The notes under the pieces were generated by a model that was not told the DNA's origin, ran no database searches, and saw only the letters and a list, made by a program, of their open reading frames with translations. Shown one piece after another: positions 1 to 64,000 of a DNA stretch of 64,000 nt. Where the stretch lies: the IMG/VR virus record IMGVR_UViG_3300031555_005217, positions 71,047-135,046 of that record; one strand, written 5' to 3'. Source of the stretch: a virus (lineage: Duplodnaviria > Heunggongvirae > Uroviricota > Caudoviricetes). A program made the translations under genes and the position numbers. Every line of letters starts with the position of its first letter. Positions within the stretch are counted from its first letter, which is position 1.

Positions 1-1508
1 ATTTGTCTAGCTTCTTTATATCCTTCAATTGTATTTAAAGAATTTTCGTTGAACACTTCAAATTCTAAGTTAGATTCTTCTAAATAGTCTTTTCTTACAA
101 CATCAGTTCTTGCACAAAATAATTTTCTTATTTCTTTATTATGAGAAGGAATTTGTTGCAGGTTAGGTTCGCTTGAACTAAATCTTCCTGTTGCAGCACC
201 ATATTGATTAAAGTTACAATGAATTCTACCGTCTGCTTCATTTACTTTTTCAGGTAAACTGTCAACAAATGATTCTACTAACTTAGCAAATCCTCTTCTT
301 TCTAACATTAATTTACAAATAGGTAAATTAATTTTAGATAATATTTCTTCTCCTGTTCCTCTAGGTTTCTTTTTATCTATAACTCCTACTTTTAATATAT
401 CATATAAAAGTATTGCTAATTGAGTTGGAGAACTTAAAGATATAGGATTTTCTAATTTTTCGTTTGGAGTTTTACCTTCTTTTCCTGCTTTAGTTATTTC
501 AGGTTTATTAGCTTCAGGAGTTAATCTCCAAGCATCTATTTGAGGTTGAATCTTTGAAATTTCAATATCTAACTTATCATCAATATCTTTTAATAATTTA
601 TGATATTTAACTTGTAATCTTTTAGCATATTCCTTATCTAACTCAATTCCAGCTAATTCCATTTCAGCTGTAGATATTACACAAGGCATTTCAATTTCTT
701 TAAATAATTTATAACAGTTTTTATATGAAGGTTGAGTTAAAATTTCAAGTTGCCACTCATATAATTTATAAGTCATCATAGAATCGGTTGCAGCATATAA
801 TGCAAATATTTCAGGATCTACAAAAGCATATTCAATATCTTTAAATAATTCATCTATTGAATATTTTTCTTGTTCTGGATCTATCTTACTAACATATTGT
901 TGTTTTAAACCTGCACTTAATTCATTTTCATCTATAATTTTAGATGCTATTAAAGTATCCCAATGAATTGGAAGTTCTAATCCTGTTGTACATTTAATTA
1001 CTTTATAGTCGAACTTTCCATTATGCATGATAATAAAAACATTATTATCAATTAATCTTTGGAATTCTTCTTTAACATCTTGTTCTGTTAATTGATCTGA
1101 AAGTCTTTCGCCAGTTTTATAGTCAACGTGATTAAGAGGGATATAAGCTTGTTTTTCACCTTTTGTATAGATACAAGGTCCCATTAATTTACACGTAATA
1201 GGATCTAAACTATTGTTAGTTTCTGTATCAATAGCAATATATCCATTTTCAATACACTTATCAATATATAAAGAAAATTGTTCTCTAGTTTTGATAACTA
1301 GAACATTTTCTTTCTGTTTACCTAAAACTAAGAGAACATTTTCATTGATAAGCTTAAGTTTATCTTCTATAGATAACTTTTTGCTCTTAACTTGTTTTTC
1401 AACTGTGACTTTTAGTTCTTTAGGTTTAGCTATTTTATTAATAACTTTTTTAGTTTTTTCTTTTTCTTTAGGAATAGAAAATTCTTCTCCTCATAAACTA
1501 TCCATCAT
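1..1508 (-). CDS. polA: DNA polymerase I family A with 3'-5' proofreading exonuclease domain; N-terminal part only, gene continues past window start
   Basis: Hand translation of minus strand from ATG at 1508 (SD ggagcg upstream) gives MMDSL-[TGA]-GEEF... Exo motifs IAIDTETN, HNGKFDYKV, YAATDSM are present, followed by the PolA motif RIHCNFNQYGAATGRFSSSEPNLQQIP. There is an in-frame TGA at codon 6, so the gene is not in the standard-code ORF track. Confidence 0.8.
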
Positions 1509-1529
1509 GTTGAATCGCTCCTTTAATTA

Positions 1530-2291
1530 CTAGAATCTGTAACGAGTTACTCCACTTGATTGTTGAGTAGGTTGTTGAATAGGTTGACTAGGTTGTTGAA
1601 CAGGTTGTGAAACTTGTTCTACCTTTTGAACTTGTTCTACTTCTACTTTAGTTTCAACTTGAGTTGTTTGAGCAACTTCATTTCCTTCTTCAGTATCACC
1701 ATTTAAAGCAGTTTCATATTGCTTTAAAGATTTAAATAAAATCTTAGAAGCATCAATACCTTCAAGCACTGAGAAATCAACTGGATATAAAGCATCTGGA
1801 TATACAGCTTTATTCATAATAATATTTGTAGAATATCTTGTAGCTGTACCTGAACCAGTTCTCTTAATTTTGAATAAATGTTGAGTTAAATCACCATATT
1901 CAGTAATTAATGTCTTAATATCAGTATCAGCAAACATTCCAGGACGGTCCCAAATAACTGCCTTTTGAACTACTTTTCCATTATCTGGAATATAAGCTAC
2001 TGCTGTAATTGCACATCTAATATCTCTCTTAATACCTTGAGAACATAAAGGACATGCATCATCTCCTGAACAACAAACTCTCTTACCGTATTTGTCATTA
2101 GGGAATACACCTACAACTAAATGTGTAGATTCGAATACTAAATCATCCATTGATTTGTAAGGAAATCTTACAACAACAGAATCTCCATCATTCTTAAGAT
2201 AAGTACCCATGAAATCGAATTCTTTTCTTTCTCCTGATGTTTGATTAGTACTTCTTTGTTGTGATCATTGATTGTAATTAAATTGTGCCAT
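1530..2291 (-). CDS. hypothetical protein with Cys cluster (CCSGDDACPLCSQG) and Q/P-rich C-terminus; possible nucleic-acid-binding protein
   Basis: ORF track 1530..2210 extended upstream to ATG 2291 through one in-frame TGA (MAQFNYNQ-[TGA]-SQQRS...). SD gaagagga precedes the start. Confidence 0.45.
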
Positions 2292-2396
2292 CTTTCTTTC
2301 CTCTTCTTTCTTTCATCTTAAATTACATCTTAAATATTTATAATATAAATAAATTTATATTACATTTAATAATACAATTTATTTTTATTATTTAAA

Positions 2397-3392
2397 TTAC
2401 TTGTTAGTTTTTAATTTATAATTAGAGATAAGTTTTTCTACTGAAATTCCTTTCCTCTCAAGTAAGTTTAAAAACTCATTCTTCTCTAAATCATTAATAT
2501 CTTTTCCTTTAGGAATATTAACAATATCAACTAAAACATCTTTTCTAATATTTCGTAAAAATTCTCTAATTCCTTTATTTCCTGCTTCATCTCCATCAAA
2601 ACATAAAATATAATGTCTTATAGGAGATTTATTAAGAATATTATATTGTTCTTTAGTTCCTGTTCCAAATAAAGCAACTGCAGGAATATTATAAGAATGA
2701 CAAGTTAAAGCATTTATTTGTGATTCACATATAACTGCTTGATTTAAATTATTTTCAGTTAAATAATTTAATAAATAAACAGGTTTAACTTTATCTTTAT
2801 CTATTATAAACCTTTTAGAATTAACGCTTCTTTGTGTTAACATAATAAGCTTTCCTTTTTCATCTCTTACAGGAAAAACTATACATTGATTTTTAGGATT
2901 ATATTTTACTTGAAATTTCTCAATTACTTCTTTACTTAATTTTCTTTCTATCATATAAGGGTGAAAATTTTCAAAAGTATTTAATATAGATTCATTTAAA
3001 TATTCTTTTTTATTTTTATCTAAAACTATTTCATCTAAATCTAATTGATACTCAACTACTCCATCCCAATAAGTTTCTAATAACCATTCTTTAGCTTCAC
3101 TATCTGAAATATCAAAACATTCAGCAACAAAATGATAAAAAGGACCTTGTTCTCCACAAGCAAAACATTTAAACCATCCATATTCAACCTTATCATTATT
3201 TGGGCCAATATAAATATCAGCGTCAGGATTATTTTCTAATCCATTATTGTGATGAGGACAAGTTACTCTTATATTATTTCCTAATAATTTAACTACTTTT
3301 AACTTACCATTAATTAATCTAAATTTTATATCTCTTATTATATTTATTAGAGGTTCATGAATTGTTTTATTATCTATTGTTAAATAAGGCAT
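2397..3392 (-). CDS. DNA primase (DnaG-like: N-terminal zinc finger plus TOPRIM)
   Basis: Zinc finger CPHHNNGLENNPDADIY and TOPRIM motifs ICESQINALT and CFDGDEAGNKG. Intact in standard code. Confidence 0.75.
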   Translation of the reverse strand: MPYLTIDNKTIHEPLINIIRDIKFRLINGKLKVVKLLGNNIRVTCPHHNNGLENNPDADIYIGPNNDKVEYGWFKCFACGEQGPFYHFVAECFDISDSEAKEWLLETYWDGVVEYQLDLDEIVLDKNKKEYLNESILNTFENFHPYMIERKLSKEVIEKFQVKYNPKNQCIVFPVRDEKGKLIMLTQRSVNSKRFIIDKDKVKPVYLLNYLTENNLNQAVICESQINALTCHSYNIPAVALFGTGTKEQYNILNKSPIRHYILCFDGDEAGNKGIREFLRNIRKDVLVDIVNIPKGKDINDLEKNEFLNLLERKGISVEKLISNYKLKTNK

Positions 3393-3394
3393 TA

Positions 3395-4642
3395 TTAGAA
3401 CACCTCATCTTCATCATAATCACTACTTAAAGATTCTTTATTAGAGTCTTCATTAGGAATAAAAATAAATCTACCATTATTTAAATCTACTTTGTAACTT
3501 AATATCTTACCATTTTCTGTATCTCTAGATTTAACTAAATGTAACTTAAACAAATCTGCATCTCTTTCTATAAAAATGATAACTGTAGAATCTTGTGCAA
3601 TTCTATCTGATTGAGCTAATTGAGTTGTATCAAAATCTTTTCCTTCAACTGAGGTTCTATTTTGTTGAGATACAGAAATAATAGGAATTTGTTTGGTAAC
3701 TTGAAGAATTTTTAAATCTTTAGATATATTCGCTGCTTTTTCTACAGGATTCTTTGCTTTCCTTTGATCTTCAAGTAATGAATGTTGATCTATAAATAAT
3801 ATTTCGATATTATATTTTTCTACAAATGCTCTAAGATCAGATACTGTAGCTGGACCATTTAAATCTTCTGGAGTTAAAATCCACATTTGACCTGGAACTT
3901 TATCTTTTAAATTACTTAAATAATTTTTATATTCATTCTTAATACTAGAATTACCGTGAATTAAAGCACCATTAGATATATTACCAATTAAAGTATCCAT
4001 ACGATAACCAACTTTATTAGCAGACATTTCTCCTGAATAAATACCAACAATCTTACCTTGTTTAGCTGCCTCAGATGCTGACTTTAATAACATCCAAGAT
4101 TTACCCATACCAGTTCTAGCTACAATAGTTGCTAATTCTTCTTTAACATCCCAACCACCAATAATATCATCTAATTCTTTAAATCCTGTTTTAATAAAAT
4201 AATTATTATAATTTTTTAACCTTTCTTCATAAGCATCATATCTAGAGGTATCACTTAAAATATCAACACATTGTAAACTAATGCAACTTGTTTGATTTTG
4301 TTGAATTTCATTTAAAATTTGGTTTGCATATTCAACATCATTATCCATTAAAGCTTTTCTTACCTTATTAAATCCTTCAGCTAAAAATCTTTTATTTCTA
4401 TCATTAACTAATTCCTCTAATAAATAAGTTGAAGATTCTTGAACATCTATTACAGTAAAATCTTCAAATTTATGTAAGAAAGTTTCAAAATCAGGAATGT
4501 TACCATATATGTATAAATGATCTTTTATAAATCTAAATTCTTCTTTATAATCACTAAAATAATATTCATCTAAATTATTTAGAGTTATTAATGAAGAATC
4601 TTTATCTCTTAAAATTTTATTTAACATTTGAGCTTGAATCAT
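3395..4642 (-). CDS. replicative DNA helicase (DnaB-like)
   Basis: Walker A ARTGMGKSW, Walker B IFIDQHSLL, RecA-like C-terminal domain. SD gataaggag sits upstream. Confidence 0.8.
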   Translation of the reverse strand: MIQAQMLNKILRDKDSSLITLNNLDEYYFSDYKEEFRFIKDHLYIYGNIPDFETFLHKFEDFTVIDVQESSTYLLEELVNDRNKRFLAEGFNKVRKALMDNDVEYANQILNEIQQNQTSCISLQCVDILSDTSRYDAYEERLKNYNNYFIKTGFKELDDIIGGWDVKEELATIVARTGMGKSWMLLKSASEAAKQGKIVGIYSGEMSANKVGYRMDTLIGNISNGALIHGNSSIKNEYKNYLSNLKDKVPGQMWILTPEDLNGPATVSDLRAFVEKYNIEILFIDQHSLLEDQRKAKNPVEKAANISKDLKILQVTKQIPIISVSQQNRTSVEGKDFDTTQLAQSDRIAQDSTVIIFIERDADLFKLHLVKSRDTENGKILSYKVDLNNGRFIFIPNEDSNKESLSSDYDEDEVF

Positions 4643-4685
4643 AATATAATCTCCTTATCTATAAATCTTTAATATATACATTAAA

Positions 4686-5360
4686 TTAAAGACTTCTTTT
4701 GTCTCCACCTCTAAAATGTACACAGGTAGATGCAACTCCTACTCTACTAGCTAATCTAATATCTAATAAATTACCTAAACTATCAGGGCTTATATTAGAT
4801 GTATAAATATTACTTTTACCTTTACTTATTCTAGTATCAATAATACTTAATAAATGAGAAATTTCAAATTCAGTTCCTACTTTATTTCCAATATCGTCCC
4901 AAATAACTAAATCACAATCTTTTACATTATCTTCAATATGTTTATAATAGCTATTTGGAGCACTTATATTAGCTTTTAAAGCGAGTAGAAAAGAAGGTAC
5001 ATTAATATATAATGCCTTACATTTTAAATCAGTTTTAAGCCATATTTTCTTTAAATAAGTTTGAATTAATCTTAAAGCCCAAGAAGTTTTACCATTACCT
5101 GTTTGTTCAGATCAAATATATAAATTTTTTCCTTCATTTACAAAATTAGTTATATTATTTTGAATATCTTTTAATAAAATAAACTCTTCTTTATCTGTTC
5201 CATCTTCATCAATAAATAAACTTATATTTTTTCTTAAATTTACAGGAATATTTGCTTGTTCAAATAAATAGTTTAATTTATAAAGAATTAAGCAATTATC
5301 TTTTTCATGACAATGCTTTCCTTTACAGGAATCTTTTAATCAACAAGTATTATTATCCAT
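4686..5360 (-). CDS. DnaC/IstB-like AAA+ helicase loader
   Basis: Hand translation MDNNTC-[TGA]-LKDSCKGKH...LYI-[TGA]-SEQTGNGKTSWALRL... (P-loop). Two in-frame TGA. The ORF track has no ORF here. Stop is TAA at 4686-4688. Confidence 0.6.
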
Positions 5361-5400
5361 AAATATAAAACTTCCTTTCTTAATAATATTTTAATACAAT

Positions 5401-5880
5401 TTATTCTTCTAAACTTAGCTCTAAAGCATAATCTAATAAATCTTTAAAATTATTATTTGTATCTCTTATTTTCATTAATAAAAGACCTAACCTATTTTTT
5501 CCTTTTCCATTACAAACTCCCCAAAAATAATCTTTCCAATAATTATCTTCTACTATAGTTTCTTTAACATTTTTTAACTTATTCATTAAATCAGGATTTT
5601 GAGAAAACTTAGCATTAAGTACTCTAGCCATCATAATAATTCTAACTTTATTCCAATCTTTAGTAGTTAGAGGAATTCGTTTACCATAATACTTAGCTTC
5701 ACTTCCTGTAAGATTACAAAATTTATCTGCTAATTCATAATTTTTTAATGCTTGAAAAGCAGCTTCTGAATTTCTAAAACTTAATTTTTTTGACTCAGAA
5801 TTATCATTATTAAAAAAATCTATAGTAACAGGACAAGTATAAAAATTACTTAAAAAATCATATTTATCAACAAAACGCAT
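5401..5880 (-). CDS. NADAR / YbiA-family protein (ADP-ribose-processing N-glycosidase family)
   Basis: YDFLSNFY, SEAAFQALK, YWKDYFWG and GKGKNRLGLLLMKIR match YbiA/NADAR motifs (GDFSNFA, SEHYFQAQKF, YWGDGGHGKGKNRLGYLLMELR). Confidence 0.75.
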   Translation of the reverse strand: MRFVDKYDFLSNFYTCPVTIDFFNNDNSESKKLSFRNSEAAFQALKNYELADKFCNLTGSEAKYYGKRIPLTTKDWNKVRIIMMARVLNAKFSQNPDLMNKLKNVKETIVEDNYWKDYFWGVCNGKGKNRLGLLLMKIRDTNNNFKDLLDYALELSLEE

Positions 5881-5955
5881 ACAATACCTTCTTTCTTTAC
5901 ATTTAAATTTCCAAAATAGCTAGTATAATACATAATTGCCTTCCTATTTTTAAAT

Positions 5956-5965
5956 ATTATACAAT
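5956..5965 (-). promoter_or_regulatory. class-1 promoter-like motif (plus-strand attatacaat; minus-strand ATTGTATAAT, a -10-like element)
   Basis: One of about 20 copies located 20-80 nt upstream of minus-strand start codons. Confidence 0.4.
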
Positions 5966-5967
5966 CT

Positions 5968-6031
5968 TAAGATAGAAAAAAGATGCTTAAAACAGAGTAT
6001 GAAAGGATAAGTTATCTGTTTTAAACATCTC
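5968..6031 (-). terminator. hairpin (15-bp stem agatgcttaaaacag/ctgttttaaacatct) followed by T-run on minus strand
   Basis: Inverted repeat seen directly in the sequence. Sits downstream of the gene ending at 6051. Confidence 0.55.
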
Positions 6032-6050
6032 TTTAAATTTAGCTGAATAA

Positions 6051-6893
6051 TTAATTTTTATTTTCCTTTCTTTCTACAGCTGAATCAATAGTATCCCTAT
6101 GTATATCAGGTAAATTTTTTAAAACACCTGATTTAATAATATCTTTTAAATTTACAGGTATTAAAGCTGTCCATTCACAACAAACATTCAAATTTTTTAA
6201 ATTATTTTCTTTTACTATATCTAATTGTGCATTAAAATATTCAGTTGAAGGTAAATCACAATCATATTTAGAAAAGAATAATTTATTTAAATCTTTATAC
6301 CATAAAGAATGATCATGACCGTGAATATTAAAAGCATATTTAAAATCGATTGGTTCATGAGAAAGTATTATATTATTTTTTATAAATAAACAACCATCAT
6401 AAACTTCATCAAATAATTTATTATCAGAATCAGTACCTTCATAATTTTTAATTACAGCTCTTTCGCAAATACAATTAATATCTCTACACCAACCACTTTT
6501 AGCAGATTCATCAAAATAGTTAAATCCACCTTTAGCTGATTTATAAGTAACTATAGAACCACAAACTGCACATTTATCATATCCTAAATATTTCTTTTTA
6601 GTTGTTATTCTTTGATAATAAGATTTTCCCCTATCATGATTTCCTAATATTAATACTTTATATCCTGCTTTTAATTTTTTAACATACTCTATATTCCCAA
6701 TATCTCCAAGTATAATTAAAGTATCGTTTTTACCACATTTAGAGTTTATTAATTTAACTTGTTTTTCAGGGTCTATGTATCCTCTTAAAGGATATATTTC
6801 AGTATCTCCAAAATGTGGATCGCTATATAACCATATTGATCCACCTTTTTCGAACCATTTATCGAAGCAAGGATATAAATAATTATTTTTCAT
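6051..6893 (-). CDS. calcineurin-like metallophosphoesterase
   Basis: Motifs SDPHFGD, LGDIGN, GNHD, GHDH. Confidence 0.65.
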   Translation of the reverse strand: MKNNYLYPCFDKWFEKGGSIWLYSDPHFGDTEIYPLRGYIDPEKQVKLINSKCGKNDTLIILGDIGNIEYVKKLKAGYKVLILGNHDRGKSYYQRITTKKKYLGYDKCAVCGSIVTYKSAKGGFNYFDESAKSGWCRDINCICERAVIKNYEGTDSDNKLFDEVYDGCLFIKNNIILSHEPIDFKYAFNIHGHDHSLWYKDLNKLFFSKYDCDLPSTEYFNAQLDIVKENNLKNLNVCCEWTALIPVNLKDIIKSGVLKNLPDIHRDTIDSAVERKENKN

Positions 6894-7782
6894 TTTTTAA
6901 CCTCTTAGAATTATTATAAAATTCCATTACATCTTTTTCTCTATTTTTATAATTTGGATATAAAATTAATTTTGATTTTTCAATTTTAACGTTCAAAGTT
7001 TTTTTGAATCTTTTTCCTTTATAAGGTTTATGTAAATTATTTTTAATTATATAATTATTATCATCTTCTATTAAAATAAAATCAGGTTTATTTTTATCTT
7101 GATGAATACATTTAAATATATTATCTTTATTATCTAAACCAATAATATTAAGTAATCTATTATTTACAATAGTAAGTTTAATTAAAAACTGGTCACAAAC
7201 ATTTAAAGATTTATATTTAATATATGTTTCTTGTGCTTTTTTATATAATGAAATTATATGAGAGGTCTCTCCAAAACAAACTCCTGAATTTAAAAAAGGT
7301 TTACTTGAAAGACAATTTTTATATTTATCATCTATTTTTTTAATTTTACTCCAACTTGGATGTCTACTAGCTGAAGCATTAAAAATTACTTTATGTTTTA
7401 ATTTTTTAAATTGATTAATAAATTCTAAATCTAGATTATTACAAATAATAGTATCTCTAGAATCTAAAATTAAAGTATATTTTGTCTTAATTTTTAATAG
7501 ATTATTTAATATATATCCTACTTTTAATGAATTAGACCAATTACTTTCATCTACATTTTCTGCTCCATTATAATATTCTATATTATTATAATTTAATTGT
7601 TCTATTACAGGAGAAGTATTAATGTAATTTTTAGTAGCTAGAACAATAATTGAAATATCATCATCCTTTATAATAATATTTTTCTTATTTTTTTCAATTA
7701 AATCCCTTAAGTTTTCTACTGTACCTTTTCCAGGCATGTGCAAAATATAAATTCTTTCATTATTTTCATTATAAATAGACAT
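6883..7782 (-). CDS. hypothetical protein
   Basis: Intact 299-aa ORF; no recognisable motif. Confidence 0.45.
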   Translation of the reverse strand: MSIYNENNERIYILHMPGKGTVENLRDLIEKNKKNIIIKDDDISIIVLATKNYINTSPVIEQLNYNNIEYYNGAENVDESNWSNSLKVGYILNNLLKIKTKYTLILDSRDTIICNNLDLEFINQFKKLKHKVIFNASASRHPSWSKIKKIDDKYKNCLSSKPFLNSGVCFGETSHIISLYKKAQETYIKYKSLNVCDQFLIKLTIVNNRLLNIIGLDNKDNIFKCIHQDKNKPDFILIEDDNNYIIKNNLHKPYKGKRFKKTLNVKIEKSKLILYPNYKNREKDVMEFYNNSKRLKNEK

Positions 7783-7801
7783 AAAACTTCCTCTTTCTAT
7801 T

Positions 7802-8671
7802 TTATATATTTATTATATATACATTTACTTTTTTAGATATAACAGTAGTTGCATCTAAACCAATTAAATTTTCTCCTATATAAGCATTATTATTATTTTG
7901 CTCATTGTTAAAATATTCATGAAAATCCGCCGAACGCCAATGACCACAAACTAATATCTTACCTTTTGCTTTTTCCTCATCGAATAAACCTGATTCATAT
8001 TGTAAATAAGGACAACCCCACATAGCATCTTCCCATTCTAAACAATTTGATTGATAATTTCTTCAATTAGCATCATATGATAAAAATTTCTTATATCCTA
8101 ATTGATGCATTCCATAAATTGGTTGCATCATAGGATTTTTACAAGGAATAAAACTATGTACAAAGATGTACTTATCTAATTCATAATAATTTACTCATTG
8201 ACTTGAACGTAACCATTTAGTTATTTCAGATTTTTCAACTAACTTCTTTACTATATTTCAATTTTTATGTAATTTATCCTCTACTTGTTCGAAATCTAAC
8301 CCCATATAAAAAGCCTCATCGAATATATGGTATCTATCTAACTGCTTCTCATCCATACCTGCTATATTACAAAAAGTTCTAACGGTTCCATTACTAAAAT
8401 CATGTCTATCAGGAAAATATTTTTCTAATAATTCAAAATATAATGATTCATGATTACCTTTTACTAAAATACAACGTTTCTTAGGAATAGATTTTAAAAA
8501 TTTATATACTTCAATAGTTTCATATCCTCTATCAAATACATCACCACAAACAATTAAAGTATGATTTTTATTTCTTTTATCAAAACCTGCCTCTTTTAAT
8601 GATGCTTTCATTTCACTAGCAAAGCTATGAACATCTGATATCACAAAATACTTCATTATTAATCCCACCAA
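7802..8671 (-). CDS. Ser/Thr protein phosphatase-like metallophosphatase (lambda-PPase-like); single gene spanning two track ORFs
   Basis: Hand translation shows ORFs 8258..8671 and 7802..8023 are in the same frame, joined through three in-frame TGA codons (HKN-[TGA]-NIVKK, RSSQ-[TGA]-VNYYELDKYIFVHSF, SYDAN-[TGA]-RNYQS). Motifs DVHS, GDVFDRG, GNHE and GHW are present. Confidence 0.65.
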
Positions 8672-9114
8672 TATCTAATATATTTACCTATATAATTAAA
8701 TGCTTCTATCCAAGCATTATTTTCTTTTTCTGTCATTTCTTTATATTCTTCTGCAGTATGTTTTGGAGAAGATTCAAGAACTTTTATTGAATTCTTTTCT
8801 TTTGTTATTGGATTATCAATCCATTTAGTAAAATATTCTTTTACATCGTGAAACATAAAGTTAGAATCATCATAGGCATATTCTAATAATCTAATAGCTT
8901 CTTCTAATGTAGAGATAACTTCAGTTAAACTTTCTTCTGATTGCCAAACATTATCTCCATTTTTATAGAAGGTTAATCTTCCCTTTAACATATGCAATAG
9001 AATATCAACCATAAAACCCCAATCCCAACAACGATCAGCTTTTGCTAATTTTACTAATTCTCTTATATATTTCTTTCTGAATTTTCTATAACGACGTTTT
9101 TCTTTACCACTCAT
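8659..9114 (-). CDS. hypothetical protein
   Basis: Intact ORF. Confidence 0.45.
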   Translation of the reverse strand: MSGKEKRRYRKFRKKYIRELVKLAKADRCWDWGFMVDILLHMLKGRLTFYKNGDNVWQSEESLTEVISTLEEAIRLLEYAYDDSNFMFHDVKEYFTKWIDNPITKEKNSIKVLESSPKHTAEEYKEMTEKENNAWIEAFNYIGKYIRYWWD

Positions 9115-9115
9115 T

Positions 9116-9658
9116 TTAATAATACTCCTTAACTACCCTAATTAACTCTTTTCTTAGTTCATCTTGATAATAAGTTGATAGATTATTTTTATTTTCTAAA
9201 CAATATAATTTATACCAAGGTTTTTGTAATTTTTGTTTAGGATATGAATCATTACTAATTACAATATATTCATTGTCAGAAGTTGAACATGAAGCTGCTA
9301 TTATGTAAGGATAGTATGGAACTAAGTCAATCAATGAATCAATAATTATTTCAACTTTAGAATAATAACCATAATTATTTAAAGCCTTCAAAGATGAGAA
9401 CATTTTACCATTATAAAAATATTTCCATCTACCATTTATCTTTTCTTTTCTTAGAATTTCAGGATTATTTCTTACCTTAATTTCATCGTCGATATTACTA
9501 GTAGTTAAAACTAGTTCTTTATTTTGATAGATTTTTCCATTAGTACGTTGTTTGAATATTTCAAATTTTTCCATTTCAGTCATATTTTTATTACATCCCA
9601 TACAACCAATCATCATTACATGATCATATAAATCACATTTACCTGAAAACTTAGACAT
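9116..9658 (-). CDS. hypothetical protein
   Basis: Intact ORF. SD aggaggct upstream and promoter motif at 9687-9696. Confidence 0.5.
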   Translation of the reverse strand: MSKFSGKCDLYDHVMMIGCMGCNKNMTEMEKFEIFKQRTNGKIYQNKELVLTTSNIDDEIKVRNNPEILRKEKINGRWKYFYNGKMFSSLKALNNYGYYSKVEIIIDSLIDLVPYYPYIIAASCSTSDNEYIVISNDSYPKQKLQKPWYKLYCLENKNNLSTYYQDELRKELIRVVKEYY

Positions 9659-9697
9659 AATATAGCCTCCTCTAAATATTATATTTAATATACAATT

Positions 9698-9729
9698 AAA
9701 AAGGTTTAATTAATTTTAAACCTTTTTAT
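9698..9729 (-). terminator. bidirectional hairpin aaaaaggtttaa/ttaaacctttttat
   Basis: Inverted repeat flanked by A-run and T-run, between the genes ending at 9751 and starting at 9658. Confidence 0.5.
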
Positions 9730-9750
9730 CCTCAGAATATTTATTTTAAA

Positions 9751-10179
9751 TTAAAATCTAAATAACTTATTAAAAATTTCAAATGTTTCATTTAATAAGT
9801 CAGAAGTGTTTGTTGTATAATTAAAAGTTGTAATACCATTTGAGTCATTTATTGTAAAATGATAATTATCATATTTTTCTAAGAAAGAATCTAATACTTC
9901 CTTATACTTAGCGTCAGCTTCATTAATTAATTCTTGAGCTTCTTTTTGAACTTGAATATAAGACTTTTTAGCTTCTTCAATGATCTCTTTAGCTTTCTTA
10001 TATACCTCTTGACGATTTTTGTAAGCTTCTTGAACTAAATCAGCTGCCTTTTTCTTTTCTTGAGATTTTAATTTCTTTTCTTCTTCTTTCTTAACTAATT
10101 CTGCTTCAGCCTTTTCTAATTCTTCAATAGAATCGAAAGGTCTTTTTAATACCTCTGAGTAAACTTTATATTTTTTCAT
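9751..10179 (-). CDS. hypothetical coiled-coil protein (K/E-rich)
   Basis: Intact ORF. Confidence 0.45.
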   Translation of the reverse strand: MKKYKVYSEVLKRPFDSIEELEKAEAELVKKEEEKKLKSQEKKKAADLVQEAYKNRQEVYKKAKEIIEEAKKSYIQVQKEAQELINEADAKYKEVLDSFLEKYDNYHFTINDSNGITTFNYTTNTSDLLNETFEIFNKLFRF

Positions 10180-10298
10180 TTTTCTAATCTCCTTTTATTA
10201 TATTATATCAACTGAATCCTATTTCAGTTTTGATATATCAATGAAATTATAATAACTGAGGAACTTATTATTTTCATTAATAACTAAAAATAAATTTA

Positions 10299-11303
10299 TT
10301 AATCATAATCTTCATAATCAGGTTCAGGTTTATACTCGTCTGACCAGTCAATATGAAGGGAATCAAATTCTTTTTTATTAATTAAATCTTCTGCACTAGA
10401 TATAGCTTTATCTCTATACTCATCCTTTAAATAAGATTCGAAATTTTCTACATCAATTAAATCTAAATCTTCTTTTGTTAATTCATTTAAGGATTTATTT
10501 AGATATTTTAATATATCTTTTAAATTCCATTCAATTTCATAGTAATAAGATATTACTTTACCATAAGATGTTACATCTGAATGTCCTACATCAATAAAAT
10601 CATTATTTCTATCTACTATAGAAACTTCTTTTTCATTTGTTTCTTCAACATAAGGATTATTTAAATCATCTCCTGATATTTCAATTTCATTATCTACAGA
10701 ATACCATAAAGAATCAAATTCAGCTTCTAAATCAGGTCTATCTTCAAAATAAGCATTAAAATCATCTGGATTATTTTTATTGAAATCTTCACCTAAATCT
10801 GTTATATCAGGAATTTCATTTTCTAAACACTCAGTTTTAGTATAATCTATTTTAGTTTCAGATTCTATATCTACTTTATCAAACTCAAAATCTAAGTCTG
10901 GAATTATATTTTTAACGATATTTTCAATGTCCTGTAAATCTTCTTTTAAATTAGATTCAAATTCTGATAATTCTTTTTGACTTATATCAGTTTGATAAAA
11001 CATATAAGATAAAGTAAAAACATTACTTTCTCCTGGAATATCTAAATCAGAATATATATAAGACTCATCTACTTCATATGATAAACACGTATCTTCAATT
11101 TTTTTATTCAATTCTACTTCATATAATCTATTTGAAGCATATAATCTATCTGAATCATTATCGGAATTTAAATAAAAATCTATATTAACATATGTTTTAA
11201 CTTCTTTGTAAATTGTTTCTGGAGTTATTTTAGTTATTTTAACCTCATTTAATCTCTTTTTATTTATATTTTCATTTAAATGTTCTATGATTGTTTTAAA
11301 CAT
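10299..11303 (-). CDS. highly acidic hypothetical protein (D/E-rich, 334 aa)
   Basis: Intact ORF. Class-2 upstream motif tatataatttagcg at about 11330. Confidence 0.45.
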   Translation of the reverse strand: MFKTIIEHLNENINKKRLNEVKITKITPETIYKEVKTYVNIDFYLNSDNDSDRLYASNRLYEVELNKKIEDTCLSYEVDESYIYSDLDIPGESNVFTLSYMFYQTDISQKELSEFESNLKEDLQDIENIVKNIIPDLDFEFDKVDIESETKIDYTKTECLENEIPDITDLGEDFNKNNPDDFNAYFEDRPDLEAEFDSLWYSVDNEIEISGDDLNNPYVEETNEKEVSIVDRNNDFIDVGHSDVTSYGKVISYYYEIEWNLKDILKYLNKSLNELTKEDLDLIDVENFESYLKDEYRDKAISSAEDLINKKEFDSLHIDWSDEYKPEPDYEDYD

Positions 11304-11347
11304 TAAAATTCCTCCTTTAATTGCTATATCTATATAATTTAGCGTAA

Positions 11348-12748
11348 TTATTTATCATATCTAAAATCTAAAAATACAGGAAATCTTAAACTAATTCCAC
11401 CATTTTGATTTGTAGTTTCTTCGAAATATTGTACAGCAATTGTTAAACCAACATAATCTTCTGGATGTTTCCAAATTTCTTCACGAAGTTCTTTAGTAAA
11501 TCCTGAACCTACTTTTACTTGATGTCCTTTATAATCTACAATAAAAGCTCCTAATTTACCTTTATTTTGGTTATTACCTTCCTCATATCCAATAATTTCT
11601 AAATCAAGATCTTGCATTTTCTTTACCTTTAATAAATTTGAGGTTCTACGGAATTCATAAGGTGACTTTACTATATTAATCATAACTCCTTCTTCTCCGT
11701 GCTCAATATTATAGTTTAACCACTTAACAATTTGAGAAGTATCTTTTCCTTGATATAATATAGGTAGAACTTCAAAATATTTAAAATCAGCTATAGCTGA
11801 AACGTGGATAACTTCATTAGGAGTATCACCAGCTAAATACTCAATATCACTTATAAAATCAAAAGGTGAAATTACTGGATTTATATCTCCTCCAAATATT
11901 TCCGCTAACCAATTTCTTCTAGCTATGTAAGGAATAGGACAAAATTGTTTTCTAAATTGCTTTGCTGACATACAATCAAATACTAACATTTTAACTCCAT
12001 GTTTTTCACCATCTTTTCTAGTGATTTTCATAGTTTGTTTGTATTGCTCTTTACTACTTAATCCTTCTCCATTTAATAAAGTAATTTCTCCATCAAAACA
12101 AATATTATCAATAGGTAAGGCATTTAACTCATTCTCTAAATCAACTAATCCTTCATATAATTGACCTTGTCTAGTAAAGAATTTACTTATGCCATTTTCT
12201 TTAATAGCAATTATTCTTGCACCATCTATCTTTGTAGTTAGTGCAAATTCTTTTCCTTCAACATATTCAGGATTATCAAAGTATTTATTTGCTAACATAA
12301 CATCAAATGTTGGAATTAAATTAGGAATTATCGCATTAATACTTAATATACTAATTCCCAATATTAAATTCTTAGTAATAACTGCATCAAATAGATCTGA
12401 TAAAGCTTGTTTATCAGCATATTCAGATGTTAAAATATTGAGTGATTTAAAATCTTGAATTTCCGCAATAGTTGAATCTGTTCCGGTATTATATTCCTGT
12501 ACAAAATCCATAACCTCAAACATAGTATTAAGATTCATTATCGCATCAATATGAACAATTTTATTTAATTTCTTATCAGAGATACCTGTAGTAATATATG
12601 GATTATAAATAAAATGTAAATATTTTTTAATTACCTCATCATCTTTATATTTTTCTAATACCGATAATTTATAATTTCTTCCGTTATTTAAATTTATTTC
12701 TTTAACAAATTCATTAAATTTAATCAGTGTTAACATAAATGCCTCCAA
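11348..12748 (-). CDS. ATP-dependent DNA ligase
   Basis: Nucleotidyltransferase motif I TTKIDGARIIA (KxDGxR). SD ggaggc upstream. Confidence 0.7.
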   Translation of the reverse strand: MEAFMLTLIKFNEFVKEINLNNGRNYKLSVLEKYKDDEVIKKYLHFIYNPYITTGISDKKLNKIVHIDAIMNLNTMFEVMDFVQEYNTGTDSTIAEIQDFKSLNILTSEYADKQALSDLFDAVITKNLILGISILSINAIIPNLIPTFDVMLANKYFDNPEYVEGKEFALTTKIDGARIIAIKENGISKFFTRQGQLYEGLVDLENELNALPIDNICFDGEITLLNGEGLSSKEQYKQTMKITRKDGEKHGVKMLVFDCMSAKQFRKQFCPIPYIARRNWLAEIFGGDINPVISPFDFISDIEYLAGDTPNEVIHVSAIADFKYFEVLPILYQGKDTSQIVKWLNYNIEHGEEGVMINIVKSPYEFRRTSNLLKVKKMQDLDLEIIGYEEGNNQNKGKLGAFIVDYKGHQVKVGSGFTKELREEIWKHPEDYVGLTIAVQYFEETTNQNGGISLRFPVFLDFRYDK

Positions 12749-12763
12749 TATAATTATAATATA

Positions 12764-12773
12764 TAATACAATA
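12764..12773 (-). promoter_or_regulatory. class-1 promoter-like motif upstream of the DNA ligase gene
   Basis: ataatacaat, 16 nt before the SD and start codon at 12748. Confidence 0.4.
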
Positions 12774-12837
12774 AAAATAAAGTAAGGATTTAATTTCCTT
12801 ACTTAAACTAAATTTCAAATAATTTATTTAAAAAAAT

Positions 12838-13374
12838 CTATTTTACAGCATTTAGATAATTCTTTATAACAGCAATACTTGAATCAGAATCATTACCAAA
12901 CAATGCTCTAGATAACATACCCAATGTTTTTGGAGTATTTAATTCTTTTGTTTCTAGAGATTTAGTTAATAAATCTAATAATTCTTTTTGAGAATTGCTT
13001 AATCCAGCATGTAAAACTTTATAATAATCAGTTTCTTCTTTTAAGAACTTCTCAAATAAAGCATTATCCTCTTGTATCCAATTTTCTAGTGTTGGACCAA
13101 TTTCATCATAACCTTGGAATCTAAAATGTTCATCCCAATATGCCATCTTAGTTTCAAGAGTATCTTCAGTAAAATTATATTGCTTAACTATTTCACAATT
13201 AACTGAAGTACCGTGATCTAAAGCTAATCTAATATATAATTTACCTTCATTCCCAAAACAACCTTGACAAATACAATGTTCCTTACCTAAATATAAATTA
13301 CTTTTAGTAAAATCTAAAGTATAAATCTTATCTCCATAAATTACATCATAAAATAAATATCCCATATATTCCAC
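12838..13374 (-). CDS. hypothetical protein
   Basis: Intact ORF. Confidence 0.45.
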   Translation of the reverse strand: MEYMGYLFYDVIYGDKIYTLDFTKSNLYLGKEHCICQGCFGNEGKLYIRLALDHGTSVNCEIVKQYNFTEDTLETKMAYWDEHFRFQGYDEIGPTLENWIQEDNALFEKFLKEETDYYKVLHAGLSNSQKELLDLLTKSLETKELNTPKTLGMLSRALFGNDSDSSIAVIKNYLNAVK

Positions 13375-13377
13375 CTC

Positions 13378-13662
13378 TTATCGTTGATTTAATTGCCATT
13401 CTTGATAGTACTGCATAACATCTTCATATTGATTAATATATTCAGTCCATTGTGTTTCGGTACATGGAGTATTCCAACTAGCTCCAACTGGTCGATAATA
13501 CTGATTATTATAATATCCTAAATACCATATTAGAACTGCTACCTCAATTTCTCTACGATCTTGTTTTCTTCTACCTGGTAAATTTCTCCACCATTCATCT
13601 AAGAAAAATGCATGAGATCGTAATGTAATTAAAGCAGTTATTGCTGTTTGTCCTTCTGTCAT
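13378..13662 (-). CDS. hypothetical protein
   Basis: Intact ORF. Promoter motif at 13683-13692. Confidence 0.45.
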   Translation of the reverse strand: MTEGQTAITALITLRSHAFFLDEWWRNLPGRRKQDRREIEVAVLIWYLGYYNNQYYRPVGASWNTPCTETQWTEYINQYEDVMQYYQEWQLNQR

Positions 13663-13703
13663 ATTAACACCTTCCTTTAAATATTATACAATAGGAAAGG
13701 TAA

Positions 13704-14327
13704 TTAATCATCTAAATAACATAAAAATAATTCAAAAGTCATTCCAGTTCCTCTTAAGGTTATTCTTCGGCAACCTTGTTTTTCAAAAAATAACCAGAAA
13801 TCTAATTCCCAACCATTCTGATTCATATCAGTATGTTCGTATCCTAAAATTTCTAATAATGACCAAGCTTGATAAGGTGTTATACCTTTACCTGTTAGAT
13901 TTAATGTCAGATCTTCCTCATTAACAACTTCAGGTAGATTTTCTATTTTATAAATAAAATCTTTAAAGATAGGTGTAAATTTATTTATTAAATCATCACT
14001 TAACTTCCAACCTGATACTGCAGCTTCATCTGAATCGACTTCAATCTTAGTTAAGTCTTTAATGTAATATTTTGAAGAAGGTGTTTTATTCCAATAAGAA
14101 GAACTTCCTTTAAAATAAAAGCCTTTATTTTCTTTATAGTAAAGTGATTTCTCACTCAATCTATCTGTTTTTGTATTGTATACTGTTACTTTAGAAACGG
14201 TTAATTCTTTATCTTGACTATATGCAGTCTGTGTAGGCTTATCTTTTGAAAGTTGATCTTCATCCAACATTACTTGAAACCAACCATCTTTTGTTAAATA
14301 ATTAGGTTTAAAATCCATAATTACCAC
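13704..14327 (-). CDS. hypothetical protein
   Basis: Intact ORF. Confidence 0.45.
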   Translation of the reverse strand: MVIMDFKPNYLTKDGWFQVMLDEDQLSKDKPTQTAYSQDKELTVSKVTVYNTKTDRLSEKSLYYKENKGFYFKGSSSYWNKTPSSKYYIKDLTKIEVDSDEAAVSGWKLSDDLINKFTPIFKDFIYKIENLPEVVNEEDLTLNLTGKGITPYQAWSLLEILGYEHTDMNQNGWELDFWLFFEKQGCRRITLRGTGMTFELFLCYLDD

Positions 14328-14623
14328 CCCACCTCAAATGTTTTTCTTCTATCTCCAATTTTACCACATTTTCTACATACTGAAACTAATTCACCATTTA
14401 CGACTTCTACTTTAAAGTCATGATCACAGGAAGGAATTATTACCTCAATATTAGATGGATTTATAAAAAACTTATCTCCTGTAAATCTCGTTTCAGTATA
14501 ACCACAAGTAGGACAGTTCCATCTAGTTTGAGGTGGATGCGTAGTTAATATTAGTGAGGTATCTTCAATTAATTCATGTCCACATGTAGGACATACAATG
14601 TTACGTAAATTATTAGTATTCAT
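14321..14623 (-). CDS. zinc-ribbon protein (two CPTCGx pairs)
   Basis: CPTCGHEL ... CPTCGYTE ... CRKCGK. Confidence 0.45.
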   Translation of the reverse strand: MNTNNLRNIVCPTCGHELIEDTSLILTTHPPQTRWNCPTCGYTETRFTGDKFFINPSNIEVIIPSCDHDFKVEVVNGELVSVCRKCGKIGDRRKTFEVGW

Positions 14624-14637
14624 ATTTTTTCACCTCT

Positions 14638-14961
14638 TTAACAATTATTACTATAAATAACTATATACTGATTAAAGATAAAATTATCTTCTATATATTT
14701 ATCAACTGCATCGTCATAATCTTTATCTGATAAATCTTTAAAATCAGAATGATCACATAAAATATATTCAGCTAAATGATCATGTAATTCATCTTGATTA
14801 TAATAACAATTATCATAAAGAGTTAATTCATCAATTTCACAATTTCTTAATTTATTTGCAGAATAATCATAATCTAAATCTATATTATTTTCAGCAAATA
14901 TCATTACTGGTAAATCTGGGTTATCCATTATTAACTTAGCTAATTTTAAATTTACATCCAT
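14638..14961 (-). CDS. hypothetical acidic protein
   Basis: Track ORF 14638..15018 trimmed to the internal Met (MDVNLKLAKL) that abuts the upstream gene. Confidence 0.35.
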   Translation of the reverse strand: MDVNLKLAKLIMDNPDLPVMIFAENNIDLDYDYSANKLRNCEIDELTLYDNCYYNQDELHDHLAEYILCDHSDFKDLSDKDYDDAVDKYIEDNFIFNQYIVIYSNNC

Positions 14962-14962
14962 A

Positions 14963-15520
14963 CTAATTACCTTCCTCATAGAATTTTTTATCATGATTGT
15001 GATGTTTATATTCTTCAATAACAGTTTTAAGTCTCTTTAAAAGTTCATCAGTTGCCTTGCCTGGATCTAAGAAAATATCTTTATTATCTACATAATGCAA
15101 CATACTCCATCTGGGATCTTTATTAAATTCTAGCACATAATCATTTCCATAGAAATCATAAATATAGTAATCTGATTTTCTTTCTTCTGCCATACCAATA
15201 CTTCTAAACCATCTGCCACCTGATATTCTACAGAAATCAATTAACTCATCATCATCCTGAATATTTAATAAATCTTCAGGAGTTTTTTTATTATCCTTTA
15301 ATACTTCGTTAATATCAAAATAATTTAAAACTTTAATTTGATAATAATAAGTTGGAGCTATACACATTTGAATCATATCTTTTTTAATTTCTTTCTTGAT
15401 AGCTTCTTCTGTTGTTTTAGGTTTATTTAGTTCCTCAATTTCTTTTTTAGCAAGATGTAATGCATTTTCTAAATCGGTATATTGTTTAATAAATAGTTCT
15501 TCTAGTGTTTTTATTTCCAT
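14963..15520 (-). CDS. hypothetical protein
   Basis: Intact ORF. Confidence 0.45.
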   Translation of the reverse strand: MEIKTLEELFIKQYTDLENALHLAKKEIEELNKPKTTEEAIKKEIKKDMIQMCIAPTYYYQIKVLNYFDINEVLKDNKKTPEDLLNIQDDDELIDFCRISGGRWFRSIGMAEERKSDYYIYDFYGNDYVLEFNKDPRWSMLHYVDNKDIFLDPGKATDELLKRLKTVIEEYKHHNHDKKFYEEGN

Positions 15521-15523
15521 TGC

Positions 15524-15739
15524 TTAATACCTTTCCTTTTCTAATGCCTCTTTTAACGTCTTAATCTCTTCTTCTAGTTTAAGTATCTTATAAGTAAGTT
15601 CTAGTCCAGAAGTATGACTAATTAATAACTTATATGCTTCATTAACATCGCCATTAGTTATTTTTAATGCTTTGGAACAATCCATCATACCAAAGTTAGT
15701 TTTTTGACATAGATAATCAACTTTTTCTCGTGTAATCAT
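15524..15739 (-). CDS. hypothetical small protein
   Basis: Intact ORF. Confidence 0.4.
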   Translation of the reverse strand: MITREKVDYLCQKTNFGMMDCSKALKITNGDVNEAYKLLISHTSGLELTYKILKLEEEIKTLKEALEKERY

Positions 15740-15745
15740 TTTTTA

Positions 15746-16159
15746 TTACTCCTCAACTTTCTGTAATAATTCAGGATTTTCATATATATTACCTATCACT
15801 CTTTTATTCTTTGCTCTAGTAAAAAGTACTGTCTTTTTACCTCTAGAATTCCTTGGACCATCTCCTAAAGTAAACGCTGCATTTCTATTATCATAAGAAA
15901 CTACTCCATAAAATATTTTGTTATAATGATACCCAGAAGAAATAGTATATTCAACTATATCTCCTTCATAGATACCAACGCCTTCCTTATCATACACTCC
16001 AACATATCTCATCATTATGAATTCATTTAAGTAATAAGTTTCAAGATAGAGTTTATTCTTCTTGCTAGGTGCAAATATAAATCCACCATCAAAACTAATT
16101 CTATAAACAGGAACAACTCTATTTTCATCCTTTATATATGCTCTAAATGTATTGACCAT
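15746..16159 (-). CDS. YopX-like phage protein
   Basis: C-terminal GNIYENPELL and overall YopX-family pattern. Confidence 0.5.
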   Translation of the reverse strand: MVNTFRAYIKDENRVVPVYRISFDGGFIFAPSKKNKLYLETYYLNEFIMMRYVGVYDKEGVGIYEGDIVEYTISSGYHYNKIFYGVVSYDNRNAAFTLGDGPRNSRGKKTVLFTRAKNKRVIGNIYENPELLQKVEE

Positions 16160-16392
16160 TATTTATCAACTCCTAAAGTACATAATAATACAATAATTTC
16201 AATCATAAATGATATTGGACAAACTATCAAATAAATAACTATAAGTAAAGACTTACCAAACCAGTTTATATTTTTAAGTTTACTAATATATTTAAGTGTA
16301 GATTGTTGTGTGTAGCAAGAGATTATTAGATGAGCTATTTCTAAGAAAAGTACTAGAAGTGCATAAAGTGCAATAAAATGTGATAATTCCAT
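16159..16392 (-). CDS. small membrane protein
   Basis: Hydrophobic 77-aa ORF. Confidence 0.35.
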   Translation of the reverse strand: MELSHFIALYALLVLFLEIAHLIISCYTQQSTLKYISKLKNINWFGKSLLIVIYLIVCPISFMIEIIVLLCTLGVDK

Positions 16393-16604
16393 TATTCCAC
16401 CTCTTCAAATCTAACTTTAACTATCTGGTACTTTCTAGCATATTGAAAAGGAAATCCTGGAAAACATACTTTATCATATAATCTCTTTTCTGCAACTTCA
16501 ATAGCAGTTTTCTCATTCTTATATAATTTACAATCATAAATATTTTTACTTAAAGTGTTATCTTTACATAGATAATAATCACTGAATTTAACTGCATAAT
16601 ACAT
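16392..16604 (-). CDS. hypothetical small protein
   Basis: Intact ORF. Confidence 0.35.
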   Translation of the reverse strand: MYYAVKFSDYYLCKDNTLSKNIYDCKLYKNEKTAIEVAEKRLYDKVCFPGFPFQYARKYQIVKVRFEEVE

Positions 16605-17530
16605 TACTGTCTCACCTCAGTCTTACGTAATTCATTTATATGTCTGAACATTTCACCAATATCATCTTTTAAAGGGAATCTATTACTTAAAGGAGATAAT
16701 GAGCAAATACTATATTGTTGATTGACGCAATCAATATAACAAGTCATCGATCCATCATCTCCCATAAAATATTGATCCCATTCTTCTTGAGATAATAGTC
16801 TCTTAGCTTCTAATTGCTTTAAAGCTAAATTATCAAAACTTACAACATTAAAATGATTTACCATTTCTTTTAATTCATTATAATAATCTGATTTAAGATT
16901 TTCAACCTCTTTAGAATAATAATTTAATCCTCTTCTAAATTCTTTATAACCTAAAATTAAAACCTTTAAATTATGATCATATAATTTTTTAACTTCTGAT
17001 AAAGGTTGAACTCCATTAATAATATGAATTACTGCATTAGGAAACTTCTTAACTCTTTCAATAAATTCATCTGTAACCTTTACTAATGAAATACCTAAAC
17101 CATAAATTAATTTTTCTCTAACTAACATATCAACTAGTTCAATATATTCATCTCTCATAAAGTGAACTTGATTAATTGTCATGCTTGGAATTAAATGTAA
17201 AGATTTACATTTCTTTAAAAACGGAATTAAATCTGGATGTGTTAAAGGATTACCTCCACCAATAGCTAATTCAGTGTAAGGTAATAAAGTATCCATAAAC
17301 TTTAAATTCATAATATCTCCATGTAACCCATCGGCTGTAGAATTCTCATGGCAAAATGGACAACCCATATCACACATATTTGTAATTTTAATATCCATAC
17401 TTTCTGGTTTTTCAGGAGCAAAGAAATCTAAATCATTAGCTCTTACCTTTGTACCATCATCAAATACTGTTACATTATAATTACCATTTCTATATTTTCC
17501 TAAAATTTTCATATTATTTAGTTCCTCCAA
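16604..17530 (-). CDS. radical SAM domain protein
   Basis: CxxxCxxC motif ITNMCDMGCPFCH and Gly-rich IGGGNPLT. Confidence 0.55.
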   Translation of the reverse strand: MEELNNMKILGKYRNGNYNVTVFDDGTKVRANDLDFFAPEKPESMDIKITNMCDMGCPFCHENSTADGLHGDIMNLKFMDTLLPYTELAIGGGNPLTHPDLIPFLKKCKSLHLIPSMTINQVHFMRDEYIELVDMLVREKLIYGLGISLVKVTDEFIERVKKFPNAVIHIINGVQPLSEVKKLYDHNLKVLILGYKEFRRGLNYYSKEVENLKSDYYNELKEMVNHFNVVSFDNLALKQLEAKRLLSQEEWDQYFMGDDGSMTCYIDCVNQQYSICSLSPLSNRFPLKDDIGEMFRHINELRKTEVRQ

Positions 17531-17843
17531 ACTTTTCTTTGTAATCCTTTTTAGTCATTACATTTTTAATCTCAAAATCATTTCCAATATTATAATACAT
17601 TTCCCATTTTAAATCATCAAAATTACCTTTTTTAATAACCGTATAATCTGACCAATCTTCATTATAAGATATTATTTCGCAATTTTCATAATCAATTACC
17701 TTTAAAGCCCAACCATATAATATTTGATTATCATCTATGCGACCATCTCCTATTTGAAAAATAGAATTTTGCCAATTATTACCTTTAGTATCTTCATATT
17801 TAACTAATCTTATAAAATCATCCCAAATAAAAACTGTTTCCAT
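17514..17843 (-). CDS. hypothetical protein
   Basis: Intact ORF. Confidence 0.4.
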   Translation of the reverse strand: METVFIWDDFIRLVKYEDTKGNNWQNSIFQIGDGRIDDNQILYGWALKVIDYENCEIISYNEDWSDYTVIKKGNFDDLKWEMYYNIGNDFEIKNVMTKKDYKEKFGGTK

Positions 17844-17859
17844 AAAAATACCTCCTACA

Positions 17860-18312
17860 TTATTTTATATCTTTCAAATTCTTTAGTATATCAGATGCTT
17901 TATTAATAAACTTGCAAGGTTGATAGTCATCATCCATATAATAATCATAGTCATAGTCATCACAAGTTATATCAACAAAACCAAAATTAGGATCTATATA
18001 ATAACCTCTTTCTAAATCCTTATCCATTGATCTTTTCAAGCTTTCTTTTGCTTTATCTGCTAATAACTTAGATAATATATCAACTGCCTCTGTATGATTG
18101 ATTAGTGATGTTAATTTTAGTTTATCTAATGGATAAACATTCTCTTTTTTAGAATAAGTTTTATCAGTTATAATTTTAGTAACAATACCTACATAACTTT
18201 CATTGTCAGAAACAATATCTCCAACTTTAACCTTTTCCTTAATTAAATAAGTATATTTTGTGTGATATTTATAATCCCCAAAACTTTGTTTTAAATTAAC
18301 AACATACATAAT
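17860..18312 (-). CDS. hypothetical protein
   Basis: Track ORF trimmed to the internal Met with SD gaggtgg. Promoter motif at 18338-18347 lies upstream. Confidence 0.4.
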   Translation of the reverse strand: MMYVVNLKQSFGDYKYHTKYTYLIKEKVKVGDIVSDNESYVGIVTKIITDKTYSKKENVYPLDKLKLTSLINHTEAVDILSKLLADKAKESLKRSMDKDLERGYYIDPNFGFVDITCDDYDYDYYMDDDYQPCKFINKASDILKNLKDIK

Positions 18313-18337
18313 AACCACCTCATATATTATTTTAAAT

Positions 18338-18347
18338 ATTATACAAT
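18338..18347 (-). promoter_or_regulatory. class-1 promoter-like motif
   Basis: attatacaat; the minus strand reads TTGTATAAT (TG-extended -10-like). Confidence 0.4.
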
Positions 18348-18393
18348 AAACAAAAAATGAAACTAGCGTTTTTACTAGTTTCATTTAAATTTT

Positions 18394-18717
18394 TTATCCA
18401 TCATAACCAAAATATCCGAATGCATGTATTACTTCACCAGATTCGGTTGTGAATGTATCATGAAATACTTCATAGCAATCTCCACCAAAATCTTCCCAAG
18501 TTTGATAACGATAATAATCAACATCTGCTACATCTTCAGCTGATGTTACTTCAGGATGTTTTTGTTGGATTTGTTCTAAGCTAACTAACTCCTCACTATA
18601 CTTATCATACCATAATTCACCATTTTCAAACTTTTCAAATTCGGTACCACTACACATTGTAAGGGTATGAGTGCTGCTTGAATTAGTTTCAAAAACTCCT
18701 CTTCTAATTTGTTTCAT
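18394..18717 (-). CDS. paralog 1 of the FETNSSSTH-leader family
   Basis: N-terminus MKQIRRGVFETNSSSTHTL is shared with three neighbouring ORFs. Confidence 0.5.
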   Translation of the reverse strand: MKQIRRGVFETNSSSTHTLTMCSGTEFEKFENGELWYDKYSEELVSLEQIQQKHPEVTSAEDVADVDYYRYQTWEDFGGDCYEVFHDTFTTESGEVIHAFGYFGYDG

Positions 18718-18736
18718 TTATTAAGTTCCTTTCTTT

Positions 18737-19300
18737 TTAATTTCCTTTATAAAACCACTCATAATCATCTACTTTTGGATTATAGTGTGGATTATCATAA
18801 CTAAATCCCCATTCATCTTCAATAATCTTTTTATCTCTATCCCAGAAACCATGAATAAGGTCATCATTATCATTTCCAGTATAAACTAAACCAGCAAAAA
18901 TGAAATTTAAAACTCTATCATCACTTTCAAAAATATATGATAGAAATTCATCTAGATCTCCAAAATGATCAATATATCCTTCCTCTAAGGATATCCAAGC
19001 ATGATTAGTACCTTCCTCATATACTCTGGTAATAGGTTGTTCTAGATCATAATTAATATTATTTCTATCTAAAATTTCAGTTAATTTTTCTACATAAAAT
19101 TGACTTGGATTTTTATACAGATCCCATAATACACAAGCAGTATATAAATAATCTGCAGCATTTTCTTTATTAAATCCCCAACCAAATTCACCTATTTTGA
19201 AAGAAATATATTTCTTTTTCTTAACATTATTTTTAGGTATTGCTAAAGCGTGAGTAGAGCTACTATTAGTCTCAAACACTTTTCTTCTAATTTGTATCAT
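18737..19300 (-). CDS. paralog 2 of the FETNSSSTH-leader family
   Basis: MIQIRRKVFETNSSSTHAL... Confidence 0.5.
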   Translation of the reverse strand: MIQIRRKVFETNSSSTHALAIPKNNVKKKKYISFKIGEFGWGFNKENAADYLYTACVLWDLYKNPSQFYVEKLTEILDRNNINYDLEQPITRVYEEGTNHAWISLEEGYIDHFGDLDEFLSYIFESDDRVLNFIFAGLVYTGNDNDDLIHGFWDRDKKIIEDEWGFSYDNPHYNPKVDDYEWFYKGN

Positions 19301-19312
19301 ATAATATTCCTC

Positions 19313-19861
19313 CTATCCAGTTATATGACAAAATACAAGTTTTTTATTCTGTAGATCTTCTATAAATTCATAATAAGGTTCATAATTTCTATCACCAAAA
19401 TAAATTGCTCCATATTGGAAGAATTCTTTTAACTCAATATCAGATAAATCCATAAATTTATCTATATCGCCATAATCTCCTTCATGGAATAAATATTGAC
19501 CATCATCTAATAAATAATAACTTTCTTCATCTAATCTTAATTGAAATACCGCGTTAGGAAATAGTTTTTGAAGTCTAACCATTAAACATCTTCCTTCAGT
19601 TAATTCGTTATAATTAGTTTGATAAAACATGCTTAACATATATCTTAGTTTTTCAGTAATAGTTGAAAAGCAGGCATCCCAAGGATTAGTATGTTTACTT
19701 AAAGCTGTTATCTCACTTTGAGTATAAGGTCTTATAACATAATTCATTTCAAATAATGATTGATCGATAGAATAATTTTTCTTATATCTATCTGATTTAA
19801 ATGTAAATGCATGAGTGCTAGAACTGTTTGTTTCAAATACCGATCTTCTAATTTGTTTCAT
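19313..19861 (-). CDS. paralog 3 of the FETNSSSTH-leader family
   Basis: Start set at MKQIRRSVFETNSSSTHAF, the internal Met of track ORF 19313..19903. Confidence 0.5.
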   Translation of the reverse strand: MKQIRRSVFETNSSSTHAFTFKSDRYKKNYSIDQSLFEMNYVIRPYTQSEITALSKHTNPWDACFSTITEKLRYMLSMFYQTNYNELTEGRCLMVRLQKLFPNAVFQLRLDEESYYLLDDGQYLFHEGDYGDIDKFMDLSDIELKEFFQYGAIYFGDRNYEPYYEFIEDLQNKKLVFCHITG

Positions 19862-19871
19862 ATTAATACCT

Positions 19872-20126
19872 CTATGTTCTATATCTGAGTTGTTCAAACT
19901 CAATATTTTTAATTTTATCTATATTTAAATATAATACCCTATCATCAAAATTAAATTTTCTTGATCTTACTTCATATTCCTCTTTAGCAATTGTTATTAA
20001 ATCTCCAACATTAGGAATACCTAAAGTAGTATCCATTTTAGTCTCTATTATAGCATGTCCATATGAGTATCTTAAAATAACATCATTTATATTTACTACC
20101 TTATTACATCTAAAAACGTCTAACAT
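19872..20126 (-). CDS. hypothetical protein
   Basis: Intact ORF. Confidence 0.4.
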   Translation of the reverse strand: MLDVFRCNKVVNINDVILRYSYGHAIIETKMDTTLGIPNVGDLITIAKEEYEVRSRKFNFDDRVLYLNIDKIKNIEFEQLRYRT

Positions 20127-20128
20127 AA

Positions 20129-20785
20129 CTATTCCTCCATTCTATTAAGGATATAATCAATTTTGCCTCTGAGCATTAATAAATCCTCTTTAGTCATTTG
20201 TTGTAGATCAAATTTATTATCAATAAAAACAACTTCATATCCCATACCATTAAGCATTCTACTTAGAAGAACTACATTATCAACTTCTGATGGTTTAGCA
20301 TTTATGCTTAATAAGGTAATACCATTCTTATTTAATGTTATTGGTAGACTGGAAATTAATTGTTCGGTATACATTTCTGTACAATCCCAAGTTTTAAAAC
20401 CATCATCAAGCTCAATCAATTCTGAACTATATAATTTCTTTCCATCAGGACTAAGCTTTTTGATTTTATATAAATTAGGATCTTCTAAACTTTTTAACTC
20501 ACCTTCATAATATATCTTTGCTTTAATTGCACCTGTATCAGGATCCCTAAATTCTAATAAATCACCTTCATCAATTAAATCTAATATGTTATCTGAAGAT
20601 TTTTTAACTTCAACTTTTTGATTATTCCAACCACCAATACTTTCAAATCCTTCATAGGAGTCAAAACAAAACCAATTAGGTTCTCCTGCAGGACTATAAC
20701 TAACTCTATATTGAGAAGTATTAATTATTTCATTGTTAACTGTTAACATATATTTTTTAATTGTAACCATTTTTAAGACCTCCAT
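20129..20785 (-). CDS. hypothetical protein
   Basis: Intact ORF. Confidence 0.45.
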   Translation of the reverse strand: MEVLKMVTIKKYMLTVNNEIINTSQYRVSYSPAGEPNWFCFDSYEGFESIGGWNNQKVEVKKSSDNILDLIDEGDLLEFRDPDTGAIKAKIYYEGELKSLEDPNLYKIKKLSPDGKKLYSSELIELDDGFKTWDCTEMYTEQLISSLPITLNKNGITLLSINAKPSEVDNVVLLSRMLNGMGYEVVFIDNKFDLQQMTKEDLLMLRGKIDYILNRMEE

Positions 20786-20787
20786 AA

Positions 20788-21513
20788 CTAGTGATTATCA
20801 TTATCTATAATAATCATAATATCATCAGAAAATAAATAGGTTTCATATCCAATATTATTTATATGATAAATTAAATTGTATTCTTCTAAACTTTGATGAT
20901 CAATTGAACCAAATCCTGAGAAATGTTCCCAACCTTTGTTGTTTGGATGACCCCATCTAGAATCTACCCAATCATACTTGTGCCAAAATTTATGATTAAT
21001 GGTATTTTTACGACGTCCATCAAAGATGTTATCTAATTCATAATCATTTAGCGTATCATCCCACCAATAATATTTAAACCCTTTAAAGTCAAAGTTACAA
21101 TATTTCTTAAAAAGTTCTTTTAACTCTGTAACTTCAATGGATTCATCTAAAATCTTACAAGCATCTTCCCAACGCTTTTGAGCTTCTTTATCTTCATAAT
21201 CATTCCATAAATAATGATCAGCATAAGATAAATCATTTTTCTTGCGGATATAATTTGGATCTTTCTTATCAGACAATACTTTTAAAGCAATATGAGTCAT
21301 TAAATAATTTAATTTTTCATACCATCTTTTTAATGGAGTTTCTCTTGTCCAATCATATTTACCAAAATTTACTGGAATATAACCTTCTTTATCCGCATAA
21401 TAGTATTGAATTTTATCTGTTGGATCTATTATACTAGGATTTTTACTTCTATATACTAATGCATGTGAACTTGAACTATTAGTTTCAAATACTCCTTTTC
21501 TAATTTGAATCAT
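20788..21513 (-). CDS. paralog 4 of the FETNSSSTH-leader family
   Basis: MIQIRKGVFETNSSSSHAL... Confidence 0.5.
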   Translation of the reverse strand: MIQIRKGVFETNSSSSHALVYRSKNPSIIDPTDKIQYYYADKEGYIPVNFGKYDWTRETPLKRWYEKLNYLMTHIALKVLSDKKDPNYIRKKNDLSYADHYLWNDYEDKEAQKRWEDACKILDESIEVTELKELFKKYCNFDFKGFKYYWWDDTLNDYELDNIFDGRRKNTINHKFWHKYDWVDSRWGHPNNKGWEHFSGFGSIDHQSLEEYNLIYHINNIGYETYLFSDDIMIIIDNDNH

Positions 21514-21596
21514 ATTAAAATCCTCCTTGTTTTAATTAATATACAATAAAATAAAAAGTATTAAGATGAAACTTAATACTTTTAATAAAATATTAT

Positions 21597-21800
21597 TTAT
21601 TTTTTACTTGGTTTATATCTAAAGAATGCTTCTACTTGACTATTATATAAATAAGTTAATTTATCATATTTATCTTGTAAATCAAGATAAGCTTTTTGAT
21701 AGTTTTCTAAATCCTTAGTTAATTGTTCAATTTTCTGATCTTTAGCTTCACAAGAACATTCTTCACCACAGTTACATACTTTTTTTGTAGAGTCTGCCAT
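21597..21800 (-). CDS. small Cys-rich protein (CNCGEECSC)
   Basis: Start set at MADSTKK with SD gaaaggat. Promoter motif at 21831-21840. Confidence 0.4.
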   Translation of the reverse strand: MADSTKKVCNCGEECSCEAKDQKIEQLTKDLENYQKAYLDLQDKYDKLTYLYNSQVEAFFRYKPSKK

Positions 21801-21839
21801 ATTTAATTTATCCTTTCTATAAATATATAAATAATACAA

Positions 21840-22331
21840 TTATTTATTTAAAATATTTTTATAAAAATATTCACATAACATTTTGAAATCTTCTTTATTA
21901 TCTTTTATACACAATAAATATTTATCTTTTTTACTTGAATTATATAAAGTAGATATTTTATCAATTAATAATGTTGTTCCATCTAAAATTTTTTGATTTA
22001 ATATTTTATTTCTAAATAAAGTTATTTTAATATGTAAAATTAAATGTTCTATTAAATTACAATAAACTAAATTTTTACTTTTTTGATATTCAAAACTATT
22101 ATTTAAAGCTTGAGAAGACTCACTTAAGTTACAAATATAAGGATTTTCATTATATTCCATTATATGATGAATTTGTAGTCCTTCACTCGATCTTTTTATT
22201 TTATGATTAACTATTTTACAATTTTTATCTTGAAAGTAATCTCCTGAAACTAATCCATATTTAATCTTTAAATATTGACATTGTTTAAAATAATCCATAG
22301 ATAATTGCTTTAAAATTTCATTTGAATTCAA
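21840..22331 (-). CDS. hypothetical protein
   Basis: Intact ORF. Confidence 0.4.
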   Translation of the reverse strand: MNSNEILKQLSMDYFKQCQYLKIKYGLVSGDYFQDKNCKIVNHKIKRSSEGLQIHHIMEYNENPYICNLSESSQALNNSFEYQKSKNLVYCNLIEHLILHIKITLFRNKILNQKILDGTTLLIDKISTLYNSSKKDKYLLCIKDNKEDFKMLCEYFYKNILNK

Positions 22332-22363
22332 AATTACACCAACATTCTTTTTATAATATATTA

Positions 22364-22437
22364 TGGAGCATCCGACCGGATTCGAACCAGTGATCAGAGG
22401 GTTGCGGCCTCCTGCCTTACCGCTTGGCTACGGACGC
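22364..22437 (-). tRNA. tRNA-Cys(GCA)
   Basis: Cloverleaf folded by hand. Acceptor GCGTCCG/CGGATGC, T-loop TTCGAAT, anticodon loop CCGCAAC (C33 is unusual), CCA encoded. Confidence 0.6.
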
Positions 22438-22445
22438 AAATTATA

Positions 22446-22520
22446 TGGCAGTTCCTACAAGATTCGAACTCGTAATATCAGGTCCGTAGCCTGAGGGTTT
22501 ATCCATTAGCCTAAGGAACT
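22446..22520 (-). tRNA. tRNA-Arg(ACG)
   Basis: Anticodon arm TCAGG-CTACGGA-CCTGA, T-loop TTCGAAT. Confidence 0.7.
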
Positions 22521-22524
22521 GTTT

Positions 22525-22610
22525 GGTACCGAAGGTGGGACTCGAACCCACACGTCTATAAGACACCAGTTTCTAAGACTGGCGTGTCTACCTATTCCAC
22601 CACTTCGGCA
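22525..22610 (-). tRNA. tRNA-Leu(UAG), type II
   Basis: Anticodon arm CCAGT-CTTAGAA-ACTGG, long variable arm, A73. Confidence 0.65.
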
Positions 22611-22615
22611 TATTG

Positions 22616-22692
22616 TGGTGGAAATGGGTGGAATCGAACCACCGACCTCAGACTTATCAGGTCTGCGCTCTAACCAACTGAGCTACATTTCC
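22616..22692 (-). tRNA. tRNA-Ile(GAU)
   Basis: D-arm GCTCAGTTGGTTAGAGC, anticodon loop CTGATAA. Confidence 0.75.
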
Positions 22693-22697
22693 AGTTA

Positions 22698-22775
22698 TGG
22701 TCGGAGCAGTCCGATTCGAACGGACGATCTCGTGGTCCCAAACCACGCGGAGTAACCAAACTATCCTATGCTCCG
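22698..22775 (-). tRNA. tRNA-Pro(UGG)
   Basis: Anticodon arm CGTGG-TTTGGGA-CCACG. Confidence 0.7.
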
Positions 22776-22916
22776 AAATTATACTATAATATCTAATTCT
22801 TGAATTTTGGAATAAATTAATAAAATTAAGTCTTCAAAATCAAAATAATCATAATCAAATTTTACTTCAATATCACGTGTTGTAAATTTATCTAATAAAC
22901 ATTGGTTATCAGTATC

Positions 22917-23126
22917 CTATTCTTGTTCAGCGTAGGTACAATCAAGTGTTACATACGGTTCTGAATTAAAAAATTCTATTTTCATAGAGTTAATACAAAA
23001 TCAACTTCTTGGAGAAATTAATTCTTTAACCATTGCATCTACGGCATCAACAATATTATTAATTTCATTATTAATAAGCGTAAATGGATGATTTTGTAAT
23101 GCTAATTTAGATTTCTTTCTATACAT
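22917..23126 (-). CDS. small hypothetical protein inside the tRNA array, with in-frame TGA
   Basis: Hand translation MYRKKSKLALQNHPFTLINN...SPRS-[TGA]-FCINSMKIEFF..., stop TAG. Confidence 0.3.
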
Positions 23127-23149
23127 ATTAATTTATTCCTTTCAATTAA

Positions 23150-23236
23150 TGGCGGAGAGCTAGGGACTCGAACCCTAAAGGCTTTTACACCTGGCGGTTT
23201 TCAAGACCGCTCGACTACCAATTATCACAGCTCTCC
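23150..23236 (-). tRNA. tRNA-Ser(UGA), type II
   Basis: Anticodon arm GCGGT-CTTGAAA-ACCGC, long variable arm, G73. Confidence 0.7.
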
Positions 23237-23244
23237 AATTTAAA

Positions 23245-23265
23245 GTATACCTAATAATTAGGTAT
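23245..23265. repeat. perfect 21-nt palindrome tatacctaat-a-attaggtata
   Basis: Seen directly in the sequence, between tRNA-Ser and tRNA-Thr. Confidence 0.6.
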
Positions 23266-23332
23266 AGAAGTTGCCAACCTTCATTCCTCATCTGTCTAAT
23301 GACTATTTTGTCAAGAGCTTGGCGGACCTTCT

Positions 23333-23408
23333 TGGTGCCGGAAGAGAGATTCGAACTCCCAACCTTCTCATTACAAGTGAGTAGCTCTACCGTTGGAGCT
23401 ATTCCGGC
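23333..23408 (-). tRNA. tRNA-Thr(UGU)
   Basis: Anticodon arm ACTCA-CTTGTAA-TGAGA. Confidence 0.7.
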
Positions 23409-23414
23409 ATTCAT

Positions 23415-23490
23415 TGGGGTGAGGTAAGGGAATTGAACCCTTATTGCAAGAGCCACAATCTTACGTCCTAACCGTTGAACGAACCTCACC
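23415..23490 (-). tRNA. tRNA-His(GUG) with encoded G-1
   Basis: Anticodon loop TTGTGGC, an extra 5' G pairing with C73. Confidence 0.7.
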
Positions 23491-23495
23491 ATATT

Positions 23496-23571
23496 TGGTG
23501 GAGGATGACGGGTTCGAACCGCCGACCCCTTGCTTGTAAGGCAAGTGCTCTCCCAGCTGAGCTAATCCTCC
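23496..23571 (-). tRNA. tRNA-Val(UAC)
   Basis: Anticodon arm CTTGC-CTTACAA-GCAAG. Confidence 0.75.
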
Positions 23572-23828
23572 AAATAGAATAAAATTAAATATATCTTAAG
23601 AGTGTAACATCCTTTGATGTCATGAGAACTTATTACTACATACTGAAGTTATGCATCACTACAATATATAGTTGATATATATGTTCTTTAAGTCAACCTT
23701 ATACTATACTATCACTATTTAAATACCTCTATACAGAGGATCAAGTGATCACTCAATAAAGCCAACTTAACTACAGCGGATTCAGCTAGCTAGTCTGCCC
23801 TGTAGACTTTTACTTTTATTTTAATTTT

Positions 23829-24058
23829 AATCTAAGTCATCTATAACTTTTTTTAAATCATTAAATAAAGTATTTCAAACAATTTTTCTATTCTTATTCT
23901 TATCTGGTTTACTATGAGCAACAGGTCCCTTGTATCTTAGATAATCATAATCAAAATAACTTCCATAATTTTCACCTCATGTATTCTGAAGATAAAAATT
24001 ATTTTTCATAAAAGCTTTTAACTTTCTAAATACTTTTTCTTTTTCTGCTCTCGTCATA
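23829..24058 (-). CDS. small hypothetical protein inside the tRNA array, with in-frame TGA
   Basis: Hand translation MTRAEKEKVFRKLKAFMKNNFYLQNT-[TGA]-GENYGSYFDY... Confidence 0.3.
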
Positions 24059-24082
24059 ATGTAATTTCCTATTTATCTTTAT

Positions 24083-24160
24083 TGGCAGGGGTGGCAGGAT
24101 TCGAACCTACGAAATGTCTGAGTCAAAGTCAGATGTGTTAAGCCGCTTCACCACACCCCT
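24083..24160 (-). tRNA. tRNA-Gln(UUG)
   Basis: Anticodon arm TCTGA-CTTTGAC-TCAGA. Confidence 0.7.
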
Positions 24161-24170
24161 ATTTGCTAAA

Positions 24171-24255
24171 TGGTGGGTGAGGCTGGACTTGAACCAGCAA
24201 TGCCGTTGGCGCCTGATTTACAGTCAGGTGGGGTTACCAATTTTCCTACTCACCC
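24171..24255 (-). tRNA. tRNA-Tyr(GUA), type II
   Basis: Anticodon arm CCTGA-CTGTAAA-TCAGG, long variable arm, A73. Confidence 0.7.
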
Positions 24256-24284
24256 ATTTATGGAGCAGGTGATGTAACTACCTG

Positions 24285-24992
24285 CTATAATTTCTTATCA
24301 TATAACTTATCTAAGTTATTTGTGTTTCTATTTATAAAAACAGGATACTTAGAAGTTATATAATTGAATATTTCGATTAAATCATCATAATGATATAATC
24401 TATAATTGACATTAAGTTTATTCATTGCTGCTACTTTTTCATATACAGGTCCTAAATCTCGTCCCTTTAATTCCACGTAGGTATTAGTTTCAGGTAAATA
24501 GAAATCTGGGTAATATTTATAGGTCTTACCTTTATATTCATAATCAAAAGACTTCTTATTTCTCTCTATCAATATATTATTATCTAAACAATATATTAAA
24601 AAAGCTAGTTCATAAGTTGAATCACATCTGAATCCTTTATATATTCCTTTTTTACCATAAGGTGTGGTATGATTAGGCCCACCAAGATTATGTTCTTTAG
24701 CAGAAATACTGAGTAATTGTCTCTTGCAGTCATCTGAACACGATTTAGATCTTCTTCTAGAGTAGGGAAGTATTGAATTACAGACCAAACAAAATTTAGG
24801 ATTATCTAAATAGATAGCTATCTTATTTTGTAATTTTTCTGAATAGGTATTATTCACGGTCTTACTTCTTTTTAGATTAATCTCTACTGTTTGTTTCCTA
24901 GAGTTGGAACATTTTCGTGAACAGAATTTTCCTGAACCAAATTTGACAAATACTTCTTTGTTACATTTTAAACATTTATATAAATAATTCAT
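24285..24992 (-). CDS. zinc-ribbon + PD-(D/E)xK-like nuclease, copy 1 (homing-endonuclease-like, embedded in the tRNA array)
   Basis: CLKCNKEVFVKFGSGKFCSRKC, then ...YKYYPDFYLPETNTYVELKG (PD...ExK). Start set at MNYLYK with SD ggag. The track N-terminus overlaps a tRNA. Confidence 0.45.
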   Translation of the reverse strand: MNYLYKCLKCNKEVFVKFGSGKFCSRKCSNSRKQTVEINLKRSKTVNNTYSEKLQNKIAIYLDNPKFCLVCNSILPYSRRRSKSCSDDCKRQLLSISAKEHNLGGPNHTTPYGKKGIYKGFRCDSTYELAFLIYCLDNNILIERNKKSFDYEYKGKTYKYYPDFYLPETNTYVELKGRDLGPVYEKVAAMNKLNVNYRLYHYDDLIEIFNYITSKYPVFINRNTNNLDKLYDKKL

Positions 24993-25058
24993 TATATCAT
25001 CTCCATATAATTTAGCGTAAAAATCGAACTGTTTTAAACTACTTGATGATATAATATA

Positions 25059-25132
25059 TGGAGCAGCATACCGGTGCTGCCCCGGTGCCGTCTGCTTGGA
25101 AGGCAGAGGTTCTACTGTTAAACTAATGCTGC
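25059..25132 (-). tRNA. tRNA-Gly(UCC)-like with non-canonical GC-rich T-loop (GGCAGCA); possibly a pseudo- or atypical tRNA
   Basis: Hand fold: acceptor GCAGCAT/ATGCTGC, D-arm GTTT-AACAGTA-GAAC, anticodon arm TCTGC-CTTCCAA-GCAGA, T-arm ACCGG-GGCAGCA-CCGGT, CCA encoded. Confidence 0.4.
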
Positions 25133-25180
25133 ATATAATTAGATGTGGTTCTACCATTGTCCTACACCTGCATATTAATT

Positions 25181-25256
25181 TGGCACACCCTCCAAGACTC
25201 GAACTCGGATCGTAGGCTTAGAAGGCCTATGTTCTATCCAGTTGAACTAAGGATGT
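25181..25256 (-). tRNA. tRNA-Arg(UCU)
   Basis: Anticodon arm TAGGC-CTTCTAA-GCCTA. Confidence 0.7.
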
Positions 25257-25259
25257 ATA

Positions 25260-25335
25260 TGGTGGAACCTCTTGGATTCGAACCAAGATCCGTGGTTCTT
25301 CAGACCACTGCATAGACCAACTTTGCTAAAGCTCC
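25260..25335 (-). tRNA. tRNA-Phe(GAA)
   Basis: Anticodon arm GTGGT-CTGAAGA-ACCAC. Confidence 0.7.
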
Positions 25336-25340
25336 GTTTA

Positions 25341-25415
25341 TGGCGGGAAATAATGGACTTGAACCATTATCTATCGGTTAACAGCCGATTGTTCTGACCT
25401 TTGAACTAATAACCC
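25341..25415 (-). tRNA. tRNA-Asn(GUU) (two U-U mismatches in the acceptor stem)
   Basis: Anticodon arm ATCGG-CTGTTAA-CCGAT, D-arm GTTC-AAAGGTCA-GAAC. Confidence 0.6.
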
Positions 25416-25430
25416 ATATTTTAAAATTAA

Positions 25431-26100
25431 TATTACTTGCAAGAAATAGTAAATGGCCACTTCCTATAAGAATCAAGTAATGTTATATAAACAAGAATAT
25501 CGTGCTTATACCTAGAACACAGTTCCTTATTCTTTTTTAAAAAGACCGATTGTCTCCGCCTAACCACACCATACGGTGCCTTCAATGGCATAGCAAAATG
25601 CTATCCAAAATTTTACATCCTTGCTTAAATAGGTGAAAGAATCCCTCGCCACAAAGTAAGGCGAACAAACGGCTTTGTCTAATTAATAGTAAAAATAACC
25701 TATTGTTAAATCCAAATCAATTATCATCCGATGATGTCTAGTTTGACAATAAACTAGGGAGACTTTTGCAAGTATACTTGGAACCAAGCAGGGAGATGCC
25801 ATAGTGCTTAATTTGTCATTTTGTCAAGTTCAACCACATTTTACCGACTACCACGCAAGGCTCCGGAACTCGCATCCTTCCGCTACGGCTATTCCTATAA
25901 CTCGAATAGTTTTAGACTTTGTTATTATAACCTTTGTCTTTGTTCTCAATAGAGACTCACTAATAAGCTAAACTTATTATCCATAACCCCCGCTTTCGCA
26001 GTATTATGACCTTTGATCTTGTCGTCTTTAAGACGTGCGCTAATAAATATTCATTTATTATCCGTAGAATCCGTTCTCACACAACTACGTCTTTTTTTAT
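25431..26100 (-). ncRNA. large structured non-coding element, copy A (core about 25600-25940), homologous to copy B
   Basis: About 670 nt with no ORF in any frame and locally GC-enriched. The core 25619-25741 and 25833-25935 aligns with 28978-29100 and 29221-29300, with conserved stems (cgcc..ggcg) and variable inserted hairpins. Strand assumed from the flanking tRNAs. Confidence 0.5.
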
Positions 26101-26102
26101 TT

Positions 26103-26189
26103 TGGTGCCCGAAAAGAGATTTGAACTCTTATGCTATTAAGCGCAAGTGCCTAAAACTTGTGTGTCTACCGAAATTTCACCATTCGGGC
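26103..26189 (-). tRNA. tRNA-Leu(UAG) second copy, type II
   Basis: Anticodon arm CAAGT-TTTAGGC-ACTTG, long variable arm. Confidence 0.6.
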
Positions 26190-26194
26190 AATTA

Positions 26195-26281
26195 TGGTCG
26201 CTAGAAAGGGATTTGAACCCTTAATCCTGTAAAGGCGACGGATTTTAAGTCCGTTATGTATGCCAATTCCATCATCTAGCG
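26195..26281 (-). tRNA. tRNA-Leu(UAA), type II
   Basis: Anticodon arm ACGGA-CTTAAAA-TCCGT, long variable arm. Confidence 0.7.
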
Positions 26282-26290
26282 TTATTTAAT

Positions 26291-26367
26291 TGGTGGACTA
26301 GATAGGACTTGAACCTATGACCTACTGATTAACAGTCAGTCGCTCTAACCAACTGAGCTAATGCCCC
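26291..26367 (-). tRNA. tRNA-Asn(GUU)-like; acceptor stem pairs poorly (possible pseudo- or chimeric tRNA)
   Basis: Canonical D-arm GCTCAGTTGGTTAGAGC, anticodon arm ACTGA-CTGTTAA-TCAGT and T-arm, but 5' GGGGCAT faces 3' CTAGTCC. Confidence 0.35.
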
Positions 26368-26396
26368 ATAATGGTGTTATTTAAACACCTATATAA

Positions 26397-27284
26397 CTAT
26401 TCATATAACTGAATAAAATCTTTACCATATTTTTCAATAACATAATCTAAATATGGTTTAATTTCAGTGTAAGTTATTACTTTTATTGGATATTTGAATT
26501 GTTCTATCTTTGCTTTTCATTTATCAGAAGAATAACCCTTAATTTCTACATATTTACCATCTTCTATAAAATCTGGGAAATATTTTAAAGTCTCATCCTT
26601 AAAAGTATACTCAAATCCTTGTTTGTTTCTAATAAAAGGAATATTATGTTCAAGATTATATATTACATATGCTAATTCTCAAGAACTATCACAATAATAA
26701 CCTTTATATCAACCATGTTTACCTAAACCTGAACCTTTTCTATAACCTCCAGGAGTTTTTACTTTAATACTTTTTCCATAATCTGTATGATAAAGACAAT
26801 AAGAACATAATCCTGTTTTTGTATAGTTTCCAATTAATTTTCCACATTCTTTACAGAAAGATACTTTTTTGGATTTTTTGATTTCAATATTATAATCTGA
26901 CTCAATAACTGATTTACGTATCTTCTCTTTTACTTCTTCAGATCTTTCTCTTGAATTAGCACAAGATCTAGAACAGAATCTACCTGATCCAAATTTTTCA
27001 GTCATAACTTTTCCACATTTTTCACATGTGTGTTGTTCTGAGATTCATTCTTGAATCTTACTTTTATTAACTTCAATAAGTTCTAATTTTTTATTTTCTC
27101 TATTCTTATTACATTGGTCTATTAAGTTAGTTCTACGTTCATCTAATTTGATAGTATTTCCATATTTAGCTAACATATGAATTTTACAATGACCTTTATG
27201 TCCATTAAAACTTTGTGAATTATAGAATTTTTTACCACATTCACATAAATAAATATTCTCATAATTAAATGTATTCATAAACAT
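26397..27284 (-). CDS. zinc-ribbon + PD-(D/E)xK-like nuclease, copy 2; a single gene spanning three track ORFs via in-frame TGA codons
   Basis: Hand translation joins 27045..27284, 26709..27005 and the 26400-26708 segment in one frame: ...KIQE-[TGA]-ISEQHTCEKCGKVMTEKFGSGRFCSRSC...KHG-[TGA]-YKGYYCDSS-[TGA]-ELAYVIY...YFPDFIEDGKYVEIKG...; paralogous to 24285..24992. Confidence 0.5.
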
Positions 27285-27314
27285 TCTCCTTTTTATCTTA
27301 CATTTAATTTAGTA

Positions 27315-27352
27315 CAATATTTGGTTTCGGATTTAAGAATTGAACCTATTAA
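27315..27352 (-). other. tRNA 3'-half remnant (T-arm AATAGG-TTCAATT-CTTA plus acceptor 3' strand plus CCA) with no 5' partner
   Basis: Seen directly in the sequence, immediately downstream of the tRNA-Glu-like gene. Confidence 0.35.
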
Positions 27353-27427
27353 ATTAAAATGGTGACGGCTAAGGGTTCCGCCCCCTCCATCCTGGAGTGA
27401 AAGTCCGGTGTGTTCACTAGTTCACCA
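27353..27427 (-). tRNA. tRNA-Glu(UUC)-like with non-canonical GC-rich T-loop (GGCGGAA)
   Basis: Hand fold: acceptor GGCGGCT/AGCCGTC, D-arm GTG-AACTAGTGAA-CAC, anticodon arm CCGGA-CTTTCAC-TCCAG (one C-A mismatch), T-arm GAGGG-GGCGGAA-CCCTT, CCA encoded. Confidence 0.4.
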
Positions 27428-27451
27428 AGCCGCCAAAATAATAAAACTGTC

Positions 27452-27526
27452 TTTAAACTGGTGCTCTAACTTGGAATCGAACCAAGGACTAGACATTACC
27501 ATTGTCTTGTTTTACCTACTAAACTA
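27452..27526 (-). tRNA. tRNA-Thr(GGU)
   Basis: Anticodon arm AGACA-ATGGTAA-TGTCT, T-loop TTCGATT. Confidence 0.6.
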
Positions 27527-27718
27527 AGAGAGCATTCTAAGCTTTTAAGCTTGATTATTAATATTAGATAAAAATACTAACATCATTAAATTTGCAAGAG
27601 ATTTTAAAAATTTAAACATAATGAAAACTCACTCCTCTCTATAAAATAAATTAAAGAGTACGTTGTTTTAAGTTTTCATTTCTGTACATAAATTATGTGT
27701 CACCTCTTATAATATTTT

Positions 27719-27794
27719 TGGATGCGGAGGACGGACTCGAACCGTCGACCTTCGGGTTATGAGCCCGAAAAGCTACCACTGCTACACTCCGCAA
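27719..27794 (-). tRNA. tRNA-Met(CAU), initiator-like (three G-C pairs closing the anticodon stem, weak 1:72 pair)
   Basis: Anticodon arm TCGGG-CTCATAA-CCCGA, U1-A72. Confidence 0.6.
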
Positions 27795-27877
27795 TATATC
27801 CATTTTGAGTTTTTATGAGGTCAAAAGGTTTACTAATGTAAAACACCTCAATTTCATTTCTTAGTAAAAATTTTACC

Positions 27878-28090
27878 TTATGCTAATACTCTACTGATGA
27901 CGAATCTTGTAGTTTCATTAAACTTATATTCAATTACATGTTTTTCTCTAGCATATTCATCTTGTAGATATGCAAATGCATTAAGTTTGCTACACATATA
28001 GTTAAATGCTTGTTCTCTTGTTGCAAACTTCTTTCTTGTAGAATAAGGTACTGAGTTAATAACTCCTTGTAATTTATAATATTTTTTCAT
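27878..28090 (-). CDS. small basic hypothetical protein
   Basis: Track ORF trimmed to MKKYYKLQG, which has a strong SD ggaggcagataaag. Confidence 0.45.
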   Translation of the reverse strand: MKKYYKLQGVINSVPYSTRKKFATREQAFNYMCSKLNAFAYLQDEYAREKHVIEYKFNETTRFVISRVLA

Positions 28091-28165
28091 CTTTATCTGC
28101 CTCCATAATTTATAGTTTATAATGGTCATTTCGGACCAAGACAATAAAGATATTTAACATCACTA

Positions 28166-28241
28166 TGGTGGAACTAGTCGGGATCGAACCGACGGCCTTC
28201 TGCGTGCAAAACAGACGCTCTCCCAGCTGAGCTATAGCCCC
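28166..28241 (-). tRNA. tRNA-Ala(UGC) with G3-U70
   Basis: Anticodon arm TCTGT-TTTGCAC-GCAGA. The acceptor stem carries the G3-U70 wobble that is the Ala identity element. Confidence 0.7.
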
Positions 28242-28250
28242 ATTTATTTT

Positions 28251-28338
28251 TGGTACCTCGGGCCGGAGTCGAACCGGCACGCCTTTAAGGGGCATGGGAT
28301 TTTAAGTCCCACGTGTCTACCTATTCCACCACCGAGGC
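28251..28338 (-). tRNA. tRNA-Leu(UAA) second copy, type II
   Basis: Anticodon arm TGGGA-CTTAAAA-TCCCA, long variable arm. Confidence 0.65.
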
Positions 28339-28343
28339 ATTTA

Positions 28344-28418
28344 TGGTGTGTCCGCTGGGACTTGAACCCAGGACCTCCTGATTAAAAGTCAGGTGCTCTA
28401 CCACTGAGCTACGGACAC
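28344..28418 (-). tRNA. tRNA-Lys(UUU)
   Basis: Anticodon arm CCTGA-CTTTTAA-TCAGG. Confidence 0.75.
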
Positions 28419-28421
28419 ATA

Positions 28422-28498
28422 TGGCGGTCTGAACGGGACTTGAACCCGCGATCTCCAGTGTGACAGACTGATATGTTAACCAACTACACCACCAGACC
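28422..28498 (-). tRNA. tRNA-Asp(GUC)
   Basis: Anticodon arm TCAGT-CTGTCAC-ACTGG. Confidence 0.75.
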
Positions 28499-28499
28499 A

Positions 28500-29760
28500 T
28501 TTCAAGGAACATTATAGATCCAATCTAAAACGTTCCAGTAATCTCCTTCTACCATATGTAGATGAGTTAATTATAACTGAACTCGCTATTTACGAATTCG
28601 GGACTCTTTCTACGTTCGTAGATGAGTATAACAAAATTATTTTGTCTTTGCTAAATAAATATATACCTTGCTTGTGGTGAAGGTACCAACGCCTCGGTGA
28701 ACGGACGATTCTCATTTTATTTCAATGAATCAGTTGATCAGACCGATATAATCAAGACCGATACTATAACCAGAAAAGTCTTTCGGAATAACCCGTAACT
28801 TAATGCGCATTACCCTGCTTACTCTTTCCTAATGCTAGCTTTTAGTACTTAAATTCTTTTCAACAAGCCTTTGTATTTTCTTTAACTTTGTCTTTTTGCT
28901 TAATCTGCTTTCAGGGTAAGCGCCCGTCGTACTTTTTGGCCTTCAGGTATACGAAATTTACCTGTTTACTTCTACAGCTTGCTTAAATAGGTGAAGCACT
29001 CATACGCCACAGGAGTAAGGCGATCCAAACGGCTTTATTTAATTAATGGTAGATATAACCTATTGTTAAATCTAAATTAATTATCATCCGATGAGGTCTA
29101 GTTAAATTCATTTTAATTCACATATAAACACTCTTGTTTATACTTCCTAAGGCATTTTTGGCTAAAATATGCTAACCTCTTATAATTAAACCAATTTTAA
29201 TTATAAGTGAACCTAACATCACCCACATTTTACCGACTTTACGGCTATTCCTTTACCTCGAATAGTTTTAGGAATCCTGTCATTATAACCTTGTTTGGAA
29301 TAATACCAAAATCTCTACCGATTTCGATGTTATTGTTACAACTTTCGTTGCCGAGCTAATCTAATTTCAGCATATCAACCTAATATTCAAAATTAAGTGA
29401 CGACATTATTAGGTTATCGCTATTCAGTCTACGTAAGACCTTTCACCCTTTATCAATTTTTCTTTCGAGTAAAAATGATAAAACTCTTGTGACAATTTCT
29501 GCCCTCACTACATAAATATATTATGCATCCTATGTCACCGGTCTCCCACTACATAGCCTTTATAATTGCTAGTTATCTCAATTAAGAGACTCTTTATTTA
29601 AGATTTAGTCTTCGGTAGGTTCATCATTACTAGCACTGTGAATTCTACCACCAAGGTTTGAACAATTAGTTTGCTAATCGGTTCTCCACTTCTTAGTTGG
29701 AAATCCGCCTCGCCAGCAGCACCACCACGAGCAGGTTTGTTCTTGGTGCCATATAATATA
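28500..29760 (-). ncRNA. large structured non-coding element, copy B (about 1.25 kb; core 28978-29300 homologous to copy A)
   Basis: No ORF of 60 aa or more in any frame across 1.26 kb and locally GC-enriched. Blocks gcttgcttaaataggtgaa..cgccaca..agtaaggcga..aaacggcttt, ccgatga.gtctag and cattttaccgact..acggctattcct.ta.ctcgaatagtttta are shared with copy A. Confidence 0.5.
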
Positions 29761-29769
29761 CAATATTTT

Positions 29770-29801
29770 TAAATAAAAAAGGACGGCATCTTAAGCCATC
29801 C
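29770..29801 (-). terminator. rho-independent terminator (stem GGATGG/CCGTCC then T-run on minus strand)
   Basis: ggacggcatcttaagccatcc preceded on the plus strand by aaaaaa. Confidence 0.55.
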
Positions 29802-29829
29802 TTAAATTTATTTTTAAGTTTGGTTAAGA

Positions 29830-29942
29830 TTTAAGTAAATATAAAATTTCAAAATAATATTCTTGTTCAGGACAATCATACGCAGAGATGGTAGATGTAT
29901 AGTTAAATTTATTAATTTGTTTATTAAGATTAACAACTAATA
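29830..29942 (-). CDS. small hypothetical protein
   Basis: ATG at 29942 with SD ggagaatg. About 37 codons, which is below the track threshold. Confidence 0.25.
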
Positions 29943-30110
29943 ACTTTTTCATAATCAATACATTCTCCTTACTTTAAAATTTTATTCAATATAATTTAGC
30001 GTTTCGAAATCAAACAATTTATTAAAAAACGTCGTCTTAATTCCATACAGGTCTATTAAGATCTTTTGTTTATTTGTCCCATTCATTAAGGTTAACGTCG
30101 TTTTATTTAA

Positions 30111-30206
30111 TGGCAGGGGCTACAGGATTCGAACCCGTACCCACGGCTTTGGAGACCGTTACCCCAGTTTTGAAGACTGGTGTGCTAACCGTTACACTAA
30201 GCCCCT
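30111..30206 (-). tRNA. tRNA with anticodon UCA (predicted UGA decoder / suppressor), 96 nt, type II long variable arm, G73
   Basis: Hand fold: acceptor AGGGGCT/AGCCCCT, D-arm GTGT-AACGGTTA-GCAC, anticodon arm CCAGT-CTTCAAA-ACTGG, 25-nt variable arm with internal ACGG/CCGT stem, T-arm ACGGG-TTCGAAT-CCTGT, G73, CCA encoded. Confidence 0.7.
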
Positions 30207-30532
30207 GTTTCTATTATTGATAAATTTCTTATCAATAATATATACAATTTATTTTTTAAATATCTTTCGATTTAATTAAAAATTAATAATATTTTATCTC
30301 TAATTTAATGGATTATTCAGAAGTTAGTGGTTATATTGCCAACGCAATCACAAAGGTTATTATTTTCTTCTTTATTATTGGATATCAGGACCTTTCAGCT
30401 GCTTCCACCACTTGTAATTCCAACGTCCTCTCGTCGCGATATCCATCCGACCCCTCACAGTCATAATAAATTAATTGAGACCTAATATCAGGTAGATATT
30501 TATATTTTTATTTGTTAAATATTTAACAATAT

Positions 30533-30542
30533 ATTATACAAT
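30533..30542 (-). promoter_or_regulatory. class-1 promoter-like motif facing the non-coding stretch that contains tRNA(UCA)
   Basis: attatacaat immediately downstream of the end of gene 30547..30960. The next minus-strand feature is the 30207-30530 non-coding region and the UCA tRNA. Confidence 0.3.
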
Positions 30543-30546
30543 TTAT

Positions 30547-30960
30547 TTATTCTAATTTTCCAGTAAGTTGTAAAAATTCTACATAAGAATCTTCATCAAC
30601 ATAATCATCAATATTAGAACCTAAAGAATTATATAGCTCATCAAACATAGTTTCTTTCAATGCAGTTAATCTATCATCTTCATTTTTCTCTAATTTAATA
30701 TCAGAAGCATTTTCAAAACAAATATTACAATCTTTCTTATATACATCAACATATAATTGATCTGTTTGTCCATTATAGGTTACTTCATAATAATGTCCAT
30801 CCATATCATTTGTAATTAATAAGGCTTTATGATTTCTCAATGATTTAGAATACCATACTAATAATACATTATCTATACTAACGGTATCTTTTCCTATTGT
30901 AGCATGATTATAATAAACTACTTTTGACTTTGCTAATTCAATAAATTGATTAGTATCCAT
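30547..30960 (-). CDS. hypothetical protein
   Basis: Intact ORF. Confidence 0.45.
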   Translation of the reverse strand: MDTNQFIELAKSKVVYYNHATIGKDTVSIDNVLLVWYSKSLRNHKALLITNDMDGHYYEVTYNGQTDQLYVDVYKKDCNICFENASDIKLEKNEDDRLTALKETMFDELYNSLGSNIDDYVDEDSYVEFLQLTGKLE

Positions 30961-30963
30961 ATA

Positions 30964-31499
30964 TTATTCTCCTTTCGACCATTTATATTTTCCACAAGGG
31001 AACATTTCAGTACATTTACCATTTCTATAAATACATAAAGGAACTAGAACATCTTTTAAATAAGGAGCAACCTCAATTACTTTTTTAACGATTTCTTTCA
31101 TTACTTCTCTTGTTTCTTCACTGGCTTGGTAACATAATCTTTTTCTAGCCATAAATACTAATTCTTGTGCATTAATACTCATAATATGTGATACTAATTC
31201 CCCTTGAGGTTTTTCATCACGATTTACTCCAGTTCTATCACTTCTTTGAGTTTGAACATAATGATTAACTCCAATATGATGTCTGGAAAAATGCACACTA
31301 ACTCAATAAGGAATTTCCATTCTTATACCAAATCATAATTCTCTAATAGGACTATGTTCAGATTCAATTAATTTTCTTTTCCATTCTTCATCTACAAAAG
31401 TGGTTTTAGATTTTAATTTCTTACCAACAGTATTGAGAGTACATGTCTTACATCATAACCAATCTTGTTCTGTGGGATATTTTAATAATTCTATTTTCA
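30964..31499 (-). CDS. divergent ThyX-like protein (flavin-dependent thymidylate synthase family)
   Basis: Track ORF 30964..31296 extended upstream through TGA codons to MKIELLKYPTEQD.... The segment HSPIRELWFGIRMEIPYWVSVHFSRHHIGVNHYVQTQRSDR resembles the ThyX HETPFEH...FRHRIASYNELSGRYS region. Confidence 0.35.
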
Positions 31500-32498
31500 T
31501 TATTTAATCATTCCGCCTATCACTGCAGATAATGAATCACTAGTTAATACCTCAGGTAACTTACCATCCCAAGTATCATAGAAAATAATTGATAATACTA
31601 AATCTGCTGATTCTGTATAAGTCATTCCAGTATTTTCTTGAACTGTGGTAATCATTTCATTAATTCTATCTACATAAGCTGTTGCAGCATCTGCATTAGC
31701 TTCACCTTCAACTTTTACTGCATAAGCGGCTGCATCTGCTAATGTCTTATCTACTAATGCTTGCTGTTCTGCTACTTTAACTTGATTTTCAGCGGTAATT
31801 AAATTTGCTTCTGCTTCTTTACGAGCAATTTCAATCTTTTGTTCAGCTTCTGCTTTTTGTTGTAAGATAGTTTCAATATTTGCACTTGCTTCTACATCAT
31901 CAAATGAAGCACTAACTAAAGTAACATAATAATTACTTATCAAACTATTAGATAATGTATTTTGAAAATCTACCCTAGCAATCTCTAAACCTTCACTTAA
32001 TAGTTCAAAAATATCATATTTGATAGTACAAGATTGTAAGGATTGCTTAACTAAGTTACTTAATTGATCTTCATTTAAATTAACACTATTTGTTTGCTTA
32101 TAGAATTTACCTGCATTGTCTTTTTCAACTTTATAAATAATAAAGATTTGAAATGTTCCATATTGACCATCATTTGTTTGGCCTGCAGTTGTAAATATTG
32201 CTGTTCTATTTGCTGTTGAAATAGGTGTTACATGCCAGAAGATAGATTTAGTTCTGAAACCTTCATCCAATGTTTCTTCTAGTACACCTGATCTATCATC
32301 ATAGATGATACCTACTTCATTAGCTCCTACTTGAACAAAAGCACCAAATAATAAAATTAAAAATGCTAGAGGTGTTGCTAATAAACTTAAGAAACTAAGT
32401 TTACTCCATTCATTTTCATATATGTTATATCCACATACTCCAATAACTAATAATACCAAAATTACAAATACTACAATACTAATAATTAAAACTGTCAT
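31500..32498 (-). CDS. SPFH / band-7 (prohibitin, HflK/C-like) membrane protein
   Basis: N-terminal TM helices, SPFH-like core, C-terminal A/E/K-rich coiled coil. Confidence 0.55.
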   Translation of the reverse strand: MTVLIISIVVFVILVLLVIGVCGYNIYENEWSKLSFLSLLATPLAFLILLFGAFVQVGANEVGIIYDDRSGVLEETLDEGFRTKSIFWHVTPISTANRTAIFTTAGQTNDGQYGTFQIFIIYKVEKDNAGKFYKQTNSVNLNEDQLSNLVKQSLQSCTIKYDIFELLSEGLEIARVDFQNTLSNSLISNYYVTLVSASFDDVEASANIETILQQKAEAEQKIEIARKEAEANLITAENQVKVAEQQALVDKTLADAAAYAVKVEGEANADAATAYVDRINEMITTVQENTGMTYTESADLVLSIIFYDTWDGKLPEVLTSDSLSAVIGGMIK

Positions 32499-32518
32499 TT
32501 ATTTATTTCCTTTCCTTC

Positions 32519-33457
32519 TTATAAATTTAAAACATATTTAATATAATTATCTGAATATGATTTTAATACCTTAAAATTAATTGTTGGTTGATGGAATTTC
32601 TTTAAAATTATTTCCCAGTTATCTCTAAAGAATTCATTAAATGTTCTATTTAATAATTCAAAGATATATTTAGATGACCATATTCCACCCTTATCTTCAA
32701 TTAATTTATGATACTCTTTTTGAATATGTTCTACTGTCATTAAATTAATTATTGCATGTTCAATTGGATTTTCATCTTTTTCAACTTTATTTTCATGTCT
32801 TAGCTTACCTTTTGATTTTCTAAAATCCTCAGTTAAAACTTTCGCCCATTTAATATGGCCTCATCTGTTTCGATAATCATAATTTTTAATTACAATTCCT
32901 TCACCTGTTCCTTCAGTGATTAAGAATTCTCCGGTCTTATCTAAATAAGATTGAATTTCTTCCTCTGTTGGATTTTCTAATTTTGCAATTAATGGAATAA
33001 TATTAACTTCAGGATATTGTTTCATTTCCTCTCTCCATATATCATAGTTAATATATTTTTCATTTTCAACATCATATACATCAAATAGATATAATTTTTT
33101 CCAAGCATCTTGACCATATCTCTTTATAGTATGTGGAATTAACCACTCACCATATAGAATATAATTAGGATGTTTGCTTAAATAATTATGTAATTGTTGA
33201 TATAATTGGTTAGGAATTTTAAGTCCTGTAACTTCATTGGTATCCAACTGACATAAAGTTTCCATAAATTTACCATTATCATCTTCTAAAGATAATTCTC
33301 TTTTTCTAGATCCAAAGCCTAATAGATTATCATCTCTTAACCATACACAAGCATTTGTTCCATCGATTTTGTAAGTTAAATAACAAGTTCCATTTAGGAT
33401 TCCTTCTACCTCACTTGTTCCAAGTTTTTCAATGTGCATATATTTCTTGAATTCCAT
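32519..33457 (-). CDS. RNA ligase (Rnl-family nucleotidyltransferase); one gene spanning two track ORFs via TGA
   Basis: Motif I YKIDGTNA and motif IV GEGIVIK. ORFs 32861..33457 and 32519..32740 are in the same frame, joined by DYRNR-[TGA]-GHIKWAKVL.... The stop is TAA. Confidence 0.6.
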
Positions 33458-33482
33458 ATTAACACCTCACTATTCACTAATA

Positions 33483-33492
33483 TTATACAATA
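33483..33492 (-). promoter_or_regulatory. class-1 promoter-like motif upstream of the RNA ligase gene
   Basis: attatacaat. Confidence 0.4.
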
Positions 33493-33517
33493 AAAAAGAA
33501 ATAGATATGCTCTATTT

Positions 33518-33964
33518 CTAATTTAAAAGATCTCTTATTTTTATATTTTTTAAATACTCATCATAAATAAATTCACATAAATTTTCATATAAATGTTTAG
33601 AAAAGTCCTTCTGACCTCTTTCATATTTCTCTTGTAGATTAACAAAACATTGAAATAAATATCTAGGTGTTTGATGATTTATAAATATATTTGAATCCAT
33701 TTTAACATTATTACCTAACAAATCATTAAAATAATTATTAAAATATTTCCATTGTTTTATATTAATTTTCCTTTTATTCAATTCATCTAATAACAATAAG
33801 GTATATTTATATAAATCTTCTTTTGGATATTCATAAACATAATTAATTATAATAAATCTATTTCCTTTATTAAATATCAAACATAATTCTCTCCATTGAG
33901 ATACTAATTGTTTATTGGGTAGGTAAGGAAATAATTTATAGTGCCATAAGCGAATAGGAATCAC
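33518..33964 (-). CDS. pyrimidine-dimer DNA glycosylase (T4 endonuclease V / DenV-like)
   Basis: MIPIRLWHYKLFPYLPNKQLVSQWRELCLIF resembles the T4 endoV N-terminus [26 protein letters not shown]. Confidence 0.55.
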   Translation of the reverse strand: MIPIRLWHYKLFPYLPNKQLVSQWRELCLIFNKGNRFIIINYVYEYPKEDLYKYTLLLLDELNKRKINIKQWKYFNNYFNDLLGNNVKMDSNIFINHQTPRYLFQCFVNLQEKYERGQKDFSKHLYENLCEFIYDEYLKNIKIRDLLN

Positions 33965-34065
33965 CTCCTATTACTTATTATTTTATTATTTATGATTTTT
34001 ATAATAATTAATTAAATAATTCAAATATCAAACAGCCTTTTCTAAATCTTGAATTTCTTTTTCTT

Positions 34066-35244
34066 TTATATTTTATATTTAGGTAAGTCCTTTTTATCTA
34101 TCTTAATAAACGTCTTCCCATCTATTGCAATACTTTTATTTATAGATTTTTTTATGAAGTATTCATTAATTTTATAATAATCCACTACATCTTTTAAACA
34201 GTAGAATTCTAAATTATCTTCAATACAGAAGTAACAGTATGATTTATTTCTAGCGGCAGCTCTTGCTGCTATAGAACACTTTTCTTTCATAATCTTTTTT
34301 TGTTCCTCAGTTAACTGTCTTCTATTTAAGGCACTCTGTGACAATCTTTTTTTATACTCCTCAGAATATTTTTTACCTTTATTATAAGGTATAAAGTTAC
34401 TACCTTCAATTTTTCTACCTAACGTTCAATCTGAATAATGTAAGTTATATTCATCTAAAGAAACATGTTTAGTTATTTTTCCATTATTAATTCAAATATC
34501 TTGTGAGTGTAACCCTTTCATATTATCACTCATAAGCTTTCTTGTTTCAATGCTAAATTTCTTACCATTATTGGTTCCATAATATCCAGTTTTTTCAAAT
34601 AAAGTATGTAATCTTTTTTCGGCACTCAGTGATAATCTAAAGTCTATATCTTTAGTTAAATTTTTATTTCAAGGAATTTTACCTAATTGATTTAGGTGAT
34701 TTTTTTCACTTATTATTCTCATTGAGGGATGGGTGAATTTAGTAAGATCTTTATTCCAAGGGATATGATTAGGTTTTCATCAAGATATAGATACTTTTTC
34801 TCTTCAACTATCTGATTGAAAAATTTCTTTTTGTCTTAAATGAAATGCTTCTTTATAAGTTAATAATTTAGGTAATTTTTTAATTAAATCTTCTTCTGAT
34901 ATGTAATTATACTTTTCTGTAGTCATTAAATAGAAGGCACAACATAATCTAATATATAAACTTCTATCAGAAATACATCCACATAAATAATAATGTGCTA
35001 ATATATGATCTTCAATACTTAAATTAACTAAGTTAGTATTACTATTATCTATTTCAAGATTATTTAAAATATAGTAGGATTTAGGTATTATATGATGTCT
35101 TTCTGTTTTAAATTTGATTTTAACAGTATTTATATTATTTAAACATAATTCTATATATTTATTTAAATAATTGTTATCTATAAATACATTTAATCTTAAT
35201 AATTTAGATTTTAATTCTATATACATAAAAAATATCGCCTCCAT
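34066..35244 (-). CDS. HNH homing endonuclease with NUMOD-type DNA-binding repeats; one gene spanning two track ORFs and an unannotated gap
   Basis: HNH motif ERHHIIPKSY...NLVNLSIEDHILAHY; PWNK motifs HIPWNKDL and KIPWNKNL with W encoded by TGA; NUMOD3-like GKKFSIETRKLMS and GKKYSEEYKKRLS. At least 8 in-frame TGA. The likely true start is the second ATG (35226), which has SD ggaggcg. Confidence 0.65.
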
Positions 35245-35256
35245 ATAATTTAGCGA
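35243..35256 (-). promoter_or_regulatory. class-2 upstream motif (plus-strand catataatttagcg; minus-strand CGCTAAATTATATGGAG), overlapping the SD/start region of the HNH endonuclease gene
   Basis: Same motif at about 11330, 25003, 29987, 40605 and 62757. Confidence 0.35.
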
Positions 35257-35286
35257 TATATTTTATTGAATTACCTTCAAAAATTT

Positions 35287-35578
35287 ATTTACTTTCTTTA
35301 TTTTTATTTTCCAAATGTTCTAATAACTTTTCGGCATACCAGATAGCTTTTTTAATGTCTTGTGTTGGATTTTCTTTAAATGGATGTCTTCAAATATATT
35401 TAACTATTTGCCAACTTAAAGACGCATCCCAAGAATCAGTATAAGATTGAACCATTGAGTGTAATGCATCAATACACTCAATATTACCTGAAGTATAATG
35501 TTTAGGATGATTCACTAAATCTTCTTCTAAATCATCTTTAATTTCTTTTATTGACATGTTAAACTCAACTCCTTTCAT
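35287..35578 (-). CDS. DUF3310-like phage protein
   Basis: HPKHYTSGNIECIDAL. Extended past a TGA to roughly 35290. Confidence 0.4.
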
Positions 35579-35599
35579 AAATATACAATTTATACAATA

Positions 35600-35625
35600 A
35601 AAAGTAGGTTTAATTACCTACTTTT
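35600..35625 (-). terminator. bidirectional hairpin gtaggtttaattacctac flanked by A-run and T-run
   Basis: Seen directly in the sequence. Confidence 0.5.
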
Positions 35626-35818
35626 AATTCTTATTATGTTCTGGATGATTATGTTGATTGTACTTCTCTTTAAATCCTATTAAAGCTAAATCATCAATAA
35701 ATTCATAAAAATCAGATTTAGTGATATTGTTATTATAACATATTTCTGTTAAATTTCCTTTTTCTAATAACTCATTTTTAATCATTTGTGCTACATTATT
35801 AAAAACTCTTTTATCCAT
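35624..35818 (-). CDS. hypothetical small protein
   Basis: Intact ORF. Confidence 0.4.
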   Translation of the reverse strand: MDKRVFNNVAQMIKNELLEKGNLTEICYNNNITKSDFYEFIDDLALIGFKEKYNQHNHPEHNKN

Positions 35819-35876
35819 ATTAAATACATCCTTTCAATCGATAAATTTATTTATAATAATATACATTAAAAATTAC

Positions 35877-36044
35877 TATTCTGAATCAGTTGTTGTAGAA
35901 GTTGTTTCTATATTTAAAGTTTCTTTTATTTTATCAACATCACTTTGTAATTGAGTTATTTTTGTATTTAAATTTGACATAAATTTTTCTAAATCTTTAA
36001 TTCTATTAATTATTTTATCTAAATAAGTTTCCATATTACTAAAA
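35877..36044 (-). CDS. small coiled-coil protein
   Basis: METYLDKIINRIKDLEKFMSNLNTKITQLQSDVDKIKETL...; below the track size cut-off. Confidence 0.3.
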
Positions 36045-36249
36045 TCAATTCCTTTCTTTTATTAAATTTAGCAAAAAATAATAAAAAATAATTGTATATA
36101 AAAATAAATATAATATAAAGTATTATCTAATAACTATATTTATATAATTAAGGTGTATTTATTCGGTAAGGTAAATGTCATCTTAATTATTAATAATTTA
36201 AGAATACTTTTACTTTTAGATTTTTATATTATTATACCATGATTTTAGG

Positions 36250-36287
36250 TAAAAGTCAAATTTAAAAGGCGAATGAAAATTCGCCTT
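36250..36287 (-). terminator. hairpin aaggcgaatgaaaattcgcctt downstream of the tail-fibre gene
   Basis: Inverted repeat plus flanking T-rich tract. Confidence 0.45.
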
Positions 36288-36358
36288 AATTTTTTTAATA
36301 AGTATATTATTTATTAAAATGTAATAAATAAACTTGTTGGAGTCTCTTGTTAGAGTGG

Positions 36359-39300
36359 TTATGCTAACGTACACACTTTTGCTATATGGTTACAACCACT
36401 AATAAAACCAGTTTCAAAGTTAATAGTAGGATTATCGTATGTATATCCAGTAAATATATTTGATGTCTTATTGGAATATGTTACATTGACTATATAAGAA
36501 ATAGCGTTACTTGCTAAAGTCCAAATATCAATAGTTGCTGAACCATTGCCTGTAGTACCTTGACCAACAACTACATATCTTCCATTTCCATAGGTACTAG
36601 ATAAAGCGGCAATATCTAACACACCATCTGAGAATACTTTTGAAATATCTATTGTAGGGTTAATCTCCGAAGCAATCTTACTTGATGACCAAGTAGAATA
36701 AGTATTTCCAGTTGATGAATCATTAATATTTCCATATTCAGTAATTGCTGTATATTCTGCTGCTTCATACTCTGCCTGTGATGATGCTACAAAATCTGCA
36801 CTAGTATAAATTTTACTATACTTATCTATTTGTTGAGTTTTTGGGCGAATTATCATAGTATTAAAGGGAGTTGCTTTGTAAATAAATAAATCTACTTGAT
36901 AATGTCCACTACCTGTAAGTGATTTAAAATTTCCTCATTTTACGGAAATAGTGCTTTGAGGATTACCTCTTAAACCAATATTTTTTACGATACATGAAGA
37001 AGCAGAATCACTATTACTATATACGGAAATAATACTCTCATATCCTAAAACATTAACTGAAAATGTTGTTTCTCTTCCATAATACAAATCTACTGTAAGT
37101 TTTCTGTATCTACTATCAGTAAAATATATTTCATTAAATGGAGTAGCGCCTTGAACTCGTTTTTCCACTGTTGCAAGAGTATTTTTAGAAGCAAATGCAC
37201 TTTCAGGTATTAAAGTCATCTCACTCTTGTCAGCAGGTAAGGCTGTAACCATTTCAGGTCGGGTAATTGCGCCACTCACTTTAATAGTACACCATTGTCT
37301 AATTTCAAGATAATAACAACCATTAGTAGGATAGTAATACAAACGTTGAATCTTATAATTAGGATCAATTCCATCATACAGAGTATAATCTGTTGCACTA
37401 TATGTGGTCCAATCACCATAACTATATCTAACCAATTTAACAGATTTATATGTACCGTCATCAGCCATACCAGTAATTTCAACTTTTCCTCCATATTGGT
37501 CGGTAATTGTAATAGGTTGGAATTTTGTAACATTACCTAATGTTAATTTAAGCCATTGTGTAGCACTTGCCGTACCAAATGTGTACACACCATACTTCGC
37601 ATCAATCTTAGAAGAAGAATATGTAGAAGTAGTCGATACTATCTCATCTGAAATAACACTATCTAAAATTTCTTTAGGAACTGATTTTGTTATTTCTGTT
37701 CCAGTATAAGTTTCACTGCTAGATAAAGCAGGAATATCTCCGTGAACTGGAATAATTGATGCATATCAAATTTGATCAGTTACTGTTGGAATTATATATA
37801 AATCACAATTGTCGATATATTTACTAAAAGATCTTTCCCCTTGTAATTGTTGAACTCTACATCTTGCTTCAGTACCAGCACCGTAATTAGTAATTAAGAA
37901 AGTACCATATCCTGTTCCTATAGTTGTTCTGACAGATAAAATTGCTGTAGTTAACTTATTAGGTAATAAACTTACTTTTAAATACTGACCACTTTCTATA
38001 GTTGTTGTTGATTTTAATTCTACTTTTTTAGCAAAATCATTATTAATTTCATCAGCAGTAAGATATTTTTCTAAAGTTTTATTTAATCCTTTTAATTCAA
38101 CATCAATTTTAACAACTGAAGGATCAAGAACTTCTCATCCACTTCCTGTCCAATAGTAATAAACATTTTCTGTTTCACTAAGTAAAAGAATACAGTCATC
38201 AGGTTTTAAAACACTAACATCTGGTAAAGTATCACTCTCTGTATAAACTCCAATAAAATGACATTCTTTATCGGAAGTAAGACTGTTATCTAAATTATCT
38301 AACTTAGTTTTATATTCTTCAGTGAAGTTATTATCAGTGTGAACATAATTTTTATCTATAACAAGACCTTCTGGCTCTGTATAATTTTCAAGTCCCGCTA
38401 ACTTTTCTTTCTCTGCTGTCGTAAAGTCATTTGTTGATAACCCTTTTCCTTCTACCTTATTTACTTTATTTCCAAGAGAGACTTTAATTTCGCTATCATC
38501 ATAATTGTTTAGATTTGCTAATTTTTCTTTCTCTGCTGTCGTAAAGTCATTTGTTGATAACCCTTTTCCTTCTACTTTATCAACTTTATTTCCAAGAGAG
38601 ACTTTAATTTCGCTATCATCATAATTGTTTAGATTTGCTAATTTTTCTTTCTCTGCTGTCGTAAAGTCATTTGTTGATAACCCTTTTCCTTCTACCTTAT
38701 TTACTTTATTATCTATTTCAACTTGTAAATCAGAAGCATCAAAATTATTTAATCCAGCTAATTTTAACTTTTCTTCATCTGTAAAATCATTAGTAGAAAG
38801 ACCTTTTCCTTCAATCTTATCTACTTTATTCGATAAATTTGTGTTTAGCGCCGCGATCTCAGTTAAAGCGGCATCATAACTTCCTACTTTTGAAGCATTA
38901 ATTCCACTATTAACAGCTTCTAATTGAGTTTGAGTTAAAGTATTTTGTTTTGTATCTAACTCTTCTTTGCTGGCTAAATGAGTTAAGTCAACCATACCAC
39001 CTAATTTATCCCATTGACTACCATCTCAAGCATAATTATCTCCAGTATCTAGTACATTATATACATCACCTATTGTTTGATCAGCAGAAGGTAAACTGTC
39101 ATAAGAATCAACGGTTCCTCTATATTTATAAGAAGTTGATGTTTTTGCATCTACTTCAGCTTTAGTGTAAACATCTGCTTTATTAGCTTTTAAATCAAGA
39201 GATAAGTCTGTTTCAGTTTTAGTATAATGATTTACGGCTTGCGCAGCGATTTGATTGTCAACATAATCTTTAGTAGCTTTATCTTCTAAATTTGCACTTG

Positions 39301-40060
39301 TAAGAAAATCGCTATCATTTGTTAATTGAGAAGTTTTTGTAGGAATATTATCTACTTTATTTTTATACTCATTAGTAAAATCATTTGTAGATAATCCTTT
39401 TCCATTAACTTTATCTACTTTATTTTCTAAAGTTGTTTCAATTCCTGTTGCATCGAAATTGCTTAAATTAGATAATTTAAGTTTTTCTTCATCAGTAAAG
39501 TCATTACTAGATAAACCTTTACCATCAATTTTTTCTACCTTATTATTTAATGCATTTTGAATTGCAGTATCATCAAAGTTATTTAAGTTAGATAACTTAT
39601 TTTTTTCTTCAGAAGTGAAATTATTATCAGTATGAACATAGGTTTCATCAACTACTATATTTTCCGGTAATTTCTCTAAAGTTGCAAGTTTCTCCTTTTC
39701 TGCTGTAGTAAAATCTTCTGTACTTAGCCCTTTTCCAATGACTTTATCTACTTTATTTTCTAAAGATTCTTTGACTTCTGTATCATCATAATTTTCTAAA
39801 GATGCTAATTTTGTTTGGGTTTCATTCTTGAAGTTTTCATAATTAATATCTTTTACTACTGTATTAGGTAAGACATATTTATTAGCACCTTCTTCAATAC
39901 CATTTAATTTATTAGCTTGATCTTCTGTAAAAGTATTTTCAGGGATAGTATATATAATTCCATCAACACTTAAACTAGTTAATTCTGATTCATTTCCTGT
40001 TGTGCTTGGATTAACTATTACTTTTGTATCTCCGCTTAATTTTCTAAAAGTATAAGCCAT
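36359..40060 (-). CDS. giant tail fibre / receptor-binding protein (about 1230 aa) with tandem 40-aa repeats; one gene spanning four track ORFs
   Basis: ORFs 39026..40060, 38135..38995, 36935..37588 and 36359..36856 are in the same frame and are joined only by TGA codons (...GDNYA-[TGA]-DGSQWDKLGGMVDL..., ...YYYWTGSG-[TGA]-DEVLDPS...). KVDKVEGKGLSTNDFTTAEKEKLANLNNYD repeats. Confidence 0.65.
38400..38720. repeat. about 120-bp DNA tandem repeat, roughly 2.7 copies, inside the tail-fibre gene
   Basis: Near-identical units beginning ttttctttctctgctgtcgtaaagtcatttgttgataaccc... at about 38403, 38523 and 38643. Confidence 0.7.
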
Positions 40061-40064
40061 TTAT

Positions 40065-40574
40065 TTAAACCTCCTCTATTATTTGATATATTTCACCATT
40101 AGTAAATGTTTCATTTGAAACACCTGTATATATAAAAACTTTACCTTCATTTTCAGCTGTTAATAAACTTTCCATTTCTTCTGATGTACTTACTTGTACA
40201 GGAACACCATCAGTACCGCCTTTATGAGTACCTACTACTCCTAAAATAGATATTCCTTCTTTAATGTTATCTGCTATTAAGTTAGTTTCTTCAACTTGAG
40301 CATATTCATAACTATAAACATCTATTTTGTTAGTAGTGTTTATAAATTTAGTTCCACTAGGAGTTATTCCTTCTTCACCTGTACCTTGTTTTCTCATCTG
40401 CTCATACAATAAATTTAATAAAATTTCTAATCTATTTTGAGGAATTCCTAATTCTTCTATTCCTTCTTTATTAATACAAGCTATTAAATAAGATTCTAAT
40501 CTATTAAAGGATTCTCATTCAGTTATCTTTTCGCCTTTTATTAATTTTTGTAATAGATATTCTAAAGTATCCAT
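40065..40574 (-). CDS. hypothetical structural-module protein
   Basis: Track ORF extended through one TGA to an ATG with strong SD aaaaggaggt. Confidence 0.45.
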
Positions 40575-40695
40575 AAAATAACCTCCTTTTTAAGTTATTT
40601 ATATATCATATAATTTAGCACATAAATAGAAAGTAAAATAAAAAACAGATTTTTAATTTCTGCTTTTTATTTTTATAACTTCATTTTAATATTCA

Positions 40696-41252
40696 TCAGC
40701 ACCAAATTCCGTAGAAGTAAAATTAGTTAAATTAATTCTTTTAACTTTAAATTGATATTTTTTAGTTCCATAATAAACTCCATCGGTATGATATAAATAT
40801 TTTACATTCTCAACTTCTTTTATTTTGTAATAATCCGATAGAACTTTATATGTTGTATTACCGCCACTATAACTTGCTCATCCATAATGGGCTTGTAAAA
40901 ATAACATTTGTTGCCAACTTAATTCATAATAAGGACTTGAATATGGAGTAGAATAAACACTTGTATCTGCTTCACTTATTTCAACTTCATATGTGTGTGT
41001 AAACATAGGTAATTTATTAGTATACCCAATATTTTCAGATACAACATCATAAATGTTATATTGGTCTAACTCACCTTTACGTAAAAATTCGTATTTATTA
41101 TTCACTGGATATTGCATATACATATAAATTGCATTATCATTAGACAAAGCACTAGAAATTTTGATTTGTTGTGGTTCATAAAAACTACCGTTAGTACTTA
41201 TTTCTATTCCATTTAAGTCATTAGTTTTTAACAACTCATATAATTGTTCCAT
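40696..41252 (-). CDS. hypothetical protein
   Basis: Track ORF 40878..41252 extended downstream through TGA. Confidence 0.4.
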
Positions 41253-41469
41253 AGTGCTTATTTTTTCGTTGTTAGTAGAATAATAATCTAAATATGCAAC
41301 TAATACACCATAAACTTTTTACCATTATTAGCGTAAGTAAAATTATTAGGATTTACTTCAATTCTAATTTGATGTCAGTATTTCTTTTCTTCATGATTGA
41401 TTAAATCTAAAGCTTTACTATCTAAACATATATTCATTTTTTAATTACCTCCTCTTTCAATTATTTTAT

Positions 41470-42096
41470 ATCTTCATAAAAATCTTTTCTATTTTCTTTA
41501 TCGAATTTAAAGACTTCTCTGGTGTCTTCATAATTAATATTATTATCATCTAGAATGTCTATGAAGAATAAACTTCTAGGATCTCTTTTATGTCAAGGAT
41601 TCCCTATTATACTACTTCTACCTATATGTTGCACAAGCATAGGTCTATAAATTATGTAACTAATTTGTAACTCATCTAATGCTTGTGCTTCTAAATAATC
41701 ATAAGGTAATTTATTATAAGGTTCTCCTCTAGCAATTAATTCTTCCATTTTTTCAGCAACTACTTTTGCTACACCTTTAGGATAATAAGTACATTGATTA
41801 CTTTCAAAGCATTTACCTATATTTTCATAAGTTCTTTGTCACATTCTAAAGTATTGGAAGAAATTAATTATTTTATTTGGATACTTCTCTATTGCTTCAT
41901 TAATTCTCTTTTCAAAATCTCTACATAATAGTACATCATCTTCTAAAAGAACACTATCATAGTCAGAAATTATTTTTAATTGATCAATGAATGATTTAAC
42001 AGGTTTTCTTTCTTTATCAATAAGTAGAGTATAATCTATTACATTATAATTAGATATATCTCTTTCTCCTGTTGTTCTAATGAAATATTTAATCAT
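41470..42096 (-). CDS. possible glycosyltransferase (family-25-like)
   Basis: MIKYFIRTTGERDISN...LLEDDVLLCRDFEKR. Extended through two TGA codons. Confidence 0.3.
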
Positions 42097-42611
42097 TATT
42101 CTCCTGGAATTACTTCTATTATAGCTCCATCAACTTGTTTAGCTACAATATAAACAATTAAATCTTCAGATTCTATTGGATCAAATATAAGAGTAGGGTT
42201 GCTTCTTAAATATTCTTTAATTGATCCTTCAGTTTTACCTGTATCAAAAGTTAATTGAGTACCTTGATAATAACCTAAAGTCTTGAAAGTGATAACTCCT
42301 TTATCATTGCTAAAACCATGAATATTTAAAGTATAAGTATAATTGTTTCCATCTCCTGTTAAAGAATAGAATCCTAAAGGATAATTACTAAACTCAACCC
42401 TAAAATTATCATTTGTAAAACCTTCAGAGAAAGATAAAGCACAACTTTCACTAAAATCTTTATCCGTTAATCCTTCAATTGCTTCTTCTGTAAAAGTAAT
42501 TTTTAAAGTATCCGTATTAGGTAGGTATTCTTGAATATATCTACCTCCTGTACGTCCGCAAATTTTTCCTAATTCATTTTTAGCGTTTTCATCTAATTTA
42601 AATGTTATCAT
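42096..42611 (-). CDS. hypothetical tail/baseplate-module protein
   Basis: Intact ORF. Confidence 0.4.
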   Translation of the reverse strand: MITFKLDENAKNELGKICGRTGGRYIQEYLPNTDTLKITFTEEAIEGLTDKDFSESCALSFSEGFTNDNFRVEFSNYPLGFYSLTGDGNNYTYTLNIHGFSNDKGVITFKTLGYYQGTQLTFDTGKTEGSIKEYLRSNPTLIFDPIESEDLIVYIVAKQVDGAIIEVIPGE

Positions 42612-42643
42612 TTTTTATCTCCTTTTTTAGAATTTTTATATTA

Positions 42644-43837
42644 TTAATTAATAGGTAAGTATTCAACAGTAGTTTCACAAGTTGTTAAATTTGTAAATTC
42701 TACTTCTACTGCTATTTCACTAGTGGCTGTAACTGTTCCTAAACGAGTACCTACCACTACTAATGTAGGCGTTTCATTTATCATTAATACACATGTATTA
42801 CCAAATGTACTTCCGTCAGTATGTATTCTAGAAGTAATTAAATGTTGAGATGCTGCATAAGAACATCTGAATAATATTTCTGCAGCTTGTTTACTTGTTG
42901 GTATGTCGTCATCGGTTGTTGCATAAGGTAATTGAATAGAGAACGGTAGACGTATACTTTTTGTCCCACCATCATGTGATACATTAACATATAAATTTTT
43001 AACAGTAGTCATAGGAATATCAATTGTTACACCATACCCTTCAGAAACATTATCTGTTATAACATAATATTCTTCATTAAATTCTGCTATTAAATGATAG
43101 GAAAATCCAAAAGGACATTGAACTACATAATTTATAGCACTACCTGTTTTATATAAATGCTTGATTATACCTTTTCCCATGCAACCATCCACATTAGCGA
43201 TTGCTATACCACTAATAGTTGATTTAGTTTCATAGTCAGTTGAATCTTGACTTACAATATTAATTAATTGTTCATAAGTAGTAATAGGTGTTTCATCATT
43301 GCTGTAGTAATCTAGTATTGCAAATATGACATAACCACTACCATAAGGAAGATTGCCAGTATACCTACCTGTAATATATTCTAAATTCGGTACAATCTTA
43401 ATCTGATGTCAATATCTATTTTTTACAGCTACTTCTTTTCCATTTACTGTTAAATTACCATCGCCATTAGGACCTCCTGATATTGTTAACTGTCCATATA
43501 AAGTTGCTGATAATTTACCGTCAGATACTGTAGGGTATAACAAAGGTCCAGTAGCACCTTCTACCATTAACATTCCACCATTTGGTTTTAAAGTCATTGG
43601 AGCACTTACAATACTAGGCGACTCTATAGTAACAGGACCATACAGTTTAGTATTACCAGATATAATACTAATTTCCTTACCACTTAAACTAATACTTTCG
43701 CTACCACCAAGGAATATTGTATCACCATTTATACTATGAGTTTTACCATTTGCATTTAAATTGCCATCACCTTCTACAATTTTCCTAACTCTTCTTGAAC
43801 TTTTGAATCTAATTTTATATTAATCATAGTTTAATTC
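42644..43837 (-). CDS. hypothetical structural protein; N-terminal 17 codons are in a different frame (A4 run at the junction)
   Basis: Strong SD agaggagg plus ATG at 43837 gives MINIKLDSKVQEELGKL then TAG. The -1 frame continues KIVEGDGNLNANGK... through a TGA into ORF 42644..43192. Confidence 0.35.
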
Positions 43838-43905
43838 CTCCTCTTTATATATTTATATATCTAATTTAGCAAAAAAAAAAAACAAAACTTATATAAGTTT
43901 TGTTT

Positions 43906-44349
43906 TTAAAATCCAACTAAAAAGATATCATTTTTACAATCTTTAGTTTTATCATAAATTAAAGATATTACATCACTTACTTTTAGATTTCCACATCCAC
44001 AACCTATAGGTGGAATAGCTACTTTTTTATTTTGAAAAGTATTTAAAAATCTAACTAACCCATTTAACCCAGACTCTATATATTCGATTTTAGAATCAAA
44101 TTTCCAGTCTGTTTTTGTTGGAAATAAAATAAATTCTTTTTTATTATATTCTAAATATAAGATATGTCCTATTTCTACTTCTTTATTAGTACAAGCAATT
44201 AAATATTCATTAAATAAGTTAGGATATTTTTGTTTAAATTGTAAGGCTAATCCTGCTCCCATAACTCCTACACAATTAACCGGAATTATAGGAATTATTT
44301 TACTATCTTTTAAATTTAAAATATCTTTTTCAGTATTATAATAAAGCAT
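43906..44349 (-). CDS. Macro domain protein (ADP-ribose binding / hydrolase family)
   Basis: IPVNCVGVMGAGLALQF and PPIGCGCGNL. Confidence 0.6.
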   Translation of the reverse strand: MLYYNTEKDILNLKDSKIIPIIPVNCVGVMGAGLALQFKQKYPNLFNEYLIACTNKEVEIGHILYLEYNKKEFILFPTKTDWKFDSKIEYIESGLNGLVRFLNTFQNKKVAIPPIGCGCGNLKVSDVISLIYDKTKDCKNDIFLVGF

Positions 44350-44351
44350 AA

Positions 44352-44840
44352 TTAGATATTATATTTTGAATCAAATAATTCTTTTACATCTGAATAAGAT
44401 ACATTTTCAGCTTCTGAATATTTTTTTAATCTAGAATATAAAATATTTAAATTTGAATTTCTAATAATTTCTTCATCATATTCATAATCATATAAAACTG
44501 AATCTAATACATATTCAAGTTTTTCGTTATATTCTTTAATGTTCTCTTCTTTGAAAAAAGATTTTGCATCTTCCTCACAAACTTTTTTATAATAATTAAC
44601 TACAGAATCTTCATCTAAAATTGATTCAATACATTCAAGAGAGACCATTAAATTATAAATGTCCTTATCTCTTCCATCTAATTCTACATCATTATCTTTG
44701 AAATAATGTCTTATTCCATCTATTAAAGTATCAAAAGGAACTTCATAATTTAAATCTTCAGTATCTCCATTACTATTTTGAAATGTGTAAAGTATATAAA
44801 AGTTAGTTGACATTCCTTTTCTATCTTCATTTCTAGTCAT
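44352..44840 (-). CDS. acidic hypothetical protein
   Basis: Intact ORF. Confidence 0.4.
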   Translation of the reverse strand: MTRNEDRKGMSTNFYILYTFQNSNGDTEDLNYEVPFDTLIDGIRHYFKDNDVELDGRDKDIYNLMVSLECIESILDEDSVVNYYKKVCEEDAKSFFKEENIKEYNEKLEYVLDSVLYDYEYDEEIIRNSNLNILYSRLKKYSEAENVSYSDVKELFDSKYNI

Positions 44841-45081
44841 AATTCACCTCTAAATTTTCATCATCTAAATCTTTTTCAGTTAAACCTATATCTTCAGTTG
44901 ATATTATTACTTGATCACATAAACTAATATTTTCTGTATGATTGTAACATTTTGTAATAAATTTAACTTTTTTATTTTTAATTTCTTCAGATAATTTTTC
45001 AGCTTCATTTTCATCTTTTGCTGTAACGTTAAAAGCAGTATTATCTTCAAAAACTATATTGTAGCTATTTTCTTTTTTCAT
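44833..45081 (-). CDS. hypothetical small protein
   Basis: Intact ORF. Confidence 0.4.
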   Translation of the reverse strand: MKKENSYNIVFEDNTAFNVTAKDENEAEKLSEEIKNKKVKFITKCYNHTENISLCDQVIISTEDIGLTEKDLDDENLEVNYD

Positions 45082-45100
45082 ATAAATTCTCCTTATAAAT

Positions 45101-45110
45101 AATATACAAT
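45101..45110 (-). promoter_or_regulatory. class-1 promoter-like motif
   Basis: aatatacaat upstream of 44833..45081. Confidence 0.35.
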
Positions 45111-46408
45111 TATTCAGCTGCTTTGAAATTATATATAGGTTTAATTATCTTTGTAATTTCAACAGTATCACCAATAGCATTAATTATTTCTTCCATAGGT
45201 TTATAAGCCATAGGTGCTTCATCTAATGTACTTTCATTTGCAGTAGTGGTAAAGATATTAGACATTTCATTTTGGAAATCTTCTACTTTTAATACCTCTT
45301 TAGCTTTCATTCTTGACATAATACGACCAGCACCATGAGGAGCTGAATAGTTCCAATCTTCATTTCCTTTTCCTATTCCAATAATACAACCATCTCTCAT
45401 GTTCATAGGAATAATTACATTCTTACCTTTATGAGCTGATATAGCACCTTTTCTAACCATATCTTCATCATCAATGTAGTTATGAACAGATTCAAAATAG
45501 GTAAGGTTAGCAACACCATCAGTAGTAGGAATTGAATCTCTTACATCTAGGTTATAATATTTAATTTGTTTACCTTTGTAATATATAAACCTATCAAGAA
45601 TCTTTCTTGCTATAGAATATCTATTTTCCTGTGCAAATTGTTGACAGATTCTCATATCATGTAGATAATCCTCTCTATCCTCACCTTCCAAGTAACATAA
45701 GTCTTTAGGTAATTTTGTTAACCCATTATATTTATCATATAAGGCTTTTAAGGCATTTTCAATTTCTTTCTCTCTACCTTGTTCTTTATATTCTTTTAAA
45801 ATAGCTAATCTTTCACTATTTAATTCTTCTTTATAAGAACAATGTTCAATAGCTATTTGTTGGTAAATATCTGCAACTTGTTTACCTAAGTTACGTGAAC
45901 CAGTATGAATAACTAAATATAAATTATCCTCATCATCTTTATCAATTTCAATAAAGTGATTTCCACCACCTAATGTACCCAGACTAGATCTTAAGTGTTC
46001 TTTATTCTTTAAATATCTATAACAATATAATTTTTGTAAATATGTTCTTTCTACATATTCTTCAGATAAAGATATATCATTAGGGAATATTCTCTTATCA
46101 CTATAATCATTAACTTCAAAACCATTAGGAATGTTGTTTTTAATGAAATTATCTAACTCAAATAAATTAAGATCAATCTTACCTAAATTAACACATAACA
46201 TTCCACAGCCTATATCAACACCTACAATATTAGGGATTACTTTTTTACCTAGATTACCTGTAAAGCCAATTACACAACCCATACCGGCATGAACATCAGG
46301 CATTATTCTAACCTTACAATCTTTAAAGGCTTCTTGTTGTAAAAGAGTGTTAATTTCTTCCATTGCTTTTTCTTCTATGTTATTAGTAAATATTTTTAAA
46401 TCAGACAT
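45110..46408 (-). CDS. rtcB: RtcB RNA-splicing ligase (3'-phosphate/5'-OH ligase)
   Basis: MPDVHAGMGCVIGF, GGNHFIEI, HGAGR. Confidence 0.85.
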   Translation of the reverse strand: MSDLKIFTNNIEEKAMEEINTLLQQEAFKDCKVRIMPDVHAGMGCVIGFTGNLGKKVIPNIVGVDIGCGMLCVNLGKIDLNLFELDNFIKNNIPNGFEVNDYSDKRIFPNDISLSEEYVERTYLQKLYCYRYLKNKEHLRSSLGTLGGGNHFIEIDKDDEDNLYLVIHTGSRNLGKQVADIYQQIAIEHCSYKEELNSERLAILKEYKEQGREKEIENALKALYDKYNGLTKLPKDLCYLEGEDREDYLHDMRICQQFAQENRYSIARKILDRFIYYKGKQIKYYNLDVRDSIPTTDGVANLTYFESVHNYIDDEDMVRKGAISAHKGKNVIIPMNMRDGCIIGIGKGNEDWNYSAPHGAGRIMSRMKAKEVLKVEDFQNEMSNIFTTTANESTLDEAPMAYKPMEEIINAIGDTVEITKIIKPIYNFKAAE

Positions 46409-46426
46409 ATTTATAAACTCACCTCT

Positions 46427-46633
46427 TTAATATACTAATTCACCTTTTCTAAATCTCCAAGTTTCCAGTGTATTAAAATGTGAATTAATTCTTCTAATTT
46501 GACAAGTTCCATAACCACAATACCAATCGGCGTAATCCATTATCTTTGATTTTGCTTCTTCATAAGATGTAGCAATATATACATCTCTACTATGCCATTC
46601 ATCAATTGTAACTGATATTATATAAAATTCCAT
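46427..46633 (-). CDS. hypothetical small protein
   Basis: Trimmed to MEFYIISV, which has SD taggaggt. Promoter motif at 46661-46670. Confidence 0.4.
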   Translation of the reverse strand: MEFYIISVTIDEWHSRDVYIATSYEEAKSKIMDYADWYCGYGTCQIRRINSHFNTLETWRFRKGELVY

Positions 46634-46688
46634 AAAGTAAATACCTCCTATGTTTATAATTTTATACAATTAAAGATACTAAAGAATC

Positions 46689-47024
46689 TTACTCCCATAA
46701 TACTTTTTCATTTAAAACTGTTAACAATATTATTGTTGATAAAGTATTAAATAAAGTAAGTCCAATTAACCAATATACTTGTGATAATTCAATAAAATAT
46801 AATCGTTCATAATAGAGTCCATTAGGTCCTATTGCCGAATAATAAACAGAACCATTTTCATTTACACTTGATAATATTGAACCTGGTAATATTATACCTT
46901 GACCATATATTTGACCTACTTTAGTTTGATAACAAACTGCTAATATAACACTTAATGTAATAATAGCTGTTAAAGCAATTACCATACAATTTACTAATCT
47001 TTTACTCATAAATATTTCCTCCAT
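46689..47024 (-). CDS. membrane protein
   Basis: Two predicted TM helices. Confidence 0.4.
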   Translation of the reverse strand: MEEIFMSKRLVNCMVIALTAIITLSVILAVCYQTKVGQIYGQGIILPGSILSSVNENGSVYYSAIGPNGLYYERLYFIELSQVYWLIGLTLFNTLSTIILLTVLNEKVLWE

Positions 47025-47045
47025 ATAAAAATATTAAAATTTATT

Positions 47046-47573
47046 TTACCTTTCAAAAATTAACTTAGCTTCATTAATTTCCTTTTCAGTTAATCCTTCT
47101 CCATAGAAGTCGGTAAGTACCGTGTTATATGGAAAATACTTAGAAAATGAATCATCCTCATCATCAAATATAACAAATTTATCTGTTGGAAAAGTAAAAT
47201 GTTTATTTATGTAATCTAATATCTCTTCTGCCCTGTTTTCATGTTGTCCATATATTGGAGTTTTTCCAACTAAAGGGATATTATACGTCTTGAATAAATC
47301 ACACATATACTTACCTCTACTTATTTCAATAGATCCATCATAATATTTAACATAATCCTGTTTTGGGGTTAGATCATCTTTTAATGTACTTCTCCAAGAT
47401 GAGGATAAAACAACTAAACAATTATATTCATTACAGAAATCAGATAATAACTTTAATCTACTTTCATCTATACTTGCTATTTTTTCTTTATGTTTTATAA
47501 TATATTCTTTACAATTTAATACACCATCTATATCAACTATATCAAGAAAAATATAATTCATAGTTATCACCAT
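47046..47573 (-). CDS. HAD-superfamily phosphatase (polynucleotide 3'-phosphatase-like)
   Basis: Motif I FLDIVDIDGVLN (DxDG). Confidence 0.4.
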   Translation of the reverse strand: MVITMNYIFLDIVDIDGVLNCKEYIIKHKEKIASIDESRLKLLSDFCNEYNCLVVLSSSWRSTLKDDLTPKQDYVKYYDGSIEISRGKYMCDLFKTYNIPLVGKTPIYGQHENRAEEILDYINKHFTFPTDKFVIFDDEDDSFSKYFPYNTVLTDFYGEGLTEKEINEAKLIFER

Positions 47574-47640
47574 ACCTTATTATTAATATATACAAGGAAA
47601 AAGAATAGCAAAAGCTATTCCAAAATAAAAATAATAAAAT

Positions 47641-48006
47641 TTAATTCCAAGTATTAATTTCAAATAAAAGACAATTTTTAATTTCTTTATCTCTAAGTTC
47701 TGTTATGTAAGATTTGGTGTATTTATTAAATTTAGAACAAACTATCCAATACTTATCTTTTAGTTTTTCACATCTTAATCTACCCTTCTTACTAGGTGCA
47801 GGATCAACATAAAAACCAACTTTAGTTACCTCACAATATTCAGATGGCATTCCTAATTGTCTTAATTCACCTTTAGATAAATTATAATAATAGTTTAATT
47901 TTTCAATAAGAAAATCTTTTACTGCCTGAAAACTAAAATGACAATCCAAATAAAATGAAGTTTCATATTTTTCATTTTTATTTAATCTAACATTAATTTT
48001 TAACAT
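47641..48006 (-). CDS. hypothetical protein
   Basis: Intact ORF. Confidence 0.4.
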   Translation of the reverse strand: MLKINVRLNKNEKYETSFYLDCHFSFQAVKDFLIEKLNYYYNLSKGELRQLGMPSEYCEVTKVGFYVDPAPSKKGRLRCEKLKDKYWIVCSKFNKYTKSYITELRDKEIKNCLLFEINTWN

Positions 48007-48017
48007 AAGGACATCTC

Positions 48018-48374
48018 CTAACTATAATGAATAAAACTAACAAAAGATATATCATTTTTATCTAAAGTCTTATTAAATAACTTAAAATAAACATCATTCA
48101 TTTCACTATAAATATTGTCAGGTAATGAAACATCCATAACATCATAATGTGAATTTCCATCAGCATATCCAATATCTATATAAGAAGTTATATACATCAT
48201 TCTGATATAATTTCCACACATACCATCAACAACAAATCTTATAGTATTTTTATAAAATTCCTTATATAAATCATATTCAGGAAATGTATCACAAAATTCT
48301 TCTACCAGATCATATCTAATATCATAATCCAATTCTACCGAGAAACCAATAAATATTTCTGCACTAACACTCAT
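48018..48374 (-). CDS. hypothetical protein
   Basis: Intact ORF. Confidence 0.4.
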   Translation of the reverse strand: MSVSAEIFIGFSVELDYDIRYDLVEEFCDTFPEYDLYKEFYKNTIRFVVDGMCGNYIRMMYITSYIDIGYADGNSHYDVMDVSLPDNIYSEMNDVYFKLFNKTLDKNDISFVSFIHYS

Positions 48375-48385
48375 AAGAATACTTC

Positions 48386-48601
48386 CTACAAATAAATAAA
48401 CATTACATGTGCTGAACTATTATTTAACATAATAAATTGAACATTATATTTTGACACTTTAACATTAGGATTTATAATACCTTCAGTTAATGCCTCTGTT
48501 TTACTAGGAGTTAATTCACAAATAAGATTTTTATTACTATCAAATATTCTAAAATAATTAATTCCAAATTCACAACAATCAATTAGATCACTTAAACACA
48601 T
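48386..48601 (-). CDS. hypothetical small protein
   Basis: Intact ORF. Confidence 0.35.
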   Translation of the reverse strand: MCLSDLIDCCEFGINYFRIFDSNKNLICELTPSKTEALTEGIINPNVKVSKYNVQFIMLNNSSAHVMFIYL

Positions 48602-48604
48602 AAA

Positions 48605-48991
48605 CTAATCCTCCAAATATTTTTTAAATAATTCAGCATAAAATACAATTAAGTTATCCAATTCTTCATTGAATGCCTTAAGAGAATATTTATCTTTTAA
48701 TTTGTTTTGATATATTTTTAATATATTTAATCCTATTCTACACTTAACAAGAATTATATCATATAAACCACTTTCAAAATGAATTATAGATTTATACTCC
48801 TTGAACTTGTCTGAAATTTTATGTAATCTGTTAAATATATAACGTGAGTATTTCATTATCTCATGGTATTTCATACCAGGATCATTTTCATATTCATTTG
48901 CTAACTCAAACTTATATAAATCATTAAAAGCACCTTCGTGTATCGATCTAGCTATATCTTTTAAATCGCATAATAATAATTCTACTTTCAT
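48605..48991 (-). CDS. hypothetical protein
   Basis: Intact ORF. Confidence 0.4.
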   Translation of the reverse strand: MKVELLLCDLKDIARSIHEGAFNDLYKFELANEYENDPGMKYHEIMKYSRYIFNRLHKISDKFKEYKSIIHFESGLYDIILVKCRIGLNILKIYQNKLKDKYSLKAFNEELDNLIVFYAELFKKYLED

Positions 48992-48992
48992 A

Positions 48993-49415
48993 TTATAACC
49001 ACCTTATGTTAAACATTTCATCTAACTTATCTAATGCATATTCTTGTTCTTTAGTTAAATCAACATCACTAAATAAAAACTCTCTATTATGTAACATTGC
49101 TATACCCAATCTTCTTGAAATGAAATCTCCAGATAAAACAATCATATTAGAATAATATTCTTTTGTTTCTTCATCAATATCCTCATCTGCCCAAGATTCC
49201 ATTTGTTTAGCTAAAACATCTTTAAACTTTTCAACTATTTCAGGATAATACTTTTTAGAATATTCAACAACTGTAGAGGCATGACTTCCATTATTTACTA
49301 AAATTGTTCTTCCATCTGGAAATATTACGAATGAAACATCATATCCACGTATATCTTTATATTGATCTAAATCAGTTTTTAATATTTCATCATACATTTC
49401 TCTAATACACTCCAA
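48993..49415 (-). CDS. hypothetical protein
   Basis: Intact ORF. Confidence 0.4.
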   Translation of the reverse strand: MECIREMYDEILKTDLDQYKDIRGYDVSFVIFPDGRTILVNNGSHASTVVEYSKKYYPEIVEKFKDVLAKQMESWADEDIDEETKEYYSNMIVLSGDFISRRLGIAMLHNREFLFSDVDLTKEQEYALDKLDEMFNIRWL

Positions 49416-49678
49416 TCTTCATCTAATAACTTGGTTGTATACATCAATTTAATTAACTCTTCGCCATAATATTTACTAAGTATTGGGGTATGAATTTCCT
49501 TTGAATATAATTTACCATTAATTAAAGAGATTTGAATAACATAATCTTTGAATACTTCTTTACTATAGGTATGTATATAAAGAGTATCAAAAGCACCTGT
49601 ATGGGTATTATAATATTTTAAATCTCTTAATTTTGTATCTGCATCCTTAAGTCTAGATATTAGTTCATTATTTTCCAT
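49379..49678 (-). CDS. hypothetical protein
   Basis: Intact ORF. Confidence 0.35.
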   Translation of the reverse strand: MENNELISRLKDADTKLRDLKYYNTHTGAFDTLYIHTYSKEVFKDYVIQISLINGKLYSKEIHTPILSKYYGEELIKLMYTTKLLDEDWSVLEKCMMKY

Positions 49679-49692
49679 TATTAATTACCTCA

Positions 49693-50016
49693 CTATTCAT
49701 AAGTATATTTTATTTTAACACCTTCAATATTTTCAGCAATTGTCTTTTCATCTAAAGAACTTAATATTGTAGATAATAAATCTAATAAACAATCTTTATA
49801 TTCTTTATTTAACTTAATGGTACTTGATTCTATTCTATCTTTACTATCAAAATATAATCCACATACTTTATCTACCATATCAATAAGTAATTGTCTAAAG
49901 ATTTGCATATTTTTAAGAGACTTAGGATCATAAGATTCATTACCATAAAATGCTACATCTCCAAGTAATTTAAAAAATACATCATATATCACAGCTTTAT
50001 TTATACTACTATTCAT
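49693..50016 (-). CDS. hypothetical protein
   Basis: Intact ORF. Confidence 0.4.
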   Translation of the reverse strand: MNSSINKAVIYDVFFKLLGDVAFYGNESYDPKSLKNMQIFRQLLIDMVDKVCGLYFDSKDRIESSTIKLNKEYKDCLLDLLSTILSSLDEKTIAENIEGVKIKYTYE

Positions 50017-50028
50017 ATTAATTACCCC

Positions 50029-50220
50029 CTATAATAAGAAAAATATTAATAACTCTAAAACAAGAATAGCAATGGCTACTCCTCCAATACATAAGTAAGG
50101 TTTAACAGATGTTTGATCATAATCTTCAAATTTAATACTGAATAAAGATAAACCAATTAATCCGCCGATACCAACTAAAAGAATTAGCGCAGCTTGTAAT
50201 GCCGATAATTCCATAAACAT
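50029..50220 (-). CDS. small membrane protein
   Basis: Hydrophobic. Promoter motif at 50238-50247. Confidence 0.4.
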   Translation of the reverse strand: MFMELSALQAALILLVGIGGLIGLSLFSIKFEDYDQTSVKPYLCIGGVAIAILVLELLIFFLL

Positions 50221-50263
50221 CTACCTCCGTTTTATATATAATACAATATTGTAAAATAAAAAC

Positions 50264-50509
50264 CTATTGTTTTTCAATAGGTTTTTTATCTTTAAATAAC
50301 AATATAATATTTATAATATTTATTATAATTATGATTGCATTACAGATAGCAGTACTCCAAGCAGTAATAAGGATACCATAAATAACAAATAAAACATTTC
50401 CACATATAGTTAACAATCTCATTAACATATTAGTTTTAAATGAAGTTGATTTAAAAGACATTGAGATTATTAAAAATATACTAGCAATAATACCAATTAA
50501 TTCGAACAT
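50264..50509 (-). CDS. small membrane protein
   Basis: Hydrophobic. Confidence 0.35.
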   Translation of the reverse strand: MFELIGIIASIFLIISMSFKSTSFKTNMLMRLLTICGNVLFVIYGILITAWSTAICNAIIIIINIINIILLFKDKKPIEKQ

Positions 50510-51177
50510 ATAGAATTATCACTTTCAATATTATTAATATCAGATATAAAATTATTAGATTCTAGAAGATTAAGTAAATGTGAAGGTAAGTTACTATAAA
50601 CTTCTGGTATAGATATAATTTGGTTAATAATATATGCATAATTACTTGCTTGATCTAAAAATCTGTTCTTATCATTTTTAAGATCTCTAATTTCATTTAA
50701 TAAAGATCTATTATCCTGAAGATGTTTATCTTGCTCTATCTGCATAATCTTTAATTTACTTTCAAGCTCACTAATTTTGTTATCTTTCTCTGCTAAATCG
50801 GACTCAAATACCCCTTTTATGTCCTCTTTGTAAGATGTTGCACCGCAATCTAGTTTATTTCTTACTTTGGATCCTTGCACTCTCTTTTCTAACTTTTTTA
50901 TAGGTGAAACAACATCGAGATCCAAACCAAGACTAGATAATTTAAGATATCTTTCTAGAAGGTTTTTATCTATCATATACCTACAAAAATGCTTTACTTC
51001 AACATCATCTGCATCTAAACGTAAGCTTTCATAAGCACCTCTATCTTTAGGATCTCTGGTATAAAGATCAAGGGTAAGATTATATTTAAACTTTTTATTT
51101 AATTTATCAAAAGATTCTATTACATCTAAATCTTTCTTTATTTTAGTTATTTCTCTTATTTTATCATCTAAATTCAT
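50497..51177 (-). CDS. hypothetical coiled-coil protein
   Basis: Intact ORF. Confidence 0.4.
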   Translation of the reverse strand: MNLDDKIREITKIKKDLDVIESFDKLNKKFKYNLTLDLYTRDPKDRGAYESLRLDADDVEVKHFCRYMIDKNLLERYLKLSSLGLDLDVVSPIKKLEKRVQGSKVRNKLDCGATSYKEDIKGVFESDLAEKDNKISELESKLKIMQIEQDKHLQDNRSLLNEIRDLKNDKNRFLDQASNYAYIINQIISIPEVYSNLPSHLLNLLESNNFISDINNIESDNSICSN

Positions 51178-51188
51178 ATAACATACCT

Positions 51189-51464
51189 CTAAAAATTATT
51201 AATAATTGATTCTAATTGAAGGGTTAGTTCATTAATTAAAATTCTATATCTTTTAATTTTTGCTTTTGAATGATATTTTAACTTCTTATCATAGAATGTT
51301 CTCCATTTAATATGATAATTTTCTCTATCATTATCCCAATCTGTTTGCTCAACTACTTTATTATATTCTTCCATATAAATAATATTATCATGAATACAAT
51401 TTGTTAGTTGTTTAGTATGGTACTTTATTAATGTCTCTAATTCTTTTAATTCAGTTGTTTTCAT
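51189..51464 (-). CDS. hypothetical protein
   Basis: Intact ORF. Confidence 0.4.
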   Translation of the reverse strand: MKTTELKELETLIKYHTKQLTNCIHDNIIYMEEYNKVVEQTDWDNDRENYHIKWRTFYDKKLKYHSKAKIKRYRILINELTLQLESIINNF

Positions 51465-51473
51465 AATTACCTC

Positions 51474-51932
51474 TTAATAATTAGTTTTATTAGATATATT
51501 CTTATACTCATCATATAAATGTAAACATTCTAATCTATCTAATTCCTTTATAAATTCAGCTTTTTCTTCTTCAGTCATCTTATAAAATTTATTATCTCTA
51601 AATCCAATATCTTCAGTATCATAAATATTACATCCATAATAAACTTTATCAATATTTGACCATAAGATTGCTCCTAAACACATAGGGCAAGGTTCACCAG
51701 TAGTATATAATTCACAACCACTTAAATCAAATGTTTTTAATTTTTTAGATGCCTTCCTAATTGCCATCATTTCACCGTGACAAGTAGCATCTTTGTTTTT
51801 AATTACTTGATTATGTCCTTTAGCAACAATTTTTCCATTTTTTACAATAACTGTTCCAAATGGTCCCCCATGACCTTTATAAATACCTTTTCGAGCTTCT
51901 TTAATTGCTTCTAACATAAATTTATTTACCAT
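51474..51932 (-). CDS. CDA-fold nucleotide / tRNA-adenosine deaminase (TadA / guanine-deaminase-like)
   Basis: Zinc motifs HGEMMAIRKA and TGEPCPMCLGAILWSNIDKVYYG. Confidence 0.6.
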   Translation of the reverse strand: MVNKFMLEAIKEARKGIYKGHGGPFGTVIVKNGKIVAKGHNQVIKNKDATCHGEMMAIRKASKKLKTFDLSGCELYTTGEPCPMCLGAILWSNIDKVYYGCNIYDTEDIGFRDNKFYKMTEEEKAEFIKELDRLECLHLYDEYKNISNKTNY

Positions 51933-52213
51933 TATTGAATATTCTCCTCTTTATCTTCTACTTCATTTGCCTTATAAAACAATCCTGCATGAAAACCATT
52001 AATAAATTCCTCATTATCTTTTATAGGTTCATCAGGTAATATTAACATACTAACAAAAATAATTATTGTGGCAATAGCAATTGCAACTGATCCACATAAC
52101 ATTTCCATAAATGTTTCATTATAAAAATATATCCAAGTTAATCCGAAAGCTAATAAAAGTAAGGCGATGGATAACATTACAATAGATAAAATTTTAATTT
52201 TCTTTTCCATCAC
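51932..52213 (-). CDS. membrane protein
   Basis: Hydrophobic. Confidence 0.35.
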   Translation of the reverse strand: MMEKKIKILSIVMLSIALLLLAFGLTWIYFYNETFMEMLCGSVAIAIATIIIFVSMLILPDEPIKDNEEFINGFHAGLFYKANEVEDKEENIQ

Positions 52214-52574
52214 TAACCTCCCATATTAACTTATAAGTAAAATGATTTATCTTCTTATAAATAGCGATGATATTATTATCACTAATTAACTTATCTAATT
52301 CAAGAGAATACCAATTACCTACATGTAATTTACCATCTGTATAAGGTTTAGTGATAGGATGAATAATTCCAGTAGTTTTCATTTTAACTAAATCTCCCTC
52401 TTCAATAAAATCAAAGATATTTTCTGCAGCTTTAATTAAACCAAAATGAATTTTTAAATAATTCTCAATAGGATCTTGGTAATCTTCATCTCCTGCTTTT
52501 TGATTAGCAAGATAATTAGTTACAACAACACTATCATCAGTTAATATCTCCCCACCATTTAATAAATAATACAT
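52194..52574 (-). CDS. hypothetical protein
   Basis: Intact ORF. Confidence 0.4.
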   Translation of the reverse strand: MYYLLNGGEILTDDSVVVTNYLANQKAGDEDYQDPIENYLKIHFGLIKAAENIFDFIEEGDLVKMKTTGIIHPITKPYTDGKLHVGNWYSLELDKLISDNNIIAIYKKINHFTYKLIWEVSDGKEN

Positions 52575-52623
52575 AAAATCACCTCATTCTTATTATATTA
52601 TACAAAATAAAAATCACAAAATA

Positions 52624-53034
52624 TTATGATTCTTGTGATTTTTTGTTACAAATATAATTATAAAATAAGTCTTTTTCTCTACCATATAAAGCTAATTTAG
52701 AAAATATTTCTAATTTTAAAATAGAGAATATACCATTAGAATAACACTCTTTTACATTTCCAAAACTAACGAACTTTTGAATTAACTCAGTTACTTCCTT
52801 CATTTCATTATAATTAACAAGTTTTAATTCTAATTCTTTATTTTCTTTATATACCGACTCAACTATTTTACGTTGATTTTCAATAGTCTTCTCAAGATCT
52901 TCAATTTGCTTACTCATTTGAATAAACATATCTTGTCCACCAGGAAATTTGAAATCAAATTTTTCTGTTAGGAATTGAAAAAATTCTCTGTTAATCATAT
53001 CAATTTTATTACTCATAAGGCACTTCCTCTTCAA
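52624..53034 (-). CDS. hypothetical protein
   Basis: Intact ORF. Confidence 0.4.
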   Translation of the reverse strand: MKRKCLMSNKIDMINREFFQFLTEKFDFKFPGGQDMFIQMSKQIEDLEKTIENQRKIVESVYKENKELELKLVNYNEMKEVTELIQKFVSFGNVKECYSNGIFSILKLEIFSKLALYGREKDLFYNYICNKKSQES

Positions 53035-53434
53035 ATTGCTTTTCTAGTTCTCTAGCTTGTTTATATCTATAAATAAATCTATGATTTTTATCAACAAATA
53101 AAAGCTGAAGTAATAATATAAAAGGTAATAAAATAATAAAAATTAACTGACCTAATAATAAAATTAATGTTGGTATTATTGGCAAGAACCAACTAAATAG
53201 CGAAACAAATATACTTGATAAAATCTTACCTAACTTATTTATACCGTTATCTGATTTCATTATCTTATATACTACATTTTTAGGAAATAAATACATCTCT
53301 CTAATAATATCAAAAACAACAAATATACCACACTCTATAACCATATCATAGATAAACCAGTTAAAGAAAAATAAACCTCCAACTCCAAGAACACCACAAA
53401 AACAAATTGCTAAAATTAATTCAAATAATTCCAA
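53009..53434 (-). CDS. membrane protein
   Basis: Several TM segments. Confidence 0.4.
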   Translation of the reverse strand: MELFELILAICFCGVLGVGGLFFFNWFIYDMVIECGIFVVFDIIREMYLFPKNVVYKIMKSDNGINKLGKILSSIFVSLFSWFLPIIPTLILLLGQLIFIILLPFILLLQLLFVDKNHRFIYRYKQARELEKQFEEEVPYE

Positions 53435-54013
53435 TTAAATCATCTCCTTAAATATATCTAAATTTGAGCCATCAAATTCCTTATATAATCGTTTTATTTC
53501 TTTCTTGTTAATATTATACCATTTGAAAAAATCAAATTGATTATCGAAGGAACTAAGCATTGATAATAAATATTCAAATAAGACTTGGGTAGCAGGATTC
53601 ACTATTCTATGTGGACCTTTATGTAAATTATAGTAATCCTCAACACTACAAGTTTTCCAATTTTTATTATATGTTTGTCCTGCTCCTGCCATATCACAAA
53701 GCATTTCTATTACATATTTATAAGGCATCTTAACTGCAAGTTTATCCTCTAAACTATCGATCCAATATTCCCAGTGATGTTTGTTTCTATTTCTATGATG
53801 ATACCAAGAAGTGCTGTAACCAAATTGTCTTCTCATATTTTCATGAGGAGATCTATCTCCACTATAATATTTACATTGACTTAATTCTTTGATGGAATAT
53901 TTAGATAAATCATGTAATAGACCTCTTAATGGAATTCCCATTTTAAAACACCATTTTCTAACAGCTCTTCTATGTTTATTTACTGTTTTTATATGTTTAA
54001 ATAAATTACCCAT
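53435..54013 (-). CDS. HD-domain phosphohydrolase-like protein
   Basis: LLHDLSKYS together with multiple His clusters. Confidence 0.4.
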   Translation of the reverse strand: MGNLFKHIKTVNKHRRAVRKWCFKMGIPLRGLLHDLSKYSIKELSQCKYYSGDRSPHENMRRQFGYSTSWYHHRNRNKHHWEYWIDSLEDKLAVKMPYKYVIEMLCDMAGAGQTYNKNWKTCSVEDYYNLHKGPHRIVNPATQVLFEYLLSMLSSFDNQFDFFKWYNINKKEIKRLYKEFDGSNLDIFKEMI

Positions 54014-54026
54014 AATAAATATCTCC

Positions 54027-54410
54027 TTAAAACTCTATATCTTCAAATTGAAGTATTTGCCAACCATTTAACTCATACCAACTTTTGCTACTATATCCAA
54101 TACCAATGCAGGTTTGATCCTTATAAACATCCCAGTATTTTGTCCAATAATGTTTCCAATATGGATATGATTCTCTAATATATCTTATAGGATCATCTCT
54201 AAAAGTTGTATTAGCAACATGTTCCATCATTGCTAAAGTTAACTCCTTTGCTTGCGCTCTAGTTTTACATTGTACAACAAATTTCTCTTTTTCAGAGTTA
54301 TTTCTAAAATAAGATAAAGGAATTTTACTTTGTGTAATTCCTTTTAACATAGTAACATGTTCTTGTAATATATCAATTAAATTATTTAATATATCAATAT
54401 AGTTATTCAT
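54027..54410 (-). CDS. hypothetical protein
   Basis: Trimmed to MNNYIDIL. Confidence 0.35.
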   Translation of the reverse strand: MNNYIDILNNLIDILQEHVTMLKGITQSKIPLSYFRNNSEKEKFVVQCKTRAQAKELTLAMMEHVANTTFRDDPIRYIRESYPYWKHYWTKYWDVYKDQTCIGIGYSSKSWYELNGWQILQFEDIEF

Positions 54411-54618
54411 CTGCTTCCTCCCAAGAAACATAATAAATAGTTTCTTCTTCATCAACTGGCTTTAATTCATACCATCTATCATAACATAAGTCATATTTAA
54501 CGTAATCCTTTAATGCTTCTCTACTTAAAAATCCTTTTGTTACAGGAATATGTTTATAAGGCATTTTCCAAATTAAAGTAAATAAATTATCCATATCTAA
54601 TAAATTTGAATCTTGCAT
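54403..54618 (-). CDS. hypothetical small protein
   Basis: Trimmed to MQDSNLL, which has SD gatggaggt. Promoter motif at 54646-54655. Confidence 0.35.
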   Translation of the reverse strand: MQDSNLLDMDNLFTLIWKMPYKHIPVTKGFLSREALKDYVKYDLCYDRWYELKPVDEEETIYYVSWEEADE

Positions 54619-54704
54619 ACAACTACCTCCATCAGTATTTAATATATAATACAATTGAAGTAAAAGAAAAACCTATCTTTTTGATAGGTTTATTAATCTA
54701 TACT

Positions 54705-55534
54705 AATATCTTTGATTTAATATAATTTAAAATTTCAATATCTTTTGGTTCTAATTTAGTATTTTTATGGTTTTCAATTAAATTATGAATACGTCTAATT
54801 AAAATACTTCTTTCAATATCTTCAGTCATTTCATAAAAGTTTTCATCTTGTCAACCTTCTTCATATGGAACGAAACCTATAAATCTTACTTGTCCATTAT
54901 AATCACAAGCTTCAAAAACTTCATTATATTCAAAATAATCATTTTCATCGCTATAATCTAAAACAAATCAACCAATATGTTTATAATCCTTATATTTAGG
55001 ATCTAATTCAGCTCTCTGATAATTATATTGATTATACTTATGGTTTTCTAAAAATTTATCTTCAGGAACTTCTTTATAATAATCAAATATATACTTTGGA
55101 ATACTATTTATACTTAATGATTCTTTTAATGATTCTACTTTAGTATTTTTATAAATAAGATCTCCATCAAGTTTTACATATTCAATTGATCTATTATTAT
55201 CATTATGTTGAATAAGTAATTCAACTAATGCTAAGGTTTCTTCTGTATCTGATTCATCAAATTTAACTATAAAAGATCTAGATTTAATATCTTCCTCATT
55301 TTCATCTACGAAAAACATTTCTCCAGTTTCTTCATTACATACATAAATAGAATCTCCTAAACCACGAGCAACTAAAGTTTCAGATAACTCACATAACATA
55401 GGCAATATTTCACTAAATGTATGTGGTTTAGTTTTGAATTCAGATAACCAAGGTGAATGATGTCATTCAAATTCATCTCTAAAAGATAAAAGATCTCTAT
55501 CAATAAAATCTCTTTCAAATACAATAGTAAACAT
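54705..55534 (-). CDS. hypothetical acidic protein (TGA-containing)
   Basis: Hand translation MFTIVFERDFIDRDLLSFRDEFE-[TGA]-HHSPWLSEF...PMLCELSE.... Spans track ORF 54968..55405 plus TGA-joined extensions. Confidence 0.4.
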
Positions 55535-55644
55535 TTTCTTTTTGGTTGTATCAAATTCTTCAATTAATTTTCTTTTTTGGTTATTTAAGCCCTTGAAAGC
55601 TTCTAAGTATTACTCATTTTTAATTTCTCTCCTCTTTATTTAAA

Positions 55645-56388
55645 TGATTTTAAAGCTATTTTATATTCTTTATAAATTCCATCATCTTTAATTCATACAT
55701 TACAGTTAGCTTTATCACCTGTAACATATCCTTCTAAATGACCTTCATCATTAATTTTAAGGTTATCAAAATTAAGATTTGCTCCTGCTCTTCGTCTAAT
55801 TCCTTCTAAGGTTTCTTTATATATATGATTTAAATAGGCATTCAATCTATTTTCATAATCTTCATCTGAAATTGAGTCATATTTTATACTATATGCAGCA
55901 GTATGTTTAATTTCAGATATTTGAGCTAAAATTAAATCTAAGTCCTCTCTATCTGATATTTCTGATACTATATTATGTAATTCTTGACATTCCTCAATTA
56001 ATTCTTTACCTAAAACTTTAAGATCTTGTTTTCATAAATCAAAGAACTCATTTAAAACTTGATAAGGATCTGAATTAGAAATTATATACTTATTATATAA
56101 ATTATTTAAGGATTTAGCAGTATTTATTTTATCATTAATATCAGTTACTAATTTATTCTTTTCTTCTTTATAATCTTCATATAGTTGTTCAGCTAAGTCA
56201 AAAATTAATGTTTTTAAATCAGTTAAGGAAGTTATAGAAGAATAATCTCCTTCTTTTTTCTTCATTTCATTAATAAAAGAACTTTCAGAAATAGTAGATA
56301 AAATTTCATTTTTCTTACTTTCTAACTTACTTATTTTTTTAAGTTGAGCTTCTATTCTATTTTGAAATTTAGTTTTATCTATTCTCAT
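55645..56388 (-). CDS. hypothetical coiled-coil protein (TGA-containing)
   Basis: Track ORF 56032..56388 (SD aaggag) extended downstream through two TGA codons. Confidence 0.4.
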
Positions 56389-56538
56389 TTTAAACTCCTT
56401 TCAATTAATAATTTATCAAATAATTTAGCATTAAAAAATAAGGTATTTAAAATACCTTATTTTTAGTTTATTTATTTAATTGGATTTACTAATACTCTGT
56501 AATGGAATCGTTAATTCGATGATATATTAATATTCATA

Positions 56539-57374
56539 CTATTTTATCATTCCTTTCATTCAACCTAAAGATAAGTATAATTCTAATTCTTCCTTATAAA
56601 TACATTTATTTACAATTTCATTATTTATTCAAATTTTACCTTTATTATGAGCTTTCCTGCCTTTATGTCCCTTACTAATATTTTTACATGCTGAAGATGA
56701 AAATTTCTTTCTACCTAGTCTTCAACCATTATTTAAATAATCATCTAAGTGCTCTTTGTTAACTCTAATAGAAGTTATATCATTAGTTATATAAACCATA
56801 CCTCTAAATGGCTTTGATTTACCTTTATTTGCATCAGAGATTTTTTTCTTGGACTCTTCAGAAAGATGTTTACCACGCATTCCATAATTAGGATTATTAG
56901 CAGCATTTTCAGATAATTTTTTCTTAGTATCCTCAGATATTATTTTACCTTTATTACCTAAACCAATTTTTAATTTAGTCTCTTGTGAATGATGTTTTCC
57001 TAACATAAATCTAGCATTATTTTGTGACATGATTCTTCTACTCTCTTCTGAATGATGTTTTCCATAAAAACCATTATTTTCTCCTCTTAATGTTCGGTTA
57101 ACATTGCCGCCTTCAGATAAATTATAACCAATATTTTTATTAGTTGAATTATAATATGCTATTCAATATATTTCACGTACATCCATTAATTTCTCTTCAT
57201 CAATTTCTTCAACTAATTCAACAATAAATTTATCTTTTCCATATTTATTAATTGCTTCTCAAAGACGTTTGCCAGAACCTAAATAATTAATACCTAAAAA
57301 TTTTTCTGATTTCTTTTGTCCAATGTAAATTTTACCATTAATTAAATTCGTAGTTTTATAAATATATCCATACA
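56539..57374 (-). CDS. GIY-YIG homing endonuclease with NUMOD3 repeats
   Basis: Hand translation MYGYIYKTTNLINGKIYIGQ (GIY...YIG), GKRL-[TGA]-EAINKYG, NUMOD3 GKHHSEESRRIMS / GKHHSQETKLKIG / GKHLSEESKKKIS, C-terminal NNG-[TGA]-RLGRK and LSLG-[TGA]-MKG. Five in-frame TGA. Only the 56722..57030 segment appears in the track. Confidence 0.7.
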
Positions 57375-57431
57375 TACTAAATCAACCTTCTTTCAATTAA
57401 TTTAGCACTCTAAAGTGGAACTTTTGAATAT

Positions 57432-58430
57432 TTATTTTATAGCAGTAACTAAAACTCTAAAATGGAATTTTTGACCATGTTTTGAATTAACAACTATATT
57501 TTGGTTGTAACCTCCTGCTGAGATTGTTTCAACTCTTGCCTTACCTGATTCACCTATAATATAACCATTTAATTCACCGTTTTGGTTACCAATTTTTAAA
57601 TTAGATACATCAGTTATATTACCTGTAATTTGAGTAACTCTATTAACTAAATCTTCATATTTACGTTTCTTTTCCTCTGTAATTATTTTCTTTAATTGTT
57701 CAGTATCGAAACTATAAGAGGTATAAACATATGTTTGATTAGGATATTGTCCTTGGTAATTTCCTATTATTCTTGTAAGATTTTTAGTAAGACTATCTAT
57801 TTGAGAATAATATGATTTTTCAAAATCTTCTTCAAAGTATCTTCTTTGTCTTTCCCACATTCTATGGCTTGATACATCTGATCTATCTGGTTCAGGATTA
57901 TTATTTGTCCATTGAATCTTTGCTTCATAATATGCTTCTTTATAATTAGATTTTAATTCATAATATAATTCTGCATTTTTAGTGTACCAGTTATAAGTTT
58001 TATTTTCCCATTCAGTTAAAAATTCCCATAAAACAGTAATTTTTTCGGCATTATCAAAATTATCAATTTTTTCTAATTCAATTTGATACTTAGCTAAAGT
58101 GTTTCTAGCTTCACCTAGATCAATATAAGCTGATTTTAATTCTTGAATATTAGGACCTTTATTCCAATCATCTGAAGTTGGTATATCTTTTTCATTTTGG
58201 TTAATATAATCTCTGTAAGCAACTTGAGCTCTTTGATATTCATTTGTTCCATGATATTCATTCCATCTAACACCTCTAGGAGCTGATCCCTAAACACAAT
58301 TACCAAAAGGTTCACATACAGCTATATCCTCAGGTCTTAATCCTTTACTCCATTTAGTAATTCTTTTATTTATTTTTTCAATATCTTTTTCTTTCTTTTC
58401 GATTCGTCTTAATAATTCATTCTTATCCAT
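57432..58430 (-). CDS. hypothetical protein interrupted by an in-frame TAG (possible pseudogene, readthrough or two-part gene)
   Basis: MFMDKNELLRRIEKKEK...EPFGNCV-[TAG at 58290-58292]-GSAPRGVRWNEYHG... then several TGA, then ...MWERQRRYFEE.... The 3' segment has no start codon of its own. Confidence 0.3.
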
Positions 58431-58529
58431 AAACATTACCTTCTTTACATTTATTATTATATATTAAATATACATTTTTTACAAATCCATATAAAATAAA
58501 AAAGAGGTTTAAAGTATCCTCTTTTTATT

Positions 58530-59964
58530 TTAATCTAATTCACCTTTAAATTCTTTATTAAGTAAATCAGATTCAATTTGTAAGATTAAATTACCATATT
58601 GAGGTAAAGAGTATTCTTCAAAGTGGAAATGATCTACATCAAAATTACTTTTATAAATTAATTTTGTTCCTTTACGTAAAGTAAGAATATTTTTCTCTTT
58701 TGAATATAATCCATATTCTATAAATTTATCTTCATCTGTCTCTGGGATAATCGAAGCTTCAAAAGCATTATCAATTGTTATTTTCTTTGAAAGAGTATAA
58801 CATTTTTCATTAGATTCATTTAAGTTTTCATTTTCATGATCTTCATCTCATTCACCATAACAGTCAGGACATAACCACTTCTCATCCTTATCATCTTGAT
58901 CTACAATATAACCATCATTCCTATCAAATACTTCACCACACTTGGCGCAAGTGAAAAAATAATACTCTCAACAGTCAGGACAATAATATTCATCATTATC
59001 ATAACAGTAATTAGCTTCTTCCTTACCTATAACTTTATTACACCCAGAGCAATTAGTGTATAAATCTTCCCAACAATCATCACAATACAATTGACCATCT
59101 GGACCTTCTTTAGCATTTTCTTTTCAACCTTCTTCACCGCACTCTTCACATTCAAAGAATAAGCGATCTCAACAATCATCGCAATAGTGACCACCTGTAA
59201 GACCATCCCTTAGATCGTCAAAATATTCTCCACAACCATCACAAATTTGATCTTTAGAATCATAATCTTCTTCAATATCATCAGAAGGTGTATAATTAGG
59301 AAAATATTTGTTAGTTAATGCTTCATCATATTCCATAATATCTTCAACAAATTCATCTTCATATAATTTATATATTTCATTATTATCTTCTAAAATACAA
59401 ATAATGAATTGTTCTCCACCTGAAATATCAAATTTTGCTTGAATATATTCCCAAACAGAGAAATCAGGATTATTTAATTTATCTTGATCAAAATAATCTT
59501 CTAAGTCATATCCCCAAATATATTCAAATAATTCTTCTCTTAAAGCTGTTTCAAAGTCTGGACCATCTGCAGATACCTCATAATAACCATCATCCTCAGT
59601 TCCTCTGCTTGCTGCTCCATTACCATCACAAACTAATACATCATATCTATGTTCTTGAGAAGTTGGTCTATTAAAACTTGAATTTTCATCAGGAATATAT
59701 TCTTGTCTTGCAACATTTAAATAATCATGTCTTTTAGCAGTTCTTCTTCCCATATATTTATAAGAAGTTATAAAAGGAGCTTTTCCATTTACTTCTTTAT
59801 ATCCTCTTGTATCATTTCCTTTATAACTATATGTTCCATCTTTGTCTGAGAATGAAATTGTAATATTACCTTCTTCATCTGATTCTTCAGTGAAATCTTT
59901 TACTTCATCAAACATTATATATTCTTTGCCATATAAATATCCTACTAAATATTTCTTTTCCATA
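58530..59964 (-). CDS. zinc-ribbon repeat protein (multiple YCxDCW motifs)
   Basis: Track ORF 59169..60020 trimmed to MEKKYLVGY (SD aaggaagg) and extended downstream through TGA codons. Repeats HYCDDC-[TGA], LYCDDCW, YYCPDCW, WLCPDCYGEW. Confidence 0.45.
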
Positions 59965-60049
59965 TAATTTAATATCCTTCCTTTTATTTTATTTATAATA
60001 TAATTTAAAATAAATTTCAATACCTTATATCACTTAAATTTAGCTGTAA

Positions 60050-60230
60050 ATACAAGAAACTAATTCTGAATATTCTTCTAAACACTTTTCACAAGTATCC
60101 ATTAAAGTATTTTTTGTTTTAAATTTCTTTCCACAACACACACAAATATTAGTATATCAAATTTCAGTCTTTTTTATATCTTTAATAGTCTCTTCTTGCG
60201 GCAAAATAGCTTCATTAATCATATTTAAAT
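60050..60230 (-). CDS. small zinc-ribbon protein
   Basis: CVCCGKKF...CEKC with one in-frame TGA. Confidence 0.3.
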
Positions 60231-60283
60231 AATCTCCTTATAATTTATATATTATACATTAAAAATATTGAATTTAAAGCAAA

Positions 60284-60312
60284 TTAAAAACCAGTACTTG
60301 TTAACGTACTGG
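60284..60312 (-). terminator. rho-independent terminator (stem CCAGTAC/GTACTGG then T-run on minus strand)
   Basis: aaaaaccagtacttgttaacgtactgg. Confidence 0.5.
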
Positions 60313-60710
60313 TAATTAGGAGGTGGTTTGTGAGGTTTTTATGACTTCGGATTCATGCCTTGAAGTACTTATCTTCTCACATTATATTATACAATTTTCT
60401 TTTTCAGAATAAATTGTGATAATTGAAAAAAAAGGAGAAAGGTTAGCTCTTATTTCATCTTCCCTATATCGAGCCGACTTATTTTTCAGGGATTAAGTCG
60501 TGAAAAATCGTTTTCATTACTTTCTAAAGACCATGACTAGTAATCTCACTATAATTATACAATAAATTTTTTCTAAAAATAAAGATAGTTCCTTAACTTA
60601 ATATAAATTCAACCATTCCCTGCCTCTAATTTATATTAAGTATCTGGAGCTATCCGGAGCTATTAGGTGTCAATGACCGATATAATATACAATTAAATTT
60701 TGTAAATTAT

Positions 60711-61058
60711 TTATCCTATAGATAAACCACAAATATTTTCTAATCCTTCAGGTCTATCACATTTTTTAAATTCACCTTTATCCCATTTAAAGAAAACAGG
60801 TTCGAAATCATATTGATATAATCCTTCAGGTATATTTTCAATTACGGCATATTGGTAATATCCTTCTTCATACAAATCTCCATAATTTCCAGTTACTATT
60901 TCTTCTGCTTCTTCATATGAATTAAAATAACCAACACATCTACTCTCTTTAATATAAGTTTCTTTTAATATATCAGATTTTAAACCTTCTTTAATAAGTT
61001 CATTCCATTTAGGATCATCTGATCTCTTACCTAATTGTAAAGTAGTTATAAAATACAT
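60711..61058 (-). CDS. hypothetical protein
   Basis: Intact ORF. Confidence 0.45.
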   Translation of the reverse strand: MYFITTLQLGKRSDDPKWNELIKEGLKSDILKETYIKESRCVGYFNSYEEAEEIVTGNYGDLYEEGYYQYAVIENIPEGLYQYDFEPVFFKWDKGEFKKCDRPEGLENICGLSIG

Positions 61059-61116
61059 ATTATCAGCTCCTTCTATTATAATACATTTAAATAGAATATT
61101 AAATAATAATATTAAA

Positions 61117-62065
61117 TTTTCTTACTTATATAAATAGAAGCTTCTAAGATAAAGTTACCATCAACATCAAAACTAAGTTCTCTAGGTTCCCAAAAATTTC
61201 CTTTATCGTAATAGTAATTAGTAAAATAAGGAGTTTCAATAGCTTCTACCTCAGGTTCAGAATATAATATCATTCAAGGTAAATCTTCAATTCTATACCA
61301 ATCATTTTCTACTGATTCAAAATCATATTCTTCTATAATAAATTGAGAATCTACTATATGTTCTTCTATAAATTCATTTATTTGCTCATCTACATAATTA
61401 TCATTTACATAAGTTGAGTCTTTATCAAAATACTCGAAGTCTATATCATTTAAATCAATATCTTCTCCTCTATCATGCTTTAAAAATAATCTTAATTGAA
61501 TTTTTCCATCTTTATAATCTAAAGATTTAGGATCAGCTTTCCATTCTTCATCAGTACATTTATTAATTACTTTAATTACTTCTTCTATCTCAGGTTGAAG
61601 TTCTGAATAAGAGTTTTTTATTCTATCTCTAATAACTTCAGATCTCAGTAACTTAACCGATCTTGCATTCTTTTTATTTTTAATATTATTATATTCAGCT
61701 TCAAATTCTTTTTTAATAGTTTGTGATAAAGTCTTAAGTTCCTTTTGTGCTTGAAAAAGCTCTTTAGATGCTTGTGAAATTTGACCTTTTACTTTATTAT
61801 ATTTTTTAATATCAAAATAATCATTATCCTCACAACTATCATAAAGATATCCTATATGACTTTTTAAATTGTCAATTTTCTTTTTAAGTTCAATTTCTTG
61901 ATTTTTTGTTTTGGTACTAATTTTATTTGAATACTCCTTCGATAGAACTTTTATCTCATCTTGTAAACTTTTAACAGACTTATCTAATTCGTCTAACTTT
62001 TTAAAATCTATATCTTTTAAATCTTCATTTAAATTTAATTTTCTTAAAGCTTCTAAAATAGTCAT
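61117..62065 (-). CDS. hypothetical coiled-coil protein (TGA-containing C-terminal extension)
   Basis: Track ORF 61274..62065 continues past a TGA. Confidence 0.4.
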
Positions 62066-62106
62066 ATAAAAACCTCCTTAGTATAATTAAGCATATCCAT
62101 TTTCTT

Positions 62107-62722
62107 TAATTGCTTGTTTAATAAATTTAAATTTTTGAGTATCAGGTTTATTTAATATGTCTGATACTTTATGTCAAGGATATTTTCTAAACTCTTCAGG
62201 CATATCATTATCACTTGTACCTTCAAATTCAGCAGTATATATAAAAGTATAATAACCATTTCAACGGTCTTCTTCATTTGCTACATGTTTAGCAACCCAA
62301 GGTTTTTCACTATATTCCCAATAATTACAATCAGTAGGTTTAATATTAATAACCCTATAGTTAAATTCTTCATATACTTCACGCTCAATTGTTTTAGCAG
62401 GATCTAGACCATCTTTATTTAAGTCTACTCCACCTCCAGGTAAATAGAAAGCACTTCTTCATAAACGCATTAAAACTTCTTTACCATCTTCTCCATCTCT
62501 AAAAATTAAAGCTCAAGCAGCAACTCTTGTTAATACTCCATTGTATTCTAAACAAGCACTTTCTTCAAGTTCTCCTCTTATATCCATTACATCTGATTTT
62601 ATCATTCTAGCTTTGGATAAATCTAAAGGTTTACCTTTTTCAACATAACCATTTTTAAAATTTTCATTTATAATAAAAGGTTCTTTAAGCAATCTTAAAG
62701 CCTCTAAAATAGTATTTGACAT
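62107..62722 (-). CDS. NUDIX hydrolase
   Basis: Hand translation across four TGA codons gives the Nudix box LPGGGVDLNKDGLDPAKTIEREVYEEFN. Only the N-terminal 69 aa (62513..62722) is in the track. SD gagaaggt. Confidence 0.65.
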
Positions 62723-62763
62723 ATATTTATAACCTTCTCTCTTTTAAATATATTATATCATAT

Positions 62764-62794
62764 AATTTAGTCAAAAAATAAAAAAGGAATATTA
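62764..62794 (-). terminator. hairpin ggaatattatcaaatattcc plus T-run (minus strand)
   Basis: Seen directly in the sequence. Confidence 0.45.
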
Positions 62795-62940
62795 TCAAAT
62801 ATTCCTTCACACTAATATTCACAATCCCAGTTATGAAAGTGCACATACACCCTATAAATTATAGAATGTCATAAAAGGAATCGTGTAAAATAACAACCTT
62901 TAAAACCTTTTTTATTTTATTATCAAGATCCATAATTAAT

Positions 62941-63010
62941 TACGTGTGCTAACCGTTACACCACATGTCCTTCACAGGACTATGCTGGATTCGAACCAGA
63001 CCTCGGCACC
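62941..63010 (-). other. tRNA-like fragment cluster (T-arm-like CTGG-TTCGAAT-CCAG, GNRA hairpin GTCCTGTGAAGGAC, D-arm-like GTGT-AACGGTTA-GCAC) in non-canonical order
   Basis: The 18-nt gtgtaacggttagcacac is identical to the D-arm region of the tRNA(UCA) at 30111-30206. Confidence 0.35.
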
Positions 63011-63034
63011 GACCATTGCAAATTAGAATTTTCA

Positions 63035-64000: not shown

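Follow-up and report, generated by a model that had tools for sequence, protein, structure and literature searches.

Two paralogous candidate genes for large structured RNAs in the tRNA array of a TGA-recoded phage, one opening with an HDV-like ribozyme fold

What is encoded by two long gene-free regions within the 26-tRNA array of a phage contig? In the DNA analysed here (hereafter the window, 64,000 nt), which belongs to an AT-rich, TGA-recoded phage, these regions, A and B, had been pointed out as homologous by a sequence-only reading of the locus. Our preferred answer, to which we assign a probability of about 0.6, is that A and B are two paralogous genes of an undescribed and rare family of large structured non-coding RNAs. 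Their limits agree with that first description, as A fits exactly between tRNA-Leu(tag) (26103-26189) and tRNA-Asn (25341-25415), and B has a strong terminator hairpin (29803-29779) on one side and tRNA-Asp (28422-28498) on the other.

25416-26102, minus strand: candidate RNA A, 687 nt, apparent paralogue of B; tRNA-Leu(tag) directly adjoins its 5' side and tRNA-Asn its 3' side
28499 to ~29750, minus strand: candidate RNA B, ~1252 nt, full-length large structured RNA; predicted 5' end at G1 of the ribozyme, 3' end abutting tRNA-Asp
29779-29803, minus strand: intrinsic terminator hairpin directly upstream of B (terminator scan: 9 pairs, then a T-run), kept in the related contig described below

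The sense strand of both regions is the minus strand, as for all the tRNAs and genes, and past the terminator hairpin the sequence turns AT-rich and includes a -10-like TATATT/TATTAT. The G+C content (0.32-0.41 in A and 0.29-0.40 in B, vs. 0.23-0.28 in neighbouring ORFs) is higher than that of the surroundings, and under code 11 neither region holds an ORF longer than ~55 aa, two properties already remarked on from the sequence alone. The same reading had named proteins encoded under an alternative code as what would refute it. The phage does read TGA as sense (code 4 lifts the long-ORF content from 15.5k to 19.4k aa), yet no conserved ORF appears in A or B under code 4, where the stop-to-stop stretches are short and their lengths are not kept between B and its orthologue B2 (see below). 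The array also contains two paralogous endonuclease-like ORFs (24285-24990 and 26397-27284), and homologues of both occur in tRNA clusters of other phages.

Both regions share a core of ~315 nt (25934-25620 in A, 29292-28978 in B), close to the ~320 nt of conserved blocks first claimed. Its blocks are collinear, with 82-95% identity and a start-to-start spacing of 3356-3389 nt (blastn E = 3e-35 for the largest), and near-identical blocks are parted by hairpin-sized replacements; no third copy was found in the window by blastn. The components of the two cores are as follows.

28978-29292, minus strand: B copy of the shared core; block 1 is AGGUUAUAAU
29265-29245, minus strand: hairpin Pa of the B core
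29244-29233, minus strand: stem Pb (CCG/CGG) of the B core
between stem Pb and the variable domain, minus strand: junction UAAAAUGUGGGUGAUG of the B core
29216-29104, minus strand: variable domain of the B core
29103-28978, minus strand: block 4 of the B core, holding the long hairpin H3 and hairpin H4
25620-25934, minus strand: core of A
25909-25889, minus strand: Pa of the A core
25888-25844, minus strand: Pb of the A core, including an A-only 34-nt extension (25883-25850)
25827-25744, minus strand: variable domain of the A core
25743-25620, minus strand: block 4 of the A core, with H3 at 25730-25670 and H4 at 25664-25646
25919-26066, minus strand: 5' flank of A, a ~65-nt unit in tandem duplicate; two hairpins, then CAAAGGUYAUAAUA

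The A-only extension, which sits inside the conserved CCG...CGG stem, is a clear instance of the copy-specific, hairpin-sized segments that had been noticed at the outset. In the 5' flank of A, the tandem units are identical at 49/65 positions, and block 1 of the A core comes from the second of them.

A single divergent orthologue of B, here called B2, was found in a related 208-kb phage contig (L153, 11540-12797), at the syntenic place: the gene order around both is RNA ligase, ThyX-like, DUF6275, tRNA(tca), a 42-aa ORF, the RNA and tRNA-Asp. On sequence comparison, then, A and B are paralogues and B and B2 orthologues. The similarity of B2 to B covers 5' domain, core and tail; conservation between the two phages extends over all 1.25 kb of B, beyond the core. 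A search of IMG/VR, JGI metagenome contigs, GTDB genomes and GenBank phages with exact 16-36-nt patterns, an insensitive approach, returned no other member of the family. Outside the core and the ribozyme fold, the parts of B compared with B2 are the following.

29563-29650, minus strand: hairpin domain after the ribozyme, GGUAGAAUUCA...UGAACCUACC plus two small hairpins
29440-29570, minus strand: module M, three hairpins, one of them cut to a GAAA tetraloop in B2
28499-28704, minus strand: 3' tail, 89% identity with B2

As far as the aligned sequences can tell, the predicted helices keep pairing through base changes. Between B and B2, the 112 predicted pairs (36 + 17 + 59) include eight double compensatory changes (6 + 1 + 1), two wobble-compatible ones and not a single broken pair, although most structures were predicted from the very alignments used for these counts; with partners slid out of register, 28-51% of the cells pair and 0-1 double changes are seen. 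With three sequences in all, drawn from two related phages, this covariation consists of few events, too few for R-scape-type statistics. At the level of single elements, the main hairpin after the ribozyme has two compensatory pairs and none broken, and its domain may possibly include a pseudoknot between loop UGCUAG and CUAGCA, proposed by eye from invariant bases. Module M counts 17 pairs (one compensatory, one wobble change, none broken), and the 3' tail 59 pairs (one compensatory, one wobble change, none broken), with all the remaining substitutions of the tail falling in loops. The tail further carries two near-identical hairpins, CUCAUCUAC...GUAGAARGAG, at 28628-28604 and 28567-28544, and its terminal hairpin stops 7 nt short of tRNA-Asp.

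Within the core, GACAAU/AUUGUC replaces CUAUUC/GAAUAG as the Pa helix in the same location, 14 nt past block 1, with a shift of 1-2 columns in B2, while H4 shows a G-C to C-G swap and loses one pair in B2. Folded separately, each copy has H3 in its minimum-energy structure; 96% of its cells pair over the three sequences and four transitions are kept as G.U, though double compensatory changes are absent from it and one pair fails in two sequences. Length variation among A, B and B2 is limited to stem tips. Moreover, module M of B2 sits directly ahead of the core, and with module order differing between B and B2, B could consist of several independent elements in a row instead of a single RNA. 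Altogether, the compensatory changes bear out the sequence-only reading in regarding these regions as structured non-coding RNA and not as coding or junk DNA; what that account had missed is the minus strand, the ribozyme fold of B, the conservation of B along 1.25 kb and code 4.

The same evidence speaks to the possibility that the two regions work at the DNA level, for instance as a replication origin or as a packaging or recombination site, or that they are small-protein genes under an altered code. Both regions do contain AT-rich repeats and hairpins, and the recoding of TGA would suit the second variant. The minus strand, however, folds better than the plus strand by 36-48 kcal/mol (-315.8 vs. 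-267.4 kcal/mol for B; -172, z -4.3, vs. -135.5, z -2.6, for A), and the many conserved G.U pairs and G.U-preserving transitions, including those of H3, are valid on minus-strand RNA only. As for small proteins, the short code 4 stretches of changing length argue against them, and so do the substitutions in stems, which would be non-synonymous under that code. We thus hold this explanation to be extremely unlikely: the minus strand is the functional one, and it has no conserved coding potential.

At face value, the endonuclease-like ORFs of the array might suggest that A and B are decayed remnants of mobile elements, i.e., ORF-less group I or group II introns or homing-endonuclease-associated RNAs, duplicated by endonuclease activity, all the more as these ORFs have relatives in the tRNA clusters of other phages. 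Yet the relatives are not accompanied there by an RNA of the A/B type, and A and B interrupt no gene, because the flanking tRNAs are intact. Purifying selection and compensatory changes likewise speak against decay. Finally, Rfam 15 offered no matching family for these RNAs (for a sub-threshold RF02682 hit see below), and none of its models for group I and group II introns, HEARO/omega RNA, RNase P RNA, tmRNA and 6S RNA matched A, B or B2 at E<=10, and ARAGORN found no tmRNA. This leaves a mobile origin highly improbable; it also agrees with the failure of the sequence-only reading to recognise an intron, RNase P, tmRNA or 6S by eye, and the Rfam scan proposed there gave no hit to a known intron, tmRNA or RNase P that would explain the two regions.

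The setting is one in which two classes of ornate RNAs have been reported. ROOL came to light in rumen metagenomes; phages and prophages encode this large structured RNA, often beside tRNA islands whose transcript it probably shares, its conserved helices surround a linker of low conservation, and its function is still unknown (PMC5737381; PMC12286853). GOLLD is a giant RNA (>800 nt) of phages, near tRNAs that sometimes lie within or adjoin it, with a conserved and a variable part and an expression that rises during phage lysis (PMC12286853). A and B, in a phage tRNA island, share this location close to tRNA genes of phages or prophages, as the first reading had seen, and also the large size and the conserved parts split by a variable linker (as in PMC5737381 and PMC12286853). 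These traits would fit highly divergent members of either class. However, neither GOLLD (RF01998) nor ROOL (RF03087) matched A, B or B2 at E<=10, even with the permissive filters applied to these 0.7-1.3-kb inputs: the ROOL model, which covers sequence, six junctions and three pseudoknots, yielded neither the gathering score nor E<=10, and the GOLLD model, including its universally conserved 3' region, gave no match at E<=10. Differences also extend to organisation. The A/B core measures 315 nt within RNAs of 687 and 1252 nt, its block sequences are unlike those of GOLLD, B is longer than GOLLD, and B has an HDV-like fold at its 5' end, whereas ROOL is not reported to have a ribozyme. Membership of either class as modelled in Rfam is accordingly not supported, and we regard a very divergent member as very unlikely. 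Hence, of the two options first offered, an undescribed class or a divergent GOLLD/ROOL-like RNA, the former is preferred and the latter finds no support: this would be a large folded RNA in a GOLLD/ROOL-type genomic place, yet without detectable similarity to either.

The first 91 nt of B adopt an HDV-like fold, whose elements are given below.

29660-29750, minus strand: predicted HDV-like self-cleaving ribozyme fold, first 91 nt of B
29750-29745 / 29723-29718, minus strand: P1
29742-29737 / 29665-29660, minus strand: candidate P2
29736-29734 / 29726-29724, minus strand: P3, closing L3 (29733-29727)
29732-29731 with 29717-29716, minus strand: P1.1
29669, minus strand: candidate catalytic C, within CUAA in J4/2, directly 5' of the 3' strand of P2

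All 17 pairs of P1, P2, P3 and P1.1 hold in both B and B2, with four double changes. The predicted cleavage site places G29750 after a U, and P1 has 6 bp, a G1.U first pair and one double change from C-G to U-A. P3 (3 bp) encloses a 7-nt L3 with the bases for the trans G.U (ACC-UGCUCGU-GGU in B, GCC-UCUACGC-GGC in B2), one of its pairs being changed on both sides, and in P1.1 both pairs are changed on both sides and still pair (GC with GC in B, CU with AG in B2). P2 (GAACAA/UUGUUC) is invariant, and its 3' strand has an alternative, equally invariant 8-bp partner, AGCAAUUA; P4 (30-44 nt) folds in both phages despite different sequences. B resembles the drz-Fpra-type HDV-like ribozymes (RF02682) in its candidate nested double-pseudoknot layout, G1, 6-bp P1, 3-bp P3, 7-nt L3 with U at 1 and CG at 5-6, 2-bp P1.1 and J4/2 starting with C. 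The resemblance of B2 reaches the sequence itself, where L3/P3 is CCUCUACGCGG (family consensus CCUCUaCGUGG) and GGCUAA, at the J4/2 cytosine, is identical to the consensus. In contrast, the scores (23.2 bits, E=0.01, for B2 and 12.1 bits for B, under a model that gives no score to P2 or P1.1) stay below the gathering threshold of 44. A generic HDV descriptor had the 5' site of B as its sole match in 128 kb, where shuffles expect 0.05. On this evidence, B appears to begin with a self-cleaving ribozyme of the HDV-like kind.

Theta ribozymes, HDV-like ribozymes of gut phages, have been proposed to act in tRNA maturation, and an ORF annotated "RNA ligase, DRB0094 family" is reported to be 140-fold enriched in phages with theta-type ribozymes (PMC10879173). 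The host of B is likewise a recoded gut-type phage with an RNA ligase, assigned to PF09414 (RNA_ligase family). Unlike theta ribozymes, B has a full-sized rather than minimal P4, and its cleavage site lies not within 5 nt of a tRNA 3' end but ~30 nt past a terminator, where it opens a 1.25-kb non-coding RNA; the nearest upstream tRNA ends at 30111, ~360 nt off, with an ORF and the terminator in between.

These observations bear on a further explanation, in which A and B are cis-acting parts of the operon, that is, long leader or spacer segments organising expression of the tRNA array and having no trans function after excision; the ribozyme would shield the array against read-through from upstream, and the hairpins would serve to stabilise the precursor or to steer its processing. 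The location of B, with a terminator before it and the leading tRNA of a run after it, and that of A, flanked by tRNAs, are what such segments would show, and the role proposed for theta ribozymes (PMC10879173) lends itself to the same account, as does the ribozyme fold with its sub-threshold RF02682 match and B/B2 pairing. Nevertheless, a simple spacer would have no use for a 315-nt core that two paralogues and one orthologue have preserved at 82-95% identity amid randomised flanks; tRNA clusters of related phages do without any element of the A/B type, and the ribozyme is away from a tRNA 3' end, contrary to the theta arrangement. We consider a purely cis-acting role unlikely.

Under our preferred reading as paralogous RNA genes, A and B would be transcribed from the minus strand within the tRNA operon, as their anatomy suggests, and their ends would be set by RNA processing and not by dedicated terminators. 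The ribozyme would cut just before G29750 and stay attached to B, whose 3' end would result from the RNase P cut at tRNA-Asp, and A would be freed by 3' processing of tRNA-Leu and the RNase P cut at tRNA-Asn. A partial parallel exists in R2 retrotransposon RNA, which, according to PMC3774820, is a long RNA separated from the sequence co-transcribed upstream by an HDV-like ribozyme that forms its 5' end and is retained in the product; for B this retention is predicted, and R2 is a eukaryotic protein-coding retroelement whereas the RNA downstream in B is non-coding, with tRNAs next. The functional module would be the ~315-nt core, made of Pa, Pb, H3, H4 and invariant single-stranded blocks and built around two sites tolerating hairpin-sized insertions or deletions. 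By analogy with ROOL and GOLLD, which serve the phage at the time its tRNAs are expressed, the product may have a trans-acting role, in the form of a stable RNA particle present in abundance.

A bolder and rather doubtful proposal would make this family a third independent class of ornate phage RNAs beside GOLLD and ROOL, up to 1.25 kb long, with self-made ends (a 5' HDV-like ribozyme and 3' tRNA punctuation) and a core driving a higher-order particle, possibly through the palindrome UCAUCGGAUGA, that acts on the translation/tRNA machinery during the TGA code switch. This 11-nt quasi-palindrome, the sole hint at a homo-oligomeric, RNA-only assembly (nanocage) like those of ROOL and GOLLD, is invariant in 3/3 cores; by our estimate, chance alone yields ~0.3 such palindromes per core.

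Regions A and B are paralogous large structured RNA regions encoded on the minus strand, which bears all the genes of this AT-rich phage (G+C of 26.8%). Region A (25416-26102, 687 nt) exactly fills the space between tRNA-Leu(tag) and tRNA-Asn, and region B (28499 to about 29750) runs from just past a strong terminator hairpin (29803-29779) up to the first base of tRNA-Asp, 28498. The blocks of their shared core (about 315 nt) are collinear and 82-95% identical (best block blastn E = 3e-35), with no third copy found by blastn within the window, while the segments between blocks are not alignable: a 34-nt extension within the CCG...CGG stem of the core occurs in A only, and the segment from block 3 to block 4 measures 85 nt in A vs. 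113 nt in B. The G+C of both regions exceeds that of the adjacent ORFs, and ORF checks under codes 11 and 4 returned nothing but short ORFs in either. The sequence-only reading, which had proposed two homologous structured non-coding elements in a tRNA array, described the two regions correctly. The window is included in a 191.6-kb JGI metagenome contig (Ga0307249_10001168), and several related samples carry the same sequence, in which the stretches of A and of B are kept at 100% identity. Several independent assemblies of this phage (L016-L022) end at or inside B (window positions ~29755, 29190 and 28350), as would be expected if assemblers were misled by the A/B and tRNA repeats.

Genes in the setting of regions A and B
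22364-30206, minus strand: tRNA array of 26 genes (ARAGORN/Rfam tRNA model)
30111-30206, minus strand: 96-nt tRNA with anticodon UCA (tRNA-SeC per ARAGORN), just upstream of B
26397-27284 and 24285-24990, minus strand: two paralogous Cys-rich endonuclease-like ORFs within the tRNA array
31500-32498, minus strand: Band_7/SPFH protein
32519-33457, minus strand: RNA ligase, PF09414 (RNA_ligase family)
45110-46408, minus strand: RtcB (Pfam E=6e-62)

Under code 4, long ORFs add up to 19.4k aa, compared with 15.5k aa under code 11, and ORF fragments merge, for example into a 1233-aa tail-fibre gene at 36359-40060 (minus strand): this phage reads TGA as sense. Its replication proteins share no more than about 34% identity with those of cultured Bacillota phages.

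Known families do not account for the two regions. At the gathering score, Rfam 15 recovered tRNAs alone in the window, A, B and B2 (the orthologue of B described below), and when the filters were made permissive and the limit set at E<=10, no GOLLD, ROOL, group I/II intron, RNase P, tmRNA, 6S or HEARO model matched A, B or B2. Hence, the membership of GOLLD or ROOL raised by the sequence-only reading found no backing at that threshold, and no intron, RNase P, tmRNA or 6S model explains A/B. The sole match among A, B and B2 that was neither tRNA nor noise is a sub-threshold HDV one, and GenBank phages, searched by blastn with A and B as queries, yielded no similar sequence. Several candidates considered by eye were also rejected: an RNase P P4-like pairing of AAAGUCGG, which is not kept in A or B2; a tmRNA, the ends having no tRNA-like pairing and ARAGORN no match; a T-box, for which a GGUGGUA motif had no model match; a small ORF from a conserved AUGUGG, whose peptides differ past residue 6 and have different termini; and a loop-to-block-4 pairing, in a register without compensation.

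Relatives were sought from several directions. Scans with exact DNA patterns (an insensitive method) drawn from blocks 2, 3 and 4 and the 5' domain yielded no core homologue in IMG/VR, where the matches were chance ones in coding DNA, only chance matches in GTDB genomes, and 7 chance matches among JGI metagenome contigs, a collection that itself lacks the source contig. Searches with nhmmer were also negative. An IMG/VR scan seeded with the RNA ligase protein found homologues without a tRNA array within reach; Band_7 homologues led to unrelated phages or bacterial chromosomes not syntenic with the RNA, and homologues of the array endonucleases to tRNA clusters from which the RNA is absent. The ThyX-like anchor gave one useful orthologous locus, L153, a related 208-kb phage contig, while three further ThyX-like homologues lie on phage contigs without a syntenic tRNA array. 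In L153, the order RNA ligase, ThyX-like, DUF6275, tRNA(tca), 42-aa ORF, 1.26-kb gene-free stretch and tRNA-Asp matches that of the window, with the UCA-anticodon tRNA kept at the equivalent place (11094-11191). The gene-free stretch holds B2 (11540-12797), which is identical to B at 77% over the 5' 218 nt of B, 83-97% over the core blocks and 89% over the 3' 200 nt. Because the 5' part, core and 3' part all match, the whole of B is conserved, beyond the part shared with A, even though the order of two internal modules differs in B2 and its variable domain is only 17 nt. A covariance model of H3, a core hairpin, recovered its own three training copies alone from 0.4 Mb of loci. The family is rare, with three copies in two phages, and new to Rfam 15 and to the collections searched, the exact-pattern scans being insensitive.

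The comparison of A, B and B2, the three sequences available for structural work, argues for conserved RNA structure. In the 5' domain, all 36 pairs are intact in both B and B2, six of them changed on both sides, whereas sliding the partners by 1-3 columns left 28-51% of cells pairing and 0-1 double changes. Module M, a set of three hairpins, one of which is cut down to a GAAA tetraloop, has 17 pairs (one double change, one wobble change, none broken), and the 3' tail has 59 (again one double change, one wobble change and none broken), its other six substitutions being confined to loops and junctions. In the core, 96% of cells pair over the 19 pairs of H3 in A, B and B2, with four transitions kept as G.U and one pair broken in two sequences, and this hairpin recurs in each copy's independent minimum-energy fold. 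Stem Pa reads CUAUUC/GAAUAG in A and B vs. GACAAU/AUUGUC in B2, always 14-16 nt past block 1 and directly 5' of the CCG stem; in H4, a G-C pair is swapped for C-G, and one pair is lost in B2. GGGUGAUG/CUUCACCU is a putative closing helix. The many G.U pairs and a minus-strand fold better by 36-48 kcal/mol establish the minus strand as the functional one. As for proteins under an alternative code, a possibility that the sequence-only reading had left standing, stem substitutions would be non-synonymous in all open frames, and the open stretches under code 4 are short and unequal in length between B and B2, which speaks against conserved coding.

Three sequence features accompany this architecture. 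An 11-nt quasi-palindrome, UCAUCGGAUGA, is identical in all three cores (25724-25734 and 29084-29094, minus strand; L153 ~12395-12405); it cannot form a hairpin, since the loop would be 1 nt, and could instead pair between two molecules (5+5 bp), whether A-A, B-B or A-B. The 3' tail of B has two near-identical hairpins with internal loops, CUCAUCUAC-loop-GUAGAA(A/G)GAG (28604-28628 and 28544-28567, minus strand), identical in L153 save one loop base, which look like a repeated binding site. Finally, 28690-28720 (minus strand) in the B tail is a degenerate repeat of the core 3' end at 28978-29040 (minus strand; CCGUU..GGCG..CUUCACC..AAGCAAGG), and its presence in B2 as well suggests a partial internal duplication in B-type RNAs.

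The HDV match concerns the 5' end of B. With RF02682 (HDV-F-prausnitzii), the start of B2 scored 23.2 bits (E = 0.01, the search covering 136 nt) and B 12.1 bits, both under the cut-off of 44 bits. Since this model leaves pseudoknots unscored, the full HDV-like structure was laid onto the B/B2 alignment.

HDV-like elements in the first 91 nt of B, compared with B2
P1: GGCACC/GGUGCU, opening with the pair G1.U; double change at one pair
P2: GAACAA/UUGUUC; no variation
P3: 3 bp enclosing the 7-nt L3 (U-N-N-N-C-G-N); double change at one pair
P1.1: two pairs, GC/GC in B and CU/AG in B2; both changed on both sides
P4: hairpin of differing sequence; folds in both
J4/2: CUAA ahead of the P2 3' strand; conserved, with a candidate catalytic C at 29669

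The HDV-like family is defined by these parts (PMC8495972; PMC10879173). A generic descriptor in which every one of them is compulsory had a single match on both window strands, at position 29750, and in L153 matched 11540 plus one AT-rich, chance-like site, against 0.05 matches in shuffled windows; as it was composed after the sequence had been seen, its outcome lends support but is not an independent test. The base ahead of G1 is U, and the predicted cleavage site lies about 30 nt past the terminator, beside -10-like hexamers. Judged by its structure, though not by its Rfam score, the 5' element of B may well act as an HDV-like ribozyme. Theta ribozymes are tRNA-adjacent and minimal, and this element is neither. 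[quoted passage not shown]

The A and B RNAs would be produced together with the tRNAs, then punctuated by RNA processing: the ends of B would be set by the ribozyme and RNase P, those of A by tRNA 3' processing and RNase P. The ribozyme may trim read-through or slightly longer primary transcripts, presumably leaving B with a 5'-OH. The conserved core would be the working part; its invariant single-stranded stretches are UAAAAUGUGG, ACUAGAC, the quasi-palindrome and CUUCACCU..UUAAGCAAG. The main rival is that A/B act purely in cis, as a leader or spacer. The conserved core and its two insertion-tolerant sites, which we liken to the peripheral stems and unconserved linker of ROOL/GOLLD (PMC12286853), lead us to favour a trans-acting, abundant and stable RNA particle that would serve the phage during tRNA expression.

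By genomic niche and general build, ROOL and GOLLD are the closest known RNAs, even though A/B matched neither model. Like them, A/B are phage large structured RNAs tied to tRNA islands, and the unreported feature is a 5' end apparently defined by a ribozyme. To our knowledge, large ornate RNAs are very rare apart from rRNA, introns and RNase P; GOLLD and ROOL are the two phage examples, and build RNA-only cages. If A/B are an unrelated family in the same niche, phages evolved giant RNAs linked to tRNA islands more than once, which would argue that their function is general, selectable and associated with the expression of tRNAs. The candidate ribozyme cap makes the 5' end open to experimental check and hints at what the 'isolated' HDV-like ribozymes found in gut phages may do. 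Moreover, as the paralogues are unequal in size around one core, the 687-nt A RNA is a natural minimal construct for structural work.

Within the array, the tRNA-like genes at 26294-26367, 25062-25132 and 27363-27434 (minus strand) match the Rfam tRNA model and are missed by ARAGORN, the last with a weak score (32.9 bits). The ORF listed at 24285-25157 overlaps the second, so its true start is probably near 24990. Homologues of the two endonuclease-like ORFs, some with Pfam Phage_endo_I, occur in further large phages (L145, L149-L151), inside small clusters of tRNA genes; these ORFs are probably homing endonucleases remodelling tRNA arrays. Many closer Band_7/SPFH homologues (55-71% identity) lie on bacterial chromosomes, with Thg1 or metabolic genes as neighbours; some of them belong to MAGs that carry the label Anaeroplasmataceae or Bacillales, and the top one (P0002, 71% identity) is on a phage-like contig. 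This distribution suggests that the gene was acquired from a host and gives a hint of which group the host belongs to. The tail-fibre-like gene (36359-40060, minus strand) contains many tandem repeats of ~35 aa (..NKVDKVEGKGLSTNDFTxxEKxKL..).

Follow-up and report, generated by a model that had tools for sequence, protein, structure and literature searches.

The window analysed here, a 64,000-nucleotide stretch of DNA from a large gut or rumen phage that is predicted to read UGA as tryptophan, has a G+C content of 26.8% and carries nearly all of its genes on the minus strand. Most of its tRNA genes lie in a minus-strand array (22364-28498) of 25 genes, 22 of which are called by ARAGORN and three detected by Rfam only, and which together cover 19 amino acids. 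Tryptophan is the sole amino acid that the array leaves uncovered, and neither ARAGORN nor Rfam finds a tRNA-Trp(CCA) gene in the array or anywhere in the window. One further tRNA gene, with the anticodon UCA, lies at 30111-30206 on the same strand, 1.6 kb from the closest array gene. Other genes of the phage include those for RtcB and an Rnl-type RNA ligase, both enzymes typical of tRNA repair, and for a DnaB helicase with ∼34% identity to DnaB of Clostridium, Streptococcus and Bacillus phages. The same phage is recovered from several metagenomes as contigs of 65 to 191 kb, the longest of 191,569 bp, and megablast found no close relative among cultured phages. A motif scan of the 64-kb window of this ∼191-kb genome, and of the loci that we fetched, detected no ORF of the KMSKS/HIGH type (TrpRS) and no large GGQ ORF (RF1).

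The UCA tRNA gene is 96 nt long, including an encoded CCA, and its minimum-energy fold is a cloverleaf with an extra hairpin. Read 5' to 3' on the minus strand, it begins with the 5' strand of the acceptor stem (AGGGGCU, tRNA positions 1-7; 30200-30206), which pairs at seven of seven positions with 30115-30121. This is followed by UA and by a D-arm with a 4-bp stem and an 8-nt loop (GUGU-AACGGUUA-GCAC; 30182-30197) that is common to the whole family described below, and then, after a single A, by the decoding anticodon arm (arm 1, CCAGU-CUUCAAA-ACUGG; 30164-30180), in which the anticodon UCA occupies 30171-30173. A linker, GGUA (30160-30163), which in a 44-sequence alignment of relatives is variable and 4-7 nt long, leads to a second hairpin (arm 2, ACGGU-CUCCAAA-GCCGU; 30143-30159), with a 5-bp stem and its loop at 30148-30154. 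A 3' linker, GGGU (30139-30142), corresponding to the variable-loop positions up to U48 and conserved as NGGU in the family, connects arm 2 to the T-arm (ACGGG-UUCGAAU-CCUGU; 30122-30138), which is placed by both the fold and the Rfam alignment. The gene ends (30111-30121) with the 3' strand of the acceptor stem, AGCCCCU, followed by G73 (30114) and CCA (30111-30113). The variable region therefore comprises 25 nt with its own 5-bp hairpin, in place of the short 4-5-nt variable loop of tRNA-Trp.

ARAGORN calls a tRNA with anticodon tca at 30111-30206 on the minus strand and labels it 'SeC'. This label is uninformative on identity, because ARAGORN gives it to any UCA tRNA, including those of only 72-74 nt. 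The same interval scores 58.9 bits against Rfam RF00005 (gathering score 29; E=3.5e-10 for the whole window), and this general tRNA model, which places ∼22 nt as a variable-region insert, is the top-scoring member of its clan. The 96-nt UCA tRNA gene is genuine. A first-pass annotation made from the letters alone had described this fold, from the 7-bp acceptor, the D-arm and the 25-nt arm with its own stem to the T-loop and G73, and had remarked on the position of the gene apart from the main array; sequence, minimum-energy fold, ARAGORN and Rfam bear it out on each of these points. It had overlooked that the CUCCAAA loop of the variable arm is the anticodon loop of tRNA-Trp(CCA). This is the unusual feature of the gene: arm 2 has the dimensions of an anticodon arm and carries the loop of tRNA-Trp(CCA), so that two anticodon-type arms are present in one putative opal-suppressor tRNA-Trp(UCA).

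TGA is used as a sense codon throughout the window. In its ∼92 minus-strand ORFs there are 55 in-frame TGA and 168 TGG codons, the former distributed over ∼24 ORFs. With TGA treated as sense, ORFs of 100 codons or more cover 81% of the window instead of 72%, and fragments merge into a single tail-fibre-like protein of 1233 residues with four in-frame TGA (36359-40060, minus strand), for which the JGI gene calls (L311) also give one 1233-residue product. On the 191,569-bp contig the JGI gene calls likewise read through TGA, and in related loci the gain in ORFs under code 4 is clear in L048, L068, L266, L274 and L295 and uninformative near tRNA arrays. To establish which amino acid occupies these positions in other proteins, a metallophosphoesterase with three in-frame TGA (7802-8656, minus strand) was queried with X at the TGA codons, and all three columns were found to be Trp in 120 of 120 homologues. 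In a NUDIX-like protein with four in-frame TGA (62087-62722, minus strand), three of the four columns are Trp in every aligned homologue, and the fourth is a variable site with Ser or Ala (four homologues). Six of the seven TGA columns in the two proteins tested are thus invariant Trp. These alignments show that UGA is, as judged from conserved positions, read as Trp in this phage, in line with what the first-pass annotation had expected from protein conservation and from the presence of a UCA tRNA in an element that uses TGA as sense; no canonical tRNA-Trp(UCA) that could serve as another UGA decoder was found in the 64-kb window. The phage therefore has what characterizes phages recoding TGA to Trp (code 4), namely in-frame TGA at conserved Trp positions and a suppressor tRNA of its own. 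In a mass spectrometry study, Trp was inserted by 13 of the 13 phage tRNA-UCA analysed (Seki et al., PMC12636597).

The tRNA itself points to the same amino acid. The determinants of tRNA-Trp in Bacillus subtilis and Escherichia coli are A1-U72, G2-C71, G3-C70, G4-C69, G5-C68 and G73 (PMC9976931; PMC2965240), and all of them are found in the UCA tRNA. Among full-length members of the family, G73 is present in 83 of 84 and A1-U72 in 74 of 84. When either arm was deleted in silico, the nearest 12 among several hundred tRNAs of the fetched loci were all tRNA-Trp(CCA), with a top Trp score of 44 versus 25 for the best other canonical isotype. These comparisons show a body of predicted Trp type, and the earlier view of it as not Trp-like has to be abandoned. 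The decoding arm departs from the C34 C35 A36 of tRNA-Trp in having U34 C35 A36, and a CCA loop is found on the variable arm only. When the part of the gene that starts at arm 2 and extends to its 3' end was compared by blastn, it matched phage genes annotated as tRNA-Trp(CCA). The gene therefore resembles a tRNA-Trp with two copies of the unit 'A26 + anticodon arm + 4 nt', the first with UCA and the second with CCA. Arm 2 probably originated when the segment that starts at position 26 and takes in the anticodon arm and the short variable loop was duplicated in tandem.

To find relatives, IMG/VR and JGI metagenomes were scanned with the pattern AGTGTAAN{4,6}GCACANNNNNCTTCAAA, which fixes the D-arm and the UCA loop only and therefore demands nothing 3' of the anticodon loop. 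The pooled scans returned at least 124 distinct sequences, i.e. at least 102 with a long arm, at least 12 short and at least 10 spurious or interrupted; related UCA tRNAs devoid of the arm make up ∼10% among the matches listed. When the best 5-bp hairpin was taken in each of the long-arm sequences, its loop was CUCCAAA in at least 60, GUCCAAA in at least 27, GUCCAUA in at least 5 and UUCCAAA in at least 5. Among the remaining long-arm matches listed, UCCA is shifted in register in three, and two others do not conform. A hairpin loop containing UCCA is therefore present in ∼100 of 102 long-arm relatives among the matches listed, on at least 43 different stems, these being counts of members related by descent and so not of independent events. 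A second search route, using a pattern of both loops that is not tied to one D-arm, identified the dual-arm architecture on other D-arm scaffolds (L025, L073, L082, L132 and L187). The architecture also occurs in bacterial assemblies: Bacteroides neonati MS4 has it in a prophage, beside terminase genes, and phage-like contigs that were binned with Parabacteroides and Gemmiger have it as well.

In the 44-sequence alignment, the U, C, C and A of the arm-2 loop are invariant columns, every position of the arm-2 stem varies in a compensated manner, and the linkers differ in length and sequence. Paired cells amount to 98.1% for the five-helix structure, versus 77.9% after shuffling and 38-51% when the partners are slid. 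Compensatory changes occur at all four scored pairs of arm 2, one of which is found as CG (17), GC (15), AU (4), UA (4) and GU (3), and unguided RNAalifold returns the same five helices, arm 2 included. The two arms differ in one respect. The loop-closing pair 31-39 is Watson-Crick in 44 of 44 sequences in arm 1 and broken in 11 of 44 in arm 2, and about one-third of arm-2 loops have G32. Together, these data show arm 2 to be, by comparative prediction, a conserved and covarying hairpin. We also considered excision of 22 nt by cuts in both loops followed by RtcB ligation, which would leave a hybrid stem, and rejected it: the 5' strand of arm 1 and the 3' strand of arm 2 are fully complementary in 0 of 82 sequences, and self-pairing is complete in 69 of 82 for arm 1 and in 60 of 82 for arm 2.

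The presence of the arm follows the anticodon. Among the tRNAs predicted in the examined loci, 156 of 175 UCA tRNAs are at least 84 nt long, versus 0 of 55 tRNA-Trp(CCA). Many of these 55 share arrays with UCA tRNAs, and none has the arm. The arm thus goes with the C34 to U34 change and is, among tRNA-Trp, restricted to UCA tRNAs.

A parallel case was encountered in another isotype. Prompted by 91-nt tRNA-Ile(UAU) genes in the examined loci, we searched for tRNA-Ile(UAU) with a pattern that placed no constraint on the variable region. It returned at least 109 distinct sequences, comprising at least 87 short, at least 12 long and at least 10 with an unparsed T-loop. Among the matches listed, 12 of 12 long tRNA-Ile(UAU) have a variable-arm hairpin with a GAU-type 7-nt loop. 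The loops are CUGAUAA, CUGAUUA, CUGAUAU, CAGAUUA and CAGAUAA (pattern C[U/A]GAU[A/U][A/U]), all identical or nearly so to the canonical anticodon loop of tRNA-Ile, and they are borne on stems that differ and covary (GCGC/GCGC, GCGG/CCGU, CCGG/CCGG, GUGC/GCAC, CCGC/GCGG and CGA/UCG). These stems have 3-4 bp, and the loops often have A33 in place of the universal U33. All 12 have A73, which together with the anticodon is a strong determinant for IleRS (PMC9976931). Seven loci were checked with ARAGORN, and in six of them it calls a tRNA-Ile(tat), 91-96 nt in length. If an arm counts as a mimic when its 7-nt loop equals the canonical anticodon loop for the amino acid specified by the acceptor, and the tRNA's own anticodon is non-canonical, then the window tRNA has such an arm too. 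With GAU arms on Ile(UAU) and CCA arms on Trp(UCA), a non-canonical anticodon therefore accompanies a copy of the canonical loop in two unrelated tRNA families, which shows Ile(UAU)/GAU to be, from the loops and stems compared, an independent parallel to Trp(UCA)/CCA. The possibility that UCCA is a generic binding motif irrespective of the amino acid was entertained and set aside, the Ile(UAU)/GAU family having a different loop.

What might the second arm be for? We think it reasonably probable that arm 2 of this phage opal-suppressor tRNA-Trp would supply the synthetase with the anticodon identity element that the decoding anticodon has lost. Arm 1 would decode UGA, and UGG by wobble, on the ribosome, which would let the phage translate about one-quarter of its genes, those with in-frame TGA at Trp positions. 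Arm 2, with its 5-bp stem and its loop N-U-C-C-A-A-A, would show the CCA identity element to tryptophanyl-tRNA synthetase, most likely that of the host, and efficient charging with Trp would thus survive the C34 to U34 change in the decoding anticodon. Two routes can be envisaged: (i) arm 2 may be flexible enough to reach the anticodon-binding domain of TrpRS, or (ii) it may transiently replace arm 1 beneath the D-stem. TrpRS binding of arm 2, its geometry and the charging enzyme, be it the host's or the phage's, are what we infer from these comparisons. We propose TrpRS as the reader because an aminoacyl-tRNA synthetase reads the anticodon loop in an amino-acid-specific manner and would benefit from a copy of it. 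The principle of recognition has precedent, since the mRNA leaders of E. coli thrS (the operator) and yeast AspRS have anticodon-loop-mimic hairpins that are bound by the cognate synthetase (PMC9976931). As in the phage tRNA, a hairpin loop there copies the cognate anticodon loop and follows identity rules, but those mimics are regulatory mRNA elements, whereas the phage mimic sits inside the tRNA substrate itself.

How much charging would depend on the arm is a separate matter. A UCA derivative of tRNA-Trp, the B. subtilis opal suppressor, can be charged by bacterial TrpRS (PMC2965240), and tolerance of UCA tRNA-Trp by bacterial TrpRS is also found in the Borges et al. preprint (10.1101/2021.08.26.457843). 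TrpRS tolerates UCA to some degree, and about one in ten UCA relatives do without the arm. It is therefore more likely that the arm enhances the efficiency or specificity of charging than that charging strictly requires it. It also counts against the overall explanation that the reach from the variable-loop position to the anticodon-binding site of the enzyme is not obvious, and that one TGA column aligns with Ser or Ala in four homologues.

Other explanations of arm 2 were weighed. The first is that it acts as a decoy for some other host factor that reads the anticodon loop of tRNA-Trp, for example a Trp T-box leader or an anticodon nuclease, and would titrate or distract this factor and not the synthetase. 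The RtcB and Rnl-type RNA ligase genes of the phage fit this idea, as does its near-complete tRNA set, which is consistent with pressure on host tRNAs. However, the arm is found solely on tRNAs with a non-canonical anticodon (UCA and UAU) and never on the co-resident CCA tRNA-Trp, a link that a general decoy would not need. We know of no anticodon nuclease specific for Trp or Ile, which also counts against this explanation, and we regard it as unlikely.

Somewhat less credible is a two-headed decoder, in which the tRNA would alternate between two cloverleaves and present either arm to the ribosome, UCA for UGA and CCA for UGG. Such a molecule would accord with the equal dimensions of the arms, with the lack of a separate tRNA-Trp(CCA) in the window, and with a junction of near symmetry, in which A26 precedes arm 1, NGGU follows arm 2, and the linker between the arms mostly ends in A. 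Yet UGG is already read by UCA via wobble, and in many relatives a normal tRNA-Trp(CCA) adjoins the dual-arm tRNA. Nor does arm 2 resemble an arm used in decoding, and it appears free of the constraints of decoding: it tolerates G32 and a broken 31-39 pair, the latter kept in every arm 1, and the Ile analogues, with their stems of 3-4 bp and frequent A33, depart further still. We therefore hold two-headed decoding to be improbable, and prefer arm 2 as a synthetase-facing copy of the anticodon loop.

It is very unlikely that the long arm marks a serine-accepting opal suppressor, charged by SerRS through G73 and the arm, with UGA meaning Ser. The first-pass annotation had considered that G73 and the long arm would fit SerRS. 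Both are indeed present, together with G2-C71, and one TGA column is Ser or Ala in four homologues; G73, however, cannot count for SerRS, because it is part of the bacterial tRNA-Trp identity set. Bacterial tRNA-Ser conserves G1-C72 and G2-C71 (PMC9976931), and the phage tRNA has the second of these pairs and A1-U72 in place of the first. Recognition by SerRS depends on the size and orientation of the arm (PMC9976931), to which a conserved UCCA loop would be irrelevant. The arm is moreover flanked by four unpaired nt on each side and has a 7-nt loop, and differs in this from the ∼17-nt arm of the phage's own tRNA-Ser. The six invariant Trp columns out of seven argue in the same direction. Class II tRNAs with non-Leu/Ser anticodons, such as nematode nev-tRNAs (PMC3333845) and allo-tRNAs (PMC5389517), likewise combine a long arm with the anticodon of another amino acid or of a stop codon, but there the arm gives Leu or Ser identity whatever its loop, whereas in the phage tRNA the loop is conserved and matches the acceptor amino acid.

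If arm 2 were a neutral, functionless leftover of an anticodon arm duplicated in tandem, it would be clear why the arms can be aligned and why the unit A26 + arm + 4 nt is repeated, but we give this explanation hardly any credence, since UCCA is invariant over the 44 aligned sequences, the stem covaries while the linkers are free, the arm sits on several scaffolds, and the same design recurs in tRNA-Ile(UAU) with another loop. A tRNA-Sec or Sec-like tRNA, which the UCA anticodon, the loop CUUCAAA, G73, the long variable arm (all shared with bacterial selC) and the ARAGORN label might suggest, can practically be dismissed, because the acceptor/T domain of the phage tRNA is of the 7/5 type and its 4-bp D-stem closes an 8-nt loop, a D-arm and acceptor already noted at first pass as not Sec-like, where bacterial tRNA-Sec has an 8/5 domain and a 6-bp D-stem with a 4-nt loop (compare PMC7609411), because the general tRNA model is the best in its clan and ARAGORN calls every UCA tRNA 'SeC', and because UGA is used generally, 55 times in frame and at Trp positions.

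The preferred reading, in which arm 2 would present CCA to TrpRS, can be set against other systems in which UGA means Trp. The tRNA-Trp(UCA) of Mollicutes and mitochondria likewise reads UGA and UGG as Trp and has Trp acceptor identity. It has a short variable loop, and the TrpRS has co-evolved. In comparison, the phage tRNA, with its arm of 25 nt, probably functions in a host with the standard code. TGA-to-Trp recoding by phage suppressor tRNAs has already been described (Borges et al., 10.1101/2021.08.26.457843; Seki et al., PMC12636597). In such code-4 gut phages, too, a UCA tRNA is found in a large AT-rich genome, Trp is inferred or measured at UGA, and only some of the genes contain in-frame TGA, among them structural genes and homing endonucleases. 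Some of them have their own TrpRS and RF1, unlike the present window, in which the motif scan found neither. The accessible text of both papers mentions no long variable arm and no second CCA loop. More widely, the accessible literature that we searched (phage recoding, non-canonical tRNAs and tRNA identity) gave no instance of a second anticodon loop, of an Ile analogue or of a tRNA-Trp(UCA) with a long arm; this coverage is incomplete and leaves a prior description possible.

Codon reassignment poses a recurrent problem: the anticodon serves the synthetase as an identity element, so that changing it usually harms recognition. If arm 2 has the role proposed here, nature would have solved this problem simply, by separating within one tRNA the anticodon read by the ribosome from the one read by the synthetase, and it would be understandable that UGA could be switched to Trp late in infection, in hosts with the standard code, without the phage always bringing a TrpRS. 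The dual-arm tRNAs would then represent an unrecognised class of tRNA architecture, a means of codon reassignment without synthetase change, and a design principle for synthetic suppressor tRNAs, which could be copied to obtain efficient suppressors in genetic-code expansion. The Ile(UAU) design suggests a general principle, and the dual-arm architecture is potentially a new one. We consider it an evenly balanced question whether this is a general, modular phage trick, in which the host synthetase would read a portable copy of the canonical anticodon and the ribosome the new one, with arms that may swap under the D-stem. The examples that we propose are UCA for the recoding of UGA to Trp, and UAU for reading AUA without lysidine. 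Phage genetic-code calls and annotations are affected as well, because standard tools label such genes tRNA-SeC or 'undetermined'.

Long tRNAs of another kind also came to light. In two Bacteroidota chromosomal clusters (L210 and L222) there are long tRNAs with the anticodons CCG, UCG and UCA and with loops containing UUCCA. It was these tRNAs that had suggested a generic UCCA motif, but we treat them as a phenomenon separate from the dual-arm tRNA-Trp(UCA). The arm of their UCA tRNA folds into a 7-bp stem capped by three loop nucleotides, UCC, and CGG codons occupy conserved Arg positions in the flanking genes FabH and PlsX.

A tRNA of the same build as the 96-nt, UGA-reading tRNA-Trp(UCA) of the phage, in which a second anticodon-type hairpin serves as the variable arm (dual-arm), is also found in a cultured bacterium. 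On a scaffold of Bacteroides neonati MS4 (L132), a dual-arm UCA tRNA lies within a prophage-like region (1678-4093), where it adjoins terminase and HNH genes. The large-terminase ORF contains one in-frame TGA. This places a recoded prophage within a cultured Bacteroides that uses the standard code. Two other loci (L239 and L246) carry the 5' half of a UCA tRNA of this family as far as CTTCAAA, where an unrelated sequence (TTGGAGC...) directly takes over; an intron may interrupt the anticodon loop here.

Two Bacteroidota chromosomal fragments (L210 4705-5234 and L222 2333-2522), which encode FabH, PlsX, and T9SS-domain proteins, bear clustered tRNAs of 91-92 nt whose anticodons are CCG, UCG, and UCA and whose D-arm is the one seen in the phage Trp(UCA) family. 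These tRNAs have UUCCA in the loops of their long variable arms, and their UCA member displays a Gly-like acceptor (G1-C72, C2-G71, G3-C70, and U73). CGG occurs at conserved Arg positions in the flanking genes. An independent parallel to the dual-arm tRNA-Trp(UCA) is provided by 91-96-nt phage tRNA-Ile(UAU) genes (L046 11311-11401, L331 4956-5051, L319 2705-2799, as well as L336, L362, L420, and L332), in whose variable arm the anticodon loop of tRNA-Ile(GAU) is reproduced. These genes merit separate study.

Within the window, ORFs located within and close to the tRNA array (26397-27284, 34066-35244, 56539-57375, and 24285-25157) look like homing endonucleases of the HNH and GIY-YIG types. In several of them, in-frame TGA codons are unusually numerous (4-6 each) and fall at motifs, for example PWNKG and EIYWI. 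The in-frame TGA at codon 70 of 62087-62722 is opposite Ser/Ala, not Trp, in the four homologues available, and this site is variable.

Three array tRNAs were detected by Rfam only, with no ARAGORN call, i.e. a Gly(UCC) whose T-loop, GGCAGCA, is unusual (25062-25132), an Asn-like GUU with a mismatched acceptor stem (26294-26367), and a weak Glu(UUC) scoring 32.9 bits (27363-27434). Between the array and a strong terminator-like hairpin on the minus strand (29803-29779) lies a stretch of ∼1.3 kb (28500-29780) that is free of ORFs of at least 60 codons in all frames and has a G+C content (0.30-0.36) above that of adjacent genes. An Rfam search of this stretch, which may encode a large structured RNA, returned no match. 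Upstream of the hairpin are the UCA tRNA and an ORF of 44 codons, whose ribosome-binding site is AAGGAG. The phage also encodes an RtcB-type (45110-46408) and an Rnl-type RNA ligase (PF09414; 32519-33457), which are typical tRNA-repair enzymes, suggesting that it is under pressure from host anticodon nucleases.

What the first reader, a model, noticed from the sequence alone, without database searches (positions are those of the whole stretch)
32519..52000. RNA-repair / tRNA-maintenance toolkit: RtcB, Rnl-type RNA ligase, HAD phosphatase, two metallophosphoesterases and a TadA-like deaminase alongside the tRNA array
RtcB (45110-46408) seals 2',3'-cyclic-phosphate/5'-OH breaks. The Rnl-type ligase (32519-33457) seals 3'-OH/5'-P breaks. 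The HAD phosphatase (47046-47573) and metallophosphoesterases (6051-6893, 7802-8671) could heal ends. Together with about 26 tRNAs this looks like a countermeasure against host anticodon nucleases (PrrC/RloC/colicin-type) or toxin ribonucleases. The TadA-like deaminase (51474-51932) could supply the A34-to-I34 editing that the phage's own tRNA-Arg(ACG) needs.
Basis: partly seen in the sequence, partly recalled or inferred. Interest (0 to 1): 0.6.

Follow-up and report, generated by a model that had tools for sequence, protein, structure and literature searches.

The report
Phage RNA-repair and tRNA toolkit
A large gut-type phage that reads TGA as an amino acid carries a known kind of RNA-repair kit (RtcB ligase, a second RNA ligase, a phosphatase, a Ro-like protein with tRNA-mimic RNAs, and a full tRNA set), but the supposed tRNA-editing deaminase is really a guanine-deaminase type enzyme.

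Summary
All six ORFs exist at the stated coordinates and belong to the stated superfamilies. RtcB (45110-46408), the PF09414/Rnl2-like RNA ligase (32519-33457) and the HAD phosphatase (47046-47561, Pfam HAD_SAK_2) are solid. About 26 tRNAs is correct.

Corrections:
- The ligase and the second metallophosphoesterase are whole only if in-frame TGA is read through. The phage uses TGA as a sense codon, probably Trp.
- The "TadA-like" deaminase matches B. subtilis guanine deaminase end to end. It misses the TadA model cut-off.
- Nothing ties the two metallophosphoesterases to RNA repair.
- No polynucleotide kinase is visible in about 75 kb.

- A Ro-like RNA-binding gene at the window's right end, followed by six about 117-nt units. 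Two of them are YrlA-type tRNA mimics.
- A NADAR gene.
- A DarG-like macrodomain.

The same set lies within about 12.6 kb in Listeria phage LMSP-25: tRNA array, Ro-like, phosphohydrolase, RtcB, NADAR, RNA ligase. This is therefore a new member of a known, already annotated kind of phage RNA-repair and tRNA-provisioning system. A role against host RNA-cutting defences is inferred, not shown.

The parts
45110..46408 (-). RtcB RNA ligase (3'-phosphate or 2',3'-cyclic phosphate plus 5'-OH), 432 aa, no in-frame TGA
   Evidence: Pfam RtcB 6.3e-62, profile positions 13-425 of 426. Active-site motifs align with 2EPG and 4DWR. 46% identical to Listeria phage RtcB and 48% to gut-phage fragment MT837221.
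47046..47561 (-). Stand-alone HAD phosphatase of the 'Swiss-army-knife' RNA-repair type (HAD_SAK_2), three genes upstream of RtcB
   Evidence: PF18143 7e-18. Invariant DxDGV, SSSW and DD motifs in 39 homologs. Neighbours in relatives are T4 Rnl1-like ligase plus kinase-HD (L018) and RtcB (L049, L087). No member has been characterised biochemically, as far as I know.
47602..47621 (-). Terminator-like hairpin just upstream of the HAD gene. It may mark the start of a HAD-to-macrodomain transcription unit.
   Evidence: 2 sites found against 0.9 expected, so weak. Gaps between the genes from 47561 down to 43906 are at most 28 nt.
44352..47024 (-). Four small unannotated ORFs interleaved with RtcB: 46689-47024 (membrane-like), 46427-46669, 44833-45081, 44352-44840
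   Evidence: No Pfam or PHROG match. The 82-aa ORF has a homolog between HAD and Macro in the 208-kb relative L017.
43906..44349 (-). Macrodomain, DarG-like, last gene of the HAD-RtcB gene string
   Evidence: Pfam Macro 1.7e-10. PDB 5M3I (M. tuberculosis DarG macrodomain) 5.2e-25 and 5M31 3.8e-21. PDB identities confirmed in PMC5179494. The FPTK catalytic-lysine motif is kept. HAD and Macro are also neighbours in L017.
32519..33457 (-). ATP-dependent RNA ligase, PF09414 family with Rnl2-like two-domain build, 312 aa, one in-frame TGA (32861-32863)
   Evidence: Pfam 2.3e-20. PHROG 548 'RNA ligase' 2.9e-36, full length. 3236 homologs with invariant K30, D32, G33, E104, F125, D126, E186, G187, K206. 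AlphaFold model of the 95%-identical P0001 has pLDDT 90. Best Foldseek match is full-length T4 Rnl2 (2HVR, 2HVQ), 5e-10.
22364..30206 (-). Array of 26 tRNA genes covering all 20 amino acids, interspersed with homing-endonuclease-like ORFs
   Evidence: ARAGORN. Rfam tRNA hits. Extra genes: Asn 26294-26367, Gly(TCC) 25062-25132, probable Glu(TTC) 27363-27434.
30111..30206 (-). tRNA with anticodon UCA (reads UGA), 96 nt, with a 25-nt extra arm
   Evidence: The extra arm is conserved with compensatory changes in L102 and absent in L100. TGA positions align with W, Y or F in homologs.
63677..64000 (-). 3' end of a 528-aa Ro-like RNA-binding protein gene (DUF2828 plus vWA). The gene runs on to about 65263, beyond the window.
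   Evidence: Full copy is L103:2598-4184. Pfam DUF2828 8e-25 and DUF7788 2e-43. PHROG 850 'RNA-binding protein' 3.5e-121. Weak PDB match to TROVE proteins, E 0.015. 711 phage records, some annotated 'Ro-like RNA binding protein'.
62925..63665 (-). Six tandem units of about 117 nt directly downstream of the Ro-like gene. Each has a -10-like box, then CATACAGCAA, and a 3' box GGTnTAGTAAA. Units 3 (core 63323-63376) and 6 (core 62946-62999) are permuted tRNA-like (T arm, closed hairpin, D arm), as in YrlA Y RNAs.
   Evidence: ARAGORN calls both units tRNA-like after circular permutation at a relaxed threshold. My own scanner finds unit 3 and finds the same architecture next to the Ro-like genes of phages Jubie and Porthos, with about 1 weak hit per shuffled window. 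Architecture as defined in PMC4201824. No Rfam match.
5401..5880 (-). NADAR-domain protein. Its homolog lies two genes after RtcB in Listeria phage LMSP-25.
   Evidence: Pfam NADAR 1e-19. 27% identical to LMSP-25 gp078, annotated COG3236.
6051..6893 (-). Metallophosphoesterase 1, with a Cys-rich insert. Membership of the kit is not shown.
   Evidence: Pfam Metallophos 8e-7. PHROG 547 'phosphoesterase'. No PDB relative.
7802..8656 (-). Metallophosphoesterase 2, lambda-phosphatase/NinI/ApaH-like, three in-frame TGA codons. Membership of the kit is not shown.
   Evidence: Pfam 1e-12. ApaH, PrpE and Pnkp models all far below cut-off. Lambda phosphatase 1G5B 5e-5. PHROG 246 'NinI-like serine-threonine phosphatase' 4e-22.
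51474..51932 (-). Zinc deaminase of the guanine-deaminase (GuaD) type. It is not part of the RNA kit.
   Evidence: PDB 1WKQ and 1TIY guanine deaminase 1.3e-32 over residues 5-152, including the C-terminal Tyr and the Asp of GFxD. TadA matches cover the core only. TadA equivalog 78.4 bits against a cut-off of 150.

Best explanation
The window is about one third of a roughly 190-kb, 27% G+C phage genome that uses TGA as a sense codon. It carries the phage version of the bacterial Ro60/Y-RNA plus RtcB RNA-repair system, together with its own full tRNA set.

Proposed working.
- The 26 tRNAs, including a UGA-reading tRNA, let the phage translate its A/T-rich, TGA-containing genes. They also replace host tRNAs that are cut.
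- RtcB directly reseals RNA broken by metal-independent nucleases, which leave 2',3'-cyclic phosphate or 3'-phosphate plus 5'-OH ends.
- The Rnl2-like ligase seals 3'-OH/5'-phosphate nicks in folded RNA.
- The SAK-type HAD phosphatase trims phosphate ends for that second route.
- The Ro-like protein, with its tRNA-mimic Y-like RNAs, binds or sorts damaged structured RNA.

Shown: domain identities, intact catalytic motifs, and recurrence of the same gene set as a tight cassette in other phages.
Inferred: substrates, the order of the steps, and the purpose (countering host RNA-cutting defences such as anticodon nucleases).

The deaminase, the DarG-like macrodomain and the two metallophosphoesterases are best treated as separate functions: nucleotide metabolism, removal of ADP-ribose from DNA, and unknown.
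For: - Domain assignments.
- Catalytic motifs: RtcB, ligase, HAD.
- Ligase fold is closest to T4 Rnl2.
- Listeria phage LMSP-25 has tRNA array, Ro-like, HD phosphohydrolase, RtcB, NADAR and RNA ligase within about 12.6 kb. The last five genes span 6.5 kb. Ro-like, RtcB, NADAR and the ligase are homologous to the window's proteins.
- RtcB is directly followed by a Ro-like gene in gut-phage fragment MT837221.
- A tRNA array lies next to the Ro-like gene in Enterococcus phage Porthos.
- HAD_SAK_2 lies next to a T4 Rnl1-like ligase and a kinase-HD protein in relative L018.
- HAD followed by RtcB on the same strand occurs in L049 and L087. Their HAD is 29-33% and their RtcB 23-31% identical to the window's, at 55% and 44% G+C.
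- YrlA-type T arm/hairpin/D arm elements lie beside the Ro-like gene here and in the control phages. This matches the published definition (PMC4201824).
- The general scheme for jumbo phages is published (PMC7824862).
Against: - In this phage the genes are scattered over about 60 kb, so co-regulation is not shown.
- In the closest relative with data (L017, 208 kb) HAD and Macro are neighbours without RtcB between them.
- Among 54 dereplicated viral HAD loci, only a minority have a recognisable RNA-repair neighbour.
- No 5' polynucleotide kinase was found in the window, in 7.6 kb of left flank or in 3.9 kb of right flank. The heal-and-seal route for the Rnl2-like ligase is therefore incomplete in what can be seen.
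- A 3'-phosphatase next to RtcB is odd, because RtcB needs the 3'-phosphate.
- The HAD_SAK_2 and DUF2828 families have no biochemical characterisation that I know of.
- A full U34-rich tRNA set is also explained by codon usage and recoding alone.
Confidence: 0.65

Rival explanations
1. The genes are independent accessories with no joint repair pathway. On this view the tRNA set serves codon usage and TGA recoding only, and RtcB, the ligase and the Ro-like/Y-like RNAs act on the phage's own RNAs (processing, turnover, quality control) rather than repairing defence-inflicted breaks.
For: The genes are scattered over 60 kb. The tRNAs mostly have U34 and fit a 27% G+C genome with 53 in-frame TGA codons. 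RtcB is absent between HAD and Macro in relative L017. Bacterial Ro60/Y RNA is known for structured-RNA degradation with PNPase (abstract of PMC4201824).
Against: The same components are contiguous in LMSP-25 and partly in MT837221. HAD-RtcB and HAD-Rnl1-kinase adjacencies recur in distant phages. No intron-bearing or split tRNA that would need a ligase was detected.
Confidence: 0.2
2. One reading: the two metallophosphoesterases heal RNA ends for the ligases, and the deaminase is a TadA that edits A34 of the phage tRNA-Arg(ACG).
For: Metallophosphoesterase 2 shares its N-terminal motifs with lambda phosphatase and with the phosphatase domain of bacterial Pnkp, and it hits a multidomain 'RNA ligase' PHROG. 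The deaminase has the H(A/G)E and PCxxC motifs shared with TadA. A tRNA-Arg(ACG) is present.
Against: The bacterial Pnkp model scores 19.5 bits against a cut-off of 750, and the TadA model 78 against 150. The deaminase aligns end to end with guanine deaminase, including the C-terminal Tyr, while TadA matches stop at residue about 100. The metallophosphoesterases lie 37 kb from RtcB, beside NADAR, a GT_PLOD-like gene and replication genes. From general knowledge, host TadA is nearly universal and could edit the phage tRNA.
Confidence: 0.07
3. The HAD protein is a nucleotide phosphatase for nucleotide-pool management, and its place near RtcB is incidental.
For: No HAD_SAK_2 member has been characterised. 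Most neighbours in 54 viral loci are unannotated or unrelated to RNA. The phage carries other nucleotide-metabolism genes: a ThyX-like gene, a guanine-deaminase-like gene, and 7-deazaguanine genes in the flank.
Against: RtcB and RNA_ligase are among the few families that recur among the nearest neighbours. The HAD/Rnl1/kinase-HD order in L018 mirrors the phosphatase, kinase and ligase functions of T4 Pnkp plus Rnl1. Pfam and the jumbo-phage survey place the family in RNA repair.
Confidence: 0.15

Closest known systems
tRNA / Ro-like / RtcB / NADAR / RNA-ligase cassette of Herelleviridae phages (Listeria phage LMSP-25, NC_024360; Enterococcus phage Porthos)
   Same: Homologous Ro-like protein (36%), RtcB (46%), NADAR (27%) and PF09414 ligase (23%), next to a large tRNA array, with a phosphoesterase just before RtcB.
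   Different: Here the parts are spread over about 60 kb instead of about 12.6 kb. The phosphoesterase is a SAK-type HAD rather than an HD hydrolase. The genome reads TGA as sense. There are six tandem Y-like units.
Bacterial rsr-yrlBA-rtcBA RNA-repair operon (Salmonella) and YrlA Y RNAs
   Same: A Ro-type protein, tRNA-mimic RNAs in the order T arm, closed acceptor-like hairpin, D arm beside its gene, and RtcB in the same genome (operon described in PMC7790460, seen).
   Different: The protein belongs to the DUF2828/vWA 'Ro-like' family, with only a weak sequence link to solved TROVE proteins. No RtcA or RtcR was found in the window or the visible flanks. There is no Rfam match for the RNAs. 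The published GNCGAA Ro-binding motif was not seen; the units carry a CATACAGCAA box instead.
Phage T4 Pnkp plus Rnl1/Rnl2 tRNA repair against the PrrC anticodon nuclease
   Same: An ATP-dependent ligase with an Rnl2-like fold and a DxDxT-type (HAD) phosphatase for end healing (T4 Pnkp chemistry in PMC3592404, listed).
   Different: No 5' kinase was found. The phosphatase is a separate small protein of another HAD family. RtcB offers a kinase-independent route that T4 lacks.
Jumbo-phage RNA-repair repertoire (Iyer et al. 2021, PMC7824862)
   Same: The combination of many tRNAs, RtcB, Rnl-family ligases, stand-alone 'Swiss-army-knife' HAD, calcineurin-like phosphoesterases, Macro, NADAR, Nudix and ROT/TROVE proteins is described there.
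   Different: This phage is an uncultured, TGA-recoded lineage with no close relative in the phage, IMG/VR or metagenome collections searched.
B. subtilis guanine deaminase GuaD (PDB 1WKQ, 1TIY)
   Same: Full-length alignment at 116 bits, with the zinc ligands, the catalytic Glu, the Asp of GFxD and the C-terminal Tyr conserved.
   Different: The motif is HGE instead of HAE. The substrate is untested.

Membership tests
RtcB RNA ligase (PF01139) | Full-length match above the curated cut-off | tested here: met
   210.6 bits against a cut-off of 27, profile positions 13-425 of 426.
RtcB RNA ligase (PF01139) | Metal-binding and guanylyl-histidine motifs | tested here: met
   MPDvHaG, GvDIgCG, GNHF, HTGSR and HGAGR align with 2EPG and 4DWR. 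Residue roles are from general knowledge.
RtcB RNA ligase (PF01139) | GTP- and Mn-dependent joining of 3'-phosphate or cyclic-phosphate ends to 5'-OH ends | not testable with these tools
   Needs an enzyme assay.
PrfH-coupled RtcB2 (TIGR03073 / PRK09588) | Equivalog score above cut-off, and a PrfH neighbour | tested here: not met
   94 bits against 272, and 112 against 407. No release-factor-like domain in the window.
Rnl2-like ATP-dependent RNA ligase (PF09414) | Pfam match and nucleotidyltransferase motifs I, III, IIIa, IV and V | tested here: met
   73.9 bits against a cut-off of 27. KIDGTN, YGEW, FD, EGIVIK and WAK are invariant in 40 sequences.
Rnl2-like ATP-dependent RNA ligase (PF09414) | C-terminal helical domain as in T4 Rnl2 | tested here: inconclusive
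   The top Foldseek hits are full-length T4 Rnl2 (5e-10, about 352 aligned columns), but TM is only about 0.48 and rmsd is high. The two domains may be oriented differently.
Rnl2-like ATP-dependent RNA ligase (PF09414) | Preference for RNA over DNA nicks | not testable with these tools
   Needs an enzyme assay. A separate ATP-dependent DNA ligase exists at 11348-12748.
HAD_SAK_2 (PF18143) | Pfam match above cut-off, with HAD motifs I-IV | tested here: met
   65.8 bits against a cut-off of 27.5. DxDGV, SSSW, a conserved Arg and DD are invariant. This protein alone has an IVD insertion before motif I.
HAD_SAK_2 (PF18143) | Genomic association with RNA ligases or kinases | tested here: met
   L018 has HAD, Rnl1-like ligase, kinase-HD. 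L049 and L087 have HAD followed by RtcB. This holds in only a minority of 54 viral loci.
T4-type heal-and-seal pathway (kinase plus phosphatase plus ligase) | A 5' polynucleotide kinase in the genome | tested here: inconclusive
   None in the 64-kb window or the flanks seen. Not among the top 120 homologs of a relative's kinase.
tRNA adenosine deaminase TadA | Equivalog score above cut-off, and TadA as the best characterised relative | tested here: not met
   78.4 bits against 150. Guanine deaminase scores 116 bits full length against 85 bits for the TadA core only.
Guanine deaminase, GuaD type | Full-length similarity, including the C-terminal Tyr and the Asp that contact guanine | tested here: met
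   Alignment of residues 5-152 to 1WKQ, with the Asp of GFRD and the terminal Y152 conserved. Residue roles are from memory of the 1WKQ paper. Activity is untested.
Bacterial Pnkp / lambda-phosphatase-type RNA end-healing phosphoesterase | Membership of the Pnkp family, or a link to a ligase | tested here: not met
   The bacter_Pnkp model scores 19.5 bits against 750. Only the N-terminal motifs resemble lambda phosphatase. No ligase or kinase neighbour.
Ro60/TROVE plus YrlA Y-RNA module | A TROVE-type RNA-binding protein | tested here: inconclusive
   PHROG 850 'RNA-binding protein' 3.5e-121, and 'Ro-like' annotations in phage records. Direct sequence link to solved TROVE proteins is only E 0.015.
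Ro60/TROVE plus YrlA Y-RNA module | An RNA next to the gene with T arm, acceptor-like closed hairpin and D arm, in that order | tested here: met
   Units 3 and 6. The same is found beside the Ro-like genes of phages Jubie and Porthos. Definition from PMC4201824.
Ro60/TROVE plus YrlA Y-RNA module | Match to a curated Y-RNA model, or the conserved Ro-binding motif GNCGAA | tested here: not met
   No Rfam hit at E up to 10. The motif was not seen in the units.
DarG-type macrodomain | Closest solved relatives are DarG macrodomains, with the catalytic Lys conserved | tested here: met
   5M3I 5.2e-25 and 5M31 3.8e-21. FPTK is kept, but the residue equivalent to K29 is Ala.

The most novel reading that the evidence does not exclude
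The scattered genes would act as one Ro-centred ribonucleoprotein repair machine. The six tandem, individually promoted Y-like RNAs (two tRNA mimics and four without a tRNA-like core) would be an expanded guide or scaffold family. They would bring the Ro-like protein together with RtcB, the HAD phosphatase and the Rnl2-like ligase onto different damaged RNAs. One target would be the phage's unusual extra-arm UGA-reading tRNA, so that translation of the TGA-containing genes is protected. The recurrent order of a phosphoesterase followed by RtcB would then reflect an end-healing step for RtcB that has not yet been described.
Probability: 0.12. Interest if true: 0.65.

Novelty: new member of a known kind. 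Interest (0 to 1): 0.35.

Why it matters
The window shows that the tRNA-provisioning and RNA-repair package seen in Herelleviridae and in jumbo phages also exists in an uncultured gut or rumen-type phage that reads TGA as sense. This phage depends on its own UGA-decoding tRNA, which gives RNA repair an added rationale. The practical gains are corrected annotation and several testable parts.

Corrected annotation:
- The deaminase is of the guanine-deaminase type, not TadA.
- The macrodomain is DarG-like.
- There is a Ro-like gene with Y-like RNAs.

Testable parts:
- An uncharacterised HAD family that repeatedly sits before RtcB.
- A very abundant, uncharacterised family of 300-aa RNA ligases.
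- A six-unit Y-like RNA array.

None of this changes current understanding unless experiments show a new chemistry or a new role.

Tried and rejected
- Close relatives. Megablast of 22 kb against phages found nothing. IMG/VR searches with RtcB gave only relatives at or below 50% identity that share RtcB alone. The single-sequence HAD search gave none.
- Kinase hunt. Pfam scans of all ORFs read with TGA as Trp, a Walker-A scan, the flanks, and homologs of a relative's kinase checked for the 191,569-bp contig found no kinase.
- Walking along the genome. Two metagenome DNA scans for the right end found nothing.
- Promoter scans equal the shuffled expectation in this A/T-rich DNA.
- A search for the CATACAGCAA promoter-like box in IMG/VR gave essentially random single hits.
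- A covariance model of the Y-like core was not built, because the two-sequence MAFFT alignment was out of register.
- Archease, RtcA, PrfH, 2H phosphoesterase, CCA-adding enzyme and RlaP: no Pfam hits in the window.
- tRNA(UCA) as tRNA-Sec was rejected. It has a normal 7/5 acceptor/T-stem geometry and a 4-bp D stem, and TGA aligns with aromatic residues.

Full report
**Setting.** The window has 26.8% G+C, and essentially all of its genes are on the minus strand. Standard-code ORF calling breaks several genes at TGA. Allowing TGA read-through raises the longest minus-strand ORF from 1455 to 3702 nt. It gives 53 in-frame TGA codons in 22 of about 90 genes, against 168 TGG codons. TGA positions align with Trp (encoded by TGG), Tyr or Phe in homologs. 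A tRNA with anticodon UCA lies at 30111-30206. The window is identical to part of a 191,569-bp JGI metagenome contig, and the same phage occurs in several ENA and JGI samples. No close relative exists in the phage or IMG/VR collections.

**Checking the observation.**
- RtcB (45110-46408) is unambiguous. Pfam gives 6.3e-62 over the whole profile, and the metal-binding and guanylyl-histidine motifs align with solved RtcBs.
- The ligase (32519-33457) is one ORF only if the TGA at 32861-32863 is read. It matches PF09414 (2.3e-20) and PHROG 548 'RNA ligase' over its full length.
- The ligase belongs to a family of more than 3000 proteins of about 300 aa, in which the ligase motifs are invariant.
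- A confident model of its 95%-identical homolog (pLDDT 90) is closest to full-length T4 Rnl2. Archaeal Rnl3 and Naegleria Rnl5 come next.
- The HAD protein matches the Pfam family named for 'Swiss Army Knife RNA repair proteins' (7e-18). It keeps all HAD catalytic motifs.
- Both metallophosphoesterases are real. The second needs three TGA read-throughs.
- ARAGORN and Rfam together give 26 tRNAs covering all 20 amino acids.

**What does not hold.**
- The deaminase aligns end to end with B. subtilis guanine deaminase (116 bits, residues 5-152). The alignment includes the C-terminal tyrosine and the aspartate that I recall as guanine contacts. TadA structures match only the catalytic core, at 85 bits or less.
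- The NCBIfam TadA model scores 78 bits against a cut-off of 150. I therefore reject the TadA reading.
- Metallophosphoesterase 2 resembles lambda phosphatase, NinI and ApaH. Metallophosphoesterase 1 has no characterised relative.
- Both metallophosphoesterases sit 37 kb from RtcB, between a NADAR gene, a GT_PLOD-like gene and replication genes. A role in RNA end healing is possible in principle, but nothing here supports it.
- No polynucleotide kinase was found in the window, in 7.6 kb to the left or in 3.9 kb to the right. A probe with a relative's kinase was uninformative.

- Two genes downstream of RtcB lies a macrodomain whose nearest solved relatives are the DarG macrodomains (5.2e-25). 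DarG removes ADP-ribose from DNA, so this gene is more likely a counter to DarT-type toxins than an RNA-repair part.
- A NADAR gene lies at 5401-5880.
- A 528-aa gene straddles the right end of the window (63677 to about 65263). It is a DUF2828 plus vWA protein and matches PHROG 850 'RNA-binding protein' at 3.5e-121.
- That protein family occurs in 711 phage records, some annotated 'Ro-like RNA binding protein'. Its direct link to solved TROVE proteins is weak (E 0.015).
- Directly downstream of that gene, a 954-nt stretch without ORFs holds six units of about 117 nt. Each starts with a -10-like box followed by CATACAGCAA and carries a 3' box GGTnTAGTAAA.
- Units 3 and 6 contain a T arm, then a closed hairpin, then a D arm. 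This is the permuted tRNA-like order that defines bacterial YrlA Y RNAs (PMC4201824).
- After circular permutation, ARAGORN calls both units tRNA-like at a relaxed threshold.
- A simple scanner that I wrote finds unit 3. As positive controls it finds the same architecture in the gaps next to the Ro-like genes of Mycobacterium phage Jubie and Enterococcus phage Porthos. Shuffled windows give about one weak hit. Rfam has no match.

**Are the parts linked?** Within this phage the only tight string is HAD, two small ORFs, RtcB, two small ORFs, Macro. Its gaps are at most 28 nt, and a terminator-like hairpin lies just upstream of HAD. Evidence from elsewhere is stronger.
- In Listeria phage LMSP-25 a tRNA array is followed by a Ro-like gene, an HD phosphohydrolase, RtcB, a NADAR (COG3236) gene and an RNA ligase. 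The five genes span 6.5 kb, and the whole set including the tRNAs spans about 12.6 kb. Four of the proteins are homologous to the window's.
- In a gut-phage fragment, RtcB is directly followed by the Ro-like gene.
- In phage Porthos, the tRNA array abuts the Ro-like gene.
- In relative L018, HAD_SAK_2 precedes a T4 Rnl1-like ligase and a kinase-HD protein.
- In two distant phages (44% and 55% G+C), HAD is followed by RtcB on the same strand.
- Against this, the 208-kb relative L017 has HAD and Macro without RtcB between them. Most of the 54 viral HAD loci show no recognisable repair neighbour.

**Mechanism.** The domain identities and motif conservation are shown. The rest is inferred.
- I think the tRNA set supplies decoding capacity, including UGA, and substitutes for cleaved host tRNAs.
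- RtcB reseals cyclic-phosphate/5'-OH breaks on its own.
- The Rnl2-like ligase seals 3'-OH/5'-phosphate nicks once the ends are healed by the HAD phosphatase and by a kinase that is not yet found.
- The Ro-like protein, with its Y-like RNAs, handles damaged structured RNA.
- A phosphatase beside a ligase that needs a 3'-phosphate remains unexplained.

**Comparison and novelty.** The composition matches the repertoire described for jumbo phages (PMC7824862), the Herelleviridae cassette, and the logic of the Salmonella rsr-yrlBA-rtcBA operon. RtcB alone is present in 649 phage records, and the ligase family in 295. This is a new member of a known kind. The unusual points are the TGA recoding, the six-unit Y-like array, the extra-arm tRNA(UCA) and the scattered layout. 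Interest is modest.

Noticed in passing
whole window; e.g. 32861-32863, 7802-8671, 36359-40060: TGA is read as a sense codon. There are 53 in-frame TGA codons in 22 of about 90 genes, against 168 TGG. They align with W, Y or F in homologs. Many genes, including RtcB, HAD and the block of small ORFs at 44-54 kb, have none.
   Followed up: partly
30111-30206 (-): The UGA-reading tRNA(UCA) is 96 nt long and has a 25-nt extra arm. The arm recurs with compensatory base changes in IMG/VR locus L102:930-1023 but is absent from the 73-nt tRNA(UCA) of L100. The acceptor end (A1-U72, G73) looks Trp-like, from memory of the identity rules.
   Followed up: partly
62925-63665 (-) and 63677-64000 (-): Six tandem units of about 117 nt, each with a -10-like box and CATACAGCAA, lie just downstream of a Ro-like (DUF2828/vWA) gene. 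Units 3 and 6 are YrlA-type permuted tRNA mimics. Units 1, 2, 4 and 5 share only the end boxes.
   Followed up: partly
43906-44349 (-) and 5401-5880 (-): A DarG-like macrodomain and a NADAR protein. Both are candidate erasers of ADP-ribosylation on nucleic acids, and so possible counters to DarT-type toxins. The HAD and Macro genes are also neighbours in the 208-kb relative L017.
   Followed up: partly
L010:14633-18024 (left flank, beyond window position 1) and 51474-51932: QueD (PTPS), a radical-SAM QueE-like gene, GTP cyclohydrolase I and a QueC-like gene lie just outside the window. They suggest 7-deazaguanine DNA modification. The guanine-deaminase-type enzyme in the window might relate to guanine handling in that pathway.
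   Followed up: no
47523-47561 (-): The HAD protein has a 3-residue insertion (IVD) immediately before the catalytic DxDGV motif. It is absent from all 38 aligned homologs, including a 70%-identical one.
   Followed up: no
18394-21513 (-): Four paralogous ORFs (18394-18717, 18737-19300, 19313-19903, 20788-21513) begin with the same motif, M(K/I)QIR(R/K)xVFETNSSS(T/S)H. None has a Pfam match.
   Followed up: no
24285-25157, 26397-27284, 34066-35244, 56539-57396 (-): Homing-endonuclease-like ORFs (NUMOD3 and GIY-YIG signals, many TGA codons) sit inside and around the tRNA array and near the ligase.
   Followed up: no
30964-33964 (-): The ligase is flanked by a small ThyX-like protein (178 aa, 3 TGA), an SPFH/Band-7 membrane protein and a Pyr_excise (T4 endonuclease V-like) protein. 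In relative L018 the same Pyr_excise and ThyX-like genes frame a HAD/Rnl1/kinase-HD module instead. A Band-7 gene also lies near the Ro-like gene of phage Jubie.
   Followed up: partly
L010:11885-14604 (left flank): The family-A DNA polymerase is encoded as two adjacent ORFs of 543 and 362 aa. Each contains one in-frame TGA.
   Followed up: no
62087-62722 (-): A Nudix hydrolase with four in-frame TGA codons lies just downstream of the Y-like RNA array.
   Followed up: no
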